Positions 1-64,000 of a stretch of DNA of 64,000 nucleotides are shown here, piece after piece. The translations under genes were made by a program, and so were the position numbers. The stretch's first letter is position 1; every line of letters begins with the position of its first letter. The notes beneath the pieces were generated by a model, which saw only the letters and a list, made by a program, of their open reading frames with translations, had not been told where the DNA came from and made no database searches. The stretch comes from Synechococcus sp. (GTDB lineage Bacteria > Cyanobacteriota > Cyanobacteriia > PCC-6307 > Cyanobiaceae): positions 1,080,203 through 1,144,202 of the forward strand of contig JBJBEO010000001.1 in the NCBI GenBank assembly GCA_047284725.1, given 5' to 3'.

Positions 1-702
1 TTTGATGAATACGAAGCGTTGATGGAGGAGCCAGAGGAGCTTCCCAGTGGCTCCACAACCTTCATGCCGGCTGTTCAGGAGCGACTGGAACTGCTGGTCG
101 GCCCATCCGTTGCGCTCTCGTGTCCCTACGGACAAGCGATGCTGGTGCGTGATCAGGAGTACGGCAATCACGTCAAGGACCTGTTCGTGAAGCTGATCCG
201 CGCCGATCGAGACGACGGGATCGTTCTTGACGGCCAGAACCTTTCCAGCTACAGCACTGACTCGCTGCGTGAGGCGTTTGCCTATTGCGCCCCCTCGTCG
301 CAGTTCTTTGAGGGGACCATCCTGCAGAACATCTGCAAATTCCAGCCCAGTCGCTATCAGAAATCCGCCTATTTCTGGTCGGTGCTGCTGGGAGTGGACT
401 CCGAGATCCGAGCCTTGCCCGGTGGCTACGACACCACCATTGGCACGGCCAAGCCCAGTGGTCTCTCGATCGATTCGCAGTATCTGCTGCAGGTGATCGC
501 AGCCCTGTCGGGAACGGCGTCGGTCGTGCTTCTCGATCTCAGTGATTGTTCCTTCGGCAAGCGCTTTGTCGAGGGCCTGGAACTGATCCTTCAACGCTGC
601 GCAGGACGCAAGACGATTCTGGTGAATGGCAGTGGTCGTGTTCTGGAACGGCTGATTGCGAACCAATCGACCCTCGTGCTGTCGCCCGCATCGGGGGGAT
701 GA
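1..702 (+). CDS. C-terminal part of a type I secretion (HlyB-like) ABC transporter with a degenerate nucleotide-binding domain; 5' end lies outside the window
   Basis: Frame is open from base 1. Motifs FFEGTILQNI, LPGGYDTTIG and LSIDS..VVLLD match HlyB-type NBD spacing, but there is no Walker A. Lies directly upstream of a second ABC gene and hlyD. Confidence 0.8.
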   Translation, partial: FDEYEALMEEPEELPSGSTTFMPAVQERLELLVGPSVALSCPYGQAMLVRDQEYGNHVKDLFVKLIRADRDDGIVLDGQNLSSYSTDSLREAFAYCAPSSQFFEGTILQNICKFQPSRYQKSAYFWSVLLGVDSEIRALPGGYDTTIGTAKPSGLSIDSQYLLQVIAALSGTASVVLLDLSDCSFGKRFVEGLELILQRCAGRKTILVNGSGRVLERLIANQSTLVLSPASGG

Positions 703-752
703 AGGCCTGATCCCTTCACGTCTTTGACGATCGCATTTCCTTTCCTGCTGCC

Positions 753-2885
753 ATGACTCTTTCCCGTTCTCTGACCCGCGACCTGACGCTCAGCTCGGAG
801 GCTCCCCTCGCCTTCTGTCTGCGCTTGTTTCTGCAGAGCCTGCAATGGACCGGTCAAAGCTCTGATTTCGCCAGTGTGATGGGGCGCGATCCCCGCAGCC
901 TCGACCTGGTGGATGCACGCAATGTTCTGCTCAGGCTTGGTTACAACACACGTTTATTGCAGATCAATGATTTCAACGACCTGAAAACCACACTGCTGCC
1001 GGCCCTCTACGTCTCGCCTGACGACCAACCGTTTGTGCTGCAGAACGGCCCGGACGAAGGCCTTCAGGTGGTCAACGCCAGTGGTGTGTTCCCCCTCGAC
1101 GCCGTCGCGCCGGGTGGATGGATTCTGGTGCTGGACGACACGGAGCTGAATCAGCGTTCATCCTTCATTGAGATTCTGTTGCTTCGCTTCTCCACGAAGA
1201 TCAGAACGCTCTATCTGATCAGCTTTGCGATCGCATTGCTGTCATTGGCGCTGCCTTTTTACATTCGCGCTGTTTACAACATCGCCATTCCAGCCCGCAG
1301 TCTGAGCTCCACCTTCTGGCTGCTGATCGGTGGTGCCTTCGTGTTCACCCTCGATCTGAATTTAAGGCAGTGGCGCGTGAAGCTGCTCTCCAATCTGGGC
1401 GGCCGATTGGATGTGTTGTTTGGCCTCAAGTTGCTGCAGAAATTTCTGGGTCTTGATTTCCGGCAACTGGAAATGATGGGCTACGGAGGCTTCAGCAGTC
1501 GCTCGCGCAATCTCGAGTCGATTCTTGCCTATGCGCAGGGGCCTCTGGCTCTGGCCTTGCTCGATTCCCCCTTTGTCTTCCTCTATCTGCTGGCGATCTG
1601 GTGGCTTGGCGGTGCGCTTGTGCTCGTGCCGATTGTGATCATGGTCTTGAGCGGCGTGTTGATTGCCTTCCTCTCGCGCTACTACAGCAGTGCGCAGGAA
1701 TTGAACATCACCACGGGCATCAGTCTGTTCCAGGCACAGCAGGAACTGGTGCGCCGCTTTCTGGAGGTGCGTCTCTCCAATCTGGAGTGGGTGTGGTTCC
1801 AGCGTCTGCGTGGACTGTCGGGTCAAAGCACCTCCACCAGCCTGACGATCAACGAACAGGTGGGCCGACTTCAGGTGATCTCCTCCACCGCCTCGCAGCT
1901 GGCCGGTGTGATCACCTTGGGCGTGGGGTGCTGGTTTGCCTTCCAGTCCCAGGACCCCAAGGTGTACGGAAACCTGATCGCCGCCATGTTCCTGGTGTGG
2001 CGTGTGTTCACGCCGTTCCAGTACTTCATGAGTGCTCTGCTGCGCTTTGAGGCGGTGCGCCGTCAGTACGACCAGTTCGATCAGTTCATGCGTCTTAAGA
2101 CCGGTGATCGTCCCACCAATCTGTCGACCTACGAGGGATTCCGTTTCTCCGGCTACATCGAAATGACGGCTGTCTCCTGCCGCCTGGCTTACGACTCCTC
2201 CTTGCAGCTGACCCGTTGTTCGATGCGGGCGACGCCCGGGGAAATTCTTGCTCTGACGGGCAAATCCGGATCCGGCAAGTCGGTGGCGCTGCGGGTGATT
2301 GATCAGTTGTATCCGGTAAGCAGCGGCACGCTGCTGTTTGACGGCAAGGATCACCGGCAGTTCTCAGCCGATGCGATTCAGCGCAACATCGCCTATGTGT
2401 TGCCGTCACCCCAATTTCTGCCCGGCACCATCTGGGACAACCTTGTTGCCATGAACCCGGATGCCCGTTTTGACGATGTGCAACGGGTTTGCGATCAACT
2501 CGAACTCACCGCCTTCATCGCCTCGTTCCCCGATGGTTATGAATCGATCATCGATCACCAGGCGCTCTATCAGATCCCGATCGGCATCCGCCGATTGTTG
2601 TCGCTCGCGCAGGCCCTGATCAAGGATGCACCGATCCTGCTGATCGATGACATCACGCAGGGATTGACTCCAGAGCAGTTTGAGGTGGTGGCGAAGGTGG
2701 TGCCCACCTTGTCGCAATCCCACTTCAGCCATCAGAAGCGCACGGTGATTCTCTCGACCGATAACGCCATGCTGCTGGATCTTGCCGACAGGATCTGCAT
2801 CCTTGATAAGGGCGTGACCGCTTTTGAAGGCACCCAGGACGAACTCAAGCAGAGTTTGCAGAAGAACAGCGCGATGCCGGGATGA
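753..2885 (+). CDS. Type I secretion ABC transporter (C39-like domain, TMD, NBD), HlyB/LapB-like
   Basis: 710 aa. N-terminal C39-like region without catalytic Cys/His, hydrophobic TMD, Walker A GKSGSGKS, FPDGYES, ILLIDD, ADRICILDKG. Confidence 0.9.
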   Translation: MTLSRSLTRDLTLSSEAPLAFCLRLFLQSLQWTGQSSDFASVMGRDPRSLDLVDARNVLLRLGYNTRLLQINDFNDLKTTLLPALYVSPDDQPFVLQNGPDEGLQVVNASGVFPLDAVAPGGWILVLDDTELNQRSSFIEILLLRFSTKIRTLYLISFAIALLSLALPFYIRAVYNIAIPARSLSSTFWLLIGGAFVFTLDLNLRQWRVKLLSNLGGRLDVLFGLKLLQKFLGLDFRQLEMMGYGGFSSRSRNLESILAYAQGPLALALLDSPFVFLYLLAIWWLGGALVLVPIVIMVLSGVLIAFLSRYYSSAQELNITTGISLFQAQQELVRRFLEVRLSNLEWVWFQRLRGLSGQSTSTSLTINEQVGRLQVISSTASQLAGVITLGVGCWFAFQSQDPKVYGNLIAAMFLVWRVFTPFQYFMSALLRFEAVRRQYDQFDQFMRLKTGDRPTNLSTYEGFRFSGYIEMTAVSCRLAYDSSLQLTRCSMRATPGEILALTGKSGSGKSVALRVIDQLYPVSSGTLLFDGKDHRQFSADAIQRNIAYVLPSPQFLPGTIWDNLVAMNPDARFDDVQRVCDQLELTAFIASFPDGYESIIDHQALYQIPIGIRRLLSLAQALIKDAPILLIDDITQGLTPEQFEVVAKVVPTLSQSHFSHQKRTVILSTDNAMLLDLADRICILDKGVTAFEGTQDELKQSLQKNSAMPG

Positions 2886-2953
2886 CCTGACGCCCCCGAG
2901 CCGTCTGCTTGCTGTCAACCACGTTTCTTCCACTCTCTTTCCTCTTAAACGTC

Positions 2954-4339
2954 ATGACCACCACCTCCGCTTCCTCCTCCACTCCCTCCAACAACAGCTC
3001 CAGCCTGTCAACCGACAGTCTGCTCAGCTCCTTCTCTTCCCTGACCACGTCCGACACCTCGGCGTTGATCGGTCGCAATCGCCTCAATCAGGCCCTCGAA
3101 CTCGAAGAACCGCGCGACAATAAATTCCTGCGGCGAACACTGTTCGGTCTGGGCGGGGCGGCGCTGATTTTCTTCCCCTGGGCGCTGCTCACACCGATCA
3201 CGCAGGTGGTGCAAGCGTCCGGTGAGGTGGTTCCCAAGGGTTCGGTGAGTGTTCTCCAGCACCTGGAAGGCGGGATCGTTTCGAATGTGTCGGTGCAGAA
3301 CGGCCAGACTGTGAGCAAAGGCGATGTGCTTCTGACGCTCAATCCCAAACTGGTTGGCAGTGAATATGCGGCGATGCAGGCCAAGCTGGAAGCGTTGCTG
3401 CTGCAACAGCAACAGCTCCAGGCCGCCATCCGTGGTGATGGAAAGCTTCCAGAGGACACGGTTGGATCCGGTGAGCCTGCCAACGCCAAGATTGCTGAGG
3501 CTCAGCAGGCACTGCTCGATAGCCGTTTGAGCAACACTGCCGATCAGGTGGAGGCATCCAAAGCGATCGTGGCTGAAAAAGAGGCTGAGGTGGCTGGTCT
3601 GTCCGACCAGTTGCGCCTCACCATTGAGGAACGTGAGATGTGGGGGCAGCTCACCGATTCCGGTGCAGCGTCACAACTGCAGTACCTCACGGCCAGAGCC
3701 AAGGTGGCTGAAACCCGCACGGCTTTGAATGAGTCTCGCAAGGCACTCAGTCAGGCCAAGGCGAATCTGCGCGGTCTGAATTCAGGCCTTGTGTTTGAGC
3801 AGAATTCCCAGATTGCCCAGCTCGTCAATGAAGAGCAGGTGGTGGCTGAAAACATCCAGAAGATCAAGTTTCAGCTGGATCGCACCAAAGTCACCGCACC
3901 GGTGGATGGTGTGGTGAGTGACCTGCGTTTCCATGCCCCTGGCGCTGTGGTGGGTCCTGGTGCTGTGGTGGGGGCCGTGGTGCCTGCCGGCAGCAACAAG
4001 CTGGCGGAGATCCGCATTCCTTCCCAGGACATCGGCTTTGTCAAGGTGGGGCAGGACGTGAAGGTGAACCTTGCGCCCTATGACTCCTCGGTGTATGGAT
4101 CGATTCCTGGTCAGTTGGTGAGTATTTCCGGCGACACAGTGCAGGATCCGGATAACCGCCAGTTTTATTACATCGGTCAGGTGCAGCTCGAGCGCCAGAC
4201 CGTACATCCCTCAGGCAAGAAATACCCGATTCAGGTGGGTATGCCTGTGGTGGCTGATATCCAGGGCCAGCGCAGCAATGTGTTGCGTTATCTGTTCCAG
4301 CCGTTTGTGCGCACGATGGGCGGTGCTCTGAGGGAGTGA
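2954..4339 (+). CDS. hlyD: HlyD-family type I secretion membrane fusion protein
   Basis: Single TM, ASGEVVPKG..LQHLEGGIV, coiled coil, VTAPVDGVV, DIGFVKVGQ, GMPVVADI..YLFQP; ATG at 2954 chosen. Confidence 0.92.
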   Translation: MTTTSASSSTPSNNSSSLSTDSLLSSFSSLTTSDTSALIGRNRLNQALELEEPRDNKFLRRTLFGLGGAALIFFPWALLTPITQVVQASGEVVPKGSVSVLQHLEGGIVSNVSVQNGQTVSKGDVLLTLNPKLVGSEYAAMQAKLEALLLQQQQLQAAIRGDGKLPEDTVGSGEPANAKIAEAQQALLDSRLSNTADQVEASKAIVAEKEAEVAGLSDQLRLTIEEREMWGQLTDSGAASQLQYLTARAKVAETRTALNESRKALSQAKANLRGLNSGLVFEQNSQIAQLVNEEQVVAENIQKIKFQLDRTKVTAPVDGVVSDLRFHAPGAVVGPGAVVGAVVPAGSNKLAEIRIPSQDIGFVKVGQDVKVNLAPYDSSVYGSIPGQLVSISGDTVQDPDNRQFYYIGQVQLERQTVHPSGKKYPIQVGMPVVADIQGQRSNVLRYLFQPFVRTMGGALRE

Positions 4340-4380
4340 TCACCGGCGTTTCGCGCCGCCTCTCAGTTTGCATTCAGGTT

Positions 4381-4407
4381 CAAACCCCCTGCGCTGCAGG
4401 GGGTTTG
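4381..4407 (+). terminator. 12-bp perfect hairpin between hlyD and the giant gene (terminator or RNA-stability element)
   Basis: caaaccccctgc-gct-gcagggggtttg; weak U-tail. Confidence 0.55.
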
Positions 4408-4527
4408 CTGTTATCAGCGTATTCTCAGGGTTCTAGAGGTTCGTCCCTCAGTGACTGAATCCTGTTTTGCAAGAGAAGCGGAATAACTTGAAAACATCAC
4501 CTAGTAGTGCCTTCAGGACGACGAACG

Positions 4528-7500
4528 ATGGTTGACGAAAATCTCACCTCTGATCAAACCGGTTTTGATGCTGCTGGTACCGATGAGCAGACCAAACAGG
4601 TTGTCCAGGCTTCTGAGCAGCAAGTTCACGTGCCCGGTGGCCGTACAGCTCCAGTTGAGGGCAATACAGAGGTCCCTGATGTGCCCTATGAGGGCGAACC
4701 CGAGACGGTGAATCCGGGGAAGCCCCCAGCCAATGCAGTGGGTCCTGAGATTGAGGTGCAGACCCAACCCCAAGGCCTCGGCGGGGGCGTCACTCTTGCT
4801 TCTGAAGAGCCGGTTGAGGCGGATGAGCCTGAAACGCTACAACTTCTTGAATCTCCTGTTCCTACGGCGGATCCAATCATCACGGAAACAGTCGATGAAG
4901 GGGTCGCTCCTGCCATTGAGCCCGAGCCGGAGCCGGAGCCGGATCCAGAGCCTCAGCTCGAATTTTCGTTGGATGATCCACAGCTGGTGACGCCTGATGC
5001 AGGTACACCAGATGGTTCAGCACCGGTGGCGGTTGGTGATAACACCGATCAATCTCCTGTGAGTGTGACGACACGGGTTGCGACTCCCGTGCCTGGTCAA
5101 CTTGATTTTGACCTGAATCTCACATCTGGCAGTCCGATAACTATTCGGGACTCACTGACCGGCCAAACTGTTCAATTAAGAATTGACCGGGTCGATGGTG
5201 AGGATGTTGTTGTTGGATTTATTGGTAGTGGTGCCAATGAAACAACAGTTTTTACTGTTTCCGGCAATGAGCTTGATGGAACCATCACGCTGACTCAGTT
5301 CCGGTCGGTTCTGCATGGAGATCCACAAACCGATCCTAATACGAATGATCGTGTTGGCCTGTTTGGTCAAAATCCTGATAACGAGACTCCACCAGCGGGC
5401 TCTGAGCGCATTGTGCTTGTTGGTACATTGACCCAAGCTGACGGCCAGTCAGTTACGCAAGAAATTGATATCACGAATGCCATTGTTTTTACTGATGATG
5501 AGCCTGAGGTCAATGTTGAGGGTTCAGACATTGAGGGTTTGTTTGTCACGTATGATGGAAATACTTCCCTCGATGGTAATTTTCAAGGCTCTTCGAATGG
5601 AGATGTGCCTGCTGCTGGAACAGATTCTGATTCAGTTGTGATACCTGCTGCTTCGATTGAAGCTGCTTTCGTTTCTTCTGTTGATTACAATGCAGATGGA
5701 CCTGCTGCATCGGATATATCGCCTACTGGCGAACCTTCACCAGTTGTATCTGATTACCAGCTAGTTTTATTCGAAGACATCGTATCTGGAGTCACCCCTG
5801 TTCGAGATGATGACGGCTCTATTTGGCGCAGTCAGGGTGAGGAAGTCATATGGTTTGAAGTTTTAGGAGTCAATGGAGACCTTCTCAAGGTTGAAGGGCG
5901 AATTGATTTGGCTGGCGAGCAGATTGTTGTTTTTGATGTTGTTATTAATTCTGATCCCGCCGAGCCCGATGTTTTCGGCGATCTTGTCTTTACGCAATAC
6001 GAACAGTTGGATCATCTTGTTCCAACTTCGTCCGACTACACTTCCGATGAAAGAACACTTGGTAATAATCAGCTCTTTGTCGAGCAGCAAATAACTGCTA
6101 CAGATGCAGATTTTGATACTGATACGGCTACGGCTCGTATTGATCTTGGCAATAATTTGATTGTTGGTGATGACGGCCCAGCGATTGGCGAACTTGGCGA
6201 GGTTGATCTGAGTCAGATCACGCTGGTGACATCGGATGCAGCAGCAGCTGGTGGTAACTACACCGGCGGGTTTAGCGCCAGTGCGGATGCTGATTTTGAT
6301 GCAGCGTTTGAAGCCGTTGTGAGTGCTGCAGTGCTTGCAGGGGAGATTGATTTTGGAGCGGATATTGGAGGGACTGAGACTGCGGATGTCTCGAACTACA
6401 AGTTGGAGCTTGGTGATCTCGTTGGGGTCGGTGGTGTAACGGGGCTAACGAGTGAGGAACCCGGAACGGAAGGCGATCCCATTTATGTGTTCCTGAATGC
6501 TGCTGGAACGCAGTTGGTTGGTAGTACGAATGCTGGATATGACATTGCGGTCGATGGGATCGATGGAACGGTTGCATTCACGGTTGACCTGACGGGTGTG
6601 AATGACGTCGGCAATGTGGAGCTGACGCAGTATCAGGCTGTGACTCAGCCTGTTGCTCAAACGGATCCGGCTGCTCCGAACGATCCAATCACGGGTTATC
6701 CGAGTGATGAGGTGACGCTGGACGGTCTGGTGAAGTTGTCAGGAACAGTGACAGCGACAGACAGTGATGGAGACAAGGCGACGACAACACTGAGCACCGA
6801 CATTGGCGACAGTCTGGAACTGCGTGATGACGGCCCAGCGATTGGCGAACTTGGCGAGGTTGATCTGAGTCAGATCACGCTGGTGACATCGGATGCAGCA
6901 GCAGCTGGTGGTAACTACACCGGCGGGTTTAGCGCCAGTGCGGATGCTGATTTTGATGCAGCGTTTGAAGCCGTTGTGAGTGCTGCAGTGCTTGCAGGGG
7001 AGATTGATTTTGGAGCGGATATTGGAGGGACTGAGACTGCGGATGTCTCGAACTACAAGTTGGAGCTTGGTGATCTCGTTGGGGTCGGTGGTGTAACGGG
7101 GCTAACGAGTGAGGAACCCGGAACGGAAGGCGATCCCATTTATGTGTTCCTGAATGCTGCTGGAACGCAGTTGGTTGGTAGTACGAATGCTGGATATGAC
7201 ATTGCGGTCGATGGGATCGATGGAACGGTTGCATTCACGGTTGACCTGACGGGTGTGAATGACGTCGGCAATGTGGAGCTGACGCAGTATCAGGCTGTGA
7301 CTCAGCCTGTTGCTCAAACGGATCCGGCTGCTCCGAACGATCCAATCACGGGTTATCCGAGTGATGAGGTGACGCTGGACGGTCTGGTGAAGTTGTCAGG
7401 AACAGTGACAGCGACAGACAGTGATGGAGACAAGGCGACGACAACACTGAGCACCGACATTGGCGACAGTCTGGAACTGCGTGATGACGGCCCAGCGATT

Positions 7501-10500
7501 GGCGAACTTGGCGAGGTTGATCTGAGTCAGATCACGCTGGTGACATCGGATGCAGCAGCAGCTGGTGGTAACTACACCGGCGGGTTTAGCGCCAGTGCGG
7601 ATGCTGATTTTGATGCAGCGTTTGAAGCCGTTGTGAGTGCTGCAGTGCTTGCAGGGGAGATTGATTTTGGAGCGGATATTGGAGGGACTGAGACTGCGGA
7701 TGTCTCGAACTACAAGTTGGAGCTTGGTGATCTCGTTGGGGTCGGTGGTGTAACGGGGCTAACGAGTGAGGAACCCGGAACGGAAGGCGATCCCATTTAT
7801 GTGTTCCTGAATGCTGCTGGAACGCAGTTGGTTGGTAGTACGAATGCTGGATATGACATTGCGGTCGATGGGATCGATGGAACGGTTGCATTCACGGTTG
7901 ACCTGACGGGTGTGAATGACGTCGGCAATGTGGAGCTGACGCAGTATCAGGCTGTGACTCAGCCTGTTGCTCAAACGGATCCGGCTGCTCCGAACGATCC
8001 AATCACGGGTTATCCGAGTGATGAGGTGACGCTGGACGGTCTGGTGAAGTTGTCAGGAACAGTGACAGCGACAGACAGTGATGGAGACAAGGCGACGACA
8101 ACACTGAGCACCGACATTGGCGACAGTCTGGAACTGCGTGATGACGGCCCAGCGATTGGCGAACTTGGCGAGGTTGATCTGAGTCAGATCACGCTGGTGA
8201 CATCGGATGCAGCAGCAGCTGGTGGTAACTACACCGGCGGGTTTAGCGCCAGTGCGGATGCTGATTTTGATGCAGCGTTTGAAGCCGTTGTGAGTGCTGC
8301 AGTGCTTGCAGGGGAGATTGATTTTGGAGCGGATATTGGAGGGACTGAGACTGCGGATGTCTCGAACTACAAGTTGGAGCTTGGTGATCTCGTTGGGGTC
8401 GGTGGTGTAACGGGGCTAACGAGTGAGGAACCCGGAACGGAAGGCGATCCCATTTATGTGTTCCTGAATGCTGCTGGAACGCAGTTGGTTGGTAGTACGA
8501 ATGCTGGATATGACATTGCGGTCGATGGGATCGATGGAACGGTTGCATTCACGGTTGACCTGACGGGTGTGAATGACGTCGGCAATGTGGAGCTGACGCA
8601 GTATCAGGCTGTGACTCAGCCTGTTGCTCAAACGGATCCGGCTGCTCCGAACGATCCAATCACGGGTTATCCGAGTGATGAGGTGACGCTGGACGGTCTG
8701 GTGAAGTTGTCAGGAACAGTGACAGCGACAGACAGTGATGGAGACAAGGCGACGACAACACTGAGCACCGACATTGGCGACAGTCTGGAACTGCGTGATG
8801 ACGGCCCAGCGATTGGCGAACTTGGCGAGGTTGATCTGAGTCAGATCACGCTGGTGACATCGGATGCAGCAGCAGCTGGTGGTAACTACACCGGCGGGTT
8901 TAGCGCCAGTGCGGATGCTGATTTTGATGCAGCGTTTGAAGCCGTTGTGAGTGCTGCAGTGCTTGCAGGGGAGATTGATTTTGGAGCGGATATTGGAGGG
9001 ACTGAGACTGCGGATGTCTCGAACTACAAGTTGGAGCTTGGTGATCTCGTTGGGGTCGGTGGTGTAACGGGGCTAACGAGTGAGGAACCCGGAACGGAAG
9101 GCGATCCCATTTATGTGTTCCTGAATGCTGCTGGAACGCAGTTGGTTGGTAGTACGAATGCTGGATATGACATTGCGGTCGATGGGATCGATGGAACGGT
9201 TGCATTCACGGTTGACCTGACGGGTGTGAATGACGTCGGCAATGTGGAGCTGACGCAGTATCAGGCTGTGACTCAGCCTGTTGCTCAAACGGATCCGGCT
9301 GCTCCGAACGATCCAATCACGGGTTATCCGAGTGATGAGGTGACGCTGGACGGTCTGGTGAAGTTGTCAGGAACAGTGACAGCGACAGACAGTGATGGAG
9401 ACAAGGCGACGACAACACTGAGCACCGACATTGGCGACAGTCTGGAACTGCGTGATGACGGCCCAGCGATTGGCGAACTTGGCGAGGTTGATCTGAGTCA
9501 GATCACGCTGGTGACATCGGATGCAGCAGCAGCTGGTGGTAACTACACCGGCGGGTTTAGCGCCAGTGCGGATGCTGATTTTGATGCAGCGTTTGAAGCC
9601 GTTGTGAGTGCTGCAGTGCTTGCAGGGGAGATTGATTTTGGAGCGGATATTGGAGGGACTGAGACTGCGGATGTCTCGAACTACAAGTTGGAGCTTGGTG
9701 ATCTCGTTGGGGTCGGTGGTGTAACGGGGCTAACGAGTGAGGAACCCGGAACGGAAGGCGATCCCATTTATGTGTTCCTGAATGCTGCTGGAACGCAGTT
9801 GGTTGGTAGTACGAATGCTGGATATGACATTGCGGTCGATGGGATCGATGGAACGGTTGCATTCACGGTTGACCTGACGGGTGTGAATGACGTCGGCAAT
9901 GTGGAGCTGACGCAGTATCAGGCTGTGACTCAGCCTGTTGCTCAAACGGATCCGGCTGCTCCGAACGATCCAATCACGGGTTATCCGAGTGATGAGGTGA
10001 CGCTGGACGGTCTGGTGAAGTTGTCAGGAACAGTGACAGCGACAGACAGTGATGGAGACAAGGCGACGACAACACTGAGCACCGACATTGGCGACAGTCT
10101 GGAACTGCGTGATGACGGCCCAGCGATTGGCGAACTTGGCGAGGTTGATCTGAGTCAGATCACGCTGGTGACATCGGATGCAGCAGCAGCTGGTGGTAAC
10201 TACACCGGCGGGTTTAGCGCCAGTGCGGATGCTGATTTTGATGCAGCGTTTGAAGCCGTTGTGAGTGCTGCAGTGCTTGCAGGGGAGATTGATTTTGGAG
10301 CGGATATTGGAGGGACTGAGACTGCGGATGTCTCGAACTACAAGTTGGAGCTTGGTGATCTCGTTGGGGTCGGTGGTGTAACGGGGCTAACGAGTGAGGA
10401 ACCCGGAACGGAAGGCGATCCCATTTATGTGTTCCTGAATGCTGCTGGAACGCAGTTGGTTGGTAGTACGAATGCTGGATATGACATTGCGGTCGATGGG

Positions 10501-13500
10501 ATCGATGGAACGGTTGCATTCACGGTTGACCTGACGGGTGTGAATGACGTCGGCAATGTGGAGCTGACGCAGTATCAGGCTGTGACTCAGCCTGTTGCTC
10601 AAACGGATCCGGCTGCTCCGAACGATCCAATCACGGGTTATCCGAGTGATGAGGTGACGCTGGACGGTCTGGTGAAGTTGTCAGGAACAGTGACAGCGAC
10701 AGACAGTGATGGAGACAAGGCGACGACAACACTGAGCACCGACATTGGCGACAGTCTGGAACTGCGTGATGACGGCCCAGCGATTGGCGAACTTGGCGAG
10801 GTTGATCTGAGTCAGATCACGCTGGTGACATCGGATGCAGCAGCAGCTGGTGGTAACTACACCGGCGGGTTTAGCGCCAGTGCGGATGCTGATTTTGATG
10901 CAGCGTTTGAAGCCGTTGTGAGTGCTGCAGTGCTTGCAGGGGAGATTGATTTTGGAGCGGATATTGGAGGGACTGAGACTGCGGATGTCTCGAACTACAA
11001 GTTGGAGCTTGGTGATCTCGTTGGGGTCGGTGGTGTAACGGGGCTAACGAGTGAGGAACCCGGAACGGAAGGCGATCCCATTTATGTGTTCCTGAATGCT
11101 GCTGGAACGCAGTTGGTTGGTAGTACGAATGCTGGATATGACATTGCGGTCGATGGGATCGATGGAACGGTTGCATTCACGGTTGACCTGACGGGTGTGA
11201 ATGACGTCGGCAATGTGGAGCTGACGCAGTATCAGGCTGTGACTCAGCCTGTTGCTCAAACGGATCCGGCTGCTCCGAACGATCCAATCACGGGTTATCC
11301 GAGTGATGAGGTGACGCTGGACGGTCTGGTGAAGTTGTCAGGAACAGTGACAGCGACAGACAGTGATGGAGACAAGGCGACGACAACACTGAGCACCGAC
11401 ATTGGCGACAGTCTGGAACTGCGTGATGACGGCCCAGCGATTGGCGAACTTGGCGAGGTTGATCTGAGTCAGATCACGCTGGTGACATCGGATGCAGCAG
11501 CAGCTGGTGGTAACTACACCGGCGGGTTTAGCGCCAGTGCGGATGCTGATTTTGATGCAGCGTTTGAAGCCGTTGTGAGTGCTGCAGTGCTTGCAGGGGA
11601 GATTGATTTTGGAGCGGATATTGGAGGGACTGAGACTGCGGATGTCTCGAACTACAAGTTGGAGCTTGGTGATCTCGTTGGGGTCGGTGGTGTAACGGGG
11701 CTAACGAGTGAGGAACCCGGAACGGAAGGCGATCCCATTTATGTGTTCCTGAATGCTGCTGGAACGCAGTTGGTTGGTAGTACGAATGCTGGATATGACA
11801 TTGCGGTCGATGGGATCGATGGAACGGTTGCATTCACGGTTGACCTGACGGGTGTGAATGACGTCGGCAATGTGGAGCTGACGCAGTATCAGGCTGTGAC
11901 TCAGCCTGTTGCTCAAACGGATCCGGCTGCTCCGAACGATCCAATCACGGGTTATCCGAGTGATGAGGTGACGCTGGACGGTCTGGTGAAGTTGTCAGGA
12001 ACAGTGACAGCGACAGACAGTGATGGAGACAAGGCGACGACAACACTGAGCACCGACATTGGCGACAGTCTGGAACTGCGTGATGACGGCCCAGCGATTG
12101 GCGAACTTGGCGAGGTTGATCTGAGTCAGATCACGCTGGTGACATCGGATGCAGCAGCAGCTGGTGGTAACTACACCGGCGGGTTTAGCGCCAGTGCGGA
12201 TGCTGATTTTGATGCAGCGTTTGAAGCCGTTGTGAGTGCTGCAGTGCTTGCAGGGGAGATTGATTTTGGAGCGGATATTGGAGGGACTGAGACTGCGGAT
12301 GTCTCGAACTACAAGTTGGAGCTTGGTGATCTCGTTGGGGTCGGTGGTGTAACGGGGCTAACGAGTGAGGAACCCGGAACGGAAGGCGATCCCATTTATG
12401 TGTTCCTGAATGCTGCTGGAACGCAGTTGGTTGGTAGTACGAATGCTGGATATGACATTGCGGTCGATGGGATCGATGGAACGGTTGCATTCACGGTTGA
12501 CCTGACGGGTGTGAATGACGTCGGCAATGTGGAGCTGACGCAGTATCAGGCTGTGACTCAGCCTGTTGCTCAAACGGATCCGGCTGCTCCGAACGATCCA
12601 ATCACGGGTTATCCGAGTGATGAGGTGACGCTGGACGGTCTGGTGAAGTTGTCAGGAACAGTGACAGCGACAGACAGTGATGGAGACAAGGCGACGACAA
12701 CACTGAGCACCGACATTGGCGACAGTCTGGAACTGCGTGATGACGGCCCAGCGATTGGCGAACTTGGCGAGGTTGATCTGAGTCAGATCACGCTGGTGAC
12801 ATCGGATGCAGCAGCAGCTGGTGGTAACTACACCGGCGGGTTTAGCGCCAGTGCGGATGCTGATTTTGATGCAGCGTTTGAAGCCGTTGTGAGTGCTGCA
12901 GTGCTTGCAGGGGAGATTGATTTTGGAGCGGATATTGGAGGGACTGAGACTGCGGATGTCTCGAACTACAAGTTGGAGCTTGGTGATCTCGTTGGGGTCG
13001 GTGGTGTAACGGGGCTAACGAGTGAGGAACCCGGAACGGAAGGCGATCCCATTTATGTGTTCCTGAATGCTGCTGGAACGCAGTTGGTTGGTAGTACGAA
13101 TGCTGGATATGACATTGCGGTCGATGGGATCGATGGAACGGTTGCATTCACGGTTGACCTGACGGGTGTGAATGACGTCGGCAATGTGGAGCTGACGCAG
13201 TATCAGGCTGTGACTCAGCCTGTTGCTCAAACGGATCCGGCTGCTCCGAACGATCCAATCACGGGTTATCCGAGTGATGAGGTGACGCTGGACGGTCTGG
13301 TGAAGTTGTCAGGAACAGTGACAGCGACAGACAGTGATGGAGACAAGGCGACGACAACACTGAGCACCGACATTGGCGACAGTCTGGAACTGCGTGATGA
13401 CGGCCCAGCGATTGGCGAACTTGGCGAGGTTGATCTGAGTCAGATCACGCTGGTGACATCGGATGCAGCAGCAGCTGGTGGTAACTACACCGGCGGGTTT

Positions 13501-16500
13501 AGCGCCAGTGCGGATGCTGATTTTGATGCAGCGTTTGAAGCCGTTGTGAGTGCTGCAGTGCTTGCAGGGGAGATTGATTTTGGAGCGGATATTGGAGGGA
13601 CTGAGACTGCGGATGTCTCGAACTACAAGTTGGAGCTTGGTGATCTCGTTGGGGTCGGTGGTGTAACGGGGCTAACGAGTGAGGAACCCGGAACGGAAGG
13701 CGATCCCATTTATGTGTTCCTGAATGCTGCTGGAACGCAGTTGGTTGGTAGTACGAATGCTGGATATGACATTGCGGTCGATGGGATCGATGGAACGGTT
13801 GCATTCACGGTTGACCTGACGGGTGTGAATGACGTCGGCAATGTGGAGCTGACGCAGTATCAGGCTGTGACTCAGCCTGTTGCTCAAACGGATCCGGCTG
13901 CTCCGAACGATCCAATCACGGGTTATCCGAGTGATGAGGTGACGCTGGACGGTCTGGTGAAGTTGTCAGGAACAGTGACAGCGACAGACAGTGATGGAGA
14001 CAAGGCGACGACAACACTGAGCACCGACATTGGCGACAGTCTGGAACTGCGTGATGACGGCCCAGCGATTGGCGAACTTGGCGAGGTTGATCTGAGTCAG
14101 ATCACGCTGGTGACATCGGATGCAGCAGCAGCTGGTGGTAACTACACCGGCGGGTTTAGCGCCAGTGCGGATGCTGATTTTGATGCAGCGTTTGAAGCCG
14201 TTGTGAGTGCTGCAGTGCTTGCAGGGGAGATTGATTTTGGAGCGGATATTGGAGGGACTGAGACTGCGGATGTCTCGAACTACAAGTTGGAGCTTGGTGA
14301 TCTCGTTGGGGTCGGTGGTGTAACGGGGCTAACGAGTGAGGAACCCGGAACGGAAGGCGATCCCATTTATGTGTTCCTGAATGCTGCTGGAACGCAGTTG
14401 GTTGGTAGTACGAATGCTGGATATGACATTGCGGTCGATGGGATCGATGGAACGGTTGCATTCACGGTTGACCTGACGGGTGTGAATGACGTCGGCAATG
14501 TGGAGCTGACGCAGTATCAGGCTGTGACTCAGCCTGTTGCTCAAACGGATCCGGCTGCTCCGAACGATCCAATCACGGGTTATCCGAGTGATGAGGTGAC
14601 GCTGGACGGTCTGGTGAAGTTGTCAGGAACAGTGACAGCGACAGACAGTGATGGAGACAAGGCGACGACAACACTGAGCACCGACATTGGCGACAGTCTG
14701 GAACTGCGTGATGACGGCCCAGCGATTGGCGAACTTGGCGAGGTTGATCTGAGTCAGATCACGCTGGTGACATCGGATGCAGCAGCAGCTGGTGGTAACT
14801 ACACCGGCGGGTTTAGCGCCAGTGCGGATGCTGATTTTGATGCAGCGTTTGAAGCCGTTGTGAGTGCTGCAGTGCTTGCAGGGGAGATTGATTTTGGAGC
14901 GGATATTGGAGGGACTGAGACTGCGGATGTCTCGAACTACAAGTTGGAGCTTGGTGATCTCGTTGGGGTCGGTGGTGTAACGGGGCTAACGAGTGAGGAA
15001 CCCGGAACGGAAGGCGATCCCATTTATGTGTTCCTGAATGCTGCTGGAACGCAGTTGGTTGGTAGTACGAATGCTGGATATGACATTGCGGTCGATGGGA
15101 TCGATGGAACGGTTGCATTCACGGTTGACCTGACGGGTGTGAATGACGTCGGCAATGTGGAGCTGACGCAGTATCAGGCTGTGACTCAGCCTGTTGCTCA
15201 AACGGATCCGGCTGCTCCGAACGATCCAATCACGGGTTATCCGAGTGATGAGGTGACGCTGGACGGTCTGGTGAAGTTGTCAGGAACAGTGACAGCGACA
15301 GACAGTGATGGAGACAAGGCGACGACAACACTGAGCACCGACATTGGCGACAGTCTGGAACTGCGTGATGACGGCCCAGCGATTGGCGAACTTGGCGAGG
15401 TTGATCTGAGTCAGATCACGCTGGTGACATCGGATGCAGCAGCAGCTGGTGGTAACTACACCGGCGGGTTTAGCGCCAGTGCGGATGCTGATTTTGATGC
15501 AGCGTTTGAAGCCGTTGTGAGTGCTGCAGTGCTTGCAGGGGAGATTGATTTTGGAGCGGATATTGGAGGGACTGAGACTGCGGATGTCTCGAACTACAAG
15601 TTGGAGCTTGGTGATCTCGTTGGGGTCGGTGGTGTAACGGGGCTAACGAGTGAGGAACCCGGAACGGAAGGCGATCCCATTTATGTGTTCCTGAATGCTG
15701 CTGGAACGCAGTTGGTTGGTAGTACGAATGCTGGATATGACATTGCGGTCGATGGGATCGATGGAACGGTTGCATTCACGGTTGACCTGACGGGTGTGAA
15801 TGACGTCGGCAATGTGGAGCTGACGCAGTATCAGGCTGTGACTCAGCCTGTTGCTCAAACGGATCCGGCTGCTCCGAACGATCCAATCACGGGTTATCCG
15901 AGTGATGAGGTGACGCTGGACGGTCTGGTGAAGTTGTCAGGAACAGTGACAGCGACAGACAGTGATGGAGACAAGGCGACGACAACACTGAGCACCGACA
16001 TTGGCGACAGTCTGGAACTGCGTGATGACGGCCCAGCGATTGGCGAACTTGGCGAGGTTGATCTGAGTCAGATCACGCTGGTGACATCGGATGCAGCAGC
16101 AGCTGGTGGTAACTACACCGGCGGGTTTAGCGCCAGTGCGGATGCTGATTTTGATGCAGCGTTTGAAGCCGTTGTGAGTGCTGCAGTGCTTGCAGGGGAG
16201 ATTGATTTTGGAGCGGATATTGGAGGGACTGAGACTGCGGATGTCTCGAACTACAAGTTGGAGCTTGGTGATCTCGTTGGGGTCGGTGGTGTAACGGGGC
16301 TAACGAGTGAGGAACCCGGAACGGAAGGCGATCCCATTTATGTGTTCCTGAATGCTGCTGGAACGCAGTTGGTTGGTAGTACGAATGCTGGATATGACAT
16401 TGCGGTCGATGGGATCGATGGAACGGTTGCATTCACGGTTGACCTGACGGGTGTGAATGACGTCGGCAATGTGGAGCTGACGCAGTATCAGGCTGTGACT

Positions 16501-18837
16501 CAGCCTGTTGCTCAAACGGATCCGGCTGCTCCGAACGATCCAATCACGGGTTATCCGAGTGATGAGGTGACGCTGGACGGTCTGGTGAAGTTGTCAGGAA
16601 CAGTGACAGCGACAGACAGTGATGGAGACAAGGCGACGACAACACTGAGCACCGACATTGGCGACAGTCTGGAACTGCGTGATGACGGCCCAGCGATCAC
16701 AAATCAAGATGGAACAAGCACGACCAATCTGAATCTTGCCTATGTCACGACGCCTACTAATCAAACTCTAGATCTTCTCCAATGGGATTTTGGTGCTGAT
16801 AATGGAGGTGATGTCTATCTCACTACCAATGATGGTTTTGTGCCAATTTCTGTTTCTACCTCAACAGATGGTTTTTCTATCGATACTGATAGTGTTGCCT
16901 ACGATCCTGTTTCTGGAGTTTATGGTTTCAATGTCATCTATGATGAAACAGGAGAAGTGATAACCAGTTACTCATTGAATCCTGATTCAGGTGTTAATGA
17001 TGCTGTTATTTGGTATCAAGTTCCTGGTGAGACCACTTTCATTGATGTTCCTGGTTCCGCTTCTCAGGGAGGAAACACCGATTTCCTGTCGAGTGACATA
17101 CAGGACGGCGATGATACATTCACGATTATCACTGTTGCGTCTCGGGACTCAAGTCAGACAGATTTCTCTGCCACTGTATATACAGATCCTGTCTGGGTTG
17201 AAAACGAAGATACTGTTAATGGCAGTACTTCTGGTTGGGGCGCTGGCAGTAATAATTTTACGGCTGGTTCTTCCATATCATTTTTGTTTTATCAGGAAGG
17301 AACAGCGACTGTCAGCATTGTCCCAAACTTTGCTCCCCTTACTGATGATACGTTACAGGTTACTGGTAATGATTATCTTGTAGACGGCTTCGCTATCTCT
17401 TTGGAGAGTGTGACTGGTTCTGCTGCCTACTCTCTGACAGTTAAGGTTAATTATGTAACTACTGATGGAATTACCGACTTCAACCAGTACACCGAATACG
17501 TCTTCACAAATGTGATTCCTTCCTTGCCTGGGAGTCAAAGCTATATTGCTGTTCTAACTGCAGAAGGAGTCTCCATTTATGGTGAAACTGATTACAATGC
17601 CAATGGCGATTCTGCGACAGTCATTGTTTCTGTGGCAGCTCCTGCGCTAGATCCTGGTGAAACATTCCTTGGCATATCATCCGTTTCTTATTTCAACAAT
17701 GATCCTGAAGGTAACCAGTACAAGCTTAACAGGCCCAATATTCTTACTGAAAATGTTGATCGTCCTGATCTTAGCTACCAATTAGATTTTGAAATTACAG
17801 ATGGTGACTTCGATAACAGCACGTTCACGATGTCTGTCTTGATGGATGGCAACGATGCAGGTGATGTTGTCACCTCTGCTTCTTATGTGGCCCCTGTGGC
17901 GATTGATCTTGATGGGGACGGAATGGTCTCTTATCAATCTGATTTCAATCTAAATGTTCTTGATTCATCAATCGTCTACGCCGCGTTTGTTGCTCCTGTA
18001 GATGGTTTACTGGCTTATGATTACAATCAAGATGGAATTCTTGATGAGTCTCGTGAAATTAATTTCATGATGTGGGGTGATGATCCATCGGTCTTGACCG
18101 ACGTTCAGGCTTTGGCTGCTTACTTCGATTCCAATGGCGATGGAGTTCTAGACTCCAATGATTCCACCTTTGCTGATTTTGGTGTCTGGTCTGATCTCAA
18201 TCTCGATGGTCAGCAGCAGGAGGGAGAGTTTTATGGCTTGAATGAATTGGGCATTGAGTCCATTTCGCTAGAATATTCGTACGATTCTTCGGCTCTGCAG
18301 TCATCTGCTGATGGTGGTGTCATTGTTTATGGACAGGTGGAGGTGGAATATGAAGACGGCTCCACTGGCCTTGCTGAAGATGTCGCGTTTGCTGTTCAGT
18401 CATCTCCTGATGAGTTAGCTTCAGCGCAGGAGGGTGATCCAACCACTGAGGATGCCATGAGTTCCAGTCCGCTGATTGATGAGTTGGTGTCGGGTTATCT
18501 CGATACGATGCAGGCCTCGGGAGATACGGATGGCGATGGTCATGTCAGCCAGGTCGAGTTGGCCTACGGTCTGGATGAGGCGGTCAGCAACTTCCTCGAC
18601 AGCAATGGCCTCTCTGCCGATGAGTTCCACTCCATTCAGCAGGAAGTCTTCAATGAGCTGGCTGATCAACTCAGTGACCTGGATACAGACGCCTCCATCG
18701 GCAGTGTGGCTGATGCCGCAGGTGATGCGGATGCGGCCTCTGTGCTGGCGGCTTTGGAATCCAATCTCGACGACCTGGTCGTTGCCAACCATCTCGAGCA
18801 CGACGATTACTCCTCGGAAGCCTCGGCGATGGTTTGA
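4528..18837 (+). CDS. Giant acidic repetitive protein (~4,770 aa), putative T1SS-secreted adhesin or surface fibre with DUF5801/T1SS-repeat-like domains and a C-terminal Ca-binding FrpC-SPM-like domain
   Basis: One uninterrupted 14.3-kb ORF, D/E/G/T/V rich, no signal peptide. 219-aa repeats with DFGAD, LTQY and TDSDGD..DDGP motifs. Adjacent to ABC/HlyD genes. Confidence 0.88.
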   Translation: MVDENLTSDQTGFDAAGTDEQTKQVVQASEQQVHVPGGRTAPVEGNTEVPDVPYEGEPETVNPGKPPANAVGPEIEVQTQPQGLGGGVTLASEEPVEADEPETLQLLESPVPTADPIITETVDEGVAPAIEPEPEPEPDPEPQLEFSLDDPQLVTPDAGTPDGSAPVAVGDNTDQSPVSVTTRVATPVPGQLDFDLNLTSGSPITIRDSLTGQTVQLRIDRVDGEDVVVGFIGSGANETTVFTVSGNELDGTITLTQFRSVLHGDPQTDPNTNDRVGLFGQNPDNETPPAGSERIVLVGTLTQADGQSVTQEIDITNAIVFTDDEPEVNVEGSDIEGLFVTYDGNTSLDGNFQGSSNGDVPAAGTDSDSVVIPAASIEAAFVSSVDYNADGPAASDISPTGEPSPVVSDYQLVLFEDIVSGVTPVRDDDGSIWRSQGEEVIWFEVLGVNGDLLKVEGRIDLAGEQIVVFDVVINSDPAEPDVFGDLVFTQYEQLDHLVPTSSDYTSDERTLGNNQLFVEQQITATDADFDTDTATARIDLGNNLIVGDDGPAIGELGEVDLSQITLVTSDAAAAGGNYTGGFSASADADFDAAFEAVVSAAVLAGEIDFGADIGGTETADVSNYKLELGDLVGVGGVTGLTSEEPGTEGDPIYVFLNAAGTQLVGSTNAGYDIAVDGIDGTVAFTVDLTGVNDVGNVELTQYQAVTQPVAQTDPAAPNDPITGYPSDEVTLDGLVKLSGTVTATDSDGDKATTTLSTDIGDSLELRDDGPAIGELGEVDLSQITLVTSDAAAAGGNYTGGFSASADADFDAAFEAVVSAAVLAGEIDFGADIGGTETADVSNYKLELGDLVGVGGVTGLTSEEPGTEGDPIYVFLNAAGTQLVGSTNAGYDIAVDGIDGTVAFTVDLTGVNDVGNVELTQYQAVTQPVAQTDPAAPNDPITGYPSDEVTLDGLVKLSGTVTATDSDGDKATTTLSTDIGDSLELRDDGPAIGELGEVDLSQITLVTSDAAAAGGNYTGGFSASADADFDAAFEAVVSAAVLAGEIDFGADIGGTETADVSNYKLELGDLVGVGGVTGLTSEEPGTEGDPIYVFLNAAGTQLVGSTNAGYDIAVDGIDGTVAFTVDLTGVNDVGNVELTQYQAVTQPVAQTDPAAPNDPITGYPSDEVTLDGLVKLSGTVTATDSDGDKATTTLSTDIGDSLELRDDGPAIGELGEVDLSQITLVTSDAAAAGGNYTGGFSASADADFDAAFEAVVSAAVLAGEIDFGADIGGTETADVSNYKLELGDLVGVGGVTGLTSEEPGTEGDPIYVFLNAAGTQLVGSTNAGYDIAVDGIDGTVAFTVDLTGVNDVGNVELTQYQAVTQPVAQTDPAAPNDPITGYPSDEVTLDGLVKLSGTVTATDSDGDKATTTLSTDIGDSLELRDDGPAIGELGEVDLSQITLVTSDAAAAGGNYTGGFSASADADFDAAFEAVVSAAVLAGEIDFGADIGGTETADVSNYKLELGDLVGVGGVTGLTSEEPGTEGDPIYVFLNAAGTQLVGSTNAGYDIAVDGIDGTVAFTVDLTGVNDVGNVELTQYQAVTQPVAQTDPAAPNDPITGYPSDEVTLDGLVKLSGTVTATDSDGDKATTTLSTDIGDSLELRDDGPAIGELGEVDLSQITLVTSDAAAAGGNYTGGFSASADADFDAAFEAVVSAAVLAGEIDFGADIGGTETADVSNYKLELGDLVGVGGVTGLTSEEPGTEGDPIYVFLNAAGTQLVGSTNAGYDIAVDGIDGTVAFTVDLTGVNDVGNVELTQYQAVTQPVAQTDPAAPNDPITGYPSDEVTLDGLVKLSGTVTATDSDGDKATTTLSTDIGDSLELRDDGPAIGELGEVDLSQITLVTSDAAAAGGNYTGGFSASADADFDAAFEAVVSAAVLAGEIDFGADIGGTETADVSNYKLELGDLVGVGGVTGLTSEEPGTEGDPIYVFLNAAGTQLVGSTNAGYDIAVDGIDGTVAFTVDLTGVNDVGNVELTQYQAVTQPVAQTDPAAPNDPITGYPSDEVTLDGLVKLSGTVTATDSDGDKATTTLSTDIGDSLELRDDGPAIGELGEVDLSQITLVTSDAAAAGGNYTGGFSASADADFDAAFEAVVSAAVLAGEIDFGADIGGTETADVSNYKLELGDLVGVGGVTGLTSEEPGTEGDPIYVFLNAAGTQLVGSTNAGYDIAVDGIDGTVAFTVDLTGVNDVGNVELTQYQAVTQPVAQTDPAAPNDPITGYPSDEVTLDGLVKLSGTVTATDSDGDKATTTLSTDIGDSLELRDDGPAIGELGEVDLSQITLVTSDAAAAGGNYTGGFSASADADFDAAFEAVVSAAVLAGEIDFGADIGGTETADVSNYKLELGDLVGVGGVTGLTSEEPGTEGDPIYVFLNAAGTQLVGSTNAGYDIAVDGIDGTVAFTVDLTGVNDVGNVELTQYQAVTQPVAQTDPAAPNDPITGYPSDEVTLDGLVKLSGTVTATDSDGDKATTTLSTDIGDSLELRDDGPAIGELGEVDLSQITLVTSDAAAAGGNYTGGFSASADADFDAAFEAVVSAAVLAGEIDFGADIGGTETADVSNYKLELGDLVGVGGVTGLTSEEPGTEGDPIYVFLNAAGTQLVGSTNAGYDIAVDGIDGTVAFTVDLTGVNDVGNVELTQYQAVTQPVAQTDPAAPNDPITGYPSDEVTLDGLVKLSGTVTATDSDGDKATTTLSTDIGDSLELRDDGPAIGELGEVDLSQITLVTSDAAAAGGNYTGGFSASADADFDAAFEAVVSAAVLAGEIDFGADIGGTETADVSNYKLELGDLVGVGGVTGLTSEEPGTEGDPIYVFLNAAGTQLVGSTNAGYDIAVDGIDGTVAFTVDLTGVNDVGNVELTQYQAVTQPVAQTDPAAPNDPITGYPSDEVTLDGLVKLSGTVTATDSDGDKATTTLSTDIGDSLELRDDGPAIGELGEVDLSQITLVTSDAAAAGGNYTGGFSASADADFDAAFEAVVSAAVLAGEIDFGADIGGTETADVSNYKLELGDLVGVGGVTGLTSEEPGTEGDPIYVFLNAAGTQLVGSTNAGYDIAVDGIDGTVAFTVDLTGVNDVGNVELTQYQAVTQPVAQTDPAAPNDPITGYPSDEVTLDGLVKLSGTVTATDSDGDKATTTLSTDIGDSLELRDDGPAIGELGEVDLSQITLVTSDAAAAGGNYTGGFSASADADFDAAFEAVVSAAVLAGEIDFGADIGGTETADVSNYKLELGDLVGVGGVTGLTSEEPGTEGDPIYVFLNAAGTQLVGSTNAGYDIAVDGIDGTVAFTVDLTGVNDVGNVELTQYQAVTQPVAQTDPAAPNDPITGYPSDEVTLDGLVKLSGTVTATDSDGDKATTTLSTDIGDSLELRDDGPAIGELGEVDLSQITLVTSDAAAAGGNYTGGFSASADADFDAAFEAVVSAAVLAGEIDFGADIGGTETADVSNYKLELGDLVGVGGVTGLTSEEPGTEGDPIYVFLNAAGTQLVGSTNAGYDIAVDGIDGTVAFTVDLTGVNDVGNVELTQYQAVTQPVAQTDPAAPNDPITGYPSDEVTLDGLVKLSGTVTATDSDGDKATTTLSTDIGDSLELRDDGPAIGELGEVDLSQITLVTSDAAAAGGNYTGGFSASADADFDAAFEAVVSAAVLAGEIDFGADIGGTETADVSNYKLELGDLVGVGGVTGLTSEEPGTEGDPIYVFLNAAGTQLVGSTNAGYDIAVDGIDGTVAFTVDLTGVNDVGNVELTQYQAVTQPVAQTDPAAPNDPITGYPSDEVTLDGLVKLSGTVTATDSDGDKATTTLSTDIGDSLELRDDGPAIGELGEVDLSQITLVTSDAAAAGGNYTGGFSASADADFDAAFEAVVSAAVLAGEIDFGADIGGTETADVSNYKLELGDLVGVGGVTGLTSEEPGTEGDPIYVFLNAAGTQLVGSTNAGYDIAVDGIDGTVAFTVDLTGVNDVGNVELTQYQAVTQPVAQTDPAAPNDPITGYPSDEVTLDGLVKLSGTVTATDSDGDKATTTLSTDIGDSLELRDDGPAITNQDGTSTTNLNLAYVTTPTNQTLDLLQWDFGADNGGDVYLTTNDGFVPISVSTSTDGFSIDTDSVAYDPVSGVYGFNVIYDETGEVITSYSLNPDSGVNDAVIWYQVPGETTFIDVPGSASQGGNTDFLSSDIQDGDDTFTIITVASRDSSQTDFSATVYTDPVWVENEDTVNGSTSGWGAGSNNFTAGSSISFLFYQEGTATVSIVPNFAPLTDDTLQVTGNDYLVDGFAISLESVTGSAAYSLTVKVNYVTTDGITDFNQYTEYVFTNVIPSLPGSQSYIAVLTAEGVSIYGETDYNANGDSATVIVSVAAPALDPGETFLGISSVSYFNNDPEGNQYKLNRPNILTENVDRPDLSYQLDFEITDGDFDNSTFTMSVLMDGNDAGDVVTSASYVAPVAIDLDGDGMVSYQSDFNLNVLDSSIVYAAFVAPVDGLLAYDYNQDGILDESREINFMMWGDDPSVLTDVQALAAYFDSNGDGVLDSNDSTFADFGVWSDLNLDGQQQEGEFYGLNELGIESISLEYSYDSSALQSSADGGVIVYGQVEVEYEDGSTGLAEDVAFAVQSSPDELASAQEGDPTTEDAMSSSPLIDELVSGYLDTMQASGDTDGDGHVSQVELAYGLDEAVSNFLDSNGLSADEFHSIQQEVFNELADQLSDLDTDASIGSVADAAGDADAASVLAALESNLDDLVVANHLEHDDYSSEASAMV
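6167..16697 (+). repeat. Tandem array of 16 apparently identical 657-bp (219-codon) units plus a 19-bp partial unit
   Basis: gtgatgacggcccagcgat recurs at 6167, 6824 ... 16679 (16 x 657). Identical antisense ORFs recur every 657 bp in the ORF track. Confidence 0.97.
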
Positions 18838-18860
18838 GGTCTGATGCCAACAGCGTGATG

Positions 18861-18896
18861 AAGAAGACGCCTGAGTCCAGGGCGTCTTCTTTTTTT
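18861..18896 (+). terminator. Rho-independent terminator of the giant gene
   Basis: aagaagacgcc-tgagtccag-ggcgtcttctt followed by a T run. Confidence 0.85.
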
Positions 18897-18915
18897 GTCA
18901 TGAGTCACTTTATGA

Positions 18916-19647
18916 TTGGATTGGGTTAATCAAGAGCCTGTGCAGGATCGTCTGCTTCTTATTGCTGATACTGGCTCCGATCAAGATCTTCTTCGTAAGC
19001 ATCTTGAAGCGAGAGGATTTTTTGTAGTTCGTGTTGATTCTGTTCAGGCGGCGCTAGACCATCTGCCTCACGGCGATGTTTCGCTCGTTCTTCTCGCTCT
19101 CAGTGAAGACGCCTTAACGCTTGAAAATAAGGATCGTTTTCTCCTCCATCAGCAGTTCCAGGCCGATCGTCTGACCATTCCCCTGTTTCACCTGCTTGAT
19201 GACGACAATTTTTCACTCCGCTCGGCGTCTCTGAAGGCAGGCGCCGATGACGTGTTGTCGCGTCCCTTTGCCTGGGAAGAGCTGGACGCACGAATCATGG
19301 CGTTGTTGCGTCGCGTGCGGATGGGGCAGTCCCATGCCGACGGAGACCTTCTCAGCCTTGATAACCTTGAATTCAACATCAAGACCCGAGAAGTCTGTCG
19401 AAATGACAGCAAAGCGAAACTGACGGTGAAGGAATTCGATCTGCTTAAATTCCTGTTTCATAATCTCGATCAGGTCGTATCTCGCCAGTCAATCCTGCAT
19501 GGTGTGTGGGGTCAGAGCTGGACTGGTGATGACAACCTTCTCGATGTGTACATCCGTTATCTCCGCAAGAAAATTGAACGGGAGGGGCAGCCTCAACTGA
19601 TTCAAACCGTAAAAGGTGTGGGTTACATCCTCAAAACGCCCACCTAA
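18916..19647 (+). CDS. Orphan OmpR/NblR-like response regulator with atypical receiver
   Basis: Winged-helix motifs LTVKEFDLL, VWG, NLLDVYIRYLRKKIE, IQTVKGVGY; receiver GADDVLSRPF. Start uncertain (TTG 18916 or GTG 18940). Confidence 0.85.
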   Translation: MDWVNQEPVQDRLLLIADTGSDQDLLRKHLEARGFFVVRVDSVQAALDHLPHGDVSLVLLALSEDALTLENKDRFLLHQQFQADRLTIPLFHLLDDDNFSLRSASLKAGADDVLSRPFAWEELDARIMALLRRVRMGQSHADGDLLSLDNLEFNIKTREVCRNDSKAKLTVKEFDLLKFLFHNLDQVVSRQSILHGVWGQSWTGDDNLLDVYIRYLRKKIEREGQPQLIQTVKGVGYILKTPT

Positions 19648-19706
19648 AAAACGCTGGTCAGGCAATGAAAGCGTTGTGAGGTGATCTCTGATCTTTCGTT
19701 AACTGG

Positions 19707-22700
19707 TCAGGCCACTCCTTCGATGCGATCCTCCACTTCCTGATACAGCTCCTGCAGCTGCTGGATGTTTTCGTCGGAGGTTTCCCAGTAGCCACGGCCA
19801 TTCACCTCCAGCAGGGTGCCGACGATGCGGCGGAAACTGTGCGGGTTGAGCTCCAGCAGACGCTTGCGCATCTCTGGATCGTTGATGAACGTTTCGTTGG
19901 CTTCTTCATACACGAAGTTATCAACAGACCCGCTGGTGGCACTCCAGCCCAGAGTGAAATTGAGCCGTTTGGCCACTTCCCGTACGCCCTCATAGCCCGA
20001 ATCCAGCATGCCTTCGTACCACTTGGGATTGAGCAGCTTCGTTCGGGAGTCGAGCCGGATTGTCTCACTGAGGGAGCGCACCTGGGCATTGGCCGTGGTG
20101 GTGTCGGCGATGTAACTGGTCGGTGCCTTGCCGTCGTCCCGCAGACCCTTGATCAGGTTGGTGGGGTCACTGTCGAAGTAGTGGCTCACATCGGTGAGGG
20201 AGATCTCGGCCGAATCCAGGTTCTGGAAGGTGACATCGGCGGTTTTCATCGCCGATTCAAACACCTCACGCTTCTGGTTCATCTCACCGGGGTTGTCGGC
20301 GTTGAAGGCAAAGGTCTTGCGCGATAGATACATCTCCTGCAGTTCACCTTCTTCCTCCCAGGTGCTGTTCTCCACCGCCAGATTCACATTAGAGCTGTAG
20401 CTGCCACTGGCGTTGGAGAACACCCGGCAGGCGGCATCGCGGAGGCTGGTGCCATCCTTCTCGGCCTGCTCCAGGGAGTGCTTGCGCACGAAGTTCTGCT
20501 CCAGCGGCTCCTCTGCTTCGGCGGCCATCTTCACGCCCTGGTCGATCAAGGCCATCTGGTTGATGAACAGATCGCGGAACACACCCGAGCAGTTCACCAC
20601 CACATCGATGCGGGGACGCCCCAGTTCCTCAAGTGGAATCAGCTCCAGCTTGTTGACCCGGCCGAGGGAGTCGGGCACCGGACGCACGCCGATGAACCAG
20701 AGGATCTGGGCCAGGGACTCGCCGTAGGTCTTGATGTTGTCGGTGCCCCACAGCACGCAGGCGATGGTTTCCGGCCAGGTGCCCTGCTCCTGTTTCTGGC
20801 GCTCGATCAGTTTGTCGACCACACCCTTGGCCGCTGCCACGGCAGCGCGGGTGGGAATGGCCTGGGGATCGAGCGCGTGAATGTTCTTGCCACTGGGCAG
20901 AACGCCGGGGTTGCGGATCGGATCGCCACCGGGGCCTGGCAGCACATATTCACCGTCCAGTGCCCGCAGCAGGCTCTCCATCTCCATGTCGGCGCAGACC
21001 TGCTCAAGGCAGAAGCGCAGGTAGGCGAACAGTTTGTCGAGCTCCACCGAATCAACGCTGGTGAAACCGGCCGAACAACAGGCCCGTAGCCAGGGGGTGG
21101 GCAGCTTGAAACCGACCTTGGTCAGCCAATCCATCAGCCAGCCGAAGTTGCCGCGCAGGTTGACGCGACCATCGAGGCCGGTGAGGGAGCGCACCATCGA
21201 GCCGATCGCAGACCGGCTGGTCTCGGTGATCGTGCGGTTCAGCTCCACGTCGGCGAGCACGCCGTCGTCGTTGCCCTTGTAGACATCGTCGATGCTGCGG
21301 CCAATGGCCTCGGCCAGCAGACCAGGAAGGGACCTCAGGCCGTCTTCTTCCCGTTCCAGCGCCGCGATGTTCACCAGGGTGGCAATCGCTTCTTCTGCCG
21401 TGGGCGGCTTGCCGATGGTGTGCAGTCCGCAGGGCAGCAACCGGCTTTCGATCTCCATCAACTGGCGGTAGACCGAACCCACCAGCGCATCCCGCCCTTC
21501 CAGATCAAGCGTGGAGGAGTCGTCGTTAGGCAGGTCAACGTCTTTATCGAGATTGCACTGGCGCGCGGTCTCCACGATCGTGTTCACGATCTGCACACCG
21601 CGGCCCCCCTCCCGCAGCTGTTGGTAGGAACCCACCAGTTCCCCCAGTTCCTTCAGTCCCTTGTAGAGGCCGGCGTTCTCAGCCGGAGGTGTGAGGTAGC
21701 TGATGGTGGAGGCATAGCCACGGCGCTTGGCGATGGTGGCCTCCGACGGGTTGTTGGCGGCGTAGTAATAGAGGTTGGGCAGGGCGCCGATCAGGGAATC
21801 CGGGTAGCAGGTTTCGCTCATGCCCATCTGTTTGCCAGGCATGAACTCCAGCGAGCCATGGGTGCCGAAATGCAGAACGGCGTCGGCTTTCCAGATTTTT
21901 TCGAGGTAGGTGTAGTAAGCCGCAAACCCGTGGTGGGGGCTGGCGCTGCGGGAATAGAGCAGACGCATCGGGTCGCCTTCGTAGCCGAAGGTGGGCTGAA
22001 CGCCGACAAAGACGTTGCCGAAGTGGCGGCCGTAGATCAGCAGGTTCTGGCCATCACTGTTGAGGTTGCCGGGGGGCTTGCCCCAGTTCTCTTCCAGTCG
22101 CTCGGAGTAGGGCGTGAGCCTCTCGTATTCCTCCACGCTCATGCGATGGGCGATCGACAGCTCAGGCGCTCCCTGCATGGCCTCGGGATCATTGATCACC
22201 GCCTCCATCAGGGTCTTGGCATCACGGGGAAGGTTCTGCACGTCGTAGCCCTTGGCCTTCATCTCCTCGAGCACCCGGTGGATCGAACCGAACACGTCGA
22301 GATAGGCGGCCGTTCCTACATTCCCCTTGTCGGGGGGGAAGCTGAACACTGTGATGGCTAGTTTCTTGGTTTGTCTCGGCTTGATCCGCAGGGACGACCA
22401 GCGGATCGCCCGTTCGGCGATGGCATCCACCCGATCCTGCAGGGTGTGAGCCTTGCCGGTGGCGTCATCCCGCCCGGAGAGCACGATGGGTTCGATCGCA
22501 CCATCCAGTTCGGGAATGGCGATCTGCAACGCCACCTGAACAGGGTGAAGGCCGAGATCGCTGTCTTCCCACTCCTGGGTGGTCTGGAAGACCAGGGGCA
22601 GCGCCACCATGTAGGGACGGTTCAGTCGCTTCAGGGCCTCCACGGCTTTGGGATGGTCCTGGCGTGCAGGACCGCCGACGAGGGCAAAGCCCGTCAGCGA

Positions 22701-23717
22701 CACCACGCCATCGACCAGGGGCTGCTCCGGATTGAGCGGGTCGTAGAAGAAGGCGTTGACCGGCTTGGAGAAGTCGAGACCGCCGCAGAAGATCGGCAGC
22801 ACCCGGGCACCACGGAACTCCAGCTCCTGGATCACCGCCACGTAGTGAGCATCGTCACCGGTGACGATGTGACTGCGTTGCAGCACCAGACCGATCAACG
22901 GGCCCTGGCGCGCTTCATTGCTGAGGTCGTTTCGGCTGGCCGTCCAGTTGAGGTATTCCTTCAGGTCCTCGAACATCGAGGGGGCCAGGGGATGCCAGAT
23001 GCCCAGATCGGGGAACACCTCTGGATCGGCCACCTCCATGGCAGGGCGATCAGTGCTGTCCGACGCTGGGAAGACGTACTTGTCCGCCAGCATCAGCAGG
23101 AAGTTGCGCAGGTTATCCGGTGTGCCTCCCAGCCAGTACTGGAAGCTGAGCATGAAGCTGCGAGCATCCTGCGCCTTTTCCACGGGCAGGTACTTCAACA
23201 CCGTGGGCAGCGTGTTGAGGAGTTTGAGCATCGCGTCCTGGAAGCCGGCGCCGCCGGACTCCTTCCGCTTCTTCATGAAGCCGGCGATGGCGCTCTTGCT
23301 CTGCCCCAGCTGGGCCATCGAGAAGCTGCCCAGTTTGTTCAGGCGCATCACCTCGGGCATGGAGGGGAAGACCACAGCAGCCTTGAGGCGATCGCGATGG
23401 GGCGTGACGGCATCCACCACTTTCTGGGCCAGATCTTCAATGAAGATCAGCGAGGCCACAAACACATCGGCGGCAGCCACATCCGCCTGAAAGTCAGCGT
23501 AATTATCCGGATCCCGCAGTTCTTCAATCAGATAACCGCTCAGCTCAATCCCAAGCGGACCGTTCTGGGCATTGAGGCTTGTGGCCGCCTGGGTGAGAGC
23601 GTTCTGATACTGAGGCTCAAGCACCACGTACACAGCCTTCATCACTGACTGGTGGTTGTTGGGCTCAGCAGGAACAACCCGGCGATCGGCGGAGCGAACC
23701 TGCGTGAACATCGGCAT
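19707..23717 (-). CDS. chlH: Magnesium chelatase subunit H
   Basis: 1336 aa; [12 protein letters not shown] start, [39 protein letters not shown]. Confidence 0.98.
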
Positions 23718-23913
23718 GCATTGAGCTATGTGAAGAAGCCTACGAGAATGCAGGCACTGGCGTGGGTTTCAGCCGTGTTGCGTTACATAGAGCCGGAATC
23801 TGATCCGCATCACGGCGTCATCTCTGTGCCGTCATCACGCCTGAATCCTTGCTGCAGGGCAAGTTGTCTGAGCTGGTGCCTGTTCTTAGCCTGAACTCAC
23901 AGGCGCTTGTCGG

Positions 23914-26811
23914 ATGCAGCGGATTCTGGGCAGACGGACCATCCCGCTCCGCTTCCTTCTGCTCCTCGTTTTTGTCCCGCTGGTGGCGGGAACAGGCCTG
24001 GCCGTGTCCTCGTTCATGGCCCAGAGATTGAGAACCCTGGCCCTGGCCGCCACCAGAGCCGAAATGAAAGCGCAGTGGGGCACGGTGCGGCATCGCTGGC
24101 AGCGGATCATGGATCCGGAGCGAAGCCTCAACCACCTTGCCGCTCTCGATGCCCTGGTCACAGCGATCCCCCAGATCGACGGTGAGGTCAGGCGTCAGCT
24201 CCTGATTGAGGCCTCAATGTTGTTTGAGGACGCGCCCCACCTGGCCTCGGTGAACGTGCTCAAGACCAATGGCCATTGGTTCCGTTTCCACAACACCAGG
24301 CTTCTGGCCGATCTCGCCCTTCCGGAGCGTTCCGCGTTGCTGGTGGAACGTCTTCAGCCCGGTCAGAGCACACCGACCTTTTATCTCTTTAATGAGGCGT
24401 TCAATCCTGTCGAGGGCTGGACGCCTGCCCAGGATCGATGGAACACGAAGCAGGACCCTCGGCAGCGCCGATCCCTGAGCGCTGCCCGTCAGTCCGGGAT
24501 GCAATCCGTGCTTTCCAACGATGACCGTCACCCGGTGCTCGGGCCGCTGATCACGCTGGGGCAACAGACGGCCACCGGCGATGTGGTGGAAATGTCGGTT
24601 CCACTCTCCGAACTGCGAGAGCTTCTCATCCAGCTCAGGCCGACCGAATCCTCGAGACTCAGTCTGATCGATCTCAAAGGGGGTGTGTGGCTCACTGATG
24701 AGGTGTCGCCTTCGGGTGCGATCGGCACACACCTCACCCAGTCCAGCGATCCCTTGCTGCGAGGCATCGCCCCCTTCCTGACGAAGCATCTACGGGCGTC
24801 CAATCACTCTTCGCGGCGAAGCGGTGATCAGGACCAGACAGCGCTCAACGAGCTCTACGACGGGGTCGACGTTCAGGAGGTGGTGATCGATGGCAGCCAC
24901 TGGCTGCTGAATGTGGCTGAAATCCCTGCGATCGGTGTTGACGACGAGGCCTCCCTTCTGGTGCTGGCCATCCCCTCGGAGGAGGTGTTCGCGGCGTCGC
25001 TCGCCTCGGTGCGTCAGGCCCAGTGGATCACCCTGGGCATGGTGCTGGCCACCTTGCCGCTGATCTGGCTGCTCACCCGATCCGTCACTGGGTCGCTGCT
25101 GGCCCTGAGGCGACAGGCACGGGCCATTCAGTCGTTTGACTTCTCTTCCGTTCCTCCCACCACCACACCGGTCACGGAGGTGAGGGATCTCAGTGTGGTG
25201 CTCGCCACCATGCGCGACACCATTCATCGCCTGCTGGAAGCATCGGAGGCCCTTGGCGGCGAGCCCGACCTGGATCAGTTGTTGCAACGCCTGCTCCAGC
25301 TGATGCTGGAGAGCAGCGATGCGTCGTCCGGCGTTCTCTATCTCAGGGATGACGACGATGCCGTGGATGGCCTGTTGCGTTCGCGCTTGCAACTGCCCAC
25401 CACGACGTTCCCTGCTGAGCTTAGTGACAAGGCTTTGGATGAGCCGTTTGACACCGATCAAGCCCTTCGTCTGCCGCTGCTGAGCCGCAGCGGTCAGCTG
25501 TTGGGACTGCTGGGGTTGCGTTTCGCCGAACCCCCTCAGGCGGAGAAGGTGGCGTTCTGCAGGGCGCTGGCGGGGTCCGCCTCGATCGCCCTCGAAACCC
25601 GCAGCCTGATCAGCGCCCAGAAAGCGTTGCTGGCGTCGATCATTGAACTGATGGCAGGGGCCATTGATGCCAAAAGCCCCTACACAGGAGGCCACTGTGC
25701 GCGCGTGCCCTTGCTGGCCAAAGCACTGGCAGACGCTGCCTGTGAAGCCACGGACGGACCCTACGCCGGATTTGCGCTGTCCGCCGAGGAACGGGAAGCC
25801 CTGCATGTGGCGTCGTGGCTGCACGATGTCGGCAAGGTCACCACGCCTGAATACGTGGTCGACAAGGCCACCAAACTCGAAACGATTCACAACCGCATCC
25901 ATGAGGTGCGGATGCGGTTTGAACTGCTGAAGGCCTGTGCGGAGATCGATCACTGGAAGGCAATCGCTGCCGGTGACGATCCCCTGCAGAGCCGCGCCCG
26001 CATGGAAGACCTCTGGCGTCAGCTGGATGATGACTTCGCGTTCGTGGCGGCCTGCAATCAGGGGGGTGAGCGTCTGGATCCTGAGGCGATCGATCGCCTC
26101 AACAGCCTGGCGTCGCGTCGCTGGCGGCGCACCCTCGATGATCGCCTGGGTCTGTCTCAGGAGGAGCTCCGCCAGGTGGCTGCTGAACCTGCGCCGCCAC
26201 TGCCCTGCGACGAGCCCCTGCTGGCCGATCGGCTCAGGCATCAGGTGGCCTGGCCCGCCAACAAGGCCATTGAGGCTGACAATCCCTGGGGGTTCACGCT
26301 TCTCGCCCCGCCGCTGCAGGCGAACCGAGGGGAACTGCACAACCTGAGCATCTCGCGGGGAACCCTCACCGATGAGGAGCGCTACACGATCAACCTTCAC
26401 ATTCTCGAGACGATCAAGATGCTCGAGGCGCTGCCGTTCCCGCGTCATCTCAAGGCGGTGCCCGAAATTGCCGGCGGCCACCACGAACGGATGGACGGCA
26501 AGGGCTACCCGCGCAGTCTTCGGGGCGATGAGATGAGCGCCCTGGCGCGCATGATGGCCATCGCCGATGTGTTCGAAGCCCTCACGGCGGCGGATCGCCC
26601 TTACAAATCAGCCAAGCCGTTGTCGGTCGCTCTGACGATCATGGCCTCGATGGTGCAGCAACATCATCTCGACCCTGATCTGTTCAGGCTGTTTGTGCGT
26701 GCAGGGGTGTATCGCCGCTACGCAGACGCGTGCCTCCGGCCCGAGCAGTGTGATGCCGTCGATGAAGAGGCTCTGCTCCAGGCCATCGGCGACGAGGCCC
26801 CCTCCACATAG
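23914..26811 (+). CDS. Membrane sensor HD-GYP phosphodiesterase (periplasmic/Cache-like, HAMP, GAF, HD-GYP)
   Basis: Two TMs, [47 protein letters not shown]. Confidence 0.88.
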
Positions 26812-26836
26812 TCTTGGCGCAGGTGATCCAGGCCCC

Positions 26837-27685
26837 ATGACCTCAGCTTCCGGACCAATCTCCGTGGTGGTGGTGGGGGCCCTTGGTCGGATGGGCGCCG
26901 AGGTGGTCAAGACGGTGCAGGCGGCGCCGGATTGCCAGCTGGTGGGAGCGATCGATACGACCCCCGGCAAGGAAGGGGTGGATGTGGGGGAAGCCCTGGG
27001 CCTCGGCCTTCTGGATGTGGCGATCACGGCCGATCTCGAGGCCACGCTCTGCTCCGCCAGCCAGGCCGTGCGTGATCAGGGGCCCGGTGCGGGTGCGGTG
27101 ATGGTGGATTTCACGCACCCGTCGGTGGTGTATGCCAACACCAGGGCTGCGATCGCCTATGGCGTCCATCCTGTGATCGGCACCACCGGCCTCTCCCCGG
27201 AGCAGTTGCAGGATCTGCAGACCTTTTCCGCCAAAGCCTCCATCGGCGGGGCCGTGATCCCCAACTTCTCCGTGGGCATGGTGCTGCTGCAGCAGGCTGC
27301 GGCTGCAGCTGCCCGCTTCTACGACCACGCGGAGCTCACTGAATTGCACCACAACCGCAAGGCGGATGCCCCCAGTGGCACGTGCATCAAAACGGCCGAA
27401 CTGATGGAGGAGCTGGGCAAGAGCTTCAATCCATCGGAGGTGGATGAACACGAATCCCTGCAGGGAAGTCGCGGTGGTGTGCGCCCCAGTGGTCTGCGCC
27501 TGCACTCGTTGCGTCTGCCCGGCCTGGTGGCTCACCAGGAAGTGATGTTCGGTGCTCCCGGTGAGACCTACACCTTGCGTCACGACACGATTGATCGGTC
27601 CGCTTACATGCCTGGGGTGCTGCTCTGCATCCGCAAGGTTCGTCAGCTGGAGAGCCTGCAATACGGCCTCGAGCGCCTGCTCTGA
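26837..27685 (+). CDS. dapB: 4-hydroxy-tetrahydrodipicolinate reductase
   Basis: [37 protein letters not shown]. Confidence 0.97.
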
Positions 27686-27704
27686 TTCCCCGCGCCTTCT
27701 CTTC

Positions 27705-28364
27705 ATGCTCATTCCCCTGCGGCCCGGTGAGCTTCAGCGCCTGATTCCTGCGGTGGCCACCGGCACGCAGTTCGCTGCGGCGCTGGGCGATCCGCGCAAA
27801 ATTCTTCAGAGGGTGCTGATCGCCGCCATTGGAGGCGTGATCACACTGTTGATCAGCCAAAGCCAGTTCTCCAACCGCTGGGGCTCGGTCTGGTTGTTGA
27901 TCGGCGTTGCACTGCTTCTTTATGTGTTGTGGGGACCCATCCTTGAGGCGGGTCGCCGCAACGCCACGCTGCGGCGCTATCCCGCAGCCGCCTTGTTTGA
28001 TGGCGAGGTGGCGGATGCCTTCACCCAGGAGCGGGTGGAAAGCCGCCGGGAGCAGGCCAATCAGCGCGGTGATCTGGAACTGGTGGAGAACCGGCGCACC
28101 TGGCTGGTGCTGGAGCTGGCCGATGAAGACGGTTATCTCGGTCGCCTCAGCTTCCCGATGGCCAAGCCCCATGGTCAGATCCGTCCGGGAGCCCGGGTGC
28201 GTTGTCTGGTGCTCAGCGATCGCAAGGATTTTTCCCGTGTTGCCGCCCTGAGTGATGCCTGGATGCCTGGCCTGCGGCTCTGGGTGGGGGAGTACCCCTT
28301 CCTGTTGCGTCCGGCCTTTGAGGAACTGTGCCAACGGCGGTTGGCGACGCCCCGTCGCCGTTGA
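27705..28364 (+). CDS. Conserved cyanobacterial membrane hypothetical protein
   Basis: MLIPLRPGELQRLIPAVATG start, two TMs, WVGEYPFL; follows dapB. Confidence 0.75.
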   Translation: MLIPLRPGELQRLIPAVATGTQFAAALGDPRKILQRVLIAAIGGVITLLISQSQFSNRWGSVWLLIGVALLLYVLWGPILEAGRRNATLRRYPAAALFDGEVADAFTQERVESRREQANQRGDLELVENRRTWLVLELADEDGYLGRLSFPMAKPHGQIRPGARVRCLVLSDRKDFSRVAALSDAWMPGLRLWVGEYPFLLRPAFEELCQRRLATPRRR

Positions 28365-28368
28365 ATGC

Positions 28369-28673
<305 letters not shown>

Positions 28674-28718
28674 TTGGATGGGGGTGATGTGGCCTGCCAG
28701 CAGCTGAACCCCTCGCCC

Positions 28719-29966
28719 ATGCGTGCTCCCATTGCGAGTTCCCACGAGCACGCCGAAGCCGACCGTGAGGTCCTCCGCTCACTGTCGATTTCGGTGCTGG
28801 GTGCCGGCCCGACCGGTGCCTTGCTGGCCCTTGGCCTGGCCCGTCTCGGCTGCAGGGTTCGTCTTCAGGATCCGCAAACCCTGCATGCACTGGCGTCGCG
28901 CAGCCGTGCTTACGCGATCACTCAGTCCTCTCGGCGGCTGCTGGACCATCTGGACCTGTGGGAGCCGCTGGCTTCCCATCTCGTGCCGTTCCGGCAGCTC
29001 CGTCTGGATGATCAGGCTGTGGCACCGTTCGTCTGGTTTCGGGTGCAGGATCTGGCCCCGCGCAATCGTGAGTCTGATGCCATCGGTTGGATTTTGGATC
29101 ACAAACCACTGATGCAGGTGCTGCTGCAGCGTTTGCAGCAACACGCCGCTGTGGAGCTCCAACTCGGGTCGCCACCACGATCCACTCCCACGGAGGAGTG
29201 GTCAGACGCTGATCTGACGATCGCCGCTGATGGACCCCGCTCCGCCCATCGCCAGGCCTGGGGATGGCGATTCTGGAGCGTTCCCTATCGCCAGGGTTGC
29301 CTCACCCTCAAGGTGAGTCTCCGTGGTGTGGCAGACGACGTGGCCCACGAATGTTTTCGTGCCGAGGGCCCGTTCGCTGTGCTGCCACTCGGTGGCAGCA
29401 CCTTTCAGCTCGTCTGGAGTGCTCCGTTGCCTCTGTGCCAACGGCGAGCGGCCCTGGCGCCAGCGGAACTGCTGGATCTGCTGGCCACGGTGCTCCCGCC
29501 TGGTCTCACTCCCGATGCGCTGCTGGATCAACCGGTGGCGGTGCCTCTGCAGTTGAGCCTTGCGCCATCGTTGGCCAGCGGAACGCGTCTGCTGGTCGGT
29601 GAAGCTGGCCATCGCTGCCACCCCGTGGGTGGTCAGGGCCTCAACCTCTGCTGGCGTGATGTGGCGGAACTGCTGCACCAGGTGGAGCGTTACCAGCGCG
29701 CGCCTCGGAGCGTTGGCAGGCGAAGCCTCGATCGTCTGGCGAGGCGTTATTCCCGCCATCGCCTGGTCGACCTGATCCTGATCGGTGTGGGCACCGATCT
29801 GTTGCTGCGGTTCTTCTCCAATCGCTTTTGGTGTCTGCTGCCAGTGCGCACCTTGGCCCTGACCCTGTTGAAACGGATGCCGCTGTTGCGTCGTTGCGCG
29901 CTCCAGGCCATGAGTGATGGCCCGATGACATTTATGGCAGCGCCGTCAGAGTGGACGCAGCGATGA
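28719..29966 (+). CDS. ubiH: UbiH/COQ6-family FAD-dependent monooxygenase
   Basis: GAGPTG, AADGPRS, GEAGHRCHPVGGQGLNL; start uncertain. Confidence 0.85.
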   Translation: MRAPIASSHEHAEADREVLRSLSISVLGAGPTGALLALGLARLGCRVRLQDPQTLHALASRSRAYAITQSSRRLLDHLDLWEPLASHLVPFRQLRLDDQAVAPFVWFRVQDLAPRNRESDAIGWILDHKPLMQVLLQRLQQHAAVELQLGSPPRSTPTEEWSDADLTIAADGPRSAHRQAWGWRFWSVPYRQGCLTLKVSLRGVADDVAHECFRAEGPFAVLPLGGSTFQLVWSAPLPLCQRRAALAPAELLDLLATVLPPGLTPDALLDQPVAVPLQLSLAPSLASGTRLLVGEAGHRCHPVGGQGLNLCWRDVAELLHQVERYQRAPRSVGRRSLDRLARRYSRHRLVDLILIGVGTDLLLRFFSNRFWCLLPVRTLALTLLKRMPLLRRCALQAMSDGPMTFMAAPSEWTQR

Positions 29967-29973
29967 GATCGCC

Positions 29974-30186
29974 ATGGTGCACAGCAGCGATCCCCAGCCT
30001 CCACCGTCGCCCCTTCTTCTCCAGTTCCTGCGTGAGCGGCTCGGTTTGAGTGACAAGGCCCTGCAGTTGGGTCAGCGTCAGGCTGAGCTCGAGCAGGCTC
30101 CTTTGCCCGTGGTGCTCTGGAGCTTTGGTTTGCTCAGCCTCCATCAGTATCAGCAGGTTCTCGACTGGATCAACGATCAGGAATAG
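29974..30186 (+). CDS. DUF2949-like small protein
   Basis: [29 protein letters not shown] pattern. Confidence 0.75.
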
Positions 30187-30728
30187 ATCACCAACGATTC
30201 CACCGGTGTGGCCTCAGGCAGCTTGCTACGACCCCCTAAACCAGCCAGTTCGATCACGAATCCACAGCCCACCAACGTACCGCCGGCCTGCTGGATCAGC
30301 TGCGATGCGGCCGCTGCGGTGCCGCCGGTGGCCAGCAGGTCATCCACCAGGAGCACTTTGGGGTTGTCGGCGAGGGCATCGTTGTGGATCTCAAGACGAT
30401 CGGTGCCGTATTCGAGGGCGTAATCAACCCCCAGCACCTCCCCTGGCAACTTGCCAGGTTTGCGAATGGGAACAAATCCCAGGCCGAGATCGGTGGCCAG
30501 TGCCGTGCCAACGATGAAGCCTCGCGACTCGATGCCCACGATCAGATCGGGTTGAAGCGTTTCGCAGATGGTGCCCATCCGCTTCATCACGGCTTTCCAG
30601 CCAACCGGATCACGCAGGAGCGGGCTGATGTCGCGGAAGAGGATTCCCGGCTTTGGAAAATCCGGAATGTCTCGAATGAGCGGTCGAAGATCCAACGAAG
30701 GGTGACGCGAAGGCCTGAGTGCTGGCAT
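30177..30728 (-). CDS. apt: Adenine phosphoribosyltransferase
   Basis: [38 protein letters not shown]. Confidence 0.97.
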
Positions 30729-30738
30729 CATCGCAGCC

Positions 30739-31314
30739 ATGACCGACGCTCTTGCCACCCCTGCTTTGGCCCCATCGTCTGGCCAGGGGGTCTCCAATCT
30801 GAAGACGGCACTCGATCGTCGTGGTCTTGAACGGCTGGATCTGCTCTTGCTCACCGTTGAGGCCCTGGATCTCAATGGCGGCGAAGCGATGCTCTGGGCC
30901 ACTCAGCAACTTGGATTCACCGCTCTCTTTCCCAATCGCGTTGAGCTGTGGAAACGGCGCTGCACGAACCCGTTGCGTCGTTCCACCCGCCGGACGGCCC
31001 TCACCTCCGCGGAGATCGAGGCACTGATCCGCATCGTCTGTGCCATGGCTGATCGTCTCTACCCCATGCTGCACCAGCTGTTGTCGAGTCGTGAGCCGGC
31101 GGCCTTGACCGATCAACGCTGGACCTTGGTCGGACAGCGCCTGAGGGATCTGGTGGCTGAGCGCTTGAACCTGCGGCGCGGTTCGGTGCAGAAGCTGTTG
31201 CAAGACGATCAGGGTGCCTCAATCCAGCGGCAGCTGGTGCTGACGCTGGCACTGGCCGCAGGGCCGGGTGGTGTCGATCGTTTGCGCGCCAGTCTGGAAG
31301 ACCCCACTCCCTGA
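30739..31314 (+). CDS. DUF3038-like cyanobacterial protein
   Basis: [44 protein letters not shown]. Confidence 0.78.
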
Positions 31315-31361
31315 CCCGATCAGCCACCCTTCCCTTCCGCCTCGTTCCCTTTCCCTTCGGC

Positions 31362-32000
31362 ATGCTCAAGCTCTCCTACCGCTACGACCAGACGGCGGCC
31401 CGTCTGAAGGTGGAGGGACTTCCCGACATCTCCGCTGACCACGGTGACGGTGTGATCGGCATCCTCTCCACCTGGACCCTGCAGTTCGTGGGCTCGCCGG
31501 AAATGGAGGGCAAGCGTGAGCACCTTGAGGCGATGCTGGCGACGGTGCTGCCCTACGCCCGCTATCGCCTCTCCGGGGTGGCGCGACGTTGTGGTGACGA
31601 CACCTCACCGGTCTGCCTTTCCCCCGCCGATGGCGGGAGGCACCAACTGGAGTTGCGCAGTACCCAACCCGGTGTGGATCCGCTGATCATCAGCCTCGAC
31701 GATGCAGAACTGGCCGATCTTGTCCGCTGCCTTGATGCCATGCGCCTGGATCAGAGGGTGCAGATCAGTTGGCCCCTCCACATTGATCGTCCCCTGGCTC
31801 GACGCGAGCTCGCAGAGCGCGTGCCCTTGGTCAAACGCCTTGCACCGTCAGTCTTGGGCGGAGGGGCGTTCGTGGTGGTTGCTGCTCTGGCGTCGCTGCT
31901 GCCGATGCCTGACCTCCAGACGCCGAAGCCCGCCGTGGTCTCAACCGAACAGCCCGCCGCCGCCGACCCCACCAAGCCCGCCCCCTCAGAAGGGGAGTGA
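31362..32000 (+). CDS. DUF4335-like protein
   Basis: LKVEGLPD, EGKREHLEAM, LDDAELADLVRCLD, C-terminal TM. Confidence 0.75.
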   Translation: MLKLSYRYDQTAARLKVEGLPDISADHGDGVIGILSTWTLQFVGSPEMEGKREHLEAMLATVLPYARYRLSGVARRCGDDTSPVCLSPADGGRHQLELRSTQPGVDPLIISLDDAELADLVRCLDAMRLDQRVQISWPLHIDRPLARRELAERVPLVKRLAPSVLGGGAFVVVAALASLLPMPDLQTPKPAVVSTEQPAAADPTKPAPSEGE

Positions 32001-32060
32001 GCGTCGTTGACGATCGCCCGTTGAAGGCGAGAATCACTGCATTGCAGGATCTTGTTGGGG

Positions 32061-32306
32061 ATGTCAACGAGTTGGTCGGATCTCAGACGTCGTGTTGCCC
32101 GGATCGGAGCCTCGCTTGATGTGGTGGTTCGCAGCGATCCTGAGGTCTGTGGCTTGAGTGGATCGGGCTATCACCTCACCCTCCATCACAGCGGCTACGG
32201 CGACTGCACCGTTGGTGATCTCAGCCTGATCGACTGCCCCAACGAGCTTGTGGTGATCGAATTTGAACGTTGGATGCGTGGTGCAGGCCACGTGTTTGTG
32301 CCATGA
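32061..32306 (+). CDS. Hypothetical protein (81 aa)
   Basis: Clean ORF with host-like codon use; ATGA overlap with next ORF. Confidence 0.6.
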   Translation: MSTSWSDLRRRVARIGASLDVVVRSDPEVCGLSGSGYHLTLHHSGYGDCTVGDLSLIDCPNELVVIEFERWMRGAGHVFVP

Positions 32307-32722
32307 ACCCGGCACGGTTTCAACGCCCGACGTCTGCTGATCGGGAAGCTCGGGTGTTCCGTCGGCGTCGACGTCCTGTGCTGCCCCCTTGGCGTCAGGG
32401 CCTGGAAGGAACGCTGATGTTGCTATTGGGGGTTGGCTCACTCGCCTTGCTGACCTGGCTTCCTCAGCGGATTGATCCCCTGCTGATGGTCAGCGAGATA
32501 ATCGCTGATCTCATCCAGGGTGTGGCGCAATTGCTGGAAGCGCTGCTGGGACTGGGCTCGGTGTTGTTGCTGGCAGCGTTTCTGCTGCTCGGTTTGGTCT
32601 GCCTGTGCGGAGGGGCTGCACGGCTTGTGCGTGCCGTTGTGCGGATCATGCGTGCGCCGCCCAGCCCTCAACGACGCAAGCGTTCCCCTGGTGTGCGACG
32701 GACGCCTGCACGACGGAGATGA
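32303..32722 (+). CDS. Hypothetical membrane protein
   Basis: Two Leu-rich TM segments with basic flanks. Confidence 0.65.
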   Translation: MNPARFQRPTSADREARVFRRRRRPVLPPWRQGLEGTLMLLLGVGSLALLTWLPQRIDPLLMVSEIIADLIQGVAQLLEALLGLGSVLLLAAFLLLGLVCLCGGAARLVRAVVRIMRAPPSPQRRKRSPGVRRTPARRR

Positions 32723-32731
32723 GCCCTTCGC

Positions 32732-33211
32732 TCAGGGTTTCATGCGGGGAGACAGGGCTTTCTGAAGCGACCACAGTTCAGCAAGGCTGACCAGACCGTC
32801 ACGGTTGAGATCAAGACTTCTGAAATGACGAGCGACCCAGGGCAGTGCCTGGGCTTCGCGCCTGTTGAGTTGACCATCGCCGTTCCGGTCGGCGCGCCTG
32901 ACATGGTGCTGGAGTCGGCGGCCACTGTGATGTGGAGAACGCTGATGCAGATCTTCCAGCAACAGAAAGCCACGGGAGTCGGGGCGACGCAGGCGACGTT
33001 CGAGATAGGCCTGACCACGCACCTCGGCCGGAACCAAACGACCATCTCCGTTCGCATCCATGCGCACGAACATGGCCTCCATGCGTTGGCCGTACAGCCT
33101 GATCTCCTCCTGGCTGGAGGCGGGTCGCAGCCACCCATCCATGCTCAGCACTGACGCAGCCAGGCCGATGGCGATCACGCTGTGGTGGAGGTGGGGCTGC
33201 AAACGTGTCAT
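32732..33211 (-). CDS. Secreted/periplasmic EF-hand domain protein
   Basis: Signal-like N-terminus; loops DANGDGRLVPAE, DRNGDGQLNRRE, DLNRDGLVSLAE. Confidence 0.85.
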   Translation of the reverse strand: MTRLQPHLHHSVIAIGLAASVLSMDGWLRPASSQEEIRLYGQRMEAMFVRMDANGDGRLVPAEVRGQAYLERRLRRPDSRGFLLLEDLHQRSPHHSGRRLQHHVRRADRNGDGQLNRREAQALPWVARHFRSLDLNRDGLVSLAELWSLQKALSPRMKP

Positions 33212-33242
33212 GGCGACAGCCTATGCAGTCTGAAGACGGAGG

Positions 33243-33260
33243 TCATGACTGAATCATGAC
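33243..33260. promoter_or_regulatory. 11-bp-period direct repeat (tcatgac) in the divergent promoter; candidate OmpR-family binding site
   Basis: tcatgac at 33243 and 33254, between the EF-hand gene and the response regulator. Confidence 0.4.
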
Positions 33261-33351
33261 CGGAATCAGGGGAGCTGTGACAGGGTTCAAGAACTGCAGA
33301 CAGCGGCCGTCTCGCTCCATACGATCAGCCCAGTCGCCGGCTTCGGTTGCC

Positions 33352-34077
33352 ATGGGGCGTTCAGCAATGATTTGGGTTGTGGACGACGACCCCGATCTGC
33401 GGCAGATGGTCGGAACCTATCTGATTGATCAGGGCTACGACGTGCGTTGCCTCAGTGATGTGAAGCAGTTTGAGGCGAGGCTGGAGTTTCAGCGCCCCGA
33501 TCTGGTGGTGTTGGATCTGATGATGCCTGGCGATGACGGGCTGACGGCCCTGCGTCGCCTGCGCGATGGCGGGGATGACTTGCCGGTTGTCATGCTCACC
33601 GCGCGGGGTGAAGGCGTCGATCGCATCATCGGTCTTGAACAGGGCGCCGACGATTACCTGGGCAAGCCGTTTCTCCCCAGGGAGCTGTCTGCACGGATTG
33701 ATGCCGTGCTCCGTCGGCGCAGTGCACTGCCCGCTGGAACACCGGTGGTGGATGGCGGTGACGTGAGTTTCGGGGAGAATGTGCTCAACCTTTCGGCGCG
33801 CACCCTGGTCCGTGCAGGCACGCCCGCGGTGATCACCAGCGGTGAATTCAGCCTTTTGGCTGCATTCGTGCAGCACCCTCATCGCCCGCTGTCGCGGGAA
33901 CGGTTGATTGAGTTGGCCAGGGGGCCTGGCTGCGACACCGACAGCCGCAGCATGGACGTTCAGGTCTCGCGGGTCCGCAAATTGGTGGAACCCGACCCCA
34001 GCCGCCCGCGCTATATCCAAACTGTCTGGGGCTACGGCTATGTGTTTGTTCCTGATGGGTCTCCGCGCTCCCGCTGA
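33352..34077 (+). CDS. OmpR-family response regulator
   Basis: VVDDD, DLVVLDLMMPG, MLTA, GADDYLGKPF, RSMDVQVSRVRK, IQTVWGYGY. Confidence 0.95.
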   Translation: MGRSAMIWVVDDDPDLRQMVGTYLIDQGYDVRCLSDVKQFEARLEFQRPDLVVLDLMMPGDDGLTALRRLRDGGDDLPVVMLTARGEGVDRIIGLEQGADDYLGKPFLPRELSARIDAVLRRRSALPAGTPVVDGGDVSFGENVLNLSARTLVRAGTPAVITSGEFSLLAAFVQHPHRPLSRERLIELARGPGCDTDSRSMDVQVSRVRKLVEPDPSRPRYIQTVWGYGYVFVPDGSPRSR

Positions 34078-34089
34078 GGATGCGATCTG

Positions 34090-35439
34090 ATGGGACGCAG
34101 GCACTCCTGGACACTGCTCTTCCGGGCGTTGATCGGATGGAGTGCCCTTGGGTTCGGCAGTTGGGCTCTGTGTCTGCTGATGTTGCAGATGTTGTTCGGA
34201 CGGCAGGTCGAAGCGCTGCAGACCGTGCAGTTGGGCAGAGATCTGGCCCTGAATGTGCGGCTGGCCGAGTTGGCGCTCGAGCGCTATCCACCCCATCTGG
34301 TCTCTGAGCTCACGGGCCTCGATCTGGCGGTGGTGCAACAGCCCTCCAGTGACCCGCCAGCGTCACCTTCTTTGCAGCGTCAGGCCCAGGCCTTGCAGGA
34401 GGAACTGTGCCGCCGATTGGCGCACTGCCCGATGGTGGTGGCCAATGGTCAACGCTGGGATGTCTGGGTGGAGTTGATCTCGCCCCTCGAACCGATCTGG
34501 CTGCGGGTAAAGCTGCGTTCGCCCATGGCTTGGCCACCGGAACCAACGTTGATGGTGCTGGCGCTGTTGGGAGCAGGCGTCAGTTGTGGGGCGCTCTTTC
34601 TTCTGCTTGAGGTGGAACGCCCTCTCCGTGGCCTGGAGAAAGCCCTTGCTCGCGTGGGCGATGGGGAGGATCCCGATGCGGTGCAGGCCCAGGGCGCTCC
34701 AGAGGTGCAGCGCATCACCCACCACTTCAACGCCATGCTGCAGCGGCTTGCTCAGAACAGACGCGATCGAGCCACCATGTTGGCCGGCATTGCCCACGAT
34801 CTCCGCGCACCGATTACGCGTCTGCAGTTCCGCTTATCCATGCCGGTCCTGTCGGCGGAAGAGCGGGATCGCTGTTCAGGAGATCTGCAATCACTGGAGA
34901 GGATTACCGGGCAGTTTCTTCTGTTTGCAGGTGGCGGTGATGGGGAGGAGCCGGTGGATTTGCCCTTGGATCAACTCCTGGCGGAAGTCTGCACCAGTCA
35001 CCCTCCAGATCAGCTGCAGCTCAACCTCGATCCGGTGCAGGCTGCTGTCAAACCCGTGGCGCTCGGGCGTGCGGTGGCCAATTTGATCGACAACGCCTTC
35101 ACCTATGGCTCAGCTCCTGTGGTCGTGTGTCTGCGTCGTGACCATGCCGATGCGGTGATTGAGGTGTGGGATCAAGGCAAGGGCATGCCGCATGATCAAT
35201 GGGAACGGGCTTTGCTTCCGTTTCAGCGCCTGGATGAATCCCGCGGTGAGCAGGGTCATTGCGGCCTTGGCCTAGCCATTGTGTCCCATGTGGTGCGTGG
35301 CCACGGCGGCGTCTTGAGCTGTGAACGGGTCGATGGAATGACTGATCCAGGGGAGAGGGCATGGGGTCAGTTCGTGATTCGCTTCAGGCTTCCTCTCAAG
35401 GGGCATGCAAGGACTGCATCAATGGTTGAGAAAAGCTGA
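34090..35439 (+). CDS. EnvZ-like HAMP sensor histidine kinase
   Basis: Two TMs, IAHDLRAPITR (H box), NLIDNA, DQGKGM, PFQRLD, GLGLAIV. Confidence 0.93.
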   Translation: MGRRHSWTLLFRALIGWSALGFGSWALCLLMLQMLFGRQVEALQTVQLGRDLALNVRLAELALERYPPHLVSELTGLDLAVVQQPSSDPPASPSLQRQAQALQEELCRRLAHCPMVVANGQRWDVWVELISPLEPIWLRVKLRSPMAWPPEPTLMVLALLGAGVSCGALFLLLEVERPLRGLEKALARVGDGEDPDAVQAQGAPEVQRITHHFNAMLQRLAQNRRDRATMLAGIAHDLRAPITRLQFRLSMPVLSAEERDRCSGDLQSLERITGQFLLFAGGGDGEEPVDLPLDQLLAEVCTSHPPDQLQLNLDPVQAAVKPVALGRAVANLIDNAFTYGSAPVVVCLRRDHADAVIEVWDQGKGMPHDQWERALLPFQRLDESRGEQGHCGLGLAIVSHVVRGHGGVLSCERVDGMTDPGERAWGQFVIRFRLPLKGHARTASMVEKS

Positions 35440-35499
35440 GCTCAGAGGGCCTTGCTGAGGTTTTCAGCCAGACAGGGTCTTGAGGATTGCAGCCAATCG

Positions 35500-36459
35500 A
35501 TGGCGTCAAAACATCGCCAGAAGCATGGGCGTAAAGACAAAGCCCAATCCAAGAAATCTGCTGCTGAAACACTGCCGGATGCGGTGCTGTCGGCCCTTCA
35601 TGGCAGTGAACAGGACATTCAGCTCCCATCTGAACTGCTCGACGATCTGATCGAAGGGGGGTCGCGAAAGGCAGAACGCCTGAACAAGAAGCTCTATGAG
35701 TCTGAGCTGGAACGGCTGCAGACCGATCTCGTGAAAATGCAGTACTGGGTGAAAGCCACAGGCTTCCGCATGATTGTGTTGTTTGAAGGACGGGATGCTG
35801 CCGGAAAGGGAGGAACGATCAAGCGCCTCACCGAACCGATGAACCCCCGCGGATGTCGTGTAGTGGCACTTGGCACCCCTTCCGATCAGCAAAAAAGTCA
35901 GTGGTACTTCCAGCGCTACGTGGAGCACTTTCCCAGTGCGGGCGAAATCGTGGTGTTTGATCGCAGTTGGTACAACCGCGCTGGAGTGGAGCGTGTGATG
36001 GGCTTTTGCACTGAAGCTCAGGTGGAGCATTTTCTTGAGGATTGCCCGCGTTTTGAGCAAATGCTGGTGAACAGTGGAATCCTGCTGTTGAAGTATTGGT
36101 TCTCTGTCAGTGATGTGGAGCAGGAAGCTCGCTTTCAGTCGCGGATTGACGACCCCACGCGGCGGTGGAAGCTCAGCCCGATGGATCTGGAGGCAAGAAA
36201 CCGTTGGGTGGAGTTCTCCAAGGCAAAAGATGCGATGTTTGCCCGAACGAATATTCCAGAAGCACCCTGGTTCACGGTTGAAGCGGATGACAAACGTAGG
36301 GCCCGGTTGAATTGCCTTCGCCATGTCCTGAGCAAAGTGCCCTGGGAAGACATGACTCCACCGGCGATTCAACTGCCCGAGCGTCCTCAACAAGGTGATT
36401 ACACTCGCCCGCCCATCAATGAGCAGTTTTTTGTGCCAAACGCCTATCCCTACAGTTGA
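35500..36459 (+). CDS. ppk2: Polyphosphate kinase 2
   Basis: FEGRDAAGKGGTIKR, QWYFQRY, FDRSWYNRAGVERVMGF, WKLSPMD. Confidence 0.96.
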   Translation: MASKHRQKHGRKDKAQSKKSAAETLPDAVLSALHGSEQDIQLPSELLDDLIEGGSRKAERLNKKLYESELERLQTDLVKMQYWVKATGFRMIVLFEGRDAAGKGGTIKRLTEPMNPRGCRVVALGTPSDQQKSQWYFQRYVEHFPSAGEIVVFDRSWYNRAGVERVMGFCTEAQVEHFLEDCPRFEQMLVNSGILLLKYWFSVSDVEQEARFQSRIDDPTRRWKLSPMDLEARNRWVEFSKAKDAMFARTNIPEAPWFTVEADDKRRARLNCLRHVLSKVPWEDMTPPAIQLPERPQQGDYTRPPINEQFFVPNAYPYS

Positions 36460-36525
36460 GATCTACAGCAGGTTCACACCCCATCGATGAATCACTGACT
36501 GGAATCGTTGTGAGGCGATGCATCA

Positions 36526-36897
36526 TCACCGCGTACCTCGGCATTGGTGGCATTGTGAGATTTTGTCTTTGTGGCCATCGGGAAGGCTGAGCAGATAGGG
36601 ATCAACATCGAACTCGTAGCCGCATGCGCAAGAAACATGATATTTCAGCTTTTTGGATTTCTTGAGCTGCTTAATCAAGGTGATTTTTCCATAGACCTGT
36701 CCCGGCTTGAACCGCTCAAGTTTGGTTCTTCCTCCTTCTGACTTTTTGGCTGCAATTTTTTTGAGGGCGTTACGAACGGATACCTCACTGCCTTTACCAA
36801 TGATTTTTGGTATTTGTGTCACTGATCTGCCCTCATTGATGTAGAGGTGCTTGATTGCCTCGAGCTCACTTGATGTGAACCCTGATTTGCTCCCCAT
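36526..36897 (-). CDS. Basic hypothetical protein with HTH-like N-terminus and CxC...CxxC module
   Basis: 123 aa, Lys-rich; GQVYGKITLI..SCACG..SQCHQC. Confidence 0.65.
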   Translation of the reverse strand: MGSKSGFTSSELEAIKHLYINEGRSVTQIPKIIGKGSEVSVRNALKKIAAKKSEGGRTKLERFKPGQVYGKITLIKQLKKSKKLKYHVSCACGYEFDVDPYLLSLPDGHKDKISQCHQCRGTR

Positions 36898-37043
36898 GGA
36901 ACTTCACGGCTGCCAGGTCTGCCGACAGTTTAAATCAGGATCAATGGTGATGACCAGTGATAAGAAAGTAGCCGTTGCGCCAGGATGACATCATGCGAAT
37001 GATGATTGTCTTCGAGCTTGATCGTTCGTTCATTGGCTGTGGT

Positions 37044-37154
37044 TTAGCTGTGCAGCTGAGCAAACCAAAGTCCCGCAAGTTGCCAACTTGACCATAGAAA
37101 GATGGCAAGAAAAAGCCAATTCATCCATGCAGGGCGTTGCTTGTTGTCAAGCAT
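37044..37154 (-). CDS. Small single-TM protein, 36 aa (MLDNKQRPAWMNWLFLAIFLWSSWQLAGLWFAQLHS)
   Basis: Translated by hand, below the ORF-track cutoff; ATG..TAA, Trp-rich hydrophobic helix. Confidence 0.6.
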   Translation of the reverse strand: MLDNKQRPAWMNWLFLAIFLWSSWQLAGLWFAQLHS

Positions 37155-37283
37155 CAGTCGTTATTCCGTAGATCTTTGATTCTCATCTGCTTCACCCGTG
37201 TTCGGTGCAGATTCTCCCAATGCTGTCATCATTTGTACGATCAAGCTGAAAGTGCTTGTATTACTGTCCTCCAGAGGCTTAAT

Positions 37284-39104
37284 TCAGAGTTTTGCTGCAT
37301 AGTCAGGGTCAAAGGGACTCAATTTATGTTTGCCGAGCATGCATGTTAATCCTTGTTTCTCGTAATTATTATCTTTAGATAAATAATAATCTGGAGGCAT
37401 TGGCAAGCCTAGTCCAAATCCTTGTGCATATTGAAAGCCGAGTGTTTGCATGTGTTTTTGATGGTCTTGTTTTTCAATGCCCTCTACGACAACAATCATG
37501 TTGATTTTTTCTGCGATCATTGCCATCGCCTGAAGGACCGCAGAGTGCTTGTCATGTTTCAATGAATCTTGAAACAGCTTCTGGTCAATTTTAAAGCCTT
37601 GGATCGGTAGTTCCAGTAGTTGGGTGAAGCCTGTAAAACCGCTACCAAAATCATCCAGTAAAATTGTCATTCCTGCTTCAACCAGTTGGAGGACCTCTGA
37701 TCGAAGGTGATCGAGATTATCAATAAAGCCTGTTTCTGTTATTTCAATGATAATTTGCTTGTTGTTGATCCATCTCGCATTTTGGATTTTTTGAAGGATT
37801 AATCGGGCCACTCCATTCTTTTTCAGCGTTAGTGCGCTTAGGTTGATGGAAAGTCTGTCCTTGCTCCTCACAATGTTCTCAATGCCATTGCAGGCAAGCA
37901 CGGATTCAAGTACAATCTGGTCAATTTCGTTGATGTTGTTCGATGATTCGAAGTACTTGACAAAGTCTAGAGGTGGCAAAAGCATGCCATTGTTAGACAA
38001 TGGTCGCATCAGAACTTCGTATCCGATGCATTGCTCGAGTCTTAGGTCAAAGATTGGTTGTAAGTGAAAAGGGATTTTGCGCGTTTCTATGATTTTTTTA
38101 GCGCTCTCTCGGATTAAATGATTTTTTGCACGGGTGATTTCAAGGTCTTTGCCGTAGTAGTGAAGATGATCAGCATTTTGTTTGGCTTGGTACATCGCAT
38201 TATCAGCTTGGCTAAGCAATTCTTTGGGAGAATTTGCGTTGTAGCCTAAGCTCGCACCGGCGCTTGATCTGACTCGAATCGAAATTTCTTGATCGCCACG
38301 GTTCACTTTGATTGGTATTTCAGTCAGCTTGGTGAGCCTCTTGATGATTTTGTCGATCGATGATTTTGCATTCTTGGTATTGATTTTGCTGGCAACGATG
38401 ACAAACTCATCGCCAGACAATCTTGAGACGACATCGCATTGTCGTGTTGCTTCAATTAGTTTGTCTGAGAATTGTTTAAGCACTTTGTCGCCAACTTCAT
38501 GGCCAAAGCCGTCATTGATCTCTTTGAATTTATTGAGGTCTAAAAAGATTAAGCCAATGGAGTCTTTTTTGCCCTGTGCGAACTCTTTTTCTAGATGCCT
38601 CGTCAGGCCTCGTCTGTTCAATAAGCCTGTCAGAGAACATGTGTCGAGGCTGTCTTGGAGGTTGTCGATCACAATGAGGTGATCAGTATTTTTCAAAACA
38701 ACAATTTTCGTATTTAATTCAACATTGATTTTTTTAATCTCGCATTCGTAGTGGCTTAATCCTGCCTCACTCTTAAGGGTTATGTTGAAGTTTCCTTCAG
38801 ATAGTTTGAGTAGTGGCTCAAGATTGGACTCGTCCTTGTCTTTCGACAACCGTCTATCTGGTTGATCGTGGTGCGCATTGATGAGTGGAGCCAAGCAGGT
38901 TGATATGTTTTGGCCAAGCATGAATAAGCGAGACTTCATCACCATTTTTTCAAACGAGTTATTGCACCACTCCAAGTTGTTATTTTCGTCGAAAATAATA
39001 ATTGGTTCGTCGACCTTGGACAAGGCAGATTCAAGCCTCGCCAGGGACCTGCGTAGCGGCTCAATCAGATTGTCTGTGCTTATTTCAAGGCTATCCGGTG
39101 TCAT
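37284..39104 (-). CDS. PAS-GGDEF-EAL c-di-GMP turnover protein
   Basis: LTGLLNRR, LDLNKFKEINDGFGHEVGD, RLSGDEF, EVLMR, INLS, EITE, LDDFGSG, KID, EGIE, QGF. Confidence 0.93.
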   Translation of the reverse strand: MTPDSLEISTDNLIEPLRRSLARLESALSKVDEPIIIFDENNNLEWCNNSFEKMVMKSRLFMLGQNISTCLAPLINAHHDQPDRRLSKDKDESNLEPLLKLSEGNFNITLKSEAGLSHYECEIKKINVELNTKIVVLKNTDHLIVIDNLQDSLDTCSLTGLLNRRGLTRHLEKEFAQGKKDSIGLIFLDLNKFKEINDGFGHEVGDKVLKQFSDKLIEATRQCDVVSRLSGDEFVIVASKINTKNAKSSIDKIIKRLTKLTEIPIKVNRGDQEISIRVRSSAGASLGYNANSPKELLSQADNAMYQAKQNADHLHYYGKDLEITRAKNHLIRESAKKIIETRKIPFHLQPIFDLRLEQCIGYEVLMRPLSNNGMLLPPLDFVKYFESSNNINEIDQIVLESVLACNGIENIVRSKDRLSINLSALTLKKNGVARLILQKIQNARWINNKQIIIEITETGFIDNLDHLRSEVLQLVEAGMTILLDDFGSGFTGFTQLLELPIQGFKIDQKLFQDSLKHDKHSAVLQAMAMIAEKINMIVVVEGIEKQDHQKHMQTLGFQYAQGFGLGLPMPPDYYLSKDNNYEKQGLTCMLGKHKLSPFDPDYAAKL

Positions 39105-39466
39105 GGTATTGGTTTCAAATGAGCTCCGAAGTACCAGTCCTCACCTTGCTTTTCAGCAACAATATAGTGCTCTGAGTTGATTTCTTCTCCGTCGGCCCGT
39201 AGGGCTTTTAGATTTAATGGGTGGCCGACAACCTGCGAATTCTCTGGAGAGCTGAAATTTGAGAAGGCTAGGTGGTGTGACATCCTGAAGACTTCAGGCA
39301 GCACGAGGTCCAATGTTTTTCCTTTGATGTTAGTGATGTCCCAGCCAAAGCACGTCTTAAACTCCTTGTTGACATCAATAATCAGACCTTGATTGTTGAC
39401 CATGATGAATGGTGTGTTCTCGTTCGACATGCCTTTGAGCACTCCTCCTTCGGGATAATTGCTCAT
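39101..39466 (-). CDS. Stand-alone PAS domain protein
   Basis: IMVNNQGLIIDVNKEF..FGW..IKGKTLDLVLP..ALRADGEE; 4-nt overlap with the GGDEF-EAL gene. Confidence 0.85.
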   Translation of the reverse strand: MSNYPEGGVLKGMSNENTPFIMVNNQGLIIDVNKEFKTCFGWDITNIKGKTLDLVLPEVFRMSHHLAFSNFSSPENSQVVGHPLNLKALRADGEEINSEHYIVAEKQGEDWYFGAHLKPIP

Positions 39467-39590
39467 TGGGTCTAAGGCCTCACAGCTTCTCTATTCAAAC
39501 CATAGGCGAAACGATTGGTGATGGGTTTATCGATTTTTTGAAACTTAATGACTTGCGATAGTGCCCGTTCGCTTTAATTTATCTTTAATA

Positions 39591-39607
39591 TCATATCGTT
39601 GATATGA
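39591..39607. promoter_or_regulatory. Short inverted repeat upstream of the PAS/GGDEF-EAL operon (possible operator)
   Basis: tcatatc-gtt-gatatga in AT-rich intergenic DNA. Confidence 0.25.
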
Positions 39608-39782
39608 CTGCCTTGGGTAAGACTGCGCTCTGTTGGGTGTCGTTGTTAGGGGTTTGACGCTTGTCAGTCTTGGCTTGAGAGGCCATCCGTGTTGATGCGG
39701 AGCGGGTCGCTCGGTCCTTGGCTCTGATCACGCCCGAGATGCCATTAGATCAGACCGCTTCCAGTTAGGGTCTCGCCCCGCT

Positions 39783-39938
39783 CTAGGGCTGGATACGGAC
39801 TTCTGCTGGGCTTGTGGATGAGCTTCCCGTGCTTCTGCGCGGATCGTTTCCATTGCGCCAGGGTGTGAACAGCAGAAAATTGCCCATCACCAATCCTGTG
39901 GTGACGATCACTGCAAACAGCTGTTCCAGGCGGTTCAC
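39783..39938 (-). CDS. Small hypothetical membrane protein
   Basis: (M)NRLEQLFAVIVTTGLVMGNFLLFTPWR, one TM; GTG start inferred. Confidence 0.55.
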   Translation of the reverse strand: MNRLEQLFAVIVTTGLVMGNFLLFTPWRNGNDPRRSTGSSSTSPAEVRIQP

Positions 39939-40302
39939 GTTGGCCCTGCACACAGCTCCACACAGCTGATCATGCTGTGTCAAAGCCCGACTCTGCTTGG
40001 GAAGCAGACGATTTGTTGAGGTGTTGGCACCAGGCAGTGGGCTGGCTAGGTGTGGATTATTCCACGTTTTGCAGTGGTGTCATGTCTGTGATCAAGCCGG
40101 AGGATCAGCGTCCGAAATTGGAGCGGATGGCCAGGCACTGGCCGCGGAACCTCCAGGAACACTGGCACGTGGATGAAAGGCGACGTTTGAATCTCCCCGC
40201 AACACTGCTGTCTGAGTCGATCAGACTTGGCTCAGGAAGCAGGGTTGCGACCAGATCGTTCGGTAAGCGCAAGTGCTATCTGGTCCCTCCCTGTTGAGTA
40301 GA

Positions 40303-40557
40303 TCACTGATCTGTGGTGGCTCGGAAGGCTTGAACAGTCGTGCTGGATGCACTCCAGTCAGCCGTCCGAAACGAGACTTCCTGTCCGCCAGCGCGCTTCA
40401 GATCATGCATGCCCTCAAGCTGGTTGTAGATCGAGACAAGCTGGCGTTGGATATGGTCCGTGTGGGGAAGCCCATTCAGCGTATGGAGCGCCCGCTCAAG
40501 GCTCCCTTTGGCTTCGATCAGCAAGCGACAATCCTGACTACCCGGTTCGTAGGCCAT
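40303..40557 (-). CDS. Hypothetical protein (84 aa)
   Basis: MAYEPGSQDCRLLIEAK..IQRQLVSIYNQLEGMHDLKR; AGGAGG upstream. Confidence 0.7.
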   Translation of the reverse strand: MAYEPGSQDCRLLIEAKGSLERALHTLNGLPHTDHIQRQLVSIYNQLEGMHDLKRAGGQEVSFRTADWSASSTTVQAFRATTDQ

Positions 40558-40633
40558 TTGTCCGTGGTCGATCCTCCTATTCACCCGTGAGTTGGATGGT
40601 GATGGTGTGCCAAGCGACACCATTCCCTGCCCT

Positions 40634-41227
40634 TCATTCAGCCATTCCTCTGTCTCGTTGGGCTTCCTTGTGGTCCCAGGGGCGGGGAATGCCATCGGGC
40701 ACGCTCCAGACCCCCAGCCGCTCAGCCTTCGCCTTGGCTTCCAAGGTCTTATAGAGAAGATCGTCGCAGCGACCGAGGTGGCCATCGCGGACAAACGCAT
40801 GTCCCTGCCGGATCAGGGATTCGCCAATATCACCACGGGAGATGTTGGGGTTTGTCTGGGACACGCGATCAGTGCGTGGAAGCAGACGTCCCACCAGTCG
40901 TCCTTCAACATCCCTTGCGCGTAATTCCAACGTGATCTCCGTTCCTTCGGGGAGGAGTTCTCTCAAGGCCGCCGTCGCTTCGCTCGCCCACGGCTGTTGA
41001 TCAGGTCTCGGGGCAGCGAGGCAGCTCAGCTTCACCGCGCGACCTTGGCCTCGGCTTTCCACCAGAACTTCCTGGCCGTCATTCACCCTCAAGACTCTGA
41101 CCACTTCACGTGATTGTTGATTGGCTGCCGCCGTTGAGGCCAGAGCTGCTGCGAGGACGAGGCCCGTGAGGGCGCCCCTTCCCCACGGCTTCAAGGGGTG
41201 ATGGAGCCTTTGCATCAGGAGATCCAC
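40634..41227 (-). CDS. Thermonuclease (SNase)-like secreted protein
   Basis: Signal peptide; VNDGQ, APR..QPW, RDVEGRLVG, EAKAKAERLGVWS, PRPWD. Confidence 0.82.
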   Translation of the reverse strand: MDLLMQRLHHPLKPWGRGALTGLVLAAALASTAAANQQSREVVRVLRVNDGQEVLVESRGQGRAVKLSCLAAPRPDQQPWASEATAALRELLPEGTEITLELRARDVEGRLVGRLLPRTDRVSQTNPNISRGDIGESLIRQGHAFVRDGHLGRCDDLLYKTLEAKAKAERLGVWSVPDGIPRPWDHKEAQRDRGMAE

Positions 41228-41293
41228 GCGCTGCTCCCGCGAAGGCTACGGCGATCGTTGTCCAGTTGCCTCTCCATTGAGCATCCTGAAGCG

Positions 41294-41941
41294 ATGGCCG
41301 ACCCTTCCTCTTCTCCTTCTCCTTCGTCTGAGGATCGACGTCTCTACTTCCCGGCGACAATGCGCAACAGGGAGCCCATTGCTGCAGTGATGGCTGACTG
41401 GCTCCCCAGCGAGGGTGTGGTGTTGGAGGTCGCCAGTGGCAGCGGCGAACATGCTGTGTTTTTTCAGCAACGGTTCCCCAGGCTTCGGTGGCAAGCCACA
41501 GATCCAGATCCGTCGCATCTGGCCAGCATTGAGGCCTGGAGGGTTCACCAGGGTCTCAATGATCGGATGCCTGCAGCCTTCGGCCTGGATGTGCTGCAAC
41601 GACCCTGGCCCGTTGCGCCCGGCGCATCCATTGATGCGATTGTGGCCATCAACCTGATTCACATCGCGCCCTGGTTGTGCTGTGAAGCCCTTGTGCGTGA
41701 AGCGGCGCGATTGCTGCCTTCCCATGCTCCCTTGGTGTTGTATGGCCCGTTCCGTCGTGCAGGGGCGCATTGCAGTGAGAGCAATCTTGCCTTTGATCAG
41801 TCGCTGCGCGCTCGCTGCCCAGCATGGGGAGTCCGCGACTTGGAGGCTGTCGAGTTACTGGCGAGTGACTCGGGGTTCACTTCGATGCAGGTCAGAGAGA
41901 TGCCTGCCAACAATCTTGCCCTTGCTTTTTGGTGCTGTTGA
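41294..41941 (+). CDS. DUF938 class I SAM-dependent methyltransferase
   Basis: RNREPI, LEVASGSGEH, NLIHIAPW, YGPF, SNLAFDQSLR, WGVRD, MPANN. Confidence 0.9.
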   Translation: MADPSSSPSPSSEDRRLYFPATMRNREPIAAVMADWLPSEGVVLEVASGSGEHAVFFQQRFPRLRWQATDPDPSHLASIEAWRVHQGLNDRMPAAFGLDVLQRPWPVAPGASIDAIVAINLIHIAPWLCCEALVREAARLLPSHAPLVLYGPFRRAGAHCSESNLAFDQSLRARCPAWGVRDLEAVELLASDSGFTSMQVREMPANNLALAFWCC

Positions 41942-42037
41942 CTTGGCATCAAGTGTCTTCGGAGTGTCTCTGGGGGTACTTCGGGGTTGCTCAGCAGGTG
42001 ATCGGTTGTTAGTTTTGGCTTGTCGAGAAGTTGCTTG

Positions 42038-42280
42038 ATGAAGGGCTTGCCCCGCGAGAATCAGGTCAAGCTCACGGTCTCTGTGCCGCCGAGCCTTCAT
42101 GTGCTCCTCCGCAGTTGGGCTCAATGTGAGGGGCGGGAGCTCACCAGCGTTGTTCTTCAGTGCGTTGAGCTGTCGGTGCGGCAACTCAAGAGCAACGGCT
42201 CCATCCCTGCAGGAGCCATTCGCAACTATGAGATCGCCTGCGAGGAGCGTCTTGCAGGTAGTGGCATGGGGGGCGCCTGA
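42038..42280 (+). CDS. Ribbon-helix-helix-like small protein
   Basis: KLTVSV-PPSLHVLLRSWAQ-CEG-RELTSVVLQCVE beta/helix/G/helix pattern. Confidence 0.65.
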   Translation: MKGLPRENQVKLTVSVPPSLHVLLRSWAQCEGRELTSVVLQCVELSVRQLKSNGSIPAGAIRNYEIACEERLAGSGMGGA

Positions 42281-42708
42281 TGATCCAGCTGGATGTGATC
42301 GAACAGGCTCTGCTCGCACCCTGCATGGATTCAGTGATCGCTGTGAGCGAGCGCTACCAGTATCTGAGCGAGCACAGGGGCGCTCGCGTGTTCACTGCCT
42401 ATCGCGAGGTGGACCACACCCTCTGCGTCGGATTTGCCAAGGATCTCAATCAGGTTGAGCGTCAGAGCCTTAATTCAAGAGGATTTGTCCTGTTCGGCGA
42501 GCGTGACGGGACCCAGCGGGAGCACCGCCTCCTGTTGATGACATTGAATGAAATCGGTTTCTCCGCCACCTACGGACCTCACTATTTCCTGGCATCCAAA
42601 GATTTGCTCAGGCATCTCAGCAATCTCGGCTGGCCCCTCGGAGGGTTGCAGCGACTGGCGCATCCGTCACGGTGTGCTAAGGATGGCTCGTCCGCGTCCC
42701 CCTCGTGA
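42280..42708 (+). CDS. Hypothetical protein, possibly a degenerate GIY-YIG/T5orf172-like fold
   Basis: 1-nt TGATG overlap with upstream ORF; VFTAY..LCVGFAKDL..R..GTQREHRLL..HYF spacing. Confidence 0.6.
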   Translation: MIQLDVIEQALLAPCMDSVIAVSERYQYLSEHRGARVFTAYREVDHTLCVGFAKDLNQVERQSLNSRGFVLFGERDGTQREHRLLLMTLNEIGFSATYGPHYFLASKDLLRHLSNLGWPLGGLQRLAHPSRCAKDGSSASPS

Positions 42709-42833
42709 TGGTGAGATTGGCGCAGGGGAGATTGCTGGCAGTCGTCCTCGCGTTGTTTGAGCGTCTTTTGCTGCTGATGAGCCGTTCAATCGTGAACCCG
42801 CTCTCGGGGAGCTGATCGCGACGGCAAGGCAAT

Positions 42834-42858
42834 GAAAAACCCAGTCAATGACTGGGTT
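42834..42858 (-). terminator. Terminator downstream of tRNA-Ser
   Basis: Inverted repeat aacccagtca-a-tgactgggtt, followed by a T run on the minus strand. Confidence 0.7.
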
Positions 42859-42895
42859 CGAGATTTGTCCTGGATCTTTCAGGACGTTGTTTCAA

Positions 42896-42980
42896 CGGAG
42901 AGGGTGGGATTCGAACCCACGGAGGCTCGCACCTCGCTGGTTTTCAAGACCAGAGCCATCAACCACTCGACCACCTCTCC
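42896..42980 (-). tRNA. trnS: tRNA-Ser (anticodon TGA), CCA not encoded
   Basis: Reverse complement GGAGAGGTGGTCGAGTGG...CTGGTCTTGAAAACCAG..long variable arm..GTGGGTTCGAATCCCACCCTCTCCG. Confidence 0.97.
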
Positions 42981-43030
42981 ATGGGTGTCGCCTGAAGATC
43001 AGGAGACACCATTTTAGTCCCTGAGGGTCT

Positions 43031-45361
43031 TCAGTTCTCAGGTTTCGCCAGCGGCAGTAGGCATTTGTCGGAATCGCAGCCCGCAGGGCCCGCTTCACTC
43101 AGTTCACCACTGTCATACCGCTGCAATGCATCGAAGAAGTCGTTGTTCACGCGGCGTTTCACCACCTCGGCCTGCATCGTCTCGTAGGTCGAGGCGTCAA
43201 TGGGCTCGAACGGCAGCCTTGGGAAGGTGGCGTTCGCATCAAAGCGAGCCAACAGAGCTGCCGAGATGTACCCCTCGCCGTTTTCGATGGTCTGGTGGAG
43301 GGCATCCGCCAGAGGTTCAATTTCGTGTTCGCGGAACTCGATGGTGGCTGAAGTGTTGTGGGCGGTGTAGTGGGTTTGCACCTGCATATAGAAGTCGAAT
43401 TGCGCCATCGCGGAGAACGCGTTGATGTCGACGGCATCGGCTCCGGGCAGGTTGGCCCAGCTCACCTCGGTTGGAATTTCCACCAGCCACTCCGTGCAAC
43501 GGGGATCGAATGGATCATCCAGAAGGCGACCCTGTTCGTCTTTGTCCGACTGCGATGGCACAACGGTGTAGCCGTAATCCATGCAGGCCATCGCCACCGG
43601 ATCGTTCTTCCGGAAGGTGATGCGTCGGATGAAGCGCTGTGCCTTGGGGGGATGCCATCCGGGTGCTGCGCCGGTGAGCAAGCTCTTGGTTCCAGCCGGT
43701 TGCACCGTGGTGCATCGGTTGGGACGGCGCAAGCCATGACGGTCGCAGTACTCCCAGACCGTCTCGTTGACGATGGTCTTCCATCGGCTCAAGTATTCGG
43801 CTTCCTGGCGCTTGAACTCCCGACCCTCGTCACTGTCGGGGCGTCCTGCTTCCCACCAGTTCAGCCAAGGGGTGCCGAAAGCATGGACAAAGAAATCGAA
43901 CAAGCCTGTGAAACTCACACCCACGATTGGATCCCAGGCTCGGCTTTGTCGATACCGTTCGATCTCAAAGCGATGATTCAGCAAACACGCCACCGATAAG
44001 GCGCCGGCGCGGAAGGCGTCGCGTTGGCCTTCGTCATCAGTGGGATCAATCTGATTGAGATGAATCTCCGCCAGATTGCAGTGGAAATCAGCACCCAGGA
44101 TTTCTCCACAAGGATTGAGGCCGTAGCGGCTGAGGCGGTGCTCGAGCTCAGCGGCATCGATCGGGCCATGGTGCAACTCAAGCCAGCGACCAGCTTCGTC
44201 GCGGCCCTGATCGCAGTAGATATCGATGAATTCCTTGCGAAGTTCAGGCGTGGTGAGCAGATCAGCGTTGGAGCGGGCCAGGGCTTCGGGTGCGAACTGA
44301 ATGGCCCCCTCACCTGAATGGAATTGTTTGGTCACCGCCTGCAGCAACACCTCTTTGCTCGGCCGTGTGTGATAGACGCGTGTGTGGTTCGCCATCCTCA
44401 GGGCATCCCTTTCAGGATCGATCCTCCAGTTGCCCTCGCTGTCTTGCTGCCAGAGGTTGTCTTTGGCGGAAGCCGCTTCCTGATCGTCGGCCGCGAACTG
44501 GCGCATGCCGGCACTGCGGCGAATGTTGCCAGCGACAATCGTCACGGCGGCCTCGTCGATCAGCAGGCAGCATTCAATCGACGTGAGTCGACGGCCGATC
44601 GCTTTACCAAGCAAACGGGCCACCCGCCCGTAGAGATCCTTCAGCTTGACGGGATTGGCCATGCCGCCGAACCCCTTCAGCGTTTCACCAACCGGGCGTA
44701 CATCGGAGAGATCGACGCTCACCTGAACGGTCTGACCGTTAAAACGCTCATCGCTGCAAAGTTCAAGGATGAGCTGGTAGCTATCAACCCAGCCACGACG
44801 CGTATCACCCACCTTGATGGAGACGTGGTTGCCGTCGACGCTGTGCGTGGTGACCTCCTGACGCTTGCCAGCTTGGGTGACGCCGATGTCGCTGACCGCA
44901 AGGATTTCGATCGGGTTGCGAACGATGGGCAGCCTGTCGATCAAGCGCGGCTCGATGATTGCGCCGGTGCCGCAACCCATCATCGCCAGGTCCATCATCA
45001 GACCGAAGGCTTCCCAGTCGATCAGATTGGTGGATGTGCAGTTGTAGGCACCGGAAAAGTTGACCTGCTGCTCGATCCAGGGAGTCCCGCCGATCCAGAG
45101 CCACCGACCCGATGGCAGAGCCTTTTTCTCGGCTTGCATGCGGGCCATCAATGCGACGTCCTCATCGCTGAGGTCGCCAAGGCGATGCAGACCGGCGAGG
45201 TTGCGTTGACCCACCTGATCCCAGCTCTCTCGACCCGTTGAGGTCTTACGGCTGTAGGTCCGATAAAAGACGGGGTTCGCTGCAGGGGCAGTCGCAGGGA
45301 AGTCACCGTTGGCCAGAGCGAGCTCTTTGGCGTCCGCCGGACGGCTTGGGGTCAGAGTCAC
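43031..45361 (-). CDS. nrdJ: Class II (adenosylcobalamin-dependent) ribonucleoside-triphosphate reductase
   Basis: VFYRTYSR, LPSGRWLW, AYNC, GNIRRSA, GLNPCGEI, TTVQPAGTKSLL, C-terminal GCDSDKC. Confidence 0.96.
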   Translation of the reverse strand: MTLTPSRPADAKELALANGDFPATAPAANPVFYRTYSRKTSTGRESWDQVGQRNLAGLHRLGDLSDEDVALMARMQAEKKALPSGRWLWIGGTPWIEQQVNFSGAYNCTSTNLIDWEAFGLMMDLAMMGCGTGAIIEPRLIDRLPIVRNPIEILAVSDIGVTQAGKRQEVTTHSVDGNHVSIKVGDTRRGWVDSYQLILELCSDERFNGQTVQVSVDLSDVRPVGETLKGFGGMANPVKLKDLYGRVARLLGKAIGRRLTSIECCLLIDEAAVTIVAGNIRRSAGMRQFAADDQEAASAKDNLWQQDSEGNWRIDPERDALRMANHTRVYHTRPSKEVLLQAVTKQFHSGEGAIQFAPEALARSNADLLTTPELRKEFIDIYCDQGRDEAGRWLELHHGPIDAAELEHRLSRYGLNPCGEILGADFHCNLAEIHLNQIDPTDDEGQRDAFRAGALSVACLLNHRFEIERYRQSRAWDPIVGVSFTGLFDFFVHAFGTPWLNWWEAGRPDSDEGREFKRQEAEYLSRWKTIVNETVWEYCDRHGLRRPNRCTTVQPAGTKSLLTGAAPGWHPPKAQRFIRRITFRKNDPVAMACMDYGYTVVPSQSDKDEQGRLLDDPFDPRCTEWLVEIPTEVSWANLPGADAVDINAFSAMAQFDFYMQVQTHYTAHNTSATIEFREHEIEPLADALHQTIENGEGYISAALLARFDANATFPRLPFEPIDASTYETMQAEVVKRRVNNDFFDALQRYDSGELSEAGPAGCDSDKCLLPLAKPEN

Positions 45362-45394
45362 TGGAGGGGGTCTAACGATCGTTTTGGCACCCTA

Positions 45395-45442
45395 ACTCCA
45401 CCACTGGGGTCTGCAAGTGATCGTCGCCACTATTGGCAGTGC
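45395..45442. promoter_or_regulatory. Two candidate NrdR boxes upstream of nrdJ, 32 bp apart
   Basis: actccaccactggggt (45395) and ccactattggcagtgc (45427) partly match acaCwAtATaTwGtgt. Confidence 0.3.
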
Positions 45443-45661
45443 ATCGGCTGCGAGTGGTTGACGGCTGGAGCATCCCTGCCGCTGCTCTCGCAGGCCCTGC
45501 GGATGGTGCTGGCGTTCACATCGCCCCCACGCTTTGGCCGATGATGAGGAGCACAGCCCCGATGTCCGCAAGAAGTGCCTGAAGCGCGGATGGGTGAAGA
45601 GTGGCTTGAACGTCTCTTCCTGACTCGCTCTTCCTGACTCCCAAACTCAATCGTCAAAACG

Positions 45662-46372
45662 ATGATGCAGCGCATTCCTGAGCCTGAGTTGATGGAGTCG
45701 GCGCCGCAGGTGTCTGCCTATGCCTCCGCAAACTTCAGTGAGACGGACGCATCGGTGTTGACTCGGCTGGCAGCGCTTGTCCGGCAGTTCGGCTTAGAGC
45801 CAACCGAGGACGATGTGTTGGTGGATCTGGGTTGTGGACCTGGCAACATTTCAGAGCGATTGCATCGACGCTGGCCGATGTGCCAGGTCATCGGTCTGGA
45901 TGGTGCGGACGCCATGCTTGGGGCTGCTCGTTCCCGTCAGGCCGACTTGGCTGGCTCTGACGCCCACCTGCAGTATCGACGGGCTGGACTGGCCGAGCTG
46001 GCCATGCATGGTTGGCGCGCTGTGGCTGATGTGGGCGGAGCCGAGGCGGCACTGGTGATCAGCAACAGCCTGCTGCACCATCTTCACAACCCCCACCAGC
46101 TGTGGCAAGCCATGCTCAAGCTGTCCAGGCCTGGAGCGGTGGTGATGCATCGCGACCTGCGCCGTCCCGCCAGTGCTCAGGAGGCTCTCGCCCTGCGGGA
46201 GCGTTATCTGCCTCAGGCCCCTGACGTGCTGCGTCGTGACTATCTGGCGTCGCTGCATGCAGCCTTCACTGTGGAGGAGGTCAGGGCTCAGTTGGATCAG
46301 CTTGGCCTCAGCGCCCTGCGGGTTGAGGCGGTGGCAGACCGTTATCTCGAGGTGACAGGGCGCTTGGATTGA
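45662..46372 (+). CDS. Class I SAM-dependent methyltransferase
   Basis: RIPEPELM, VDLGCGPG, GLDGADAML, SNSLLHHL, DLRRP, SLHAAFT. Confidence 0.88.
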   Translation: MMQRIPEPELMESAPQVSAYASANFSETDASVLTRLAALVRQFGLEPTEDDVLVDLGCGPGNISERLHRRWPMCQVIGLDGADAMLGAARSRQADLAGSDAHLQYRRAGLAELAMHGWRAVADVGGAEAALVISNSLLHHLHNPHQLWQAMLKLSRPGAVVMHRDLRRPASAQEALALRERYLPQAPDVLRRDYLASLHAAFTVEEVRAQLDQLGLSALRVEAVADRYLEVTGRLD

Positions 46373-46423
46373 TCGGTCCGGTCGGCCCTCGGGCTGGCAG
46401 GCTGGCACGATCGTCCGAGGAGA

Positions 46424-48088
46424 TTGAGTCCGGTGTCCGCCAACGTGAACAACGCTTCGAAGCCCGAAGCCGCCTCGCTGGAGGACCTGGCAGAGGCCGT
46501 GGATCGGCGCCGGAATTTCGCGATCATTTCCCACCCTGACGCCGGCAAGACGACGCTGACTGAAAAACTTCTGCTTTATGGGGGTGCCATTCAGCAGGCG
46601 GGTGCCGTCAAGGCGCGTGGAGAACAAAGGAAAGTGACATCTGACTGGATGGAGCTTGAAAAGCAGCGCGGCATTTCGATCACCTCCACCGTTCTTCAAT
46701 TCGACTACGGCCCCAACATCATCAACCTGCTGGACACGCCTGGTCACCAGGACTTTTCCGAGGACACCTACAGAACACTGGCGGCCGCTGATAACGCGGT
46801 GATGCTCGAAGATGCGGCCAAGGGTCTTGAACCACAGACCCGCAAATTGTTCGAGGTTTGTCGCATGAGACAGATCCCGATCTTCACCTTCATCAACAAA
46901 ATGGATCGCCCCGGCCGCGATCCCCTCAGCTTGCTTGATGAGATCGAATCGGAACTCAAGCTGACTCCCTGGGCTGTGAATTGGCCGATCGGAAGCGGTG
47001 AGCAGTTCCGTGGTGTGATTGATCGTCGAAGTCGCCTCGTGATTCTGTTCAGTCGCGCCGAGCGGGGGCGTCAGTCGGAGGAGCTGGAGCTGGAGCTGGC
47101 TGATCCCAGGCTTGCAGACCTCGTAGAGGCCGATCTGCTTGAGCAGGCGGTGGAAGAGCTGGAGCTGCTGGAAGCGGCAGGCGCTGAACTCGACCTGGAG
47201 ATGGTGCATGCCGGTGAACTGACGCCCGTGTTCTTCGGTTCAGCCATGACCAACTTTGGAGTGCGTCCCTTTCTGGACGCTTTTCTGGAGATGGCGCAGC
47301 GTCCGATTGCTCGCAGTGGTAGTGATGGACTCATCGATCCCCTCAGGCCCGAGTTCAGTGGATTTGTGTTCAAACTTCAGGCCAACATGGATCCTCGCCA
47401 TCGCGACCGAGTGGCGTTCGTGCGGGTGTGCAGTGGTCGGTTCGAAAAAGATATGAGCGTGCGCCATGCCCGCACAGGGAAGTCGATTCGCTTGTCCAGA
47501 CCGCAAAAACTGTTTGGCCAGGACCGTGCGGTGGTCGAAGATGCGTATCCAGGCGATGTCATTGGTCTCAATAACCCTGGAATGTTCGCGATTGGAGACA
47601 CGCTCTACACAGGATCCAAGGTGGAATTCGAGGGCATTCCCTGTTTCAGTCCGGAGATCTTCAGCTGGTTACGCAACCCCAACCCTTCGGCCTTCAAAAA
47701 CTTCCGGAAGGGCGTGAATGAGCTCCGTGAGGAAGGCGCTGTACAGATCCTCTATGACACCGATCAAAGTCGGCGTGATCCCATCCTCGCGGCGGTAGGC
47801 CAGCTTCAGCTGGAAGTGGTTCAGCACCGCCTTGAGAACGAATATGGCGTTGAAACCCGTCTGGAGCCGATGGGCTACCAGGTGGCGCGTTGGGTGGATG
47901 GTGGCTGGCCAGCCCTGGAACAAATCGGTCGCATCTTCAACTGCAAAACCGTGCAAGACGCCTGGCAGCGACCTGTTTTGCTGTTCAAGAACACCTGGAA
48001 TCTCAATCAGTTGATCGAGGAGCATGCCGACCTGGAGCTGAGTGCGGTGGCGCCGGTTGTGAGTGGCGTGGAACCGATCAGTCTTTGA
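46424..48088 (+). CDS. prfC: Peptide chain release factor 3
   Basis: [49 protein letters not shown]. Confidence 0.98.
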
Positions 48089-48148
48089 ACGCGGGGCTCG
48101 CGGTCTGCTGATCGTCTCGCCAGACTTTTTTAAATCCATAAGACCGCG

Positions 48149-48373
48149 ATGGTGACCACCATCTGGTTACACCGTCCTAGTGATGACGGCGGCACCGATT
48201 ACGTCTGCTTTCGCAATGTTCAGGGAGGTGTCGAGATTCTCGAGGGCTATCACCTTCCTCCCCAGATGCCCTTGATCAAGACCCGCCTTTCGCTGGGCGT
48301 CTCGCAGGCCCAGAAGCGGCGCGCCCACTTGGAGGAGTGCCTCGGTTATCGCCATGGCCCTGCCGTGTTTTGA
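48149..48373 (+). CDS. Small hypothetical protein, DUF1651-like
   Basis: MPLIKTR..A..LEECLGY..PAVF ending resembles the picocyanobacterial DUF1651 pattern. Confidence 0.55.
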   Translation: MVTTIWLHRPSDDGGTDYVCFRNVQGGVEILEGYHLPPQMPLIKTRLSLGVSQAQKRRAHLEECLGYRHGPAVF

Positions 48374-48459
48374 GACTGGCCGCTTTGCATCGAGCTTGTG
48401 CATCGGTTCGCCGCCTCGGCAACTGAATCGATACGCTGCTATCAGCGCAGGTTGGTGTT

Positions 48460-49149
48460 ATGGCTTCCGGGGTTGATTCCGGTTCTGATCCCGGTTCACA
48501 GGACCCATACGCAAAGTTAGGAATCTCTGCCGACAGCGGTTTTGAGGACGTTCAGCGGGCCAAGGCTGCGGCCTTGACGTCAGCGGGCGATGACCCCCAA
48601 GCCAGGGCCAAGGTTGAGGCGGCTTACGACGCCGTTCTGATGGCGCGCCTGAGAGATCGACAGTCCGGGAAGGTGAGCATGGCTGCCGCCAATGCATCGG
48701 CTCGGGAACAACAGGGCGCGACGCAGGTGGCCGGGAGTGCGGACGATTCGGGTGTGTTGACGCGCCTGCGTCAGTTGTCTCTTCCCACGCCATCGATTTC
48801 CACGGCGGGATGGATGCCCGACCTGAGACTGGTGGAAGGTCAGGATCTGTTGGTGCGTGCCGGGGTTGGTGTTGTCGGACTTCTGCTTCTGATGGCCACC
48901 ACCGGCACCGCTGATCTGGTGTTGTCCCTGGCCACGATCGGCTTGTTCATCAGCCAGGTGCGTCGAGGCCGACGACCGTTGGCCTCGCTGGGGTGGAGCT
49001 TGCTTCTGCTCGCTGTTGGTCTTGCTGTTGGAGCCCTGCTTCTCAGTGCGATGGGTGCAGGCACCGCCACCTTGCCTGTGGCCCCTGATCAGGTGCAGGC
49101 GCTTCCGGCATTTCTCCTCATGCTTGCGGGTGCCTTGCTGCTGGCCTAG
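48460..49149 (+). CDS. CPP1-like (DUF3353) J-like membrane protein
   Basis: [29 protein letters not shown] without HPD; C-terminal TMs. Confidence 0.85.
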
Positions 49150-50051
49150 GCGGCCTTGATCAGTTCCTCCAGGCTTGCCGCATCCACCTTGTACACCTCA
49201 CTGCAGAAGTGACAGGTGAGTTCAGCGCCTCCATCGTCTTCAAGCATGGAGGTGAGTTCCTCAGCGCCCAGGAGCTGCAGTGCTCCAAGGCTTCGCTCAA
49301 AGCTGCAGGGGCAGTGAAAGCGGATCGGTTGGCTCGGTTCTCCGGCTGGAATCGGCTGGGGGTCGAGATCAGGGAACACCTGCTTGAGCAGGTCTTCAAG
49401 GTTGTTTTCACAGGCGGCAAGCAATCCGCTGAAGTTGTCGATCTCACGGCAGCGTTCCTCCAGCAGTGCCACCAGGGCTGGCTCTTCGGCTGCTTTCGGA
49501 AGCACCTGCACCAGGAGTGCACCACTGCTTTGCAGCCCGTCGCTGTTGATCTGTTCGCCGACAAACACCGCTGAAGGGGTCTGCTCCGAATGGAGCAGGT
49601 AGGAGGCCACGTCCTCGCCGATCCCGCCGCGCACCAGCTCCACTGTGCTGCTGAAAGGCTCCCCTTTGCCTTCATCCCGCACCACGTGCAGATAGCCCGT
49701 CCCCGCAGCTGCGGCGAAGTCGAAGCCGTAATGCCCCTGTTCATCGGCGACGGGATCGAGTTCCAGTGCCGGGTTGCCCACATAACCACGCACGGTGCCG
49801 TTGCGGCCTGCATCCACGGAAAGTCCGCGCAGGGGACCGTCTGAACCAAAGCGAAGATTCACCCGGCCATGGCTCACTTTCATCGAGCTCGCCAGCAGAA
49901 GGCCCGCCCCCATGGCCCGACCCAGCATCACCGTGGTGAGGTACGACATGCCATGGCGTCTCTGGGCCTCTCGGGTGGCCTCCGTGGTGGTCACGGCCAC
50001 CAGACGAATACCGCCCCCGGCTGCAGTGGCCCGGACGAGGCGGTCACGCAT
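49146..50051 (-). CDS. hslO: Hsp33 redox-regulated chaperone
   Basis: GPLRG, GTVRGYV, SEQTPS, FHCPCS and CHFC zinc motif. Confidence 0.96.
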
Positions 50052-50056
50052 GGATC

Positions 50057-50704
50057 TCAATCAGCTGGGGCCAATGGTGACAGAGCACGGAGTCGTCCTC
50101 CCTGCAATTTCCATTCTTCGCATGCCCAGCGATGGAACAGATCCGGCTCATGGGTCACCACGATCAGCACTTTGTCCTTGGCGAGATCCTGAAGAAGTGA
50201 GAGCACGTCATCCCGCACGGACCAATCCAGTCCGGCTGTGGGTTCGTCGAGCAGCAGCACATCAGGCTCCCGCAGGAGTTGAACCGCCAGCGCCAGGCGT
50301 CGTTGCTGCCCACCGCTGAGACGTTCAGGTGCTTGCTTGAGATCGATGGCGTGGAGGCCAACCCGTCGCAGAACCTGGTGGATGCGTTCCGTGCTCAGCC
50401 GTCGGTGGCCGAGTTTGAGCTCCTGGATCACGCTCAAGCCGAGGAAATGGCGTTCCGGAAACTGGAACAGCACCCCACACAGCCAGCGTCGCTGACGTCG
50501 TGTCAGTCGCGCACCATGCCAGTGCACTGAGCCATCCTGTTCGCCGGCAAGGCCACTGATCACTTCGATCAGACTGGTTTTACCGCTGCCGCTGGCCCCC
50601 GAAATCAGCATGGGGCGACCAACGCCAATCCGGAGATTGATGCTCTCCAGGATGGGGTGCTCGGTGGTGGCCGGCTGATAACGCAGGTTGATCAGTTCAA
50701 GCAT
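50057..50704 (-). CDS. ABC transporter ATP-binding protein
   Basis: [39 protein letters not shown]. Confidence 0.92.
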
Positions 50705-50799
50705 CAGGTGCTGTCTGAGCCGTGGGCAGCGATCGTGTCGCCACAGCTTGACCGATCCGTGCACCTCTGCAGCGATGATGAGGTGGGAAGTGCAAAAGC

Positions 50800-51249
50800 A
50801 TGAACGTTCGTTTTCGAGACGTTGATCCGTTTAACTGTTGGTTATGGCTGCGATTCGCAGAGGTGCCCAGTCAGGGGGAACGGAATTACGTGGATGGCGT
50901 CTTTGACAGCTGGTATGTGTTGGGCCGGCTCGGTGCCTTCAATGCCGAAAACCTCCAGAGTCATGAGGAAGGCGATGAGCTCAGCTGGATGAGTTACGAC
51001 AATGAGGAGGCAGCGGCAGCCATGCCTGCCTTGATGCACAACATGGGCCAGCTTGAATACAACGAGCAGTGGGGCCGTTGCTGGGTGGATCTGGGGACCA
51101 GTGATGCCCTCGCCCTCGATGTCCTGATCAATGCCTTGCGCCAGCTCGACAGTGATGTGGTGCAGCTGGAGGAAGTGTTGGTGGGTGGTGAAAACGAGGA
51201 TTGGCCCGTCGAGGAGCATCCGGACAGCGTGTTCCCTTCCATGAACTGA
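50800..51249 (+). CDS. DUF3531 family protein
   Basis: FRDVDPFNCWLWL, SWYVLGRLGAFNAENLQ, WGRCWVDLGTSD. Confidence 0.85.
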   Translation: MNVRFRDVDPFNCWLWLRFAEVPSQGERNYVDGVFDSWYVLGRLGAFNAENLQSHEEGDELSWMSYDNEEAAAAMPALMHNMGQLEYNEQWGRCWVDLGTSDALALDVLINALRQLDSDVVQLEEVLVGGENEDWPVEEHPDSVFPSMN

Positions 51250-51255
51250 AGCCCG

Positions 51256-52017
51256 ATGGCGGAACTGCGGCGCCTGTTGATCGCCCCGGATCGCCTGGAG
51301 CATGGTGGTGGCGCGCTTGCTCTGCAGCCGAAGGAACAGCATTACCTCAGGCGGGTCCTGAGGCTCCGTCCTGGCGATCCCTGTGCTGTGGTGGATGGCG
51401 TCGGCCACCTCTGGACTGCTGAACTGATCGATGGACAACGTCTCGCCTTCCCCCGCGGGGTGGATCACCCCTGCCTGGTGACGCCACCGCCAACCCCCCG
51501 CTTGGGATTGGCGGTGGTTGGTGTTCGGCGGGGAATGGATGCGCTGATGCGCATGGCTTGCGAGCTCGGGATTGACTGCATTCAGCCCCTCACCTCCGAA
51601 TGGCGCACCCCTCAGGCTGACGATCGCCCTGAACGTTGGCAAACAATTGTTGATGAAGCCGTTGAGCAGTGTGAGCGGCTCTGGACGCCAGCGTTGCGGC
51701 CGACCATGGAGGTGAAGGCCTGGTGGGCGTCGATGCCCGACACCAGTGCCTGTGCCGTTGCCACGACCCGCCAGGAGGGGATCTTGCATCTCACCGAGTG
51801 GCTGAGCGGGCTTGATCGCACCATGGGGGGTGAAGCCCCTGAACAGGTCTGGATCACGATCGGACCTGAAGCGGGATGGAGCGTCCGCGAACAGGAGGAG
51901 GCCCTGGGTTCAGGCTTCAGTGCCGTTCAACTGGGAGCGTCGATCCTGCGGACCTCCACAGCTGCTGTCAGCGCCGCCACCTTGATGACGACCTGGCGGG
52001 ACGCCAAGTCGTCTTGA
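51256..52017 (+). CDS. rsmE: 16S rRNA m3U1498 methyltransferase
   Basis: HYLRRVLRL, ELG, EAVEQCER, IGPEAGWS, LGASILRTSTA. Confidence 0.93.
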   Translation: MAELRRLLIAPDRLEHGGGALALQPKEQHYLRRVLRLRPGDPCAVVDGVGHLWTAELIDGQRLAFPRGVDHPCLVTPPPTPRLGLAVVGVRRGMDALMRMACELGIDCIQPLTSEWRTPQADDRPERWQTIVDEAVEQCERLWTPALRPTMEVKAWWASMPDTSACAVATTRQEGILHLTEWLSGLDRTMGGEAPEQVWITIGPEAGWSVREQEEALGSGFSAVQLGASILRTSTAAVSAATLMTTWRDAKSS

Positions 52018-52034
52018 TCACGCGATTCGACCGA

Positions 52035-52460
52035 TCAGAGGCTGTTTTCTCGGCCGGTGGAGGAACTCTTGAACAACTCGGAGGCCATGGAGCGGAAGCC
52101 CTTCAGATTGGCGCCCTGACGGCGACGCTGGGGGCGCAGGCCGTTGCCAGGCTGCAGCGCATTGGGCGCGTAGGTGGTCATGGTCACCGCAGGGCGTGCG
52201 GATTGCGCTGCGGCGAGTTCGGCTGCGATCGCCTCAGCCGTGGTCAGCGAGGGGCCCTTGGCCTTGGGCTTGTCGACTGCCTGGGGGGCCGGAGCCTCAG
52301 CAGGCGTTGGCTTAACCGCTTCAGCGGCTGGGGGGGTCTTGGCTGTCTTGGTCTCCTCAACGGCTTCGGTCCGCACCGGGGCGACCGTCACGGCAGGGGT
52401 GCTGGGGGGGGTGGAGTCCTGCTCCAACTCAAGGAAGAAGCCCTTCTTGTTGAACAGCAT
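52035..52460 (-). CDS. Hypothetical Ala/Pro-rich protein
   Basis: KGFFLEL start, LTTAEAIAAELAAA, RRRQGANLKGFRSMA. Confidence 0.72.
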   Translation of the reverse strand: MLFNKKGFFLELEQDSTPPSTPAVTVAPVRTEAVEETKTAKTPPAAEAVKPTPAEAPAPQAVDKPKAKGPSLTTAEAIAAELAAAQSARPAVTMTTYAPNALQPGNGLRPQRRRQGANLKGFRSMASELFKSSSTGRENSL

Positions 52461-52546
52461 GCCCGGATCCCAACAATGACCTGGGCTGATTATCCGTTGC
52501 CCGCGTCCCCCCTCGGTGGATGCTTAGGGCAGTGCAACACTGGCTG

Positions 52547-53299
52547 ATGCTCTTTCCTGCTTCCGATCCGCTGGTCTGGGCTGGGGCATTCGCGCTCAAC
52601 GGGGTCTTGATCGCCCTGGCTCAGCGGCTGCCGCTCCTGACGCGCTCCGGTTGGTGTCATGCCGGAATCCTGGGCACGATCCTCTGGGGATGTCTGGGTT
52701 GGCAGGGGTGGCTGATGGTGGTCAGCTATCTCGCCCTCGGCTCGCTCGTCACCCGGCTTGGCTTGAAGCGCAAGCAATCCCAGGGTCTGGCGGAGGCCAG
52801 AGGTGGCAGGCGCAGTCCAGCCAATGTCTGGGGATCAGCAGCGGTTGGCACCGTGCTGGCCTTGCTGGTGGGAGCTGGCGTGGGTGCTCGCGCTCTTTTG
52901 CTCCTGGGGTTTGCCGCCAGCTTCGCCGCCAAGCTGGCTGACACCTTTGGCAGTGAAATCGGTAAACGCTGGGGACGCACCACGGTGCTGATCACCACAT
53001 TGCGGCATGTGCCCCCAGGCACCGAGGGGGCGATCAGCCTGGAAGGAACGTTGGCCAGTGCCGCCGGCAGCGCTTTGATGACCCTGATCGCCGTCCTTCT
53101 GGGCCTTGTGCCACTGACTCGTGTCGTCTGGCTGGTGGTGATTGTCGGCCTCCTGGCCACGCTGTTGGAGAGCGTGATCGGTGCCGTGGCACAGCGGCGT
53201 TTGCCTTGGCTCAGCAACGAGCTGGTTAACGCCATCCAAACGGTGATTGCGGCAGGGCTGGCCATGGTGGCGGCGGCCCGATTTCAGCTGGTGCTCTGA
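52547..53299 (+). CDS. DUF92 (TIGR00297) membrane protein
   Basis: GGRRSPANVWGS, KLADTFGSEIG, PGTEGAISLEGT, NELVN. Confidence 0.9.
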   Translation: MLFPASDPLVWAGAFALNGVLIALAQRLPLLTRSGWCHAGILGTILWGCLGWQGWLMVVSYLALGSLVTRLGLKRKQSQGLAEARGGRRSPANVWGSAAVGTVLALLVGAGVGARALLLLGFAASFAAKLADTFGSEIGKRWGRTTVLITTLRHVPPGTEGAISLEGTLASAAGSALMTLIAVLLGLVPLTRVVWLVVIVGLLATLLESVIGAVAQRRLPWLSNELVNAIQTVIAAGLAMVAAARFQLVL

Positions 53300-54108
53300 A
53301 CCGAAGGCGTGGGATGCCTGCAGGCCAGCTGTTGCAGATTGTCCAGGGCTTGCCTGAGTTCAGCGCGGATGACCCTGCTGTTGATACCAGCGCTGACGCT
53401 GATCTGACGAAGGCTTTCGCCATGGATGTGATGGCGGATCAGCCATTGACGCGTTTGGTCGGGGAGTTGCTGCAGAGCCTGAAGAAGCCAATCTCTGGCC
53501 CCATCGTCGCCACCGTCATCCCTGCCATCCCTGAGCTGATCGAGCAGGCAGCCGTCTGAGGCATCACTGCTGCTGTCGCGATGCATCGGTTGGTGAAGGC
53601 TGATCAGCCGTTGTTGATCGTTCGCGGTGCAGGCCTCCTGCCAGCGTTGACGTGTCACTCCGAGGGCCTGCGCCAGACGGTCCGGTGACAGCAGCGGCAA
53701 TTGCTGGTGTTGCCGCTGCTGTTGCAGTCGCATTCCTTTGGCATGGAGGGACGCAAGCCTCCAGGGGATATGCAGCATCGCCTCGCGGTCCCTGCGGTAA
53801 TGAAGGATCTGACCTTGAGCCATGGCCACGCCGTAGCTGCTGAAGCGATGGCCACGGGAAGGTTCAAACCCGCTGACGGCTTTGATCAGGCCCAGACTGG
53901 CCTCCTGAAGCAAATCATCGAGAGCTCCGGTGCCCCGCGCCGACTGACGCTGGGCTGAGAGATGGGCGAGGCCGTAGTGCTGAAGCACCATGGCATTGCG
54001 GTGCGTGATGGTGGGTGCGAGTCCCCGTCGCTGCTCGCGGCGGATGCGCCGCTGTTGGCGTTGGGCGTCTGACAGAGAAGACATGGAAGGTGAAACCACT
54101 GCCTTCAC
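53284..54108 (-). CDS. Alternative sigma-70 factor (SigF/SigB-like, group 3)
   Basis: DDLLQEASLGLIKAV..FEPSRGHRFSSY..GQILHYRRD..IP; region 4 ESLRQIS. Confidence 0.85.
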   Translation of the reverse strand: MKAVVSPSMSSLSDAQRQQRRIRREQRRGLAPTITHRNAMVLQHYGLAHLSAQRQSARGTGALDDLLQEASLGLIKAVSGFEPSRGHRFSSYGVAMAQGQILHYRRDREAMLHIPWRLASLHAKGMRLQQQRQHQQLPLLSPDRLAQALGVTRQRWQEACTANDQQRLISLHQPMHRDSSSDASDGCLLDQLRDGRDDGGDDGARDWLLQALQQLPDQTRQWLIRHHIHGESLRQISVSAGINSRVIRAELRQALDNLQQLACRHPTPSVQSTS

Positions 54109-54248
54109 GCTCTGTCCGATCTCATCGACGGCCCTCCCCCGCTGGGAGGTTCCTGTTCATGCCTGAGAGGGAAGACAGCGCGTCGGCCGTGAGCCCGAAG
54201 GGATGGCTGTGCGGGTGTTGAAGCGTTCTGCCGGTGTCTTCTGCCGCT

Positions 54249-54503
54249 TCAGGAGGGGCTGCCAGGGAGAAATTCCTGCTTCAGCGCGGCGATCAGTTCG
54301 AGGCATGAACGCATCGGCATGCCGTTGTCGAGGCTGGGTTGGAGCTCCGACTCCAGCGCTTGAATCACGTCATCGGCGCGTTCACCGCGTTTGATCAGCT
54401 CCCTCACCGCGAGGATGGCCGCCTCTTCGGTGAAGCCCAGGAGATAGTCCTTGAGTTGGCTTGTGGAGGCCTGGGCAATGATGGCTGCGGTGGGGTTCGG
54501 CAC
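54249..54503 (-). CDS. Hypothetical protein (84 aa, helical)
   Basis: Fills the gap between the GDSL and sigma genes in the same orientation. Confidence 0.55.
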   Translation of the reverse strand: MPNPTAAIIAQASTSQLKDYLLGFTEEAAILAVRELIKRGERADDVIQALESELQPSLDNGMPMRSCLELIAALKQEFLPGSPS

Positions 54504-54548
54504 AGATGCAGTGCTGAATGTCTGACTTTACGAAGGCTGATTCCGCCC

Positions 54549-55226
54549 TCAATTGGATCGCGGTGTGCGTTGCGGTTGCGCTTCCAGACCGGCCCAATCC
54601 CGCAAGGCTGGCCACTGCATCAGACGTTGGTGAATCCAATGATGCCCCCCTGCATTGAGATGGATGCCATCGGGTTCCACCCAGCCCAGCCAGCCCGGCT
54701 GCTGCTGCATGGCCTGATGCAGCGGCAGGAAGGGCACGTCTGCGTCCAGACAGGCTTCTTCGAGCAGGGCTTCGTAGATCGCGATGGAGGCGTTGTCATA
54801 CCAGAGGCACTCCGCAAACGGCATCGACTGTTCGTCGACCGCGGTGAGACCGACCACCATCACCTGTGTGCGCAGCTGCATCGCACGAATCAGTTGCTCC
54901 GCACCGAAGCGATAGGCATCGACGGAGAGCTGCGGCCGTCCATCGACTCGGCCCACCCGGGCGGTGTCATTCAGACCCACCGCCAGCACCAGGCCTGCGG
55001 GGACCTGGCGTCGCAGCTCGCCGCGACACCCCCATTCCTGTTCCCAGCGTTTGGACACGTTCTCGAGGCCATCGCCCCGGACCCCCAGGCTGTACACAAC
55101 GGGTGCATCCGGGGTCTGCATCCAGGTGCGCCGCAGTCGTTCGCACCAGCCACCGCCATCGCGATCGCCCCATCCATACACGCCGCTATCGCCGACCACC
55201 GTGAGCTGGCGAGGTGCTGATGCCAT
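54549..55226 (-). CDS. GDSL/SGNH hydrolase
   Basis: VGDSGVYGWGD, GVRGD, VGLND, DGIHLN. Confidence 0.9.
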   Translation of the reverse strand: MASAPRQLTVVGDSGVYGWGDRDGGGWCERLRRTWMQTPDAPVVYSLGVRGDGLENVSKRWEQEWGCRGELRRQVPAGLVLAVGLNDTARVGRVDGRPQLSVDAYRFGAEQLIRAMQLRTQVMVVGLTAVDEQSMPFAECLWYDNASIAIYEALLEEACLDADVPFLPLHQAMQQQPGWLGWVEPDGIHLNAGGHHWIHQRLMQWPALRDWAGLEAQPQRTPRSN

Positions 55227-55260
55227 CAATGAACACTGCGTTGCTGCCAACTCTGCAGGA

Positions 55261-56814
55261 TCAGGACGGAGCGGAGTCACCGAGCGTTCGCAACCACCGT
55301 TGTCTGAGCCCATCACTGATCGCTTCACCCACCAGGGTGAGCACGGAGAAACAGACGATCAACAGCAGCACAGCTGCCCAGTGAAAGGAACTCAGCGACT
55401 CAATCAGCATCCACCCCAGTCCTGTGCCCCCCACCAGCCCCACCACAACGGTTTCCCGCAGGATCACATCCGTGCGATAGGCCCCATAGGCCAGGTGGGA
55501 ACGGCTCTGCGGACTCAGCGCTCCCACCAGCCAGGCCTGCCTGACCCCTGCCCCTGTGGCTTGGATCGCCCTGAGGGGTTGCTGGCTCTGCTGGTCCAAG
55601 CCTTCGTTGAGCAGCCTTCCCATCACCCCGGCGTTCTGAAGTCCGAGGGCCAGGGCTGCCAGCGCCAGGCTCGGCACATTGGCCAGCAGCAGCATCAGCA
55701 GTGTCAGGGGTGGTGGAAGCACTCTGATCAAGGTCCAGGCGGCCAGCAGCAGCTGTCTGGCGATTCCATCGGGCAACAGAAGCAGGCAAAGCGGAGGCAG
55801 GCCAATGGCGATGCCCGCCGCCAGGAGGGTGAGCTCCAGGGTCTGTTGCAACAGCATCAGCCAGGGCAATTCCAGTGCCGCCGCCTGGATGGCGCTGAGA
55901 TCGGGCCAAGGGGGAAGCATCCATTGCAGCGGCATGGCGCTGTCTCCCAGCAGTTGGTTCAGCCAGTGACCACCCATCAGGAAGGCCATCACCACCAGGC
56001 TCATCCCCATCACACCACCCCAGGGCGTGGGCCGGCGCCGTTGCTGTCGACGCCACAACGCCAACACCTGCTCCAAACCGACACTGAGGCCAATCAGCAG
56101 CCAGAGGCCCGTCCAGAATTCGTTGAAGCGCAGGGATTGCAAGGTGAGTTGCAGTTCGGTGCCGATGCCGCCGAGGCCGAACACCCCGAGCAGGGTGGCG
56201 CTGCGCAGCGCGCATTCCAGCCGGTACCCTCCGTAGCTCATCAGGATCGGCTGCAGGGGAGGCCCCAGGCTGGTCAGTAACGCTTCAGGTGCTGAGGCTC
56301 CACCCGTCAGCAAGGCCTTCAGAGGACGACGATCCAGGCTGTCGAGCTGATCGCGGATGACGCGCCCCACAAGCGCGGAATACGGGATGGTGATGGCGGC
56401 GACGGCCACCCAGGGGTGGAGGCCCACCACCTGCAGTAACAGCAGTCCCCAGAGCAATTCATGGACGGCTCTCGGCAGGGCGAAAAGCTTGCGCAAGCAG
56501 CCTGCTGGCCAGGTGGGCAGGCGGTAGCTCCACCACAGCACGTCACTGCTGACGATTCCCACGATCAGGCCCAGGAGCGTGCTGAGCCCCCATCCCACCA
56601 GTGCTGTTGCCAGGGTGACCTGGAGGCCCTGGCGAAGCGACTGAAGCAGGAATGGATCGCTGCTGGGCTGCACGGCAGCTGTGAGGAATTGGCCCCAACT
56701 CTCCAGCCCTCCGCTATGAAGTCCTGACGCGACAATCCACAGCACTGGCACAAGAGCCAGGCCAGGCAGCAAGCACAACAGAGCAGGACTGGGACGCAGC
56801 CAACGCCGCTTCAT
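55261..56814 (-). CDS. phnE: Phosphonate/phosphite ABC permease (duplicated PhnE domains)
   Basis: YRLECALRSATLLGVFGLGGIG and YRTDVILRETVVVGLVGGTGLG. Confidence 0.88.
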   Translation of the reverse strand: MKRRWLRPSPALLCLLPGLALVPVLWIVASGLHSGGLESWGQFLTAAVQPSSDPFLLQSLRQGLQVTLATALVGWGLSTLLGLIVGIVSSDVLWWSYRLPTWPAGCLRKLFALPRAVHELLWGLLLLQVVGLHPWVAVAAITIPYSALVGRVIRDQLDSLDRRPLKALLTGGASAPEALLTSLGPPLQPILMSYGGYRLECALRSATLLGVFGLGGIGTELQLTLQSLRFNEFWTGLWLLIGLSVGLEQVLALWRRQQRRRPTPWGGVMGMSLVVMAFLMGGHWLNQLLGDSAMPLQWMLPPWPDLSAIQAAALELPWLMLLQQTLELTLLAAGIAIGLPPLCLLLLPDGIARQLLLAAWTLIRVLPPPLTLLMLLLANVPSLALAALALGLQNAGVMGRLLNEGLDQQSQQPLRAIQATGAGVRQAWLVGALSPQSRSHLAYGAYRTDVILRETVVVGLVGGTGLGWMLIESLSSFHWAAVLLLIVCFSVLTLVGEAISDGLRQRWLRTLGDSAPS

Positions 56815-57587
56815 TGCACAGACTCAGGACGGGTTGGACCAGGACGTCGTTGATACAGCTCCGTGAGTTGTTCCTGGGTGACGTCGGCCGCCGATGTGTC
56901 GAGGACAACCTCGCCTTGTCTCAGGCCAATCACCCGGTCGAAACGATGAATCAGGTCGGGTCGATGCAGGCAGATCACCGTGCATCGGGGCAGTGGGTCT
57001 GCCGGGCTGGACGGGCACTGGCGCAACAGCGTATTCAGCAGCTCGTCCACCAGGGCAGGATCCAGGCTGGAGAGAGGTTCATCCGCCAGCACCAGTTCGG
57101 GTTGCTGCCGGAACAGTCGGGCCAGGGCGACCCGCTGTCGCTGCCCCCCTGATAACGCTGAAACGGGACGATCAACCAGCTCTGGCGCCAGTCCCGCCTG
57201 GTGAAGGCAGTCCACACAGGCGGATTGCTCCAGGGGAAACAGCAGATTGGCCAAGGCCCACCCCAGGGATCGACGGCCCAGGGCTCCGCAATTCACGTTC
57301 TGTGCCACCGTCAGTTCCTCCACCAGGTGCAGGTCCTGCCAGAGGGTGCCGATCCTGCGTCGGTCGCGTCTGGAGCGTTTCACCAGGGGTGTGCCCCGCC
57401 ACGACACCTGGCCGGAACTGGGCTTGATGCTGCCGTTGGCCACGGCCAGCAGGCTGCTTTTGCCAGCGCCGCTCGGGCCGAGCAGCGCCACCGTCTCTCC
57501 GGCCTTGAGCCTGATGGAGACCTGCATCAGGCGAGGGCCATTGCGACCGAGCAAGCCAACGTTGTCGAGCTCGAGCAGCGTGCTCAC
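56811..57587 (-). CDS. phnC: Phosphonate/phosphite ABC ATP-binding protein
   Basis: GPSGAGKS, LSGGQRQRV, LADEPLSSLDP, LH; GTG start overlaps the phnD stop. Confidence 0.88.
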   Translation of the reverse strand: MSTLLELDNVGLLGRNGPRLMQVSIRLKAGETVALLGPSGAGKSSLLAVANGSIKPSSGQVSWRGTPLVKRSRRDRRRIGTLWQDLHLVEELTVAQNVNCGALGRRSLGWALANLLFPLEQSACVDCLHQAGLAPELVDRPVSALSGGQRQRVALARLFRQQPELVLADEPLSSLDPALVDELLNTLLRQCPSSPADPLPRCTVICLHRPDLIHRFDRVIGLRQGEVVLDTSAADVTQEQLTELYQRRPGPTRPESVQ

Positions 57588-58483
57588 CGGATCTTGCCCA
57601 GCTTCCTCCCCACGGACTCGATCGATTCGTACTGCGACGCAGTTGCAGGAATGAAGGCCTTGGCTGCAAACAGATTCAGGATCGTTTTGCCATTGGTGGT
57701 GGTGGGCTTGATCCCCAGAATCGCTTTCTGAAGCCTGGTGGTGAAGCCGGTTCCAAACCGTTTGTCGAGCCCTGGACGGGCCACCCAGTGGTAATCCACG
57801 TAGGTGGGAGTCCGCCAGATCACCCGCACTTTGCTGGGATTCACCGCACCCGACTGGACCGCACTGGTCCACACCTGTTCATTCAGCGCGCCTGCCTGGT
57901 AAGAACCGCTCTTCACGAGCGCAATGGTGGCGTCGTGACTGCCACTGAAGCCAGGCCTGCCTCCAGAGAAATCGGCCGGGGTGAGGCCTGCCTTCTGGAG
58001 GAAATACTGCGGCATCAACCGCCCTGACGTTGAACTCTCGGAGCCGAATGTGAAGCGGCTTCCCTTCAGTGCTTTGAGCCCCGGAAGGCTGCTGATCGGT
58101 TGCAGACCCGACTGGGGGTTGGCAATGAAAACGGAGCGGAATTTCGCATCGATATCCCGTTGCGCCAGCACCGTCGCCCCAGGGGTTTGCAGGCGTGCCT
58201 GCACGCCGGTCAATCCACCGAACCAGACCAGGTCAAGGCCGCCGGTCCGGAAGGCACTGACCGCAGCCGGGTAGTTGCTGACCGGCACATAGCGCACAGG
58301 AACCTGCAGCGTTCGGCTCAGGTCCTTGGCCAACAGTCCATAGAGGCGGTTCAATTTCTCCGGGTTCTGATCAGGGATTGCCCCAATGCGCAGTGCCTCA
58401 ACGGCCCAAGTCGGCAAGGCCGTCGTCGTCAGACTGCAGAGCAGGGCCAGGCAGACGACGGCCCGATGTTCTCGTGCTGGCAT
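57584..58483 (-). CDS. phnD: PhnD-family substrate-binding protein
   Basis: AIPDQNP, WFGGLTGVQAR, SSTSGRLMP, GSHDAT, DYHW. Confidence 0.9.
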   Translation of the reverse strand: MPAREHRAVVCLALLCSLTTTALPTWAVEALRIGAIPDQNPEKLNRLYGLLAKDLSRTLQVPVRYVPVSNYPAAVSAFRTGGLDLVWFGGLTGVQARLQTPGATVLAQRDIDAKFRSVFIANPQSGLQPISSLPGLKALKGSRFTFGSESSTSGRLMPQYFLQKAGLTPADFSGGRPGFSGSHDATIALVKSGSYQAGALNEQVWTSAVQSGAVNPSKVRVIWRTPTYVDYHWVARPGLDKRFGTGFTTRLQKAILGIKPTTTNGKTILNLFAAKAFIPATASQYESIESVGRKLGKIR

Positions 58484-58513
58484 GAATGGTGGGGAATGCG
58501 TTGAAGTGGGTGA

Positions 58514-59695
58514 CTAGGTCTGGTTGGCGATCAGGCGCTTCATCCTGCTGAGACCCTCCACGATCGTCTCATGCGACACGGCGCAAGAAAGTCGCACGCA
58601 GCGGTCGTTGCCGAAGGCCGCACCGGGCACCAACGCCAGGCCCTCCTGTTCCAGGGCTGTCTCGCAGAAGCTGAGGGAGTCGCTGCAATGGTCTGGGAGC
58701 TGAGGGAAGGCGTAGAAAGCGCCCCGAGGAACGGCGAGGGTGAGACCGTCCATGGCCTGGAGCCCCTCCACCAGCAGGCGCCGGCGGCGGTTGTAGCTGG
58801 CTGCCATGGCGGTGACGCAGTCGTGGGGACCGCGTAACGCGGCCAGGGCACCCCGCTGGGCAAAACTGCATACATTGCTGGTGCTCTGACTCTGGAGTGC
58901 AGCTGCGGCTTTGATCACCTCTGAGCGTCCAGCGAGATATCCGAGGCGCCAACCAGTCATCGCCCAGCCTTTGGCGAATCCATTCACCACAAAGGTGCGA
59001 TCGGCCAGGTCCGGCGCCACGGAGGCAAAGCTGTGGTGGGTTTCCCCCTCCTCAAGCAGATATTCGTAGATCTCATCGCTCATCACGAGGAGCTGGGGGT
59101 GGCGACGCACAAGTTCAGCCACGGCCTCCAGTTCCTCCCGGTCGCTGACCCGACCTGTGGGGTTGCTGGGGGTATTGATCACCAGCAGTTTCGTCTGCGG
59201 CGTGATCGCTGCTTCCAGCGCCTGCAGGTCGAGCTTGAAGCCCTGCTCGGCCGAGGAGGAAATCACAACGGGTTCCGCTCCTGCCAGCTTGGCCATCTCC
59301 GGATAACTCAGCCAGTAGGGCGCAGGGATCAGCACCTGATCTCCTGGATTCAGCACGACCTGGAACAGGTTGAAGATGGCCTGCTTGCCACCGTTGGTGA
59401 CCAGGACGTTGTCGGCCTTGGAGGCAATGCCGTTGTGGCGCGTCAGTTTGTCGGCGATGGCGTGCCGCAATTCCGGATCGCCCGCGGCGGGGCCGTAGCG
59501 GGTGATGCCGTCATGCAACGCCTTGATGGCTGCTTCGGTAATGAAGTCAGGCGTGTTGAAGTCAGGTTCCCCGGCCGACATGCTGCAGATGTCGCGGCCT
59601 TCCTGCTGCAGCGCTTTGGCACGTGCGCTGATGGCCAGGGTGAGGGAGGGTTTGAGGGCGACAGCCCGTTGAGAGAGCAGGGACGGGCTGGACAT
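58514..59695 (-). CDS. aspC: Aspartate aminotransferase (class I/II PLP)
   Basis: AGEPDF, NGGKQA, PYWLSY, NTPSNPTG, SDEIY, KGWAMTGWRLG. Confidence 0.93.
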   Translation of the reverse strand: MSSPSLLSQRAVALKPSLTLAISARAKALQQEGRDICSMSAGEPDFNTPDFITEAAIKALHDGITRYGPAAGDPELRHAIADKLTRHNGIASKADNVLVTNGGKQAIFNLFQVVLNPGDQVLIPAPYWLSYPEMAKLAGAEPVVISSSAEQGFKLDLQALEAAITPQTKLLVINTPSNPTGRVSDREELEAVAELVRRHPQLLVMSDEIYEYLLEEGETHHSFASVAPDLADRTFVVNGFAKGWAMTGWRLGYLAGRSEVIKAAAALQSQSTSNVCSFAQRGALAALRGPHDCVTAMAASYNRRRRLLVEGLQAMDGLTLAVPRGAFYAFPQLPDHCSDSLSFCETALEQEGLALVPGAAFGNDRCVRLSCAVSHETIVEGLSRMKRLIANQT

Positions 59696-59805
59696 CAAGG
59701 CGGCACCCCTCCAGCGGGTGCGCAGGTAGCCACCATCCTGCCTGATCTGCTGCCGCCGGCCAGGAGGTTTGGGCCAACATCAGTCGACATTCACGAATCT
59801 GTTGC

Positions 59806-60207
59806 ATGGCTGGCTTGGAACCCCTCGAGCGGCAGCTGAGTTGGGTGCTTGCCTCGTCTGATCCAGAGCGGATGGCCCTGTTTTATGCCGCTCTGCTGGA
59901 GGTGAACCCGCGGCCGGGATTCTCGTCTGCCCATTGGCTGGTCACCACGGCCGCCGGCGTTGATCTGCAGTTCTACCGACCGTCTCGGCAGCGTCGATTG
60001 GCCGCTCAGGGCAGGGCCTGGTCGCCCTGTTTCTGCCAACGGTCGGAGCAGGATCCGCTGCAGCACCTTGAGCACTGGTGTGAACGGGCTTGCCACCGGG
60101 GCGCGCAGCGACTGGATCCTCCCCGCCTCGAGCCGTTCGGGGCTGAATGCTGGCTGAAGGATCCTGATGGCAATGATTTTCTGTTGTTGGTGACGCCCAC
60201 GTCGTGA
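59806..60207 (+). CDS. VOC/glyoxalase family protein
   Basis: DPERMALFYAALL..FGAECWLKDPDGN. Confidence 0.82.
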   Translation: MAGLEPLERQLSWVLASSDPERMALFYAALLEVNPRPGFSSAHWLVTTAAGVDLQFYRPSRQRRLAAQGRAWSPCFCQRSEQDPLQHLEHWCERACHRGAQRLDPPRLEPFGAECWLKDPDGNDFLLLVTPTS

Positions 60208-60219
60208 TCACACCATCGC

Positions 60220-60837
60220 TTGGAGCCCGTGTCTGATTCGCTGACGTTTGATGCCGCCTGGCTGGCCCGTTGCAGGGCCTGCCGCCACTGTGATCTCGCT
60301 TCCACACGACAGCATGTGGTGGTCAGCCGTGGCAATCCCGAGGCCAGGGTGATGGTGATCGGTGAAGCGCCCGGCGCCAGTGAGGATGCCCGTGGACTGC
60401 CGTTTGTCGGGCGTTCCGGTCAATTGCTGGATCAGTTGTTGCAGCTGGCGGGACTGGATCCTGCAGAGGATGTGTTTGTCACCAATGTGGTGAAGTGCCG
60501 GCCACCCAGCAACCGCAAGCCGACCGCCGTTGAACTCAGGTCTTGCCGCCCCTGGATCAATGACCAGATCGCCTGGGTCAACCCCGCTGTGGTGATTCTT
60601 GTGGGCGCTACAGCGGTCGCCGCCATGTTGAACAGCAAGCAGGCCATGCGTGGTTTGCGGGGGCGATGGATTCGTCGCGATGACCGGCTGTGGATGCCGA
60701 TCTTCCACCCGTCCTATCTGCTGCGCAATCCATCGCGCGAACCAGGCAAGCCAGTGTCCCTGACGGTTGCTGATCTCCGTCAGGTGCAGGAGTGGTTATG
60801 TCAGGGTGAACCTGCATCCGGTGCGCCGAACCCTTGA
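60220..60837 (+). CDS. udg: Family 4 uracil-DNA glycosylase
   Basis: [35 protein letters not shown]. Confidence 0.93.
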
Positions 60838-62054
60838 CAGCCACTTCCGTCTCTGCCATCAACGCGCAGTCCCGGCGCTACGACACCCAGATCCATCGAC
60901 GCGTCACCCGGACGGTGATGGTGGGAGAGGTGCCGATCGGCAGTGAGCACCCGGTGGTGGTGCAGTCGATGATCAACGAGGACACCCTCGACATTGAGGC
61001 AGCCGTTGCTGGGATTCAGCGTCTGGCGGAGGCAGGTTGCGAAATCGTCAGGGTCACAACCCCCTCCATGGCCCACGCCAAAGCCATGGGAGAGATCCGA
61101 TCAGCCTTGCGTGCTCAGGGCTGCACGGTCCCGCTCGTGGCGGACGTTCACCACAACGGCATCCGTATCGCTCTTGAGGTGGCCAAGCATGTCGACAAGG
61201 TCCGCATCAATCCAGGGCTGTTTGTGTTTGACAAACCTGACCCCTCCCGGCAGGAGTTCAGCCAGGACGAATTTGAAGCCATTGGCCAGCGCATCAAGCA
61301 GGATTTTCTGCCTTTGGTGGAGTTGCTGAAGGCGCAGAACAAAGCGCTGCGCATTGGTGTGAATCATGGTTCTCTTGCGGAACGAATGCTCTTCACCCAC
61401 GGTGATACCCCCAAGGGGATGGTGGAATCCGCGATGGAATTCGTTCGCATCTGCGATGAACTCGACTTCCACAACATCATCATTTCGATGAAGGCTTCAA
61501 GGGCTCCTGTGATGCTTGCGGCCTATCGCCTGATGGCGGACACCCTCGATGCCGAAGGGTTCAACTATCCGCTTCACCTCGGTGTGACTGAGGCGGGTGA
61601 TGGTGATTACGGCCGCGTCAAGAGCACTGCAGGCATCGCCACCCTGCTGGCTGAAGGCCTGGGCGACACCATCCGTGTGTCTCTCACCGAAGCCCCTGAG
61701 AAAGAGATTCCTGTGTGCTTCTCGATTCTTCAGGCCCTTGGCCTGCGCAAAACCATGGTGGAGTATGTGGCCTGTCCAAGCTGCGGTCGCACTTTGTTTA
61801 ATCTCGAGGATGTGCTCAATCAGGTGCGTGACGCCACGTCGCATCTGACGGGTCTCGACATCGCCGTGATGGGATGCATTGTCAACGGCCCCGGTGAGAT
61901 GGCTGATGCTGACTACGGTTATGTCGGCAAAACCCCTGGGGTGATTTCCCTTTATCGCGGTCGTGATGAGATCCGTAAGGTGCCTGAACAGGAGGGGGTT
62001 GCCGCTCTGATTCAGTTGATCAAGGATGACGGGCGCTGGGTGGAACCGGCTTGA
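60834..62054 (+). CDS. ispG: HMBPP synthase
   Basis: [49 protein letters not shown]. Confidence 0.98.
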
Positions 62055-62091
62055 ACTCGTTAGGCTGAACAATCAGGCTTGCGTTAACGCC

Positions 62092-63444
62092 ATGCCAGCG
62101 CCACAACTCAATCGCTCCAATCGCTCTGCATGGTTTTGGGTTGTTGGGGCTGGTGGCATTTCAGCGGCTGTGGCCCTGTCATCACCCGGCCTCGGACTTC
62201 CCACGACTGGCTCCTCTTCGATCACCGACAGCCCGAAGGAGGTGATTGATCAGGTTTGGCAGATCGTTTATCGCGATTACCTCGATTCAACCGGTCAGTA
62301 CGACCCTCAGCAGTGGAAACGCCTCAGGCGCGAATTGCTGGCCAAACCCTATGCCGGAACCCCTGAATCGTACGAAGCGATCAGGGGCATGCTCGCAAGT
62401 CTTGAGGACCCATACACCCGTTTCCTGGATCCGAAAGAGTTCAAGGAAATGCAGATTGAGACCTCCGGTGAATTGATGGGGGTTGGCATCCAGATTTCCT
62501 TGGATAAGGAAACGAAGGAAATCGTTGTCGTTTCCCCGATCGAGGGCACACCAGCTTCCCGCGCTGGTGTGCAACCCAAGGATGTGATCGTTTCGATTGA
62601 TGGTCAGTCCACGAAGGGGATGACGACCGAGGATGCCGTCAAACTGATTCGCGGCAAGGAAGGCACCGACGTCACCCTTGGACTCAGGCGGAAAGGACAG
62701 GTGATTTCGATGCCCTTGACGCGGGCCCGGATTGAAATCAATTCGGTGGACAGTCAGCTGAATCGCACTCCCGGCGGCGAGAAGGTCGGTTACATCCGCC
62801 TCAAACAGTTCAATGCCAATGCAGCCAAGGAAATGCGGGCTGCCATCCGCAAACTGGAAGGCGAAGGGGTGATGGGTTATGTGCTCGATCTGCGCAGCAA
62901 CCCTGGTGGTCTGCTTGAGGCCAGTATTGACATTGCGCGTCAGTGGCTTGATGAGGGCACGATTGTCAGCACCAAAACCCGCAACGGCATTCAGGACGTG
63001 CGGAGAGCCACGGGTTCAGCGCTGACGCAACGGCCCGTGGTGGTGCTTGTGAATGAGGGTTCAGCCAGTGCCAGTGAAATTCTCTCGGGTGCTCTGCAAG
63101 ACAATGATCGGGCCCAGCTGGTGGGCAAGAAAACCTTTGGCAAAGGTCTCGTGCAGTCGGTTCGCGGGTTGGCGGATGGTTCTGGCCTCACCGTCACGAT
63201 TGCGAAGTATCTGACTCCCAACGGCACGGATATCCACCAAAACGGCATCAAGCCGGATGTGGCGGTGGAGATGAGCGAAGAAGAAATCAAGTCGCTCAGT
63301 GTTGAGGATCTGGGTACAAACAAAGACAGCCAGTACCGCACCGCGGAAACCACTCTGCTCAAAGCATTGAAGACCGCCAACCAACAGCAGACCTTTGTGC
63401 CTGGATCAACCAACCTCAGCAAGGCGTTCGCAGGAGCTGGCTGA
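62092..63444 (+). CDS. ctpA: Carboxyl-terminal processing protease (S41)
   Basis: DPYTRF, PDZ GVGI, DLRSNPGG, SASASEI, TFGKG. Confidence 0.92.
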   Translation: MPAPQLNRSNRSAWFWVVGAGGISAAVALSSPGLGLPTTGSSSITDSPKEVIDQVWQIVYRDYLDSTGQYDPQQWKRLRRELLAKPYAGTPESYEAIRGMLASLEDPYTRFLDPKEFKEMQIETSGELMGVGIQISLDKETKEIVVVSPIEGTPASRAGVQPKDVIVSIDGQSTKGMTTEDAVKLIRGKEGTDVTLGLRRKGQVISMPLTRARIEINSVDSQLNRTPGGEKVGYIRLKQFNANAAKEMRAAIRKLEGEGVMGYVLDLRSNPGGLLEASIDIARQWLDEGTIVSTKTRNGIQDVRRATGSALTQRPVVVLVNEGSASASEILSGALQDNDRAQLVGKKTFGKGLVQSVRGLADGSGLTVTIAKYLTPNGTDIHQNGIKPDVAVEMSEEEIKSLSVEDLGTNKDSQYRTAETTLLKALKTANQQQTFVPGSTNLSKAFAGAG

Positions 63445-63473
63445 CGTTCTTGGATCGAGACTCCTCTTGACAC

Positions 63474-63508
63474 AAAAAGCCCCAAGCGAGAGGCCGTCAC
63501 TTGGGGGC
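63474..63508 (-). terminator. Hairpin between convergent ctpA and small ORF
   Basis: aaaaagccccaag...cttgggggc, with a T-tail on the minus strand. Confidence 0.6.
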
Positions 63509-63535
63509 ATGGTTGATTTGAGCGCTGAGGTGGGC

Positions 63536-63697
63536 TCAGGAGATGGGCTGCATCAAGCCTCCACCAGGCGTTGAATCGTCATCATCATTTTCCGTGTCGT
63601 CTTGAACAAGAGCGAACACGCCGAGAGCGGCGGCACTGATCAGGCCTCCATACAGCCCAAACGGAACTGAATTGATGGGATCAATGAACTCACCCAA
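63536..63697 (-). CDS. Small membrane protein, 53 aa (MGEFIDPINSVPFGLYGGLISAAALGVFALVQDDTENDDDDSTPGGGLMQPIS)
   Basis: Translated by hand; TTG start after GGAG, TACAAT -10-like box at 63722-63727, one TM plus acidic tail. Confidence 0.7.
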   Translation of the reverse strand: MGEFIDPINSVPFGLYGGLISAAALGVFALVQDDTENDDDDSTPGGGLMQPIS

Positions 63698-63793
63698 GGC
63701 GTGTCTCCACAAGGCCCCCAGATTGTAACGAAGAATTGCGCTGTGTGTAGGAACCTTCTCATAGAAGTGTTCCCCTCTCGAGCGAGGGCCTGT

Positions 63794-64000
63794 TCAGACC
63801 GATAGGACGGCTTCGTTCTTCGCTGTTTCCTGGCTGGCCCGCTGAGCCTCGGTGAGGCCATCGGCCCCAGGAATCTGGGCCGCCATCTGCTCAAGCCATG
63901 ACTTGAGTTCCTCCAGCTGTTTCTCCATGGGCAGCACTCCGAGGCCTCGGGCCAGCACTTTGGCGGAGGTGCCGCTGCCCGCTTGAAACACCAGGCGTCC
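63794..64000 (-). CDS. mfd: C-terminus of transcription-repair coupling factor (5' part outside window)
   Basis: Frame open from the window edge; GRLVFQAGSG..KVLARGLGVLPMEKQLEEL..WL resembles the cyanobacterial Mfd C-terminus. Confidence 0.75.
   Translation of the reverse strand, partial: GRLVFQAGSGTSAKVLARGLGVLPMEKQLEELKSWLEQMAAQIPGADGLTEAQRASQETAKNEAVLSV

Follow-up and report, generated by a model that had tools for sequence, protein, structure and literature searches.

In the c-di-GMP-controlled LapA/LapBCE/LapD-LapG adhesin system of Pseudomonas fluorescens, a giant repetitive cargo is exported by an ABC-MFP-OMF machine with one ABC gene. The Vibrio MARTX system (RtxB/RtxD/RtxE/TolC) is a T1SS that combines two ABC proteins with a single adaptor, and both of its ATPases have functional Walker motifs. 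Two different half-transporters are also paired in TM287/288, TmrAB and TAP1/2, which keep one fully canonical ATP site; at their degenerate sites, the switch His is altered and Asp replaces the catalytic Glu. In marine Synechococcus, SwmB and further 'giant ORFs' are giant, compositionally atypical and encoded by patchy island genes. The locus analysed here shares features with each of these systems, and its likeness to MARTX is one of description only. No account of a dedicated twin-ABC export locus was found in the literature searched.

The window is a 64,000-nucleotide stretch of a contig from Synechococcus sp., a marine picocyanobacterium. Its positions 1-19647 hold, on the + strand, the 3' end of ABC1, then ABC2, an HlyD adaptor, a giant protein of 4,776 aa and a regulator of OmpR type. 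These are the five co-oriented genes of the original prediction, and convergent chlH comes next. Looking upstream of the window, as had been proposed, reveals a conserved sixth gene of MshEN type, up227, just outside it. The features are as follows, in window coordinates except where a G000 (this genome) position is given.

G000:C1:1078360-1079043, - strand: up227, MshEN-type, 227 aa, some 1.2-1.8 kb ahead of the first window base and divergent from ABC1
G000:C1:1079120-1080904, + strand: whole ABC1, at most 594 aa, starting about 1.08 kb before the window
1-702, + strand: 3' end of ABC1 (233 codons), whose half-transporter product joins a transmembrane domain to a pseudo-NBD
753-2885, + strand: ABC2, 710 aa, with a weak C39-like N-terminal domain, a transmembrane domain and an NBD
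2909-4339, + strand: HlyD-family T1SS membrane-fusion adaptor (TIGR01843, 278.2 bits, over the 208.65 cut-off)
4386-4403, + strand: weak hairpin resembling a terminator, in the gap from hlyD to the giant gene, a consensus match only
4507-18837, + strand: giant cargo gene, 4,776 aa from GTG
4507-4929, + strand: acidic N-terminal stretch, rich in Pro and Glu and about 140 aa long, read from the translation
4930-6165, + strand: two divergent copies of a DUF5801-type module of about 200 aa (Pfam DUF5801, E 8.3e-18)
6169-16680, + strand: 16 tandem 657-bp (219-aa) module repeats with 0 mismatches at the DNA level
16681-17892, + strand: non-repeated, strain-variable region of about 400 aa, no Pfam match under E 0.01
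17893-18405, + strand: FrpC-type SPM-like Ca2+-binding domain without the scissile Asp (PDB 6sjw, FrpC SPM, E 4.6e-15)
18406-18834, + strand: acidic C-terminal domain of about 140 aa, aligning across cargos of 8 genomes including this one
18860-18892, + strand: strong intrinsic-terminator-like hairpin, a 13-bp stem then a T-run, directly 3' of the giant gene
18916-19647, + strand: OmpR/PhoB-type regulator with a pseudo-receiver domain (Trans_reg_C, E 6.4e-26)
19707-23717, - strand: chlH, Mg-chelatase H subunit, 1,336 aa (CobN/Mg-chelatase E 0, and DUF3479)

Full-length ABC1 matches Pfam ABC_membrane (E 5.9e-13), and a Pfam search of its C-terminal 233 aa finds no ABC_tran match. Among its 250 database homologues (E <= 1e-30), the best 120 carry PF00664 alone. 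None of nine genomes keeps the Walker A, catalytic Glu, H-loop or Q-loop in this domain, and the LSGGQ signature has become LSxD in eight of them and LTxD in G109. Many columns of the region remain invariant among 18 sequences. Because the same motif states are kept in all nine genomes, they point to constraint rather than decay, and the ABC1 NBD is, judged by its sequence, a conserved pseudo-domain.

ABC2 matches ABC_tran (E 5.3e-19) and reaches 272.6 bits against the NCBIfam LssB-type T1SS ABC model, below the cut-off of 693. Positions 80-711 of its family profile align to HlyB 58-691 (7sgr), and positions 72-709 to PCAT1 67-709. In 9/9 genomes, ABC2 has an intact Walker A (GxxGxGK[ST]) and a Walker B D-D with the catalytic Glu changed to Asp. 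Eight genomes have Asp for the switch His, and G109 has Ser; the signature reads LPxG[VIL] in eight and IPIGI in the present strain, and the Q-loop Gln is not preserved. The original prediction took both NBDs to be degenerate, which is entirely so for ABC1 and only partly so for ABC2, with its intact Walker A and non-canonical catalytic residues. In all five loci with both genes complete on a single piece, the ABC1 stop and the ABC2 start overlap, suggestive of 1:1 coupling.

Given the ABC1 pseudo-NBD and the Glu-to-Asp and His-to-Asp changes of ABC2, neither composite ATP site is canonical. In HlyB and P-glycoprotein, Glu-to-Asp and His substitutions cripple hydrolysis. How export is powered is not explained by such sites. 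Portions of PMC8277102 state that the degenerate sites of heterodimeric exporters have Asp where the catalytic Glu would be, and that the inward-to-outward switch can be driven by ATP binding alone. The present pair has one site of this kind, with that Asp and an altered switch His. Unlike TM287/288, TmrAB and TAP1/2, it has no fully canonical site, and the partner site is without a Walker A.

The same genome carries a second, paralogous twin-ABC/HlyD locus beside a gene for a 3,191-aa protein. Its ABC2' is more degenerate still, with Walker A Lys changed to Arg and Walker B Glu to Gln.

The HlyD adaptor also matches Pfam HlyD_3 (E 9.2e-19), and orthologues with 48-63% identity occupy the same position in all eight fetched loci. 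A single TolC-like gene is present in the genome, away from the locus. Sites like the hairpin that follows hlyD are no commoner than in shuffles.

The giant gene has a GC content of 0.44-0.55, versus 0.57-0.63 in its flanks. Its NCBI record starts 7 codons later, at an ATG at 4528, and gives 4,769 aa; the original prediction has 4,770 aa. The N-terminal stretch of about 140 aa has no family match in Pfam. An iterated HMM recovers the two divergent DUF5801-type copies with E 3.3e-36 and 1.4e-47, and the 16-unit array that follows makes up 73% of the protein. In an independent public run (X1), word depth is 131.3 for the flank contig and 2265.9 for a 687-bp cyclic repeat unitig, and this ratio of 17.3 shows that the array is real and no assembly artefact. 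An AF2 model of the module is beta-rich (pLDDT 78). In the PDB, Foldseek pairs it best with 9q5u (E 9.7e-5, TM only 0.24), in which a carbohydrate-binding module from Aeromonas salmonicida is joined to a split domain. The motif TxTDxDGD is nearly invariant at the module end. Modules of this type recur in the cargos of G009 (19 copies), G125 (16), G047 (13), g46, G109 and G132. As had been noted, the cargo lacks RTX nonapeptides: a search for GGxGxD in the giant finds none, a difference from Lap. The strain-variable region is possibly the distal or ligand-binding part; only three relatives align into it, and by Atlas features it comes closest to DUF5801 clusters (0.95), which is a lead only.

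The SPM-like domain, proposed originally and bearing the precomputed PF26745 (named SPM by Atlas), resembles those of FrpC and ApxIVA in its N-terminal Pro, four EF-hand-like Ca2+ sites of DxDxDG type and a preserved second Trp. Unlike them, it lies near the C-terminus of a non-RTX protein and lacks the attacking Asp. Ahead of the conserved Pro stands Ala in this strain; over eight genomes the residue reads A/G/G/T/P/V/N/A, and it is Asp in none of their cargos. The Asp side chain is what attacks the Asp-Pro bond in SPM, according to part of PMC7078468, so clip-and-link chemistry is unlikely for a domain of this sequence. With four EF-hand-like sites and no Asp-Pro bond, it is probably a folding nucleus instead. 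The acidic C-terminal domain is common to all cargos of the system and presumed to be a secretion signal or recognition domain; it also stands alone on ORFs of 130-190 aa in six loci.

The regulator's receiver domain scores 24 bits, under the cut-off, and its best NCBIfam match, NblR, gives 146 bits where 300 is required. The phospho-acceptor Asp is replaced in five of six locus-linked orthologues, by Ala in this strain as the original prediction had it, and the conserved receiver Thr and Lys are lost too. The closest relatives of this protein (45-52% identity) adjoin cargo genes in other genomes.

The gene order up227 / ABC1-ABC2-HlyD-cargo(s) / regulator is kept in all eight fetched loci, which come from several genera, with the regulator part holding for five and three having no regulator. 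In five of the eight, the locus adjoins chlH, a convergent core gene that marks the island border and is outside the system. ABC1 has orthologues (E < 1e-140) in 22 of the 151 family genomes that were sampled, and the cargo C-terminal module is matched in 18 of the 21 others that carry ABC1. Within the ABC1-positive set, up227 is found in 21/22 (not in G084), versus 0/129 ABC1-negative genomes, and it stands beside ABC1, divergently, in 18 of those 21 (exceptions G058, G112 and G046). The locus is a picocyanobacteria-specific accessory module with variable cargo. What was originally predicted to be an undescribed system is not unique to this strain, and many Cyanobium and Synechococcus genomes carry it. 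The observation as a whole is confirmed as real, and the reading given to it is partly supported, attachment, aggregation or defence against grazing being candidate functions.

Like the N-terminal GSPII domains of MshE and PilF, up227 has a four-helix unit with an RLG...G...L...Q motif, but it is a stand-alone protein with an unknown alpha/beta N-domain and no ATPase fusion. Its family profile matches PilF 6f8l (E 3e-17, 3 GSPII stretches) and MshE 5htl (E 8.4e-8, exactly MshE residues 8-60). The family motif RLGxxLIxxGLIxxxxLxxAxxxQ, a 5-residue spacer and RLG...G agree with the published motif; in this strain, motif I has Thr for the expected Leu and the spacer is 7 residues. When its AF2 model (pLDDT 89.9) is compared with 48,161 chains by VIA-align, c-di-GMP-bound MshE ranks first (Z 6.6), c-di-GMP-bound PilF GSPII-B second (Z 5.9) and PilF third (Z 5.3), although Z of 5-7 is also reached by chance for helical bundles; the Foldseek match to 5htl has only E 0.29. 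It is likely that up227 is a tandem MshEN/GSPII protein of c-di-GMP receptor type and a candidate sensor. At least three GGDEF matches are present in 22/22 locus-bearing genomes versus 32/129 others, and in the genus of the window the split is 2/2 versus 0/3. In genus g46, a GGDEF gene lies directly upstream of ABC1 and co-oriented with it in 3/3 genomes. This co-occurrence could mirror habitat and lineage, related genomes not being independent. Portions of PMC3747582 describe open-ocean picocyanobacteria as entirely without c-di-GMP genes.

Taken together, the sequence data favor, with somewhat better than even probability, a picocyanobacterial T1SS variant of six dedicated genes that is probably linked to c-di-GMP and exports a Ca2+-stiffened surface fibre. 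That the variant is new is the best reading. Among its likenesses to Lap, one source automatically names ABC1 and ABC2 homologues 'LapB'. ABC1 and ABC2 would most likely form a heterodimer with one nucleotide site left, between the ABC2 Walker A and Walker B Asp and the ABC1 LSxD, the other being dead. Recognised by its acidic C-terminal domain, the cargo would leave through this pair, HlyD and the single TolC-like protein, C-terminus first. Outside the cell, seawater Ca2+ could fold the SPM-like domain and hinder back-sliding, and at least 18 DUF5801-type modules with Asp-rich junctions may form the long fibre. Cytoplasmic up227 would probably link the system to c-di-GMP, and the regulator may steer transcription without phosphorylation. 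As a cytoplasmic MshEN-type receptor, up227 would place control at export or transcription and not, as in Lap, at proteolytic release.

An adaptor or chaperone role for up227, through a GSPII fold that makes protein-protein contacts without binding c-di-GMP, is a tentative but serious alternative, with the c-di-GMP association a by-product of lineage and habitat. Some GSPII domains do not bind the nucleotide. Parts of PMC11731258 and PMC12002112 report a PilF GSPII domain that needed re-engineering before it would bind. In up227, binding motif II diverges in its second half, the Arg is missing from the first GSPII unit, and Pfam MshEN is silent (hmmscan E <= 0.1; genome search E <= 1). Against this stand the complete motif I in the family consensus, the c-di-GMP-bound state of the two best structural matches, and the GGDEF gene that heads the operon in g46. 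The same export machine might instead serve another purpose, an unlikely prospect: the giant would be released, or would form a SwmB-like structure associated with motility or the S-layer, or one directed against grazers or competitors, with no adhesin and no direct c-di-GMP involvement. SwmB is the sole characterised giant protein of marine Synechococcus in portions of PMC2441476, and for a 4,609-aa DUF5801 giant of strain NB0720_010, a role in defence or competition is proposed in part of PMC9387257, a genome note. No retention module or anchoring device is identified in the giant, which may therefore be released rather than displayed. In line with the original prediction, to which neither LapD nor LapG was visible, LapG has no family match in this 99.98%-complete genome, and a LapD N-domain search is silent, as is its control. 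By description, SwmB itself stands apart, as part of a motility system found in clade III strains, in which c-di-GMP genes are missing, and an ABC1-alignment pattern scan returned 27 loci, none titled WH 8102.

A machine in which the ABC pair is no motor is rather improbable. The pair would be a gated channel or receptor with nucleotide binding as a switch only, and proton-motive force and/or extracellular Ca2+-driven folding would mainly drive translocation. Both composite sites are non-canonical throughout the nine genomes, the paralogous ABC2' has degenerated further, and Ca2+-binding modules extend along the entire cargo. The strict conservation of the ABC2 Walker A argues for nucleotide use, however, and no gene for an alternative energiser is seen in the locus. 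Decay of the locus or an assembly artefact, in which the ATPases would be broken and the repeat collapsed or inflated, is highly implausible. It could draw on the degenerate motifs, an in-frame stop in ABC2 of G132 and the classic assembly hazard of 16 identical repeats. It is largely refuted by frames intact at 44-68% identity in 22 of the sampled genomes and in hundreds of proteins from metagenomes, by identical NBD substitutions that recur across genomes, and by the independent depth ratio.

For the preferred reading, a T1SS variant that exports a surface fibre, the likely role would be in adhesion, between cells or of cells to particles, or as a protective layer at the surface; adhesion or aggregation is what we infer for the giant. 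What is new here is the distribution of the accessory module, its sixth gene up227, the association with GGDEF genes and the lack of a LapG match in this genome. The system may help to explain how picocyanobacterial cells switch between single and clumped life.

The locus occupies window positions 1-19647 of the Synechococcus genome studied here (G000) and carries five open reading frames, all on the forward strand.

Features of the locus and of the gene that follows it (window positions)
1-702, + strand: ABC1, the first of the twin half-transporters; the last 233 codons lie inside the window, and the surrounding genome sequence gives a complete gene of at most 594 codons
753-2885, + strand: ABC2, the second half-transporter, 710 aa; Pfam ABC_tran E 5.3e-19
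2909-4339, + strand: HlyD; TIGR01843 at 278 bits against a cut-off of 208.65
4507-18837, + strand: giant protein, 4,776 aa from a GTG start
18860-18892, after the giant gene: terminator hairpin with a 13-bp stem
18916-19647, + strand: regulator with an OmpR-type winged helix (Trans_reg_C E 6.4e-26) and a sub-threshold receiver
19707-23717, convergent to the locus: ChlH-type Mg-chelatase gene, 1,336 aa

An NCBI protein identical to the giant begins at an ATG seven codons later and is 4,769 aa long. Because a terminator hairpin follows the giant gene, the arrangement suggests at least three transcription units. The GC content of the giant gene (0.44-0.55) is lower than that of its flanks (0.57-0.63), and a scan for sigma-70 promoters found sites to be rarer than in shuffled sequences. 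In the fetched locus L001 (8841-8918 and 4086-5840), the left border of the island follows folP, tpiA and a DUF393-like gene, and an MsbA-like ABC exporter lies 3 kb further upstream. This exporter is canonical, with all motifs intact, and was the internal reference for the motif comparison.

The HlyD protein is a bona fide type I secretion system (T1SS) adaptor by its TIGR01843 score. The best NCBIfam model for ABC2 is the LssB-type T1SS permease/ATPase, which at 272.6 bits scores far under its cut-off of 693.1, and the best score for ABC1 is 39.5 bits against a cut-off of 510. By these measures both proteins fall outside the curated HlyB-, PrtD- and LssB-type subfamilies, yet their homology is clear. 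ABC2 aligns over its full length to HlyB (7sgr). Over its first ~145 residues the similarity to the C39-like regions of HlyB and PCAT1 is weak; for this domain neither Pfam nor NCBIfam gave a match, with Peptidase_C39 reaching E 0.23 in a single orthologue. For an outer-membrane factor, the genome offers one TolC-like gene with two OEP repeats, far from the locus (G000:C1:266-268 kb).

The nucleotide-binding domain (NBD) regions of ABC1 and ABC2 from nine genomes, representing several genera, were aligned with a canonical MsbA-like reference from the same genome. Every motif of ABC1 is lost or altered, and ABC2 retains an intact Walker A, which is invariant in 18 sequences (residues G503, G506, G508 and K509).

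Nucleotide-binding motifs of the twin half-transporters in nine genomes
Walker A: absent from ABC1 (9/9); GxxGxGK[ST] in ABC2 (9/9)
Walker B: D-L in ABC1 (N-L in genome G058, D-G in the paralogue ABC1'); D-D, with Glu replaced by Asp, in ABC2 (9/9)
Switch His: absent from ABC1 (9/9); Asp in ABC2 (8/9), Ser in one
Signature: LSxD in ABC1 (8/9), LTxD in genome G109; LPxG[VIL] in ABC2 (8/9), IPIGI in G000
Q-loop Gln: absent from ABC1 (9/9); lost from ABC2

Such losses might be read as decay of the locus. This explanation was rejected, as the ABC1 pseudo-NBD, with its shortened C-terminus, is still rich in invariant columns. Because these columns remain plentiful and the best 120 of 250 ABC1 database homologues match the membrane-domain Pfam family only, conservation argues that the ABC1 pseudo-NBD is a stable, selected state. 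In ABC dimers, each ATP site combines the Walker motifs of one subunit with the signature of the other. An ABC1/ABC2 dimer would accordingly contain one dead site, which lacks Walker A, and one non-canonical site, in which both Glu and His are replaced by Asp and the signature is LSxD. No canonical ATP site would be left. The degenerate sites of heterodimeric ABC exporters such as TmrAB and TAP have Asp in place of Glu (PMC8277102), and the surviving ABC1/ABC2 site resembles them. However, heterodimeric exporters with one degenerate site also have one fully canonical site, whereas ABC1/ABC2 has none.

The ABC1 stop codon overlaps the ABC2 start in all five loci where both genes are whole on one piece, an arrangement in line with 1:1 production of the two proteins. 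Unlike these five, G000 has a gap of 50 nt between the genes. In another genome, G132 (loci L027/L028), an in-frame stop splits ABC2 into ORFs of 179 and 532 aa, so that this copy is either truly broken or wrongly sequenced.

G000 also carries a second twin-ABC and HlyD locus (G000:C1:816141-831011), which lies ~250 kb before the window, shares 29-31% identity with the first and is divergent from a gene for a 3,191-aa acidic protein without an RTX motif. The NBDs of this second locus have degenerated further: in ABC2', Arg replaces the Walker A Lys, Gln the Walker B Glu and Asp the His, and ABC1' lacks the Walker A Lys. Relatives of ABC1' occur in three other genomes (G058, G109 and G103). The presence of this paralogous locus in the same genome shows, at the level of sequence, that degenerate pairs recur in the lineage.

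The giant protein begins with an acidic Pro/Glu-rich stretch of ~140 aa, followed by two divergent DUF5801-type modules and then by 16 identical ones. A strain-variable region of ~400 aa leads into a domain resembling the FrpC-type self-processing module (SPM) and finally into an acidic C-terminal domain. The 16 repeat units of 657 bp have zero DNA differences between them. An assembly artefact could produce such an array, but this possibility was rejected on read depth in X1, an independent public sequencing run from a near-identical strain. There, a 16.5-kb contig with a word depth of 131.3 holds the unique flank, and the repeat forms a 687-bp cyclic unitig with a depth of 2265.9. The resulting ratio of 17.3 supports many identical copies and is not a count, since contig depth gives no exact copy number. 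X1 differs from the window at two positions in the flank and at six in the repeat unit (window 6169-6825). Because the six differences sit in one collapsed 687-bp unitig, they must be the same in all ~17 copies, a pattern that points to an array evolving in concert or recently re-expanded. All public runs that contain the stretch do so as contigs, and two marked as possible RNA are probably DNA. In metagenomes X3, X8 and X15 some parts of the stretch have no cover, which carries no weight.

The repeat module is modelled as a beta-rich fold (pLDDT 78, from a 15-sequence alignment). Its sole significant PDB match is 9q5u (E 9.7e-5, with a TM of only 0.24), described as the 'carbohydrate binding module and split domain' of an Aeromonas salmonicida protein. 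A phmmer search of PDB sequences with one repeat gave no match, and the ~400-aa region before the SPM-like domain yielded DUF5801-like leads only in the Atlas, with recognition below the mark. Near-invariant sequences, DDGP and TxTDxDGD, mark the start and the end of each module. The extender domains of SiiE and of RTX adhesins hold Ca2+ through Asp clusters where domains meet, which makes the rod stiffer. By analogy, the Asp clusters of the giant's modules may do the same.

Two features of the giant protein had been anticipated by the original prediction. RTX nonapeptides are indeed missing, as GGxGxD has 0 matches in 4,776 aa; the motif does occur in the cargos of some relatives, with 11 copies in genome G047. 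The second, an FrpC-SPM-like domain near the C-terminus, stands as homology but probably not as chemistry. Within the last 718 residues, positions 405-534 match the FrpC SPM structure 6sjw (E 4.6e-15), and the NCBI copy of the giant carries a precomputed PF26745 match, listed as 'SPM' in the Atlas. Searches of these 718 aa against Pfam and NCBIfam gave nothing beyond sub-threshold EF-hand matches. The alignment begins at the Pro that is the first residue of the module. In FrpC, the side chain of Asp414 attacks its own carbonyl, cleaving the Asp-Pro bond and forming a reactive anhydride (PMC7078468). FrpC thus has an Asp-Pro bond at the module N-terminus, whereas the giant has Ala-Pro, and across eight aligned cargos the preceding residue is A, G, G, T, P, V, N or A. 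Because the scissile Asp is found in none of the eight, self-processing is probably absent here. The four DxDxDG-type Ca2+ loops are kept, and the SPM-like domain can be read as a Ca2+-triggered folding unit. A non-cleaving variant of this kind is of interest for SPM-based protein-ligation tools.

The conserved acidic C-terminal domain is common to all cargos of the system and to a set of small ORFs. These ORFs of 130-190 aa adjoin giant genes in six loci, L022/L023 (genome G093), L024 (G022), L029 (G058), L020 (G047), L026 (G109) and L027 (G132), and consist of little more than this domain. They may act as additional small substrates or as decoys bearing the signal domain. Since the small ORFs carry the C-terminal domain alone, it is the probable recognition signal for export.

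Orthologues of ABC1 (44-51% identity, E < 1e-140) are found in 22 of 151 sampled family genomes, or about one in seven. The C-terminal module of the cargo is also matched in 18 of the 21 other ABC1-positive genomes. A pattern scan of contigs from one genome per species recovered 27 loci labelled as Cyanobium, Vulcanococcus, freshwater and marine Synechococcus (including WH 8017) and Aphanothece stagnina; three of the 27 come from metagenome-assembled genomes under non-cyanobacterial labels. All eight fetched loci have the same gene order: a divergent gene of 227 codons in G000 (up227), then ABC1, ABC2, HlyD and one or more cargos ending in the SPM-like and C-terminal domains. The regulator comes next in five of the eight, and chlH is present in five. 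Cargos vary in size and modules, with open frames of 1,171-5,016 aa. On the strength of this distribution, synteny and cargo variation, the locus is classed as an accessory, variable-cargo module that is often inserted beside chlH. A genome announcement mentions a related 4,609-aa DUF5801 giant and leaves the export genes unlisted (PMC9387257); giant ORFs were noted as a class in 2008 (PMC2441476).

The divergent gene up227 belongs to no Pfam family and tracks the transporter closely. Of the 22 ABC1-positive genomes 21 have it, against 0 of the 129 ABC1-negative ones, and it adjoins ABC1 in 18 of the 21 (the exceptions are G058, G112 and G046). A profile of the up227 family matches Thermus PilF (6f8l) with E 3e-17 over three GSPII stretches, and residues 8-60 of Vibrio MshE (5htl) with E 8.4e-8. 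These residues are exactly the 53-residue c-di-GMP-binding domain, in which two 24-residue motifs are joined by a 5-residue spacer (motif from PMC5013675). Motif I is complete in the family consensus, and the spacer is 5 residues long in eight of nine sequences; in the G000 protein, Thr stands in place of one Leu and the spacer has 7 residues. In motif II, RLG and Gly are kept and the LxxxLxxQ half is divergent.

Structure prediction points the same way. The AF2 model of up227 (pLDDT 89.9) has an N-domain of alpha/beta type and a pair of four-helix units. Ranked against 48,161 chains, it is closest by structure-alignment score to MshE with c-di-GMP (Z 6.6 over 60 residues, rmsd 1.8), then to c-di-GMP-bound PilF GSPII-B (Z 5.9) and to PilF (Z 5.3), although Z values of 5-7 are non-decisive for helical bundles. 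The Pfam MshEN model (PF05157) does not match up227 at E <= 0.1, and a search of its own genome at E <= 1 found none. Foldseek with the up227 model returned no match at E <= 0.001, with 5htl at E 0.29. On its profile and structure matches, up227 is probably an MshEN/GSPII-type protein and a candidate c-di-GMP receptor. A predicted complex of up227 with c-di-GMP, the pseudo-NBD of ABC1 and the NBD of ABC2 scored 0.63; a control in which ABC2 was replaced scored much the same (0.61), so the prediction speaks neither for nor against binding.

GGDEF-domain genes accompany the locus. Domain matches indicate that the c-di-GMP network of G000 is unusually rich for its group: this 2.58-Mb genome has 22 GGDEF matches, including one at window 38175-38636 on the reverse strand, and three congeners have none. 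At least three GGDEF matches are found in all 22 locus-bearing genomes and in 32 of the 129 others; within the genus of the window the counts are 2/2 against 0/3. In another genus (g46), all three genomes have a co-oriented GGDEF gene directly upstream of ABC1, and in loci L066 (4995-6428), L067 and L068 this gene of ~477 codons overlaps the ABC1 start. The up227 gene of that genus lies on another contig in G112 and G046 and was not found in G084. The co-occurrence with GGDEF is supportive rather than proof, because related genomes are dependent and because open-ocean strains are described as entirely without c-di-GMP genes (PMC3747582).

The closest relatives of the regulator (45-52% identity) all adjoin cargo genes of the system, and OmpR paralogues follow at ~40%. 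The loss of its phospho-acceptor Asp, noticed in the original prediction, extends to five of six aligned locus-linked copies. Ala occupies this position in the window's protein, and G109 keeps the Asp. The acidic pair, Thr and Lys of the receiver are also lost. By alignment, the regulator is a locus-specific pseudo-receiver type. The suggestion that LapG is missing was likewise borne out, as a search for Peptidase_C93 found no match in this 99.98%-complete genome and detected its positive control. A LapD_MoxY_N search also gave no match, and its control likewise matched nowhere.

These components suggest how the system might operate. ABC1 and ABC2 would form a heterodimer with a single slow or binding-only nucleotide site. 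The cargo would be recognized via the common C-terminal domain and exported C-terminus first, and extracellular folding of the SPM-like domain and modules with Ca2+ could act as a ratchet. The product would be a long stiff fibre. The MshEN-type protein would sense c-di-GMP, and the pseudo-receiver regulator would set transcription. Among possible functions, adhesion or aggregation would fit this c-di-GMP logic best.

A bolder reading of the whole, which we consider unlikely, is a T1SS that works without canonical ATP hydrolysis and whose fibre export is gated post-translationally by c-di-GMP as a lifestyle switch. Here the MshEN protein, loaded with c-di-GMP, would dock on the ABC1 pseudo-NBD and switch on the single non-canonical site of ABC2. 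Ca2+-driven folding of the SPM-like domain and of the modules outside the cell would give directionality to export. The system would then be the genetic switch by which Cyanobium and Synechococcus pass between life as single cells and life in colonies or aggregates.

By kind, the locus appears to be a T1SS. Its joint set of four features (an obligatory twin ABC in which no ATP site is canonical, a partner of MshEN type, a probably non-cleaving SPM replacing RTX repeats and a pseudo-receiver regulator) is undescribed in the searched literature. The twin-ABC locus itself is described nowhere in that literature, whose scope does not extend to the subscription-only papers on WH8102 swimming mutants (McCarren & Brahamsha).

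Picocyanobacteria rank with the most abundant primary producers, and both their losses to grazing and the export of carbon are influenced by whether the cells stay single or gather into colonies and aggregates. To our knowledge, no genes are known for the switch between these states in picocyanobacteria. No switch genes are named in a study of Baltic strains published in ISME J in 2026. The locus provides a concrete candidate, an accessory c-di-GMP-associated export system for a giant protein predicted to bind Ca2+ and to reach the cell surface. A natural T1SS without a canonical ATP site would bear on the role of ATP hydrolysis in T1SS, and the system may represent a second route, besides LapD/LapG, for c-di-GMP control of a T1SS adhesin. 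If the lifestyle-switch reading is true, the locus would have effects on grazing and carbon export.
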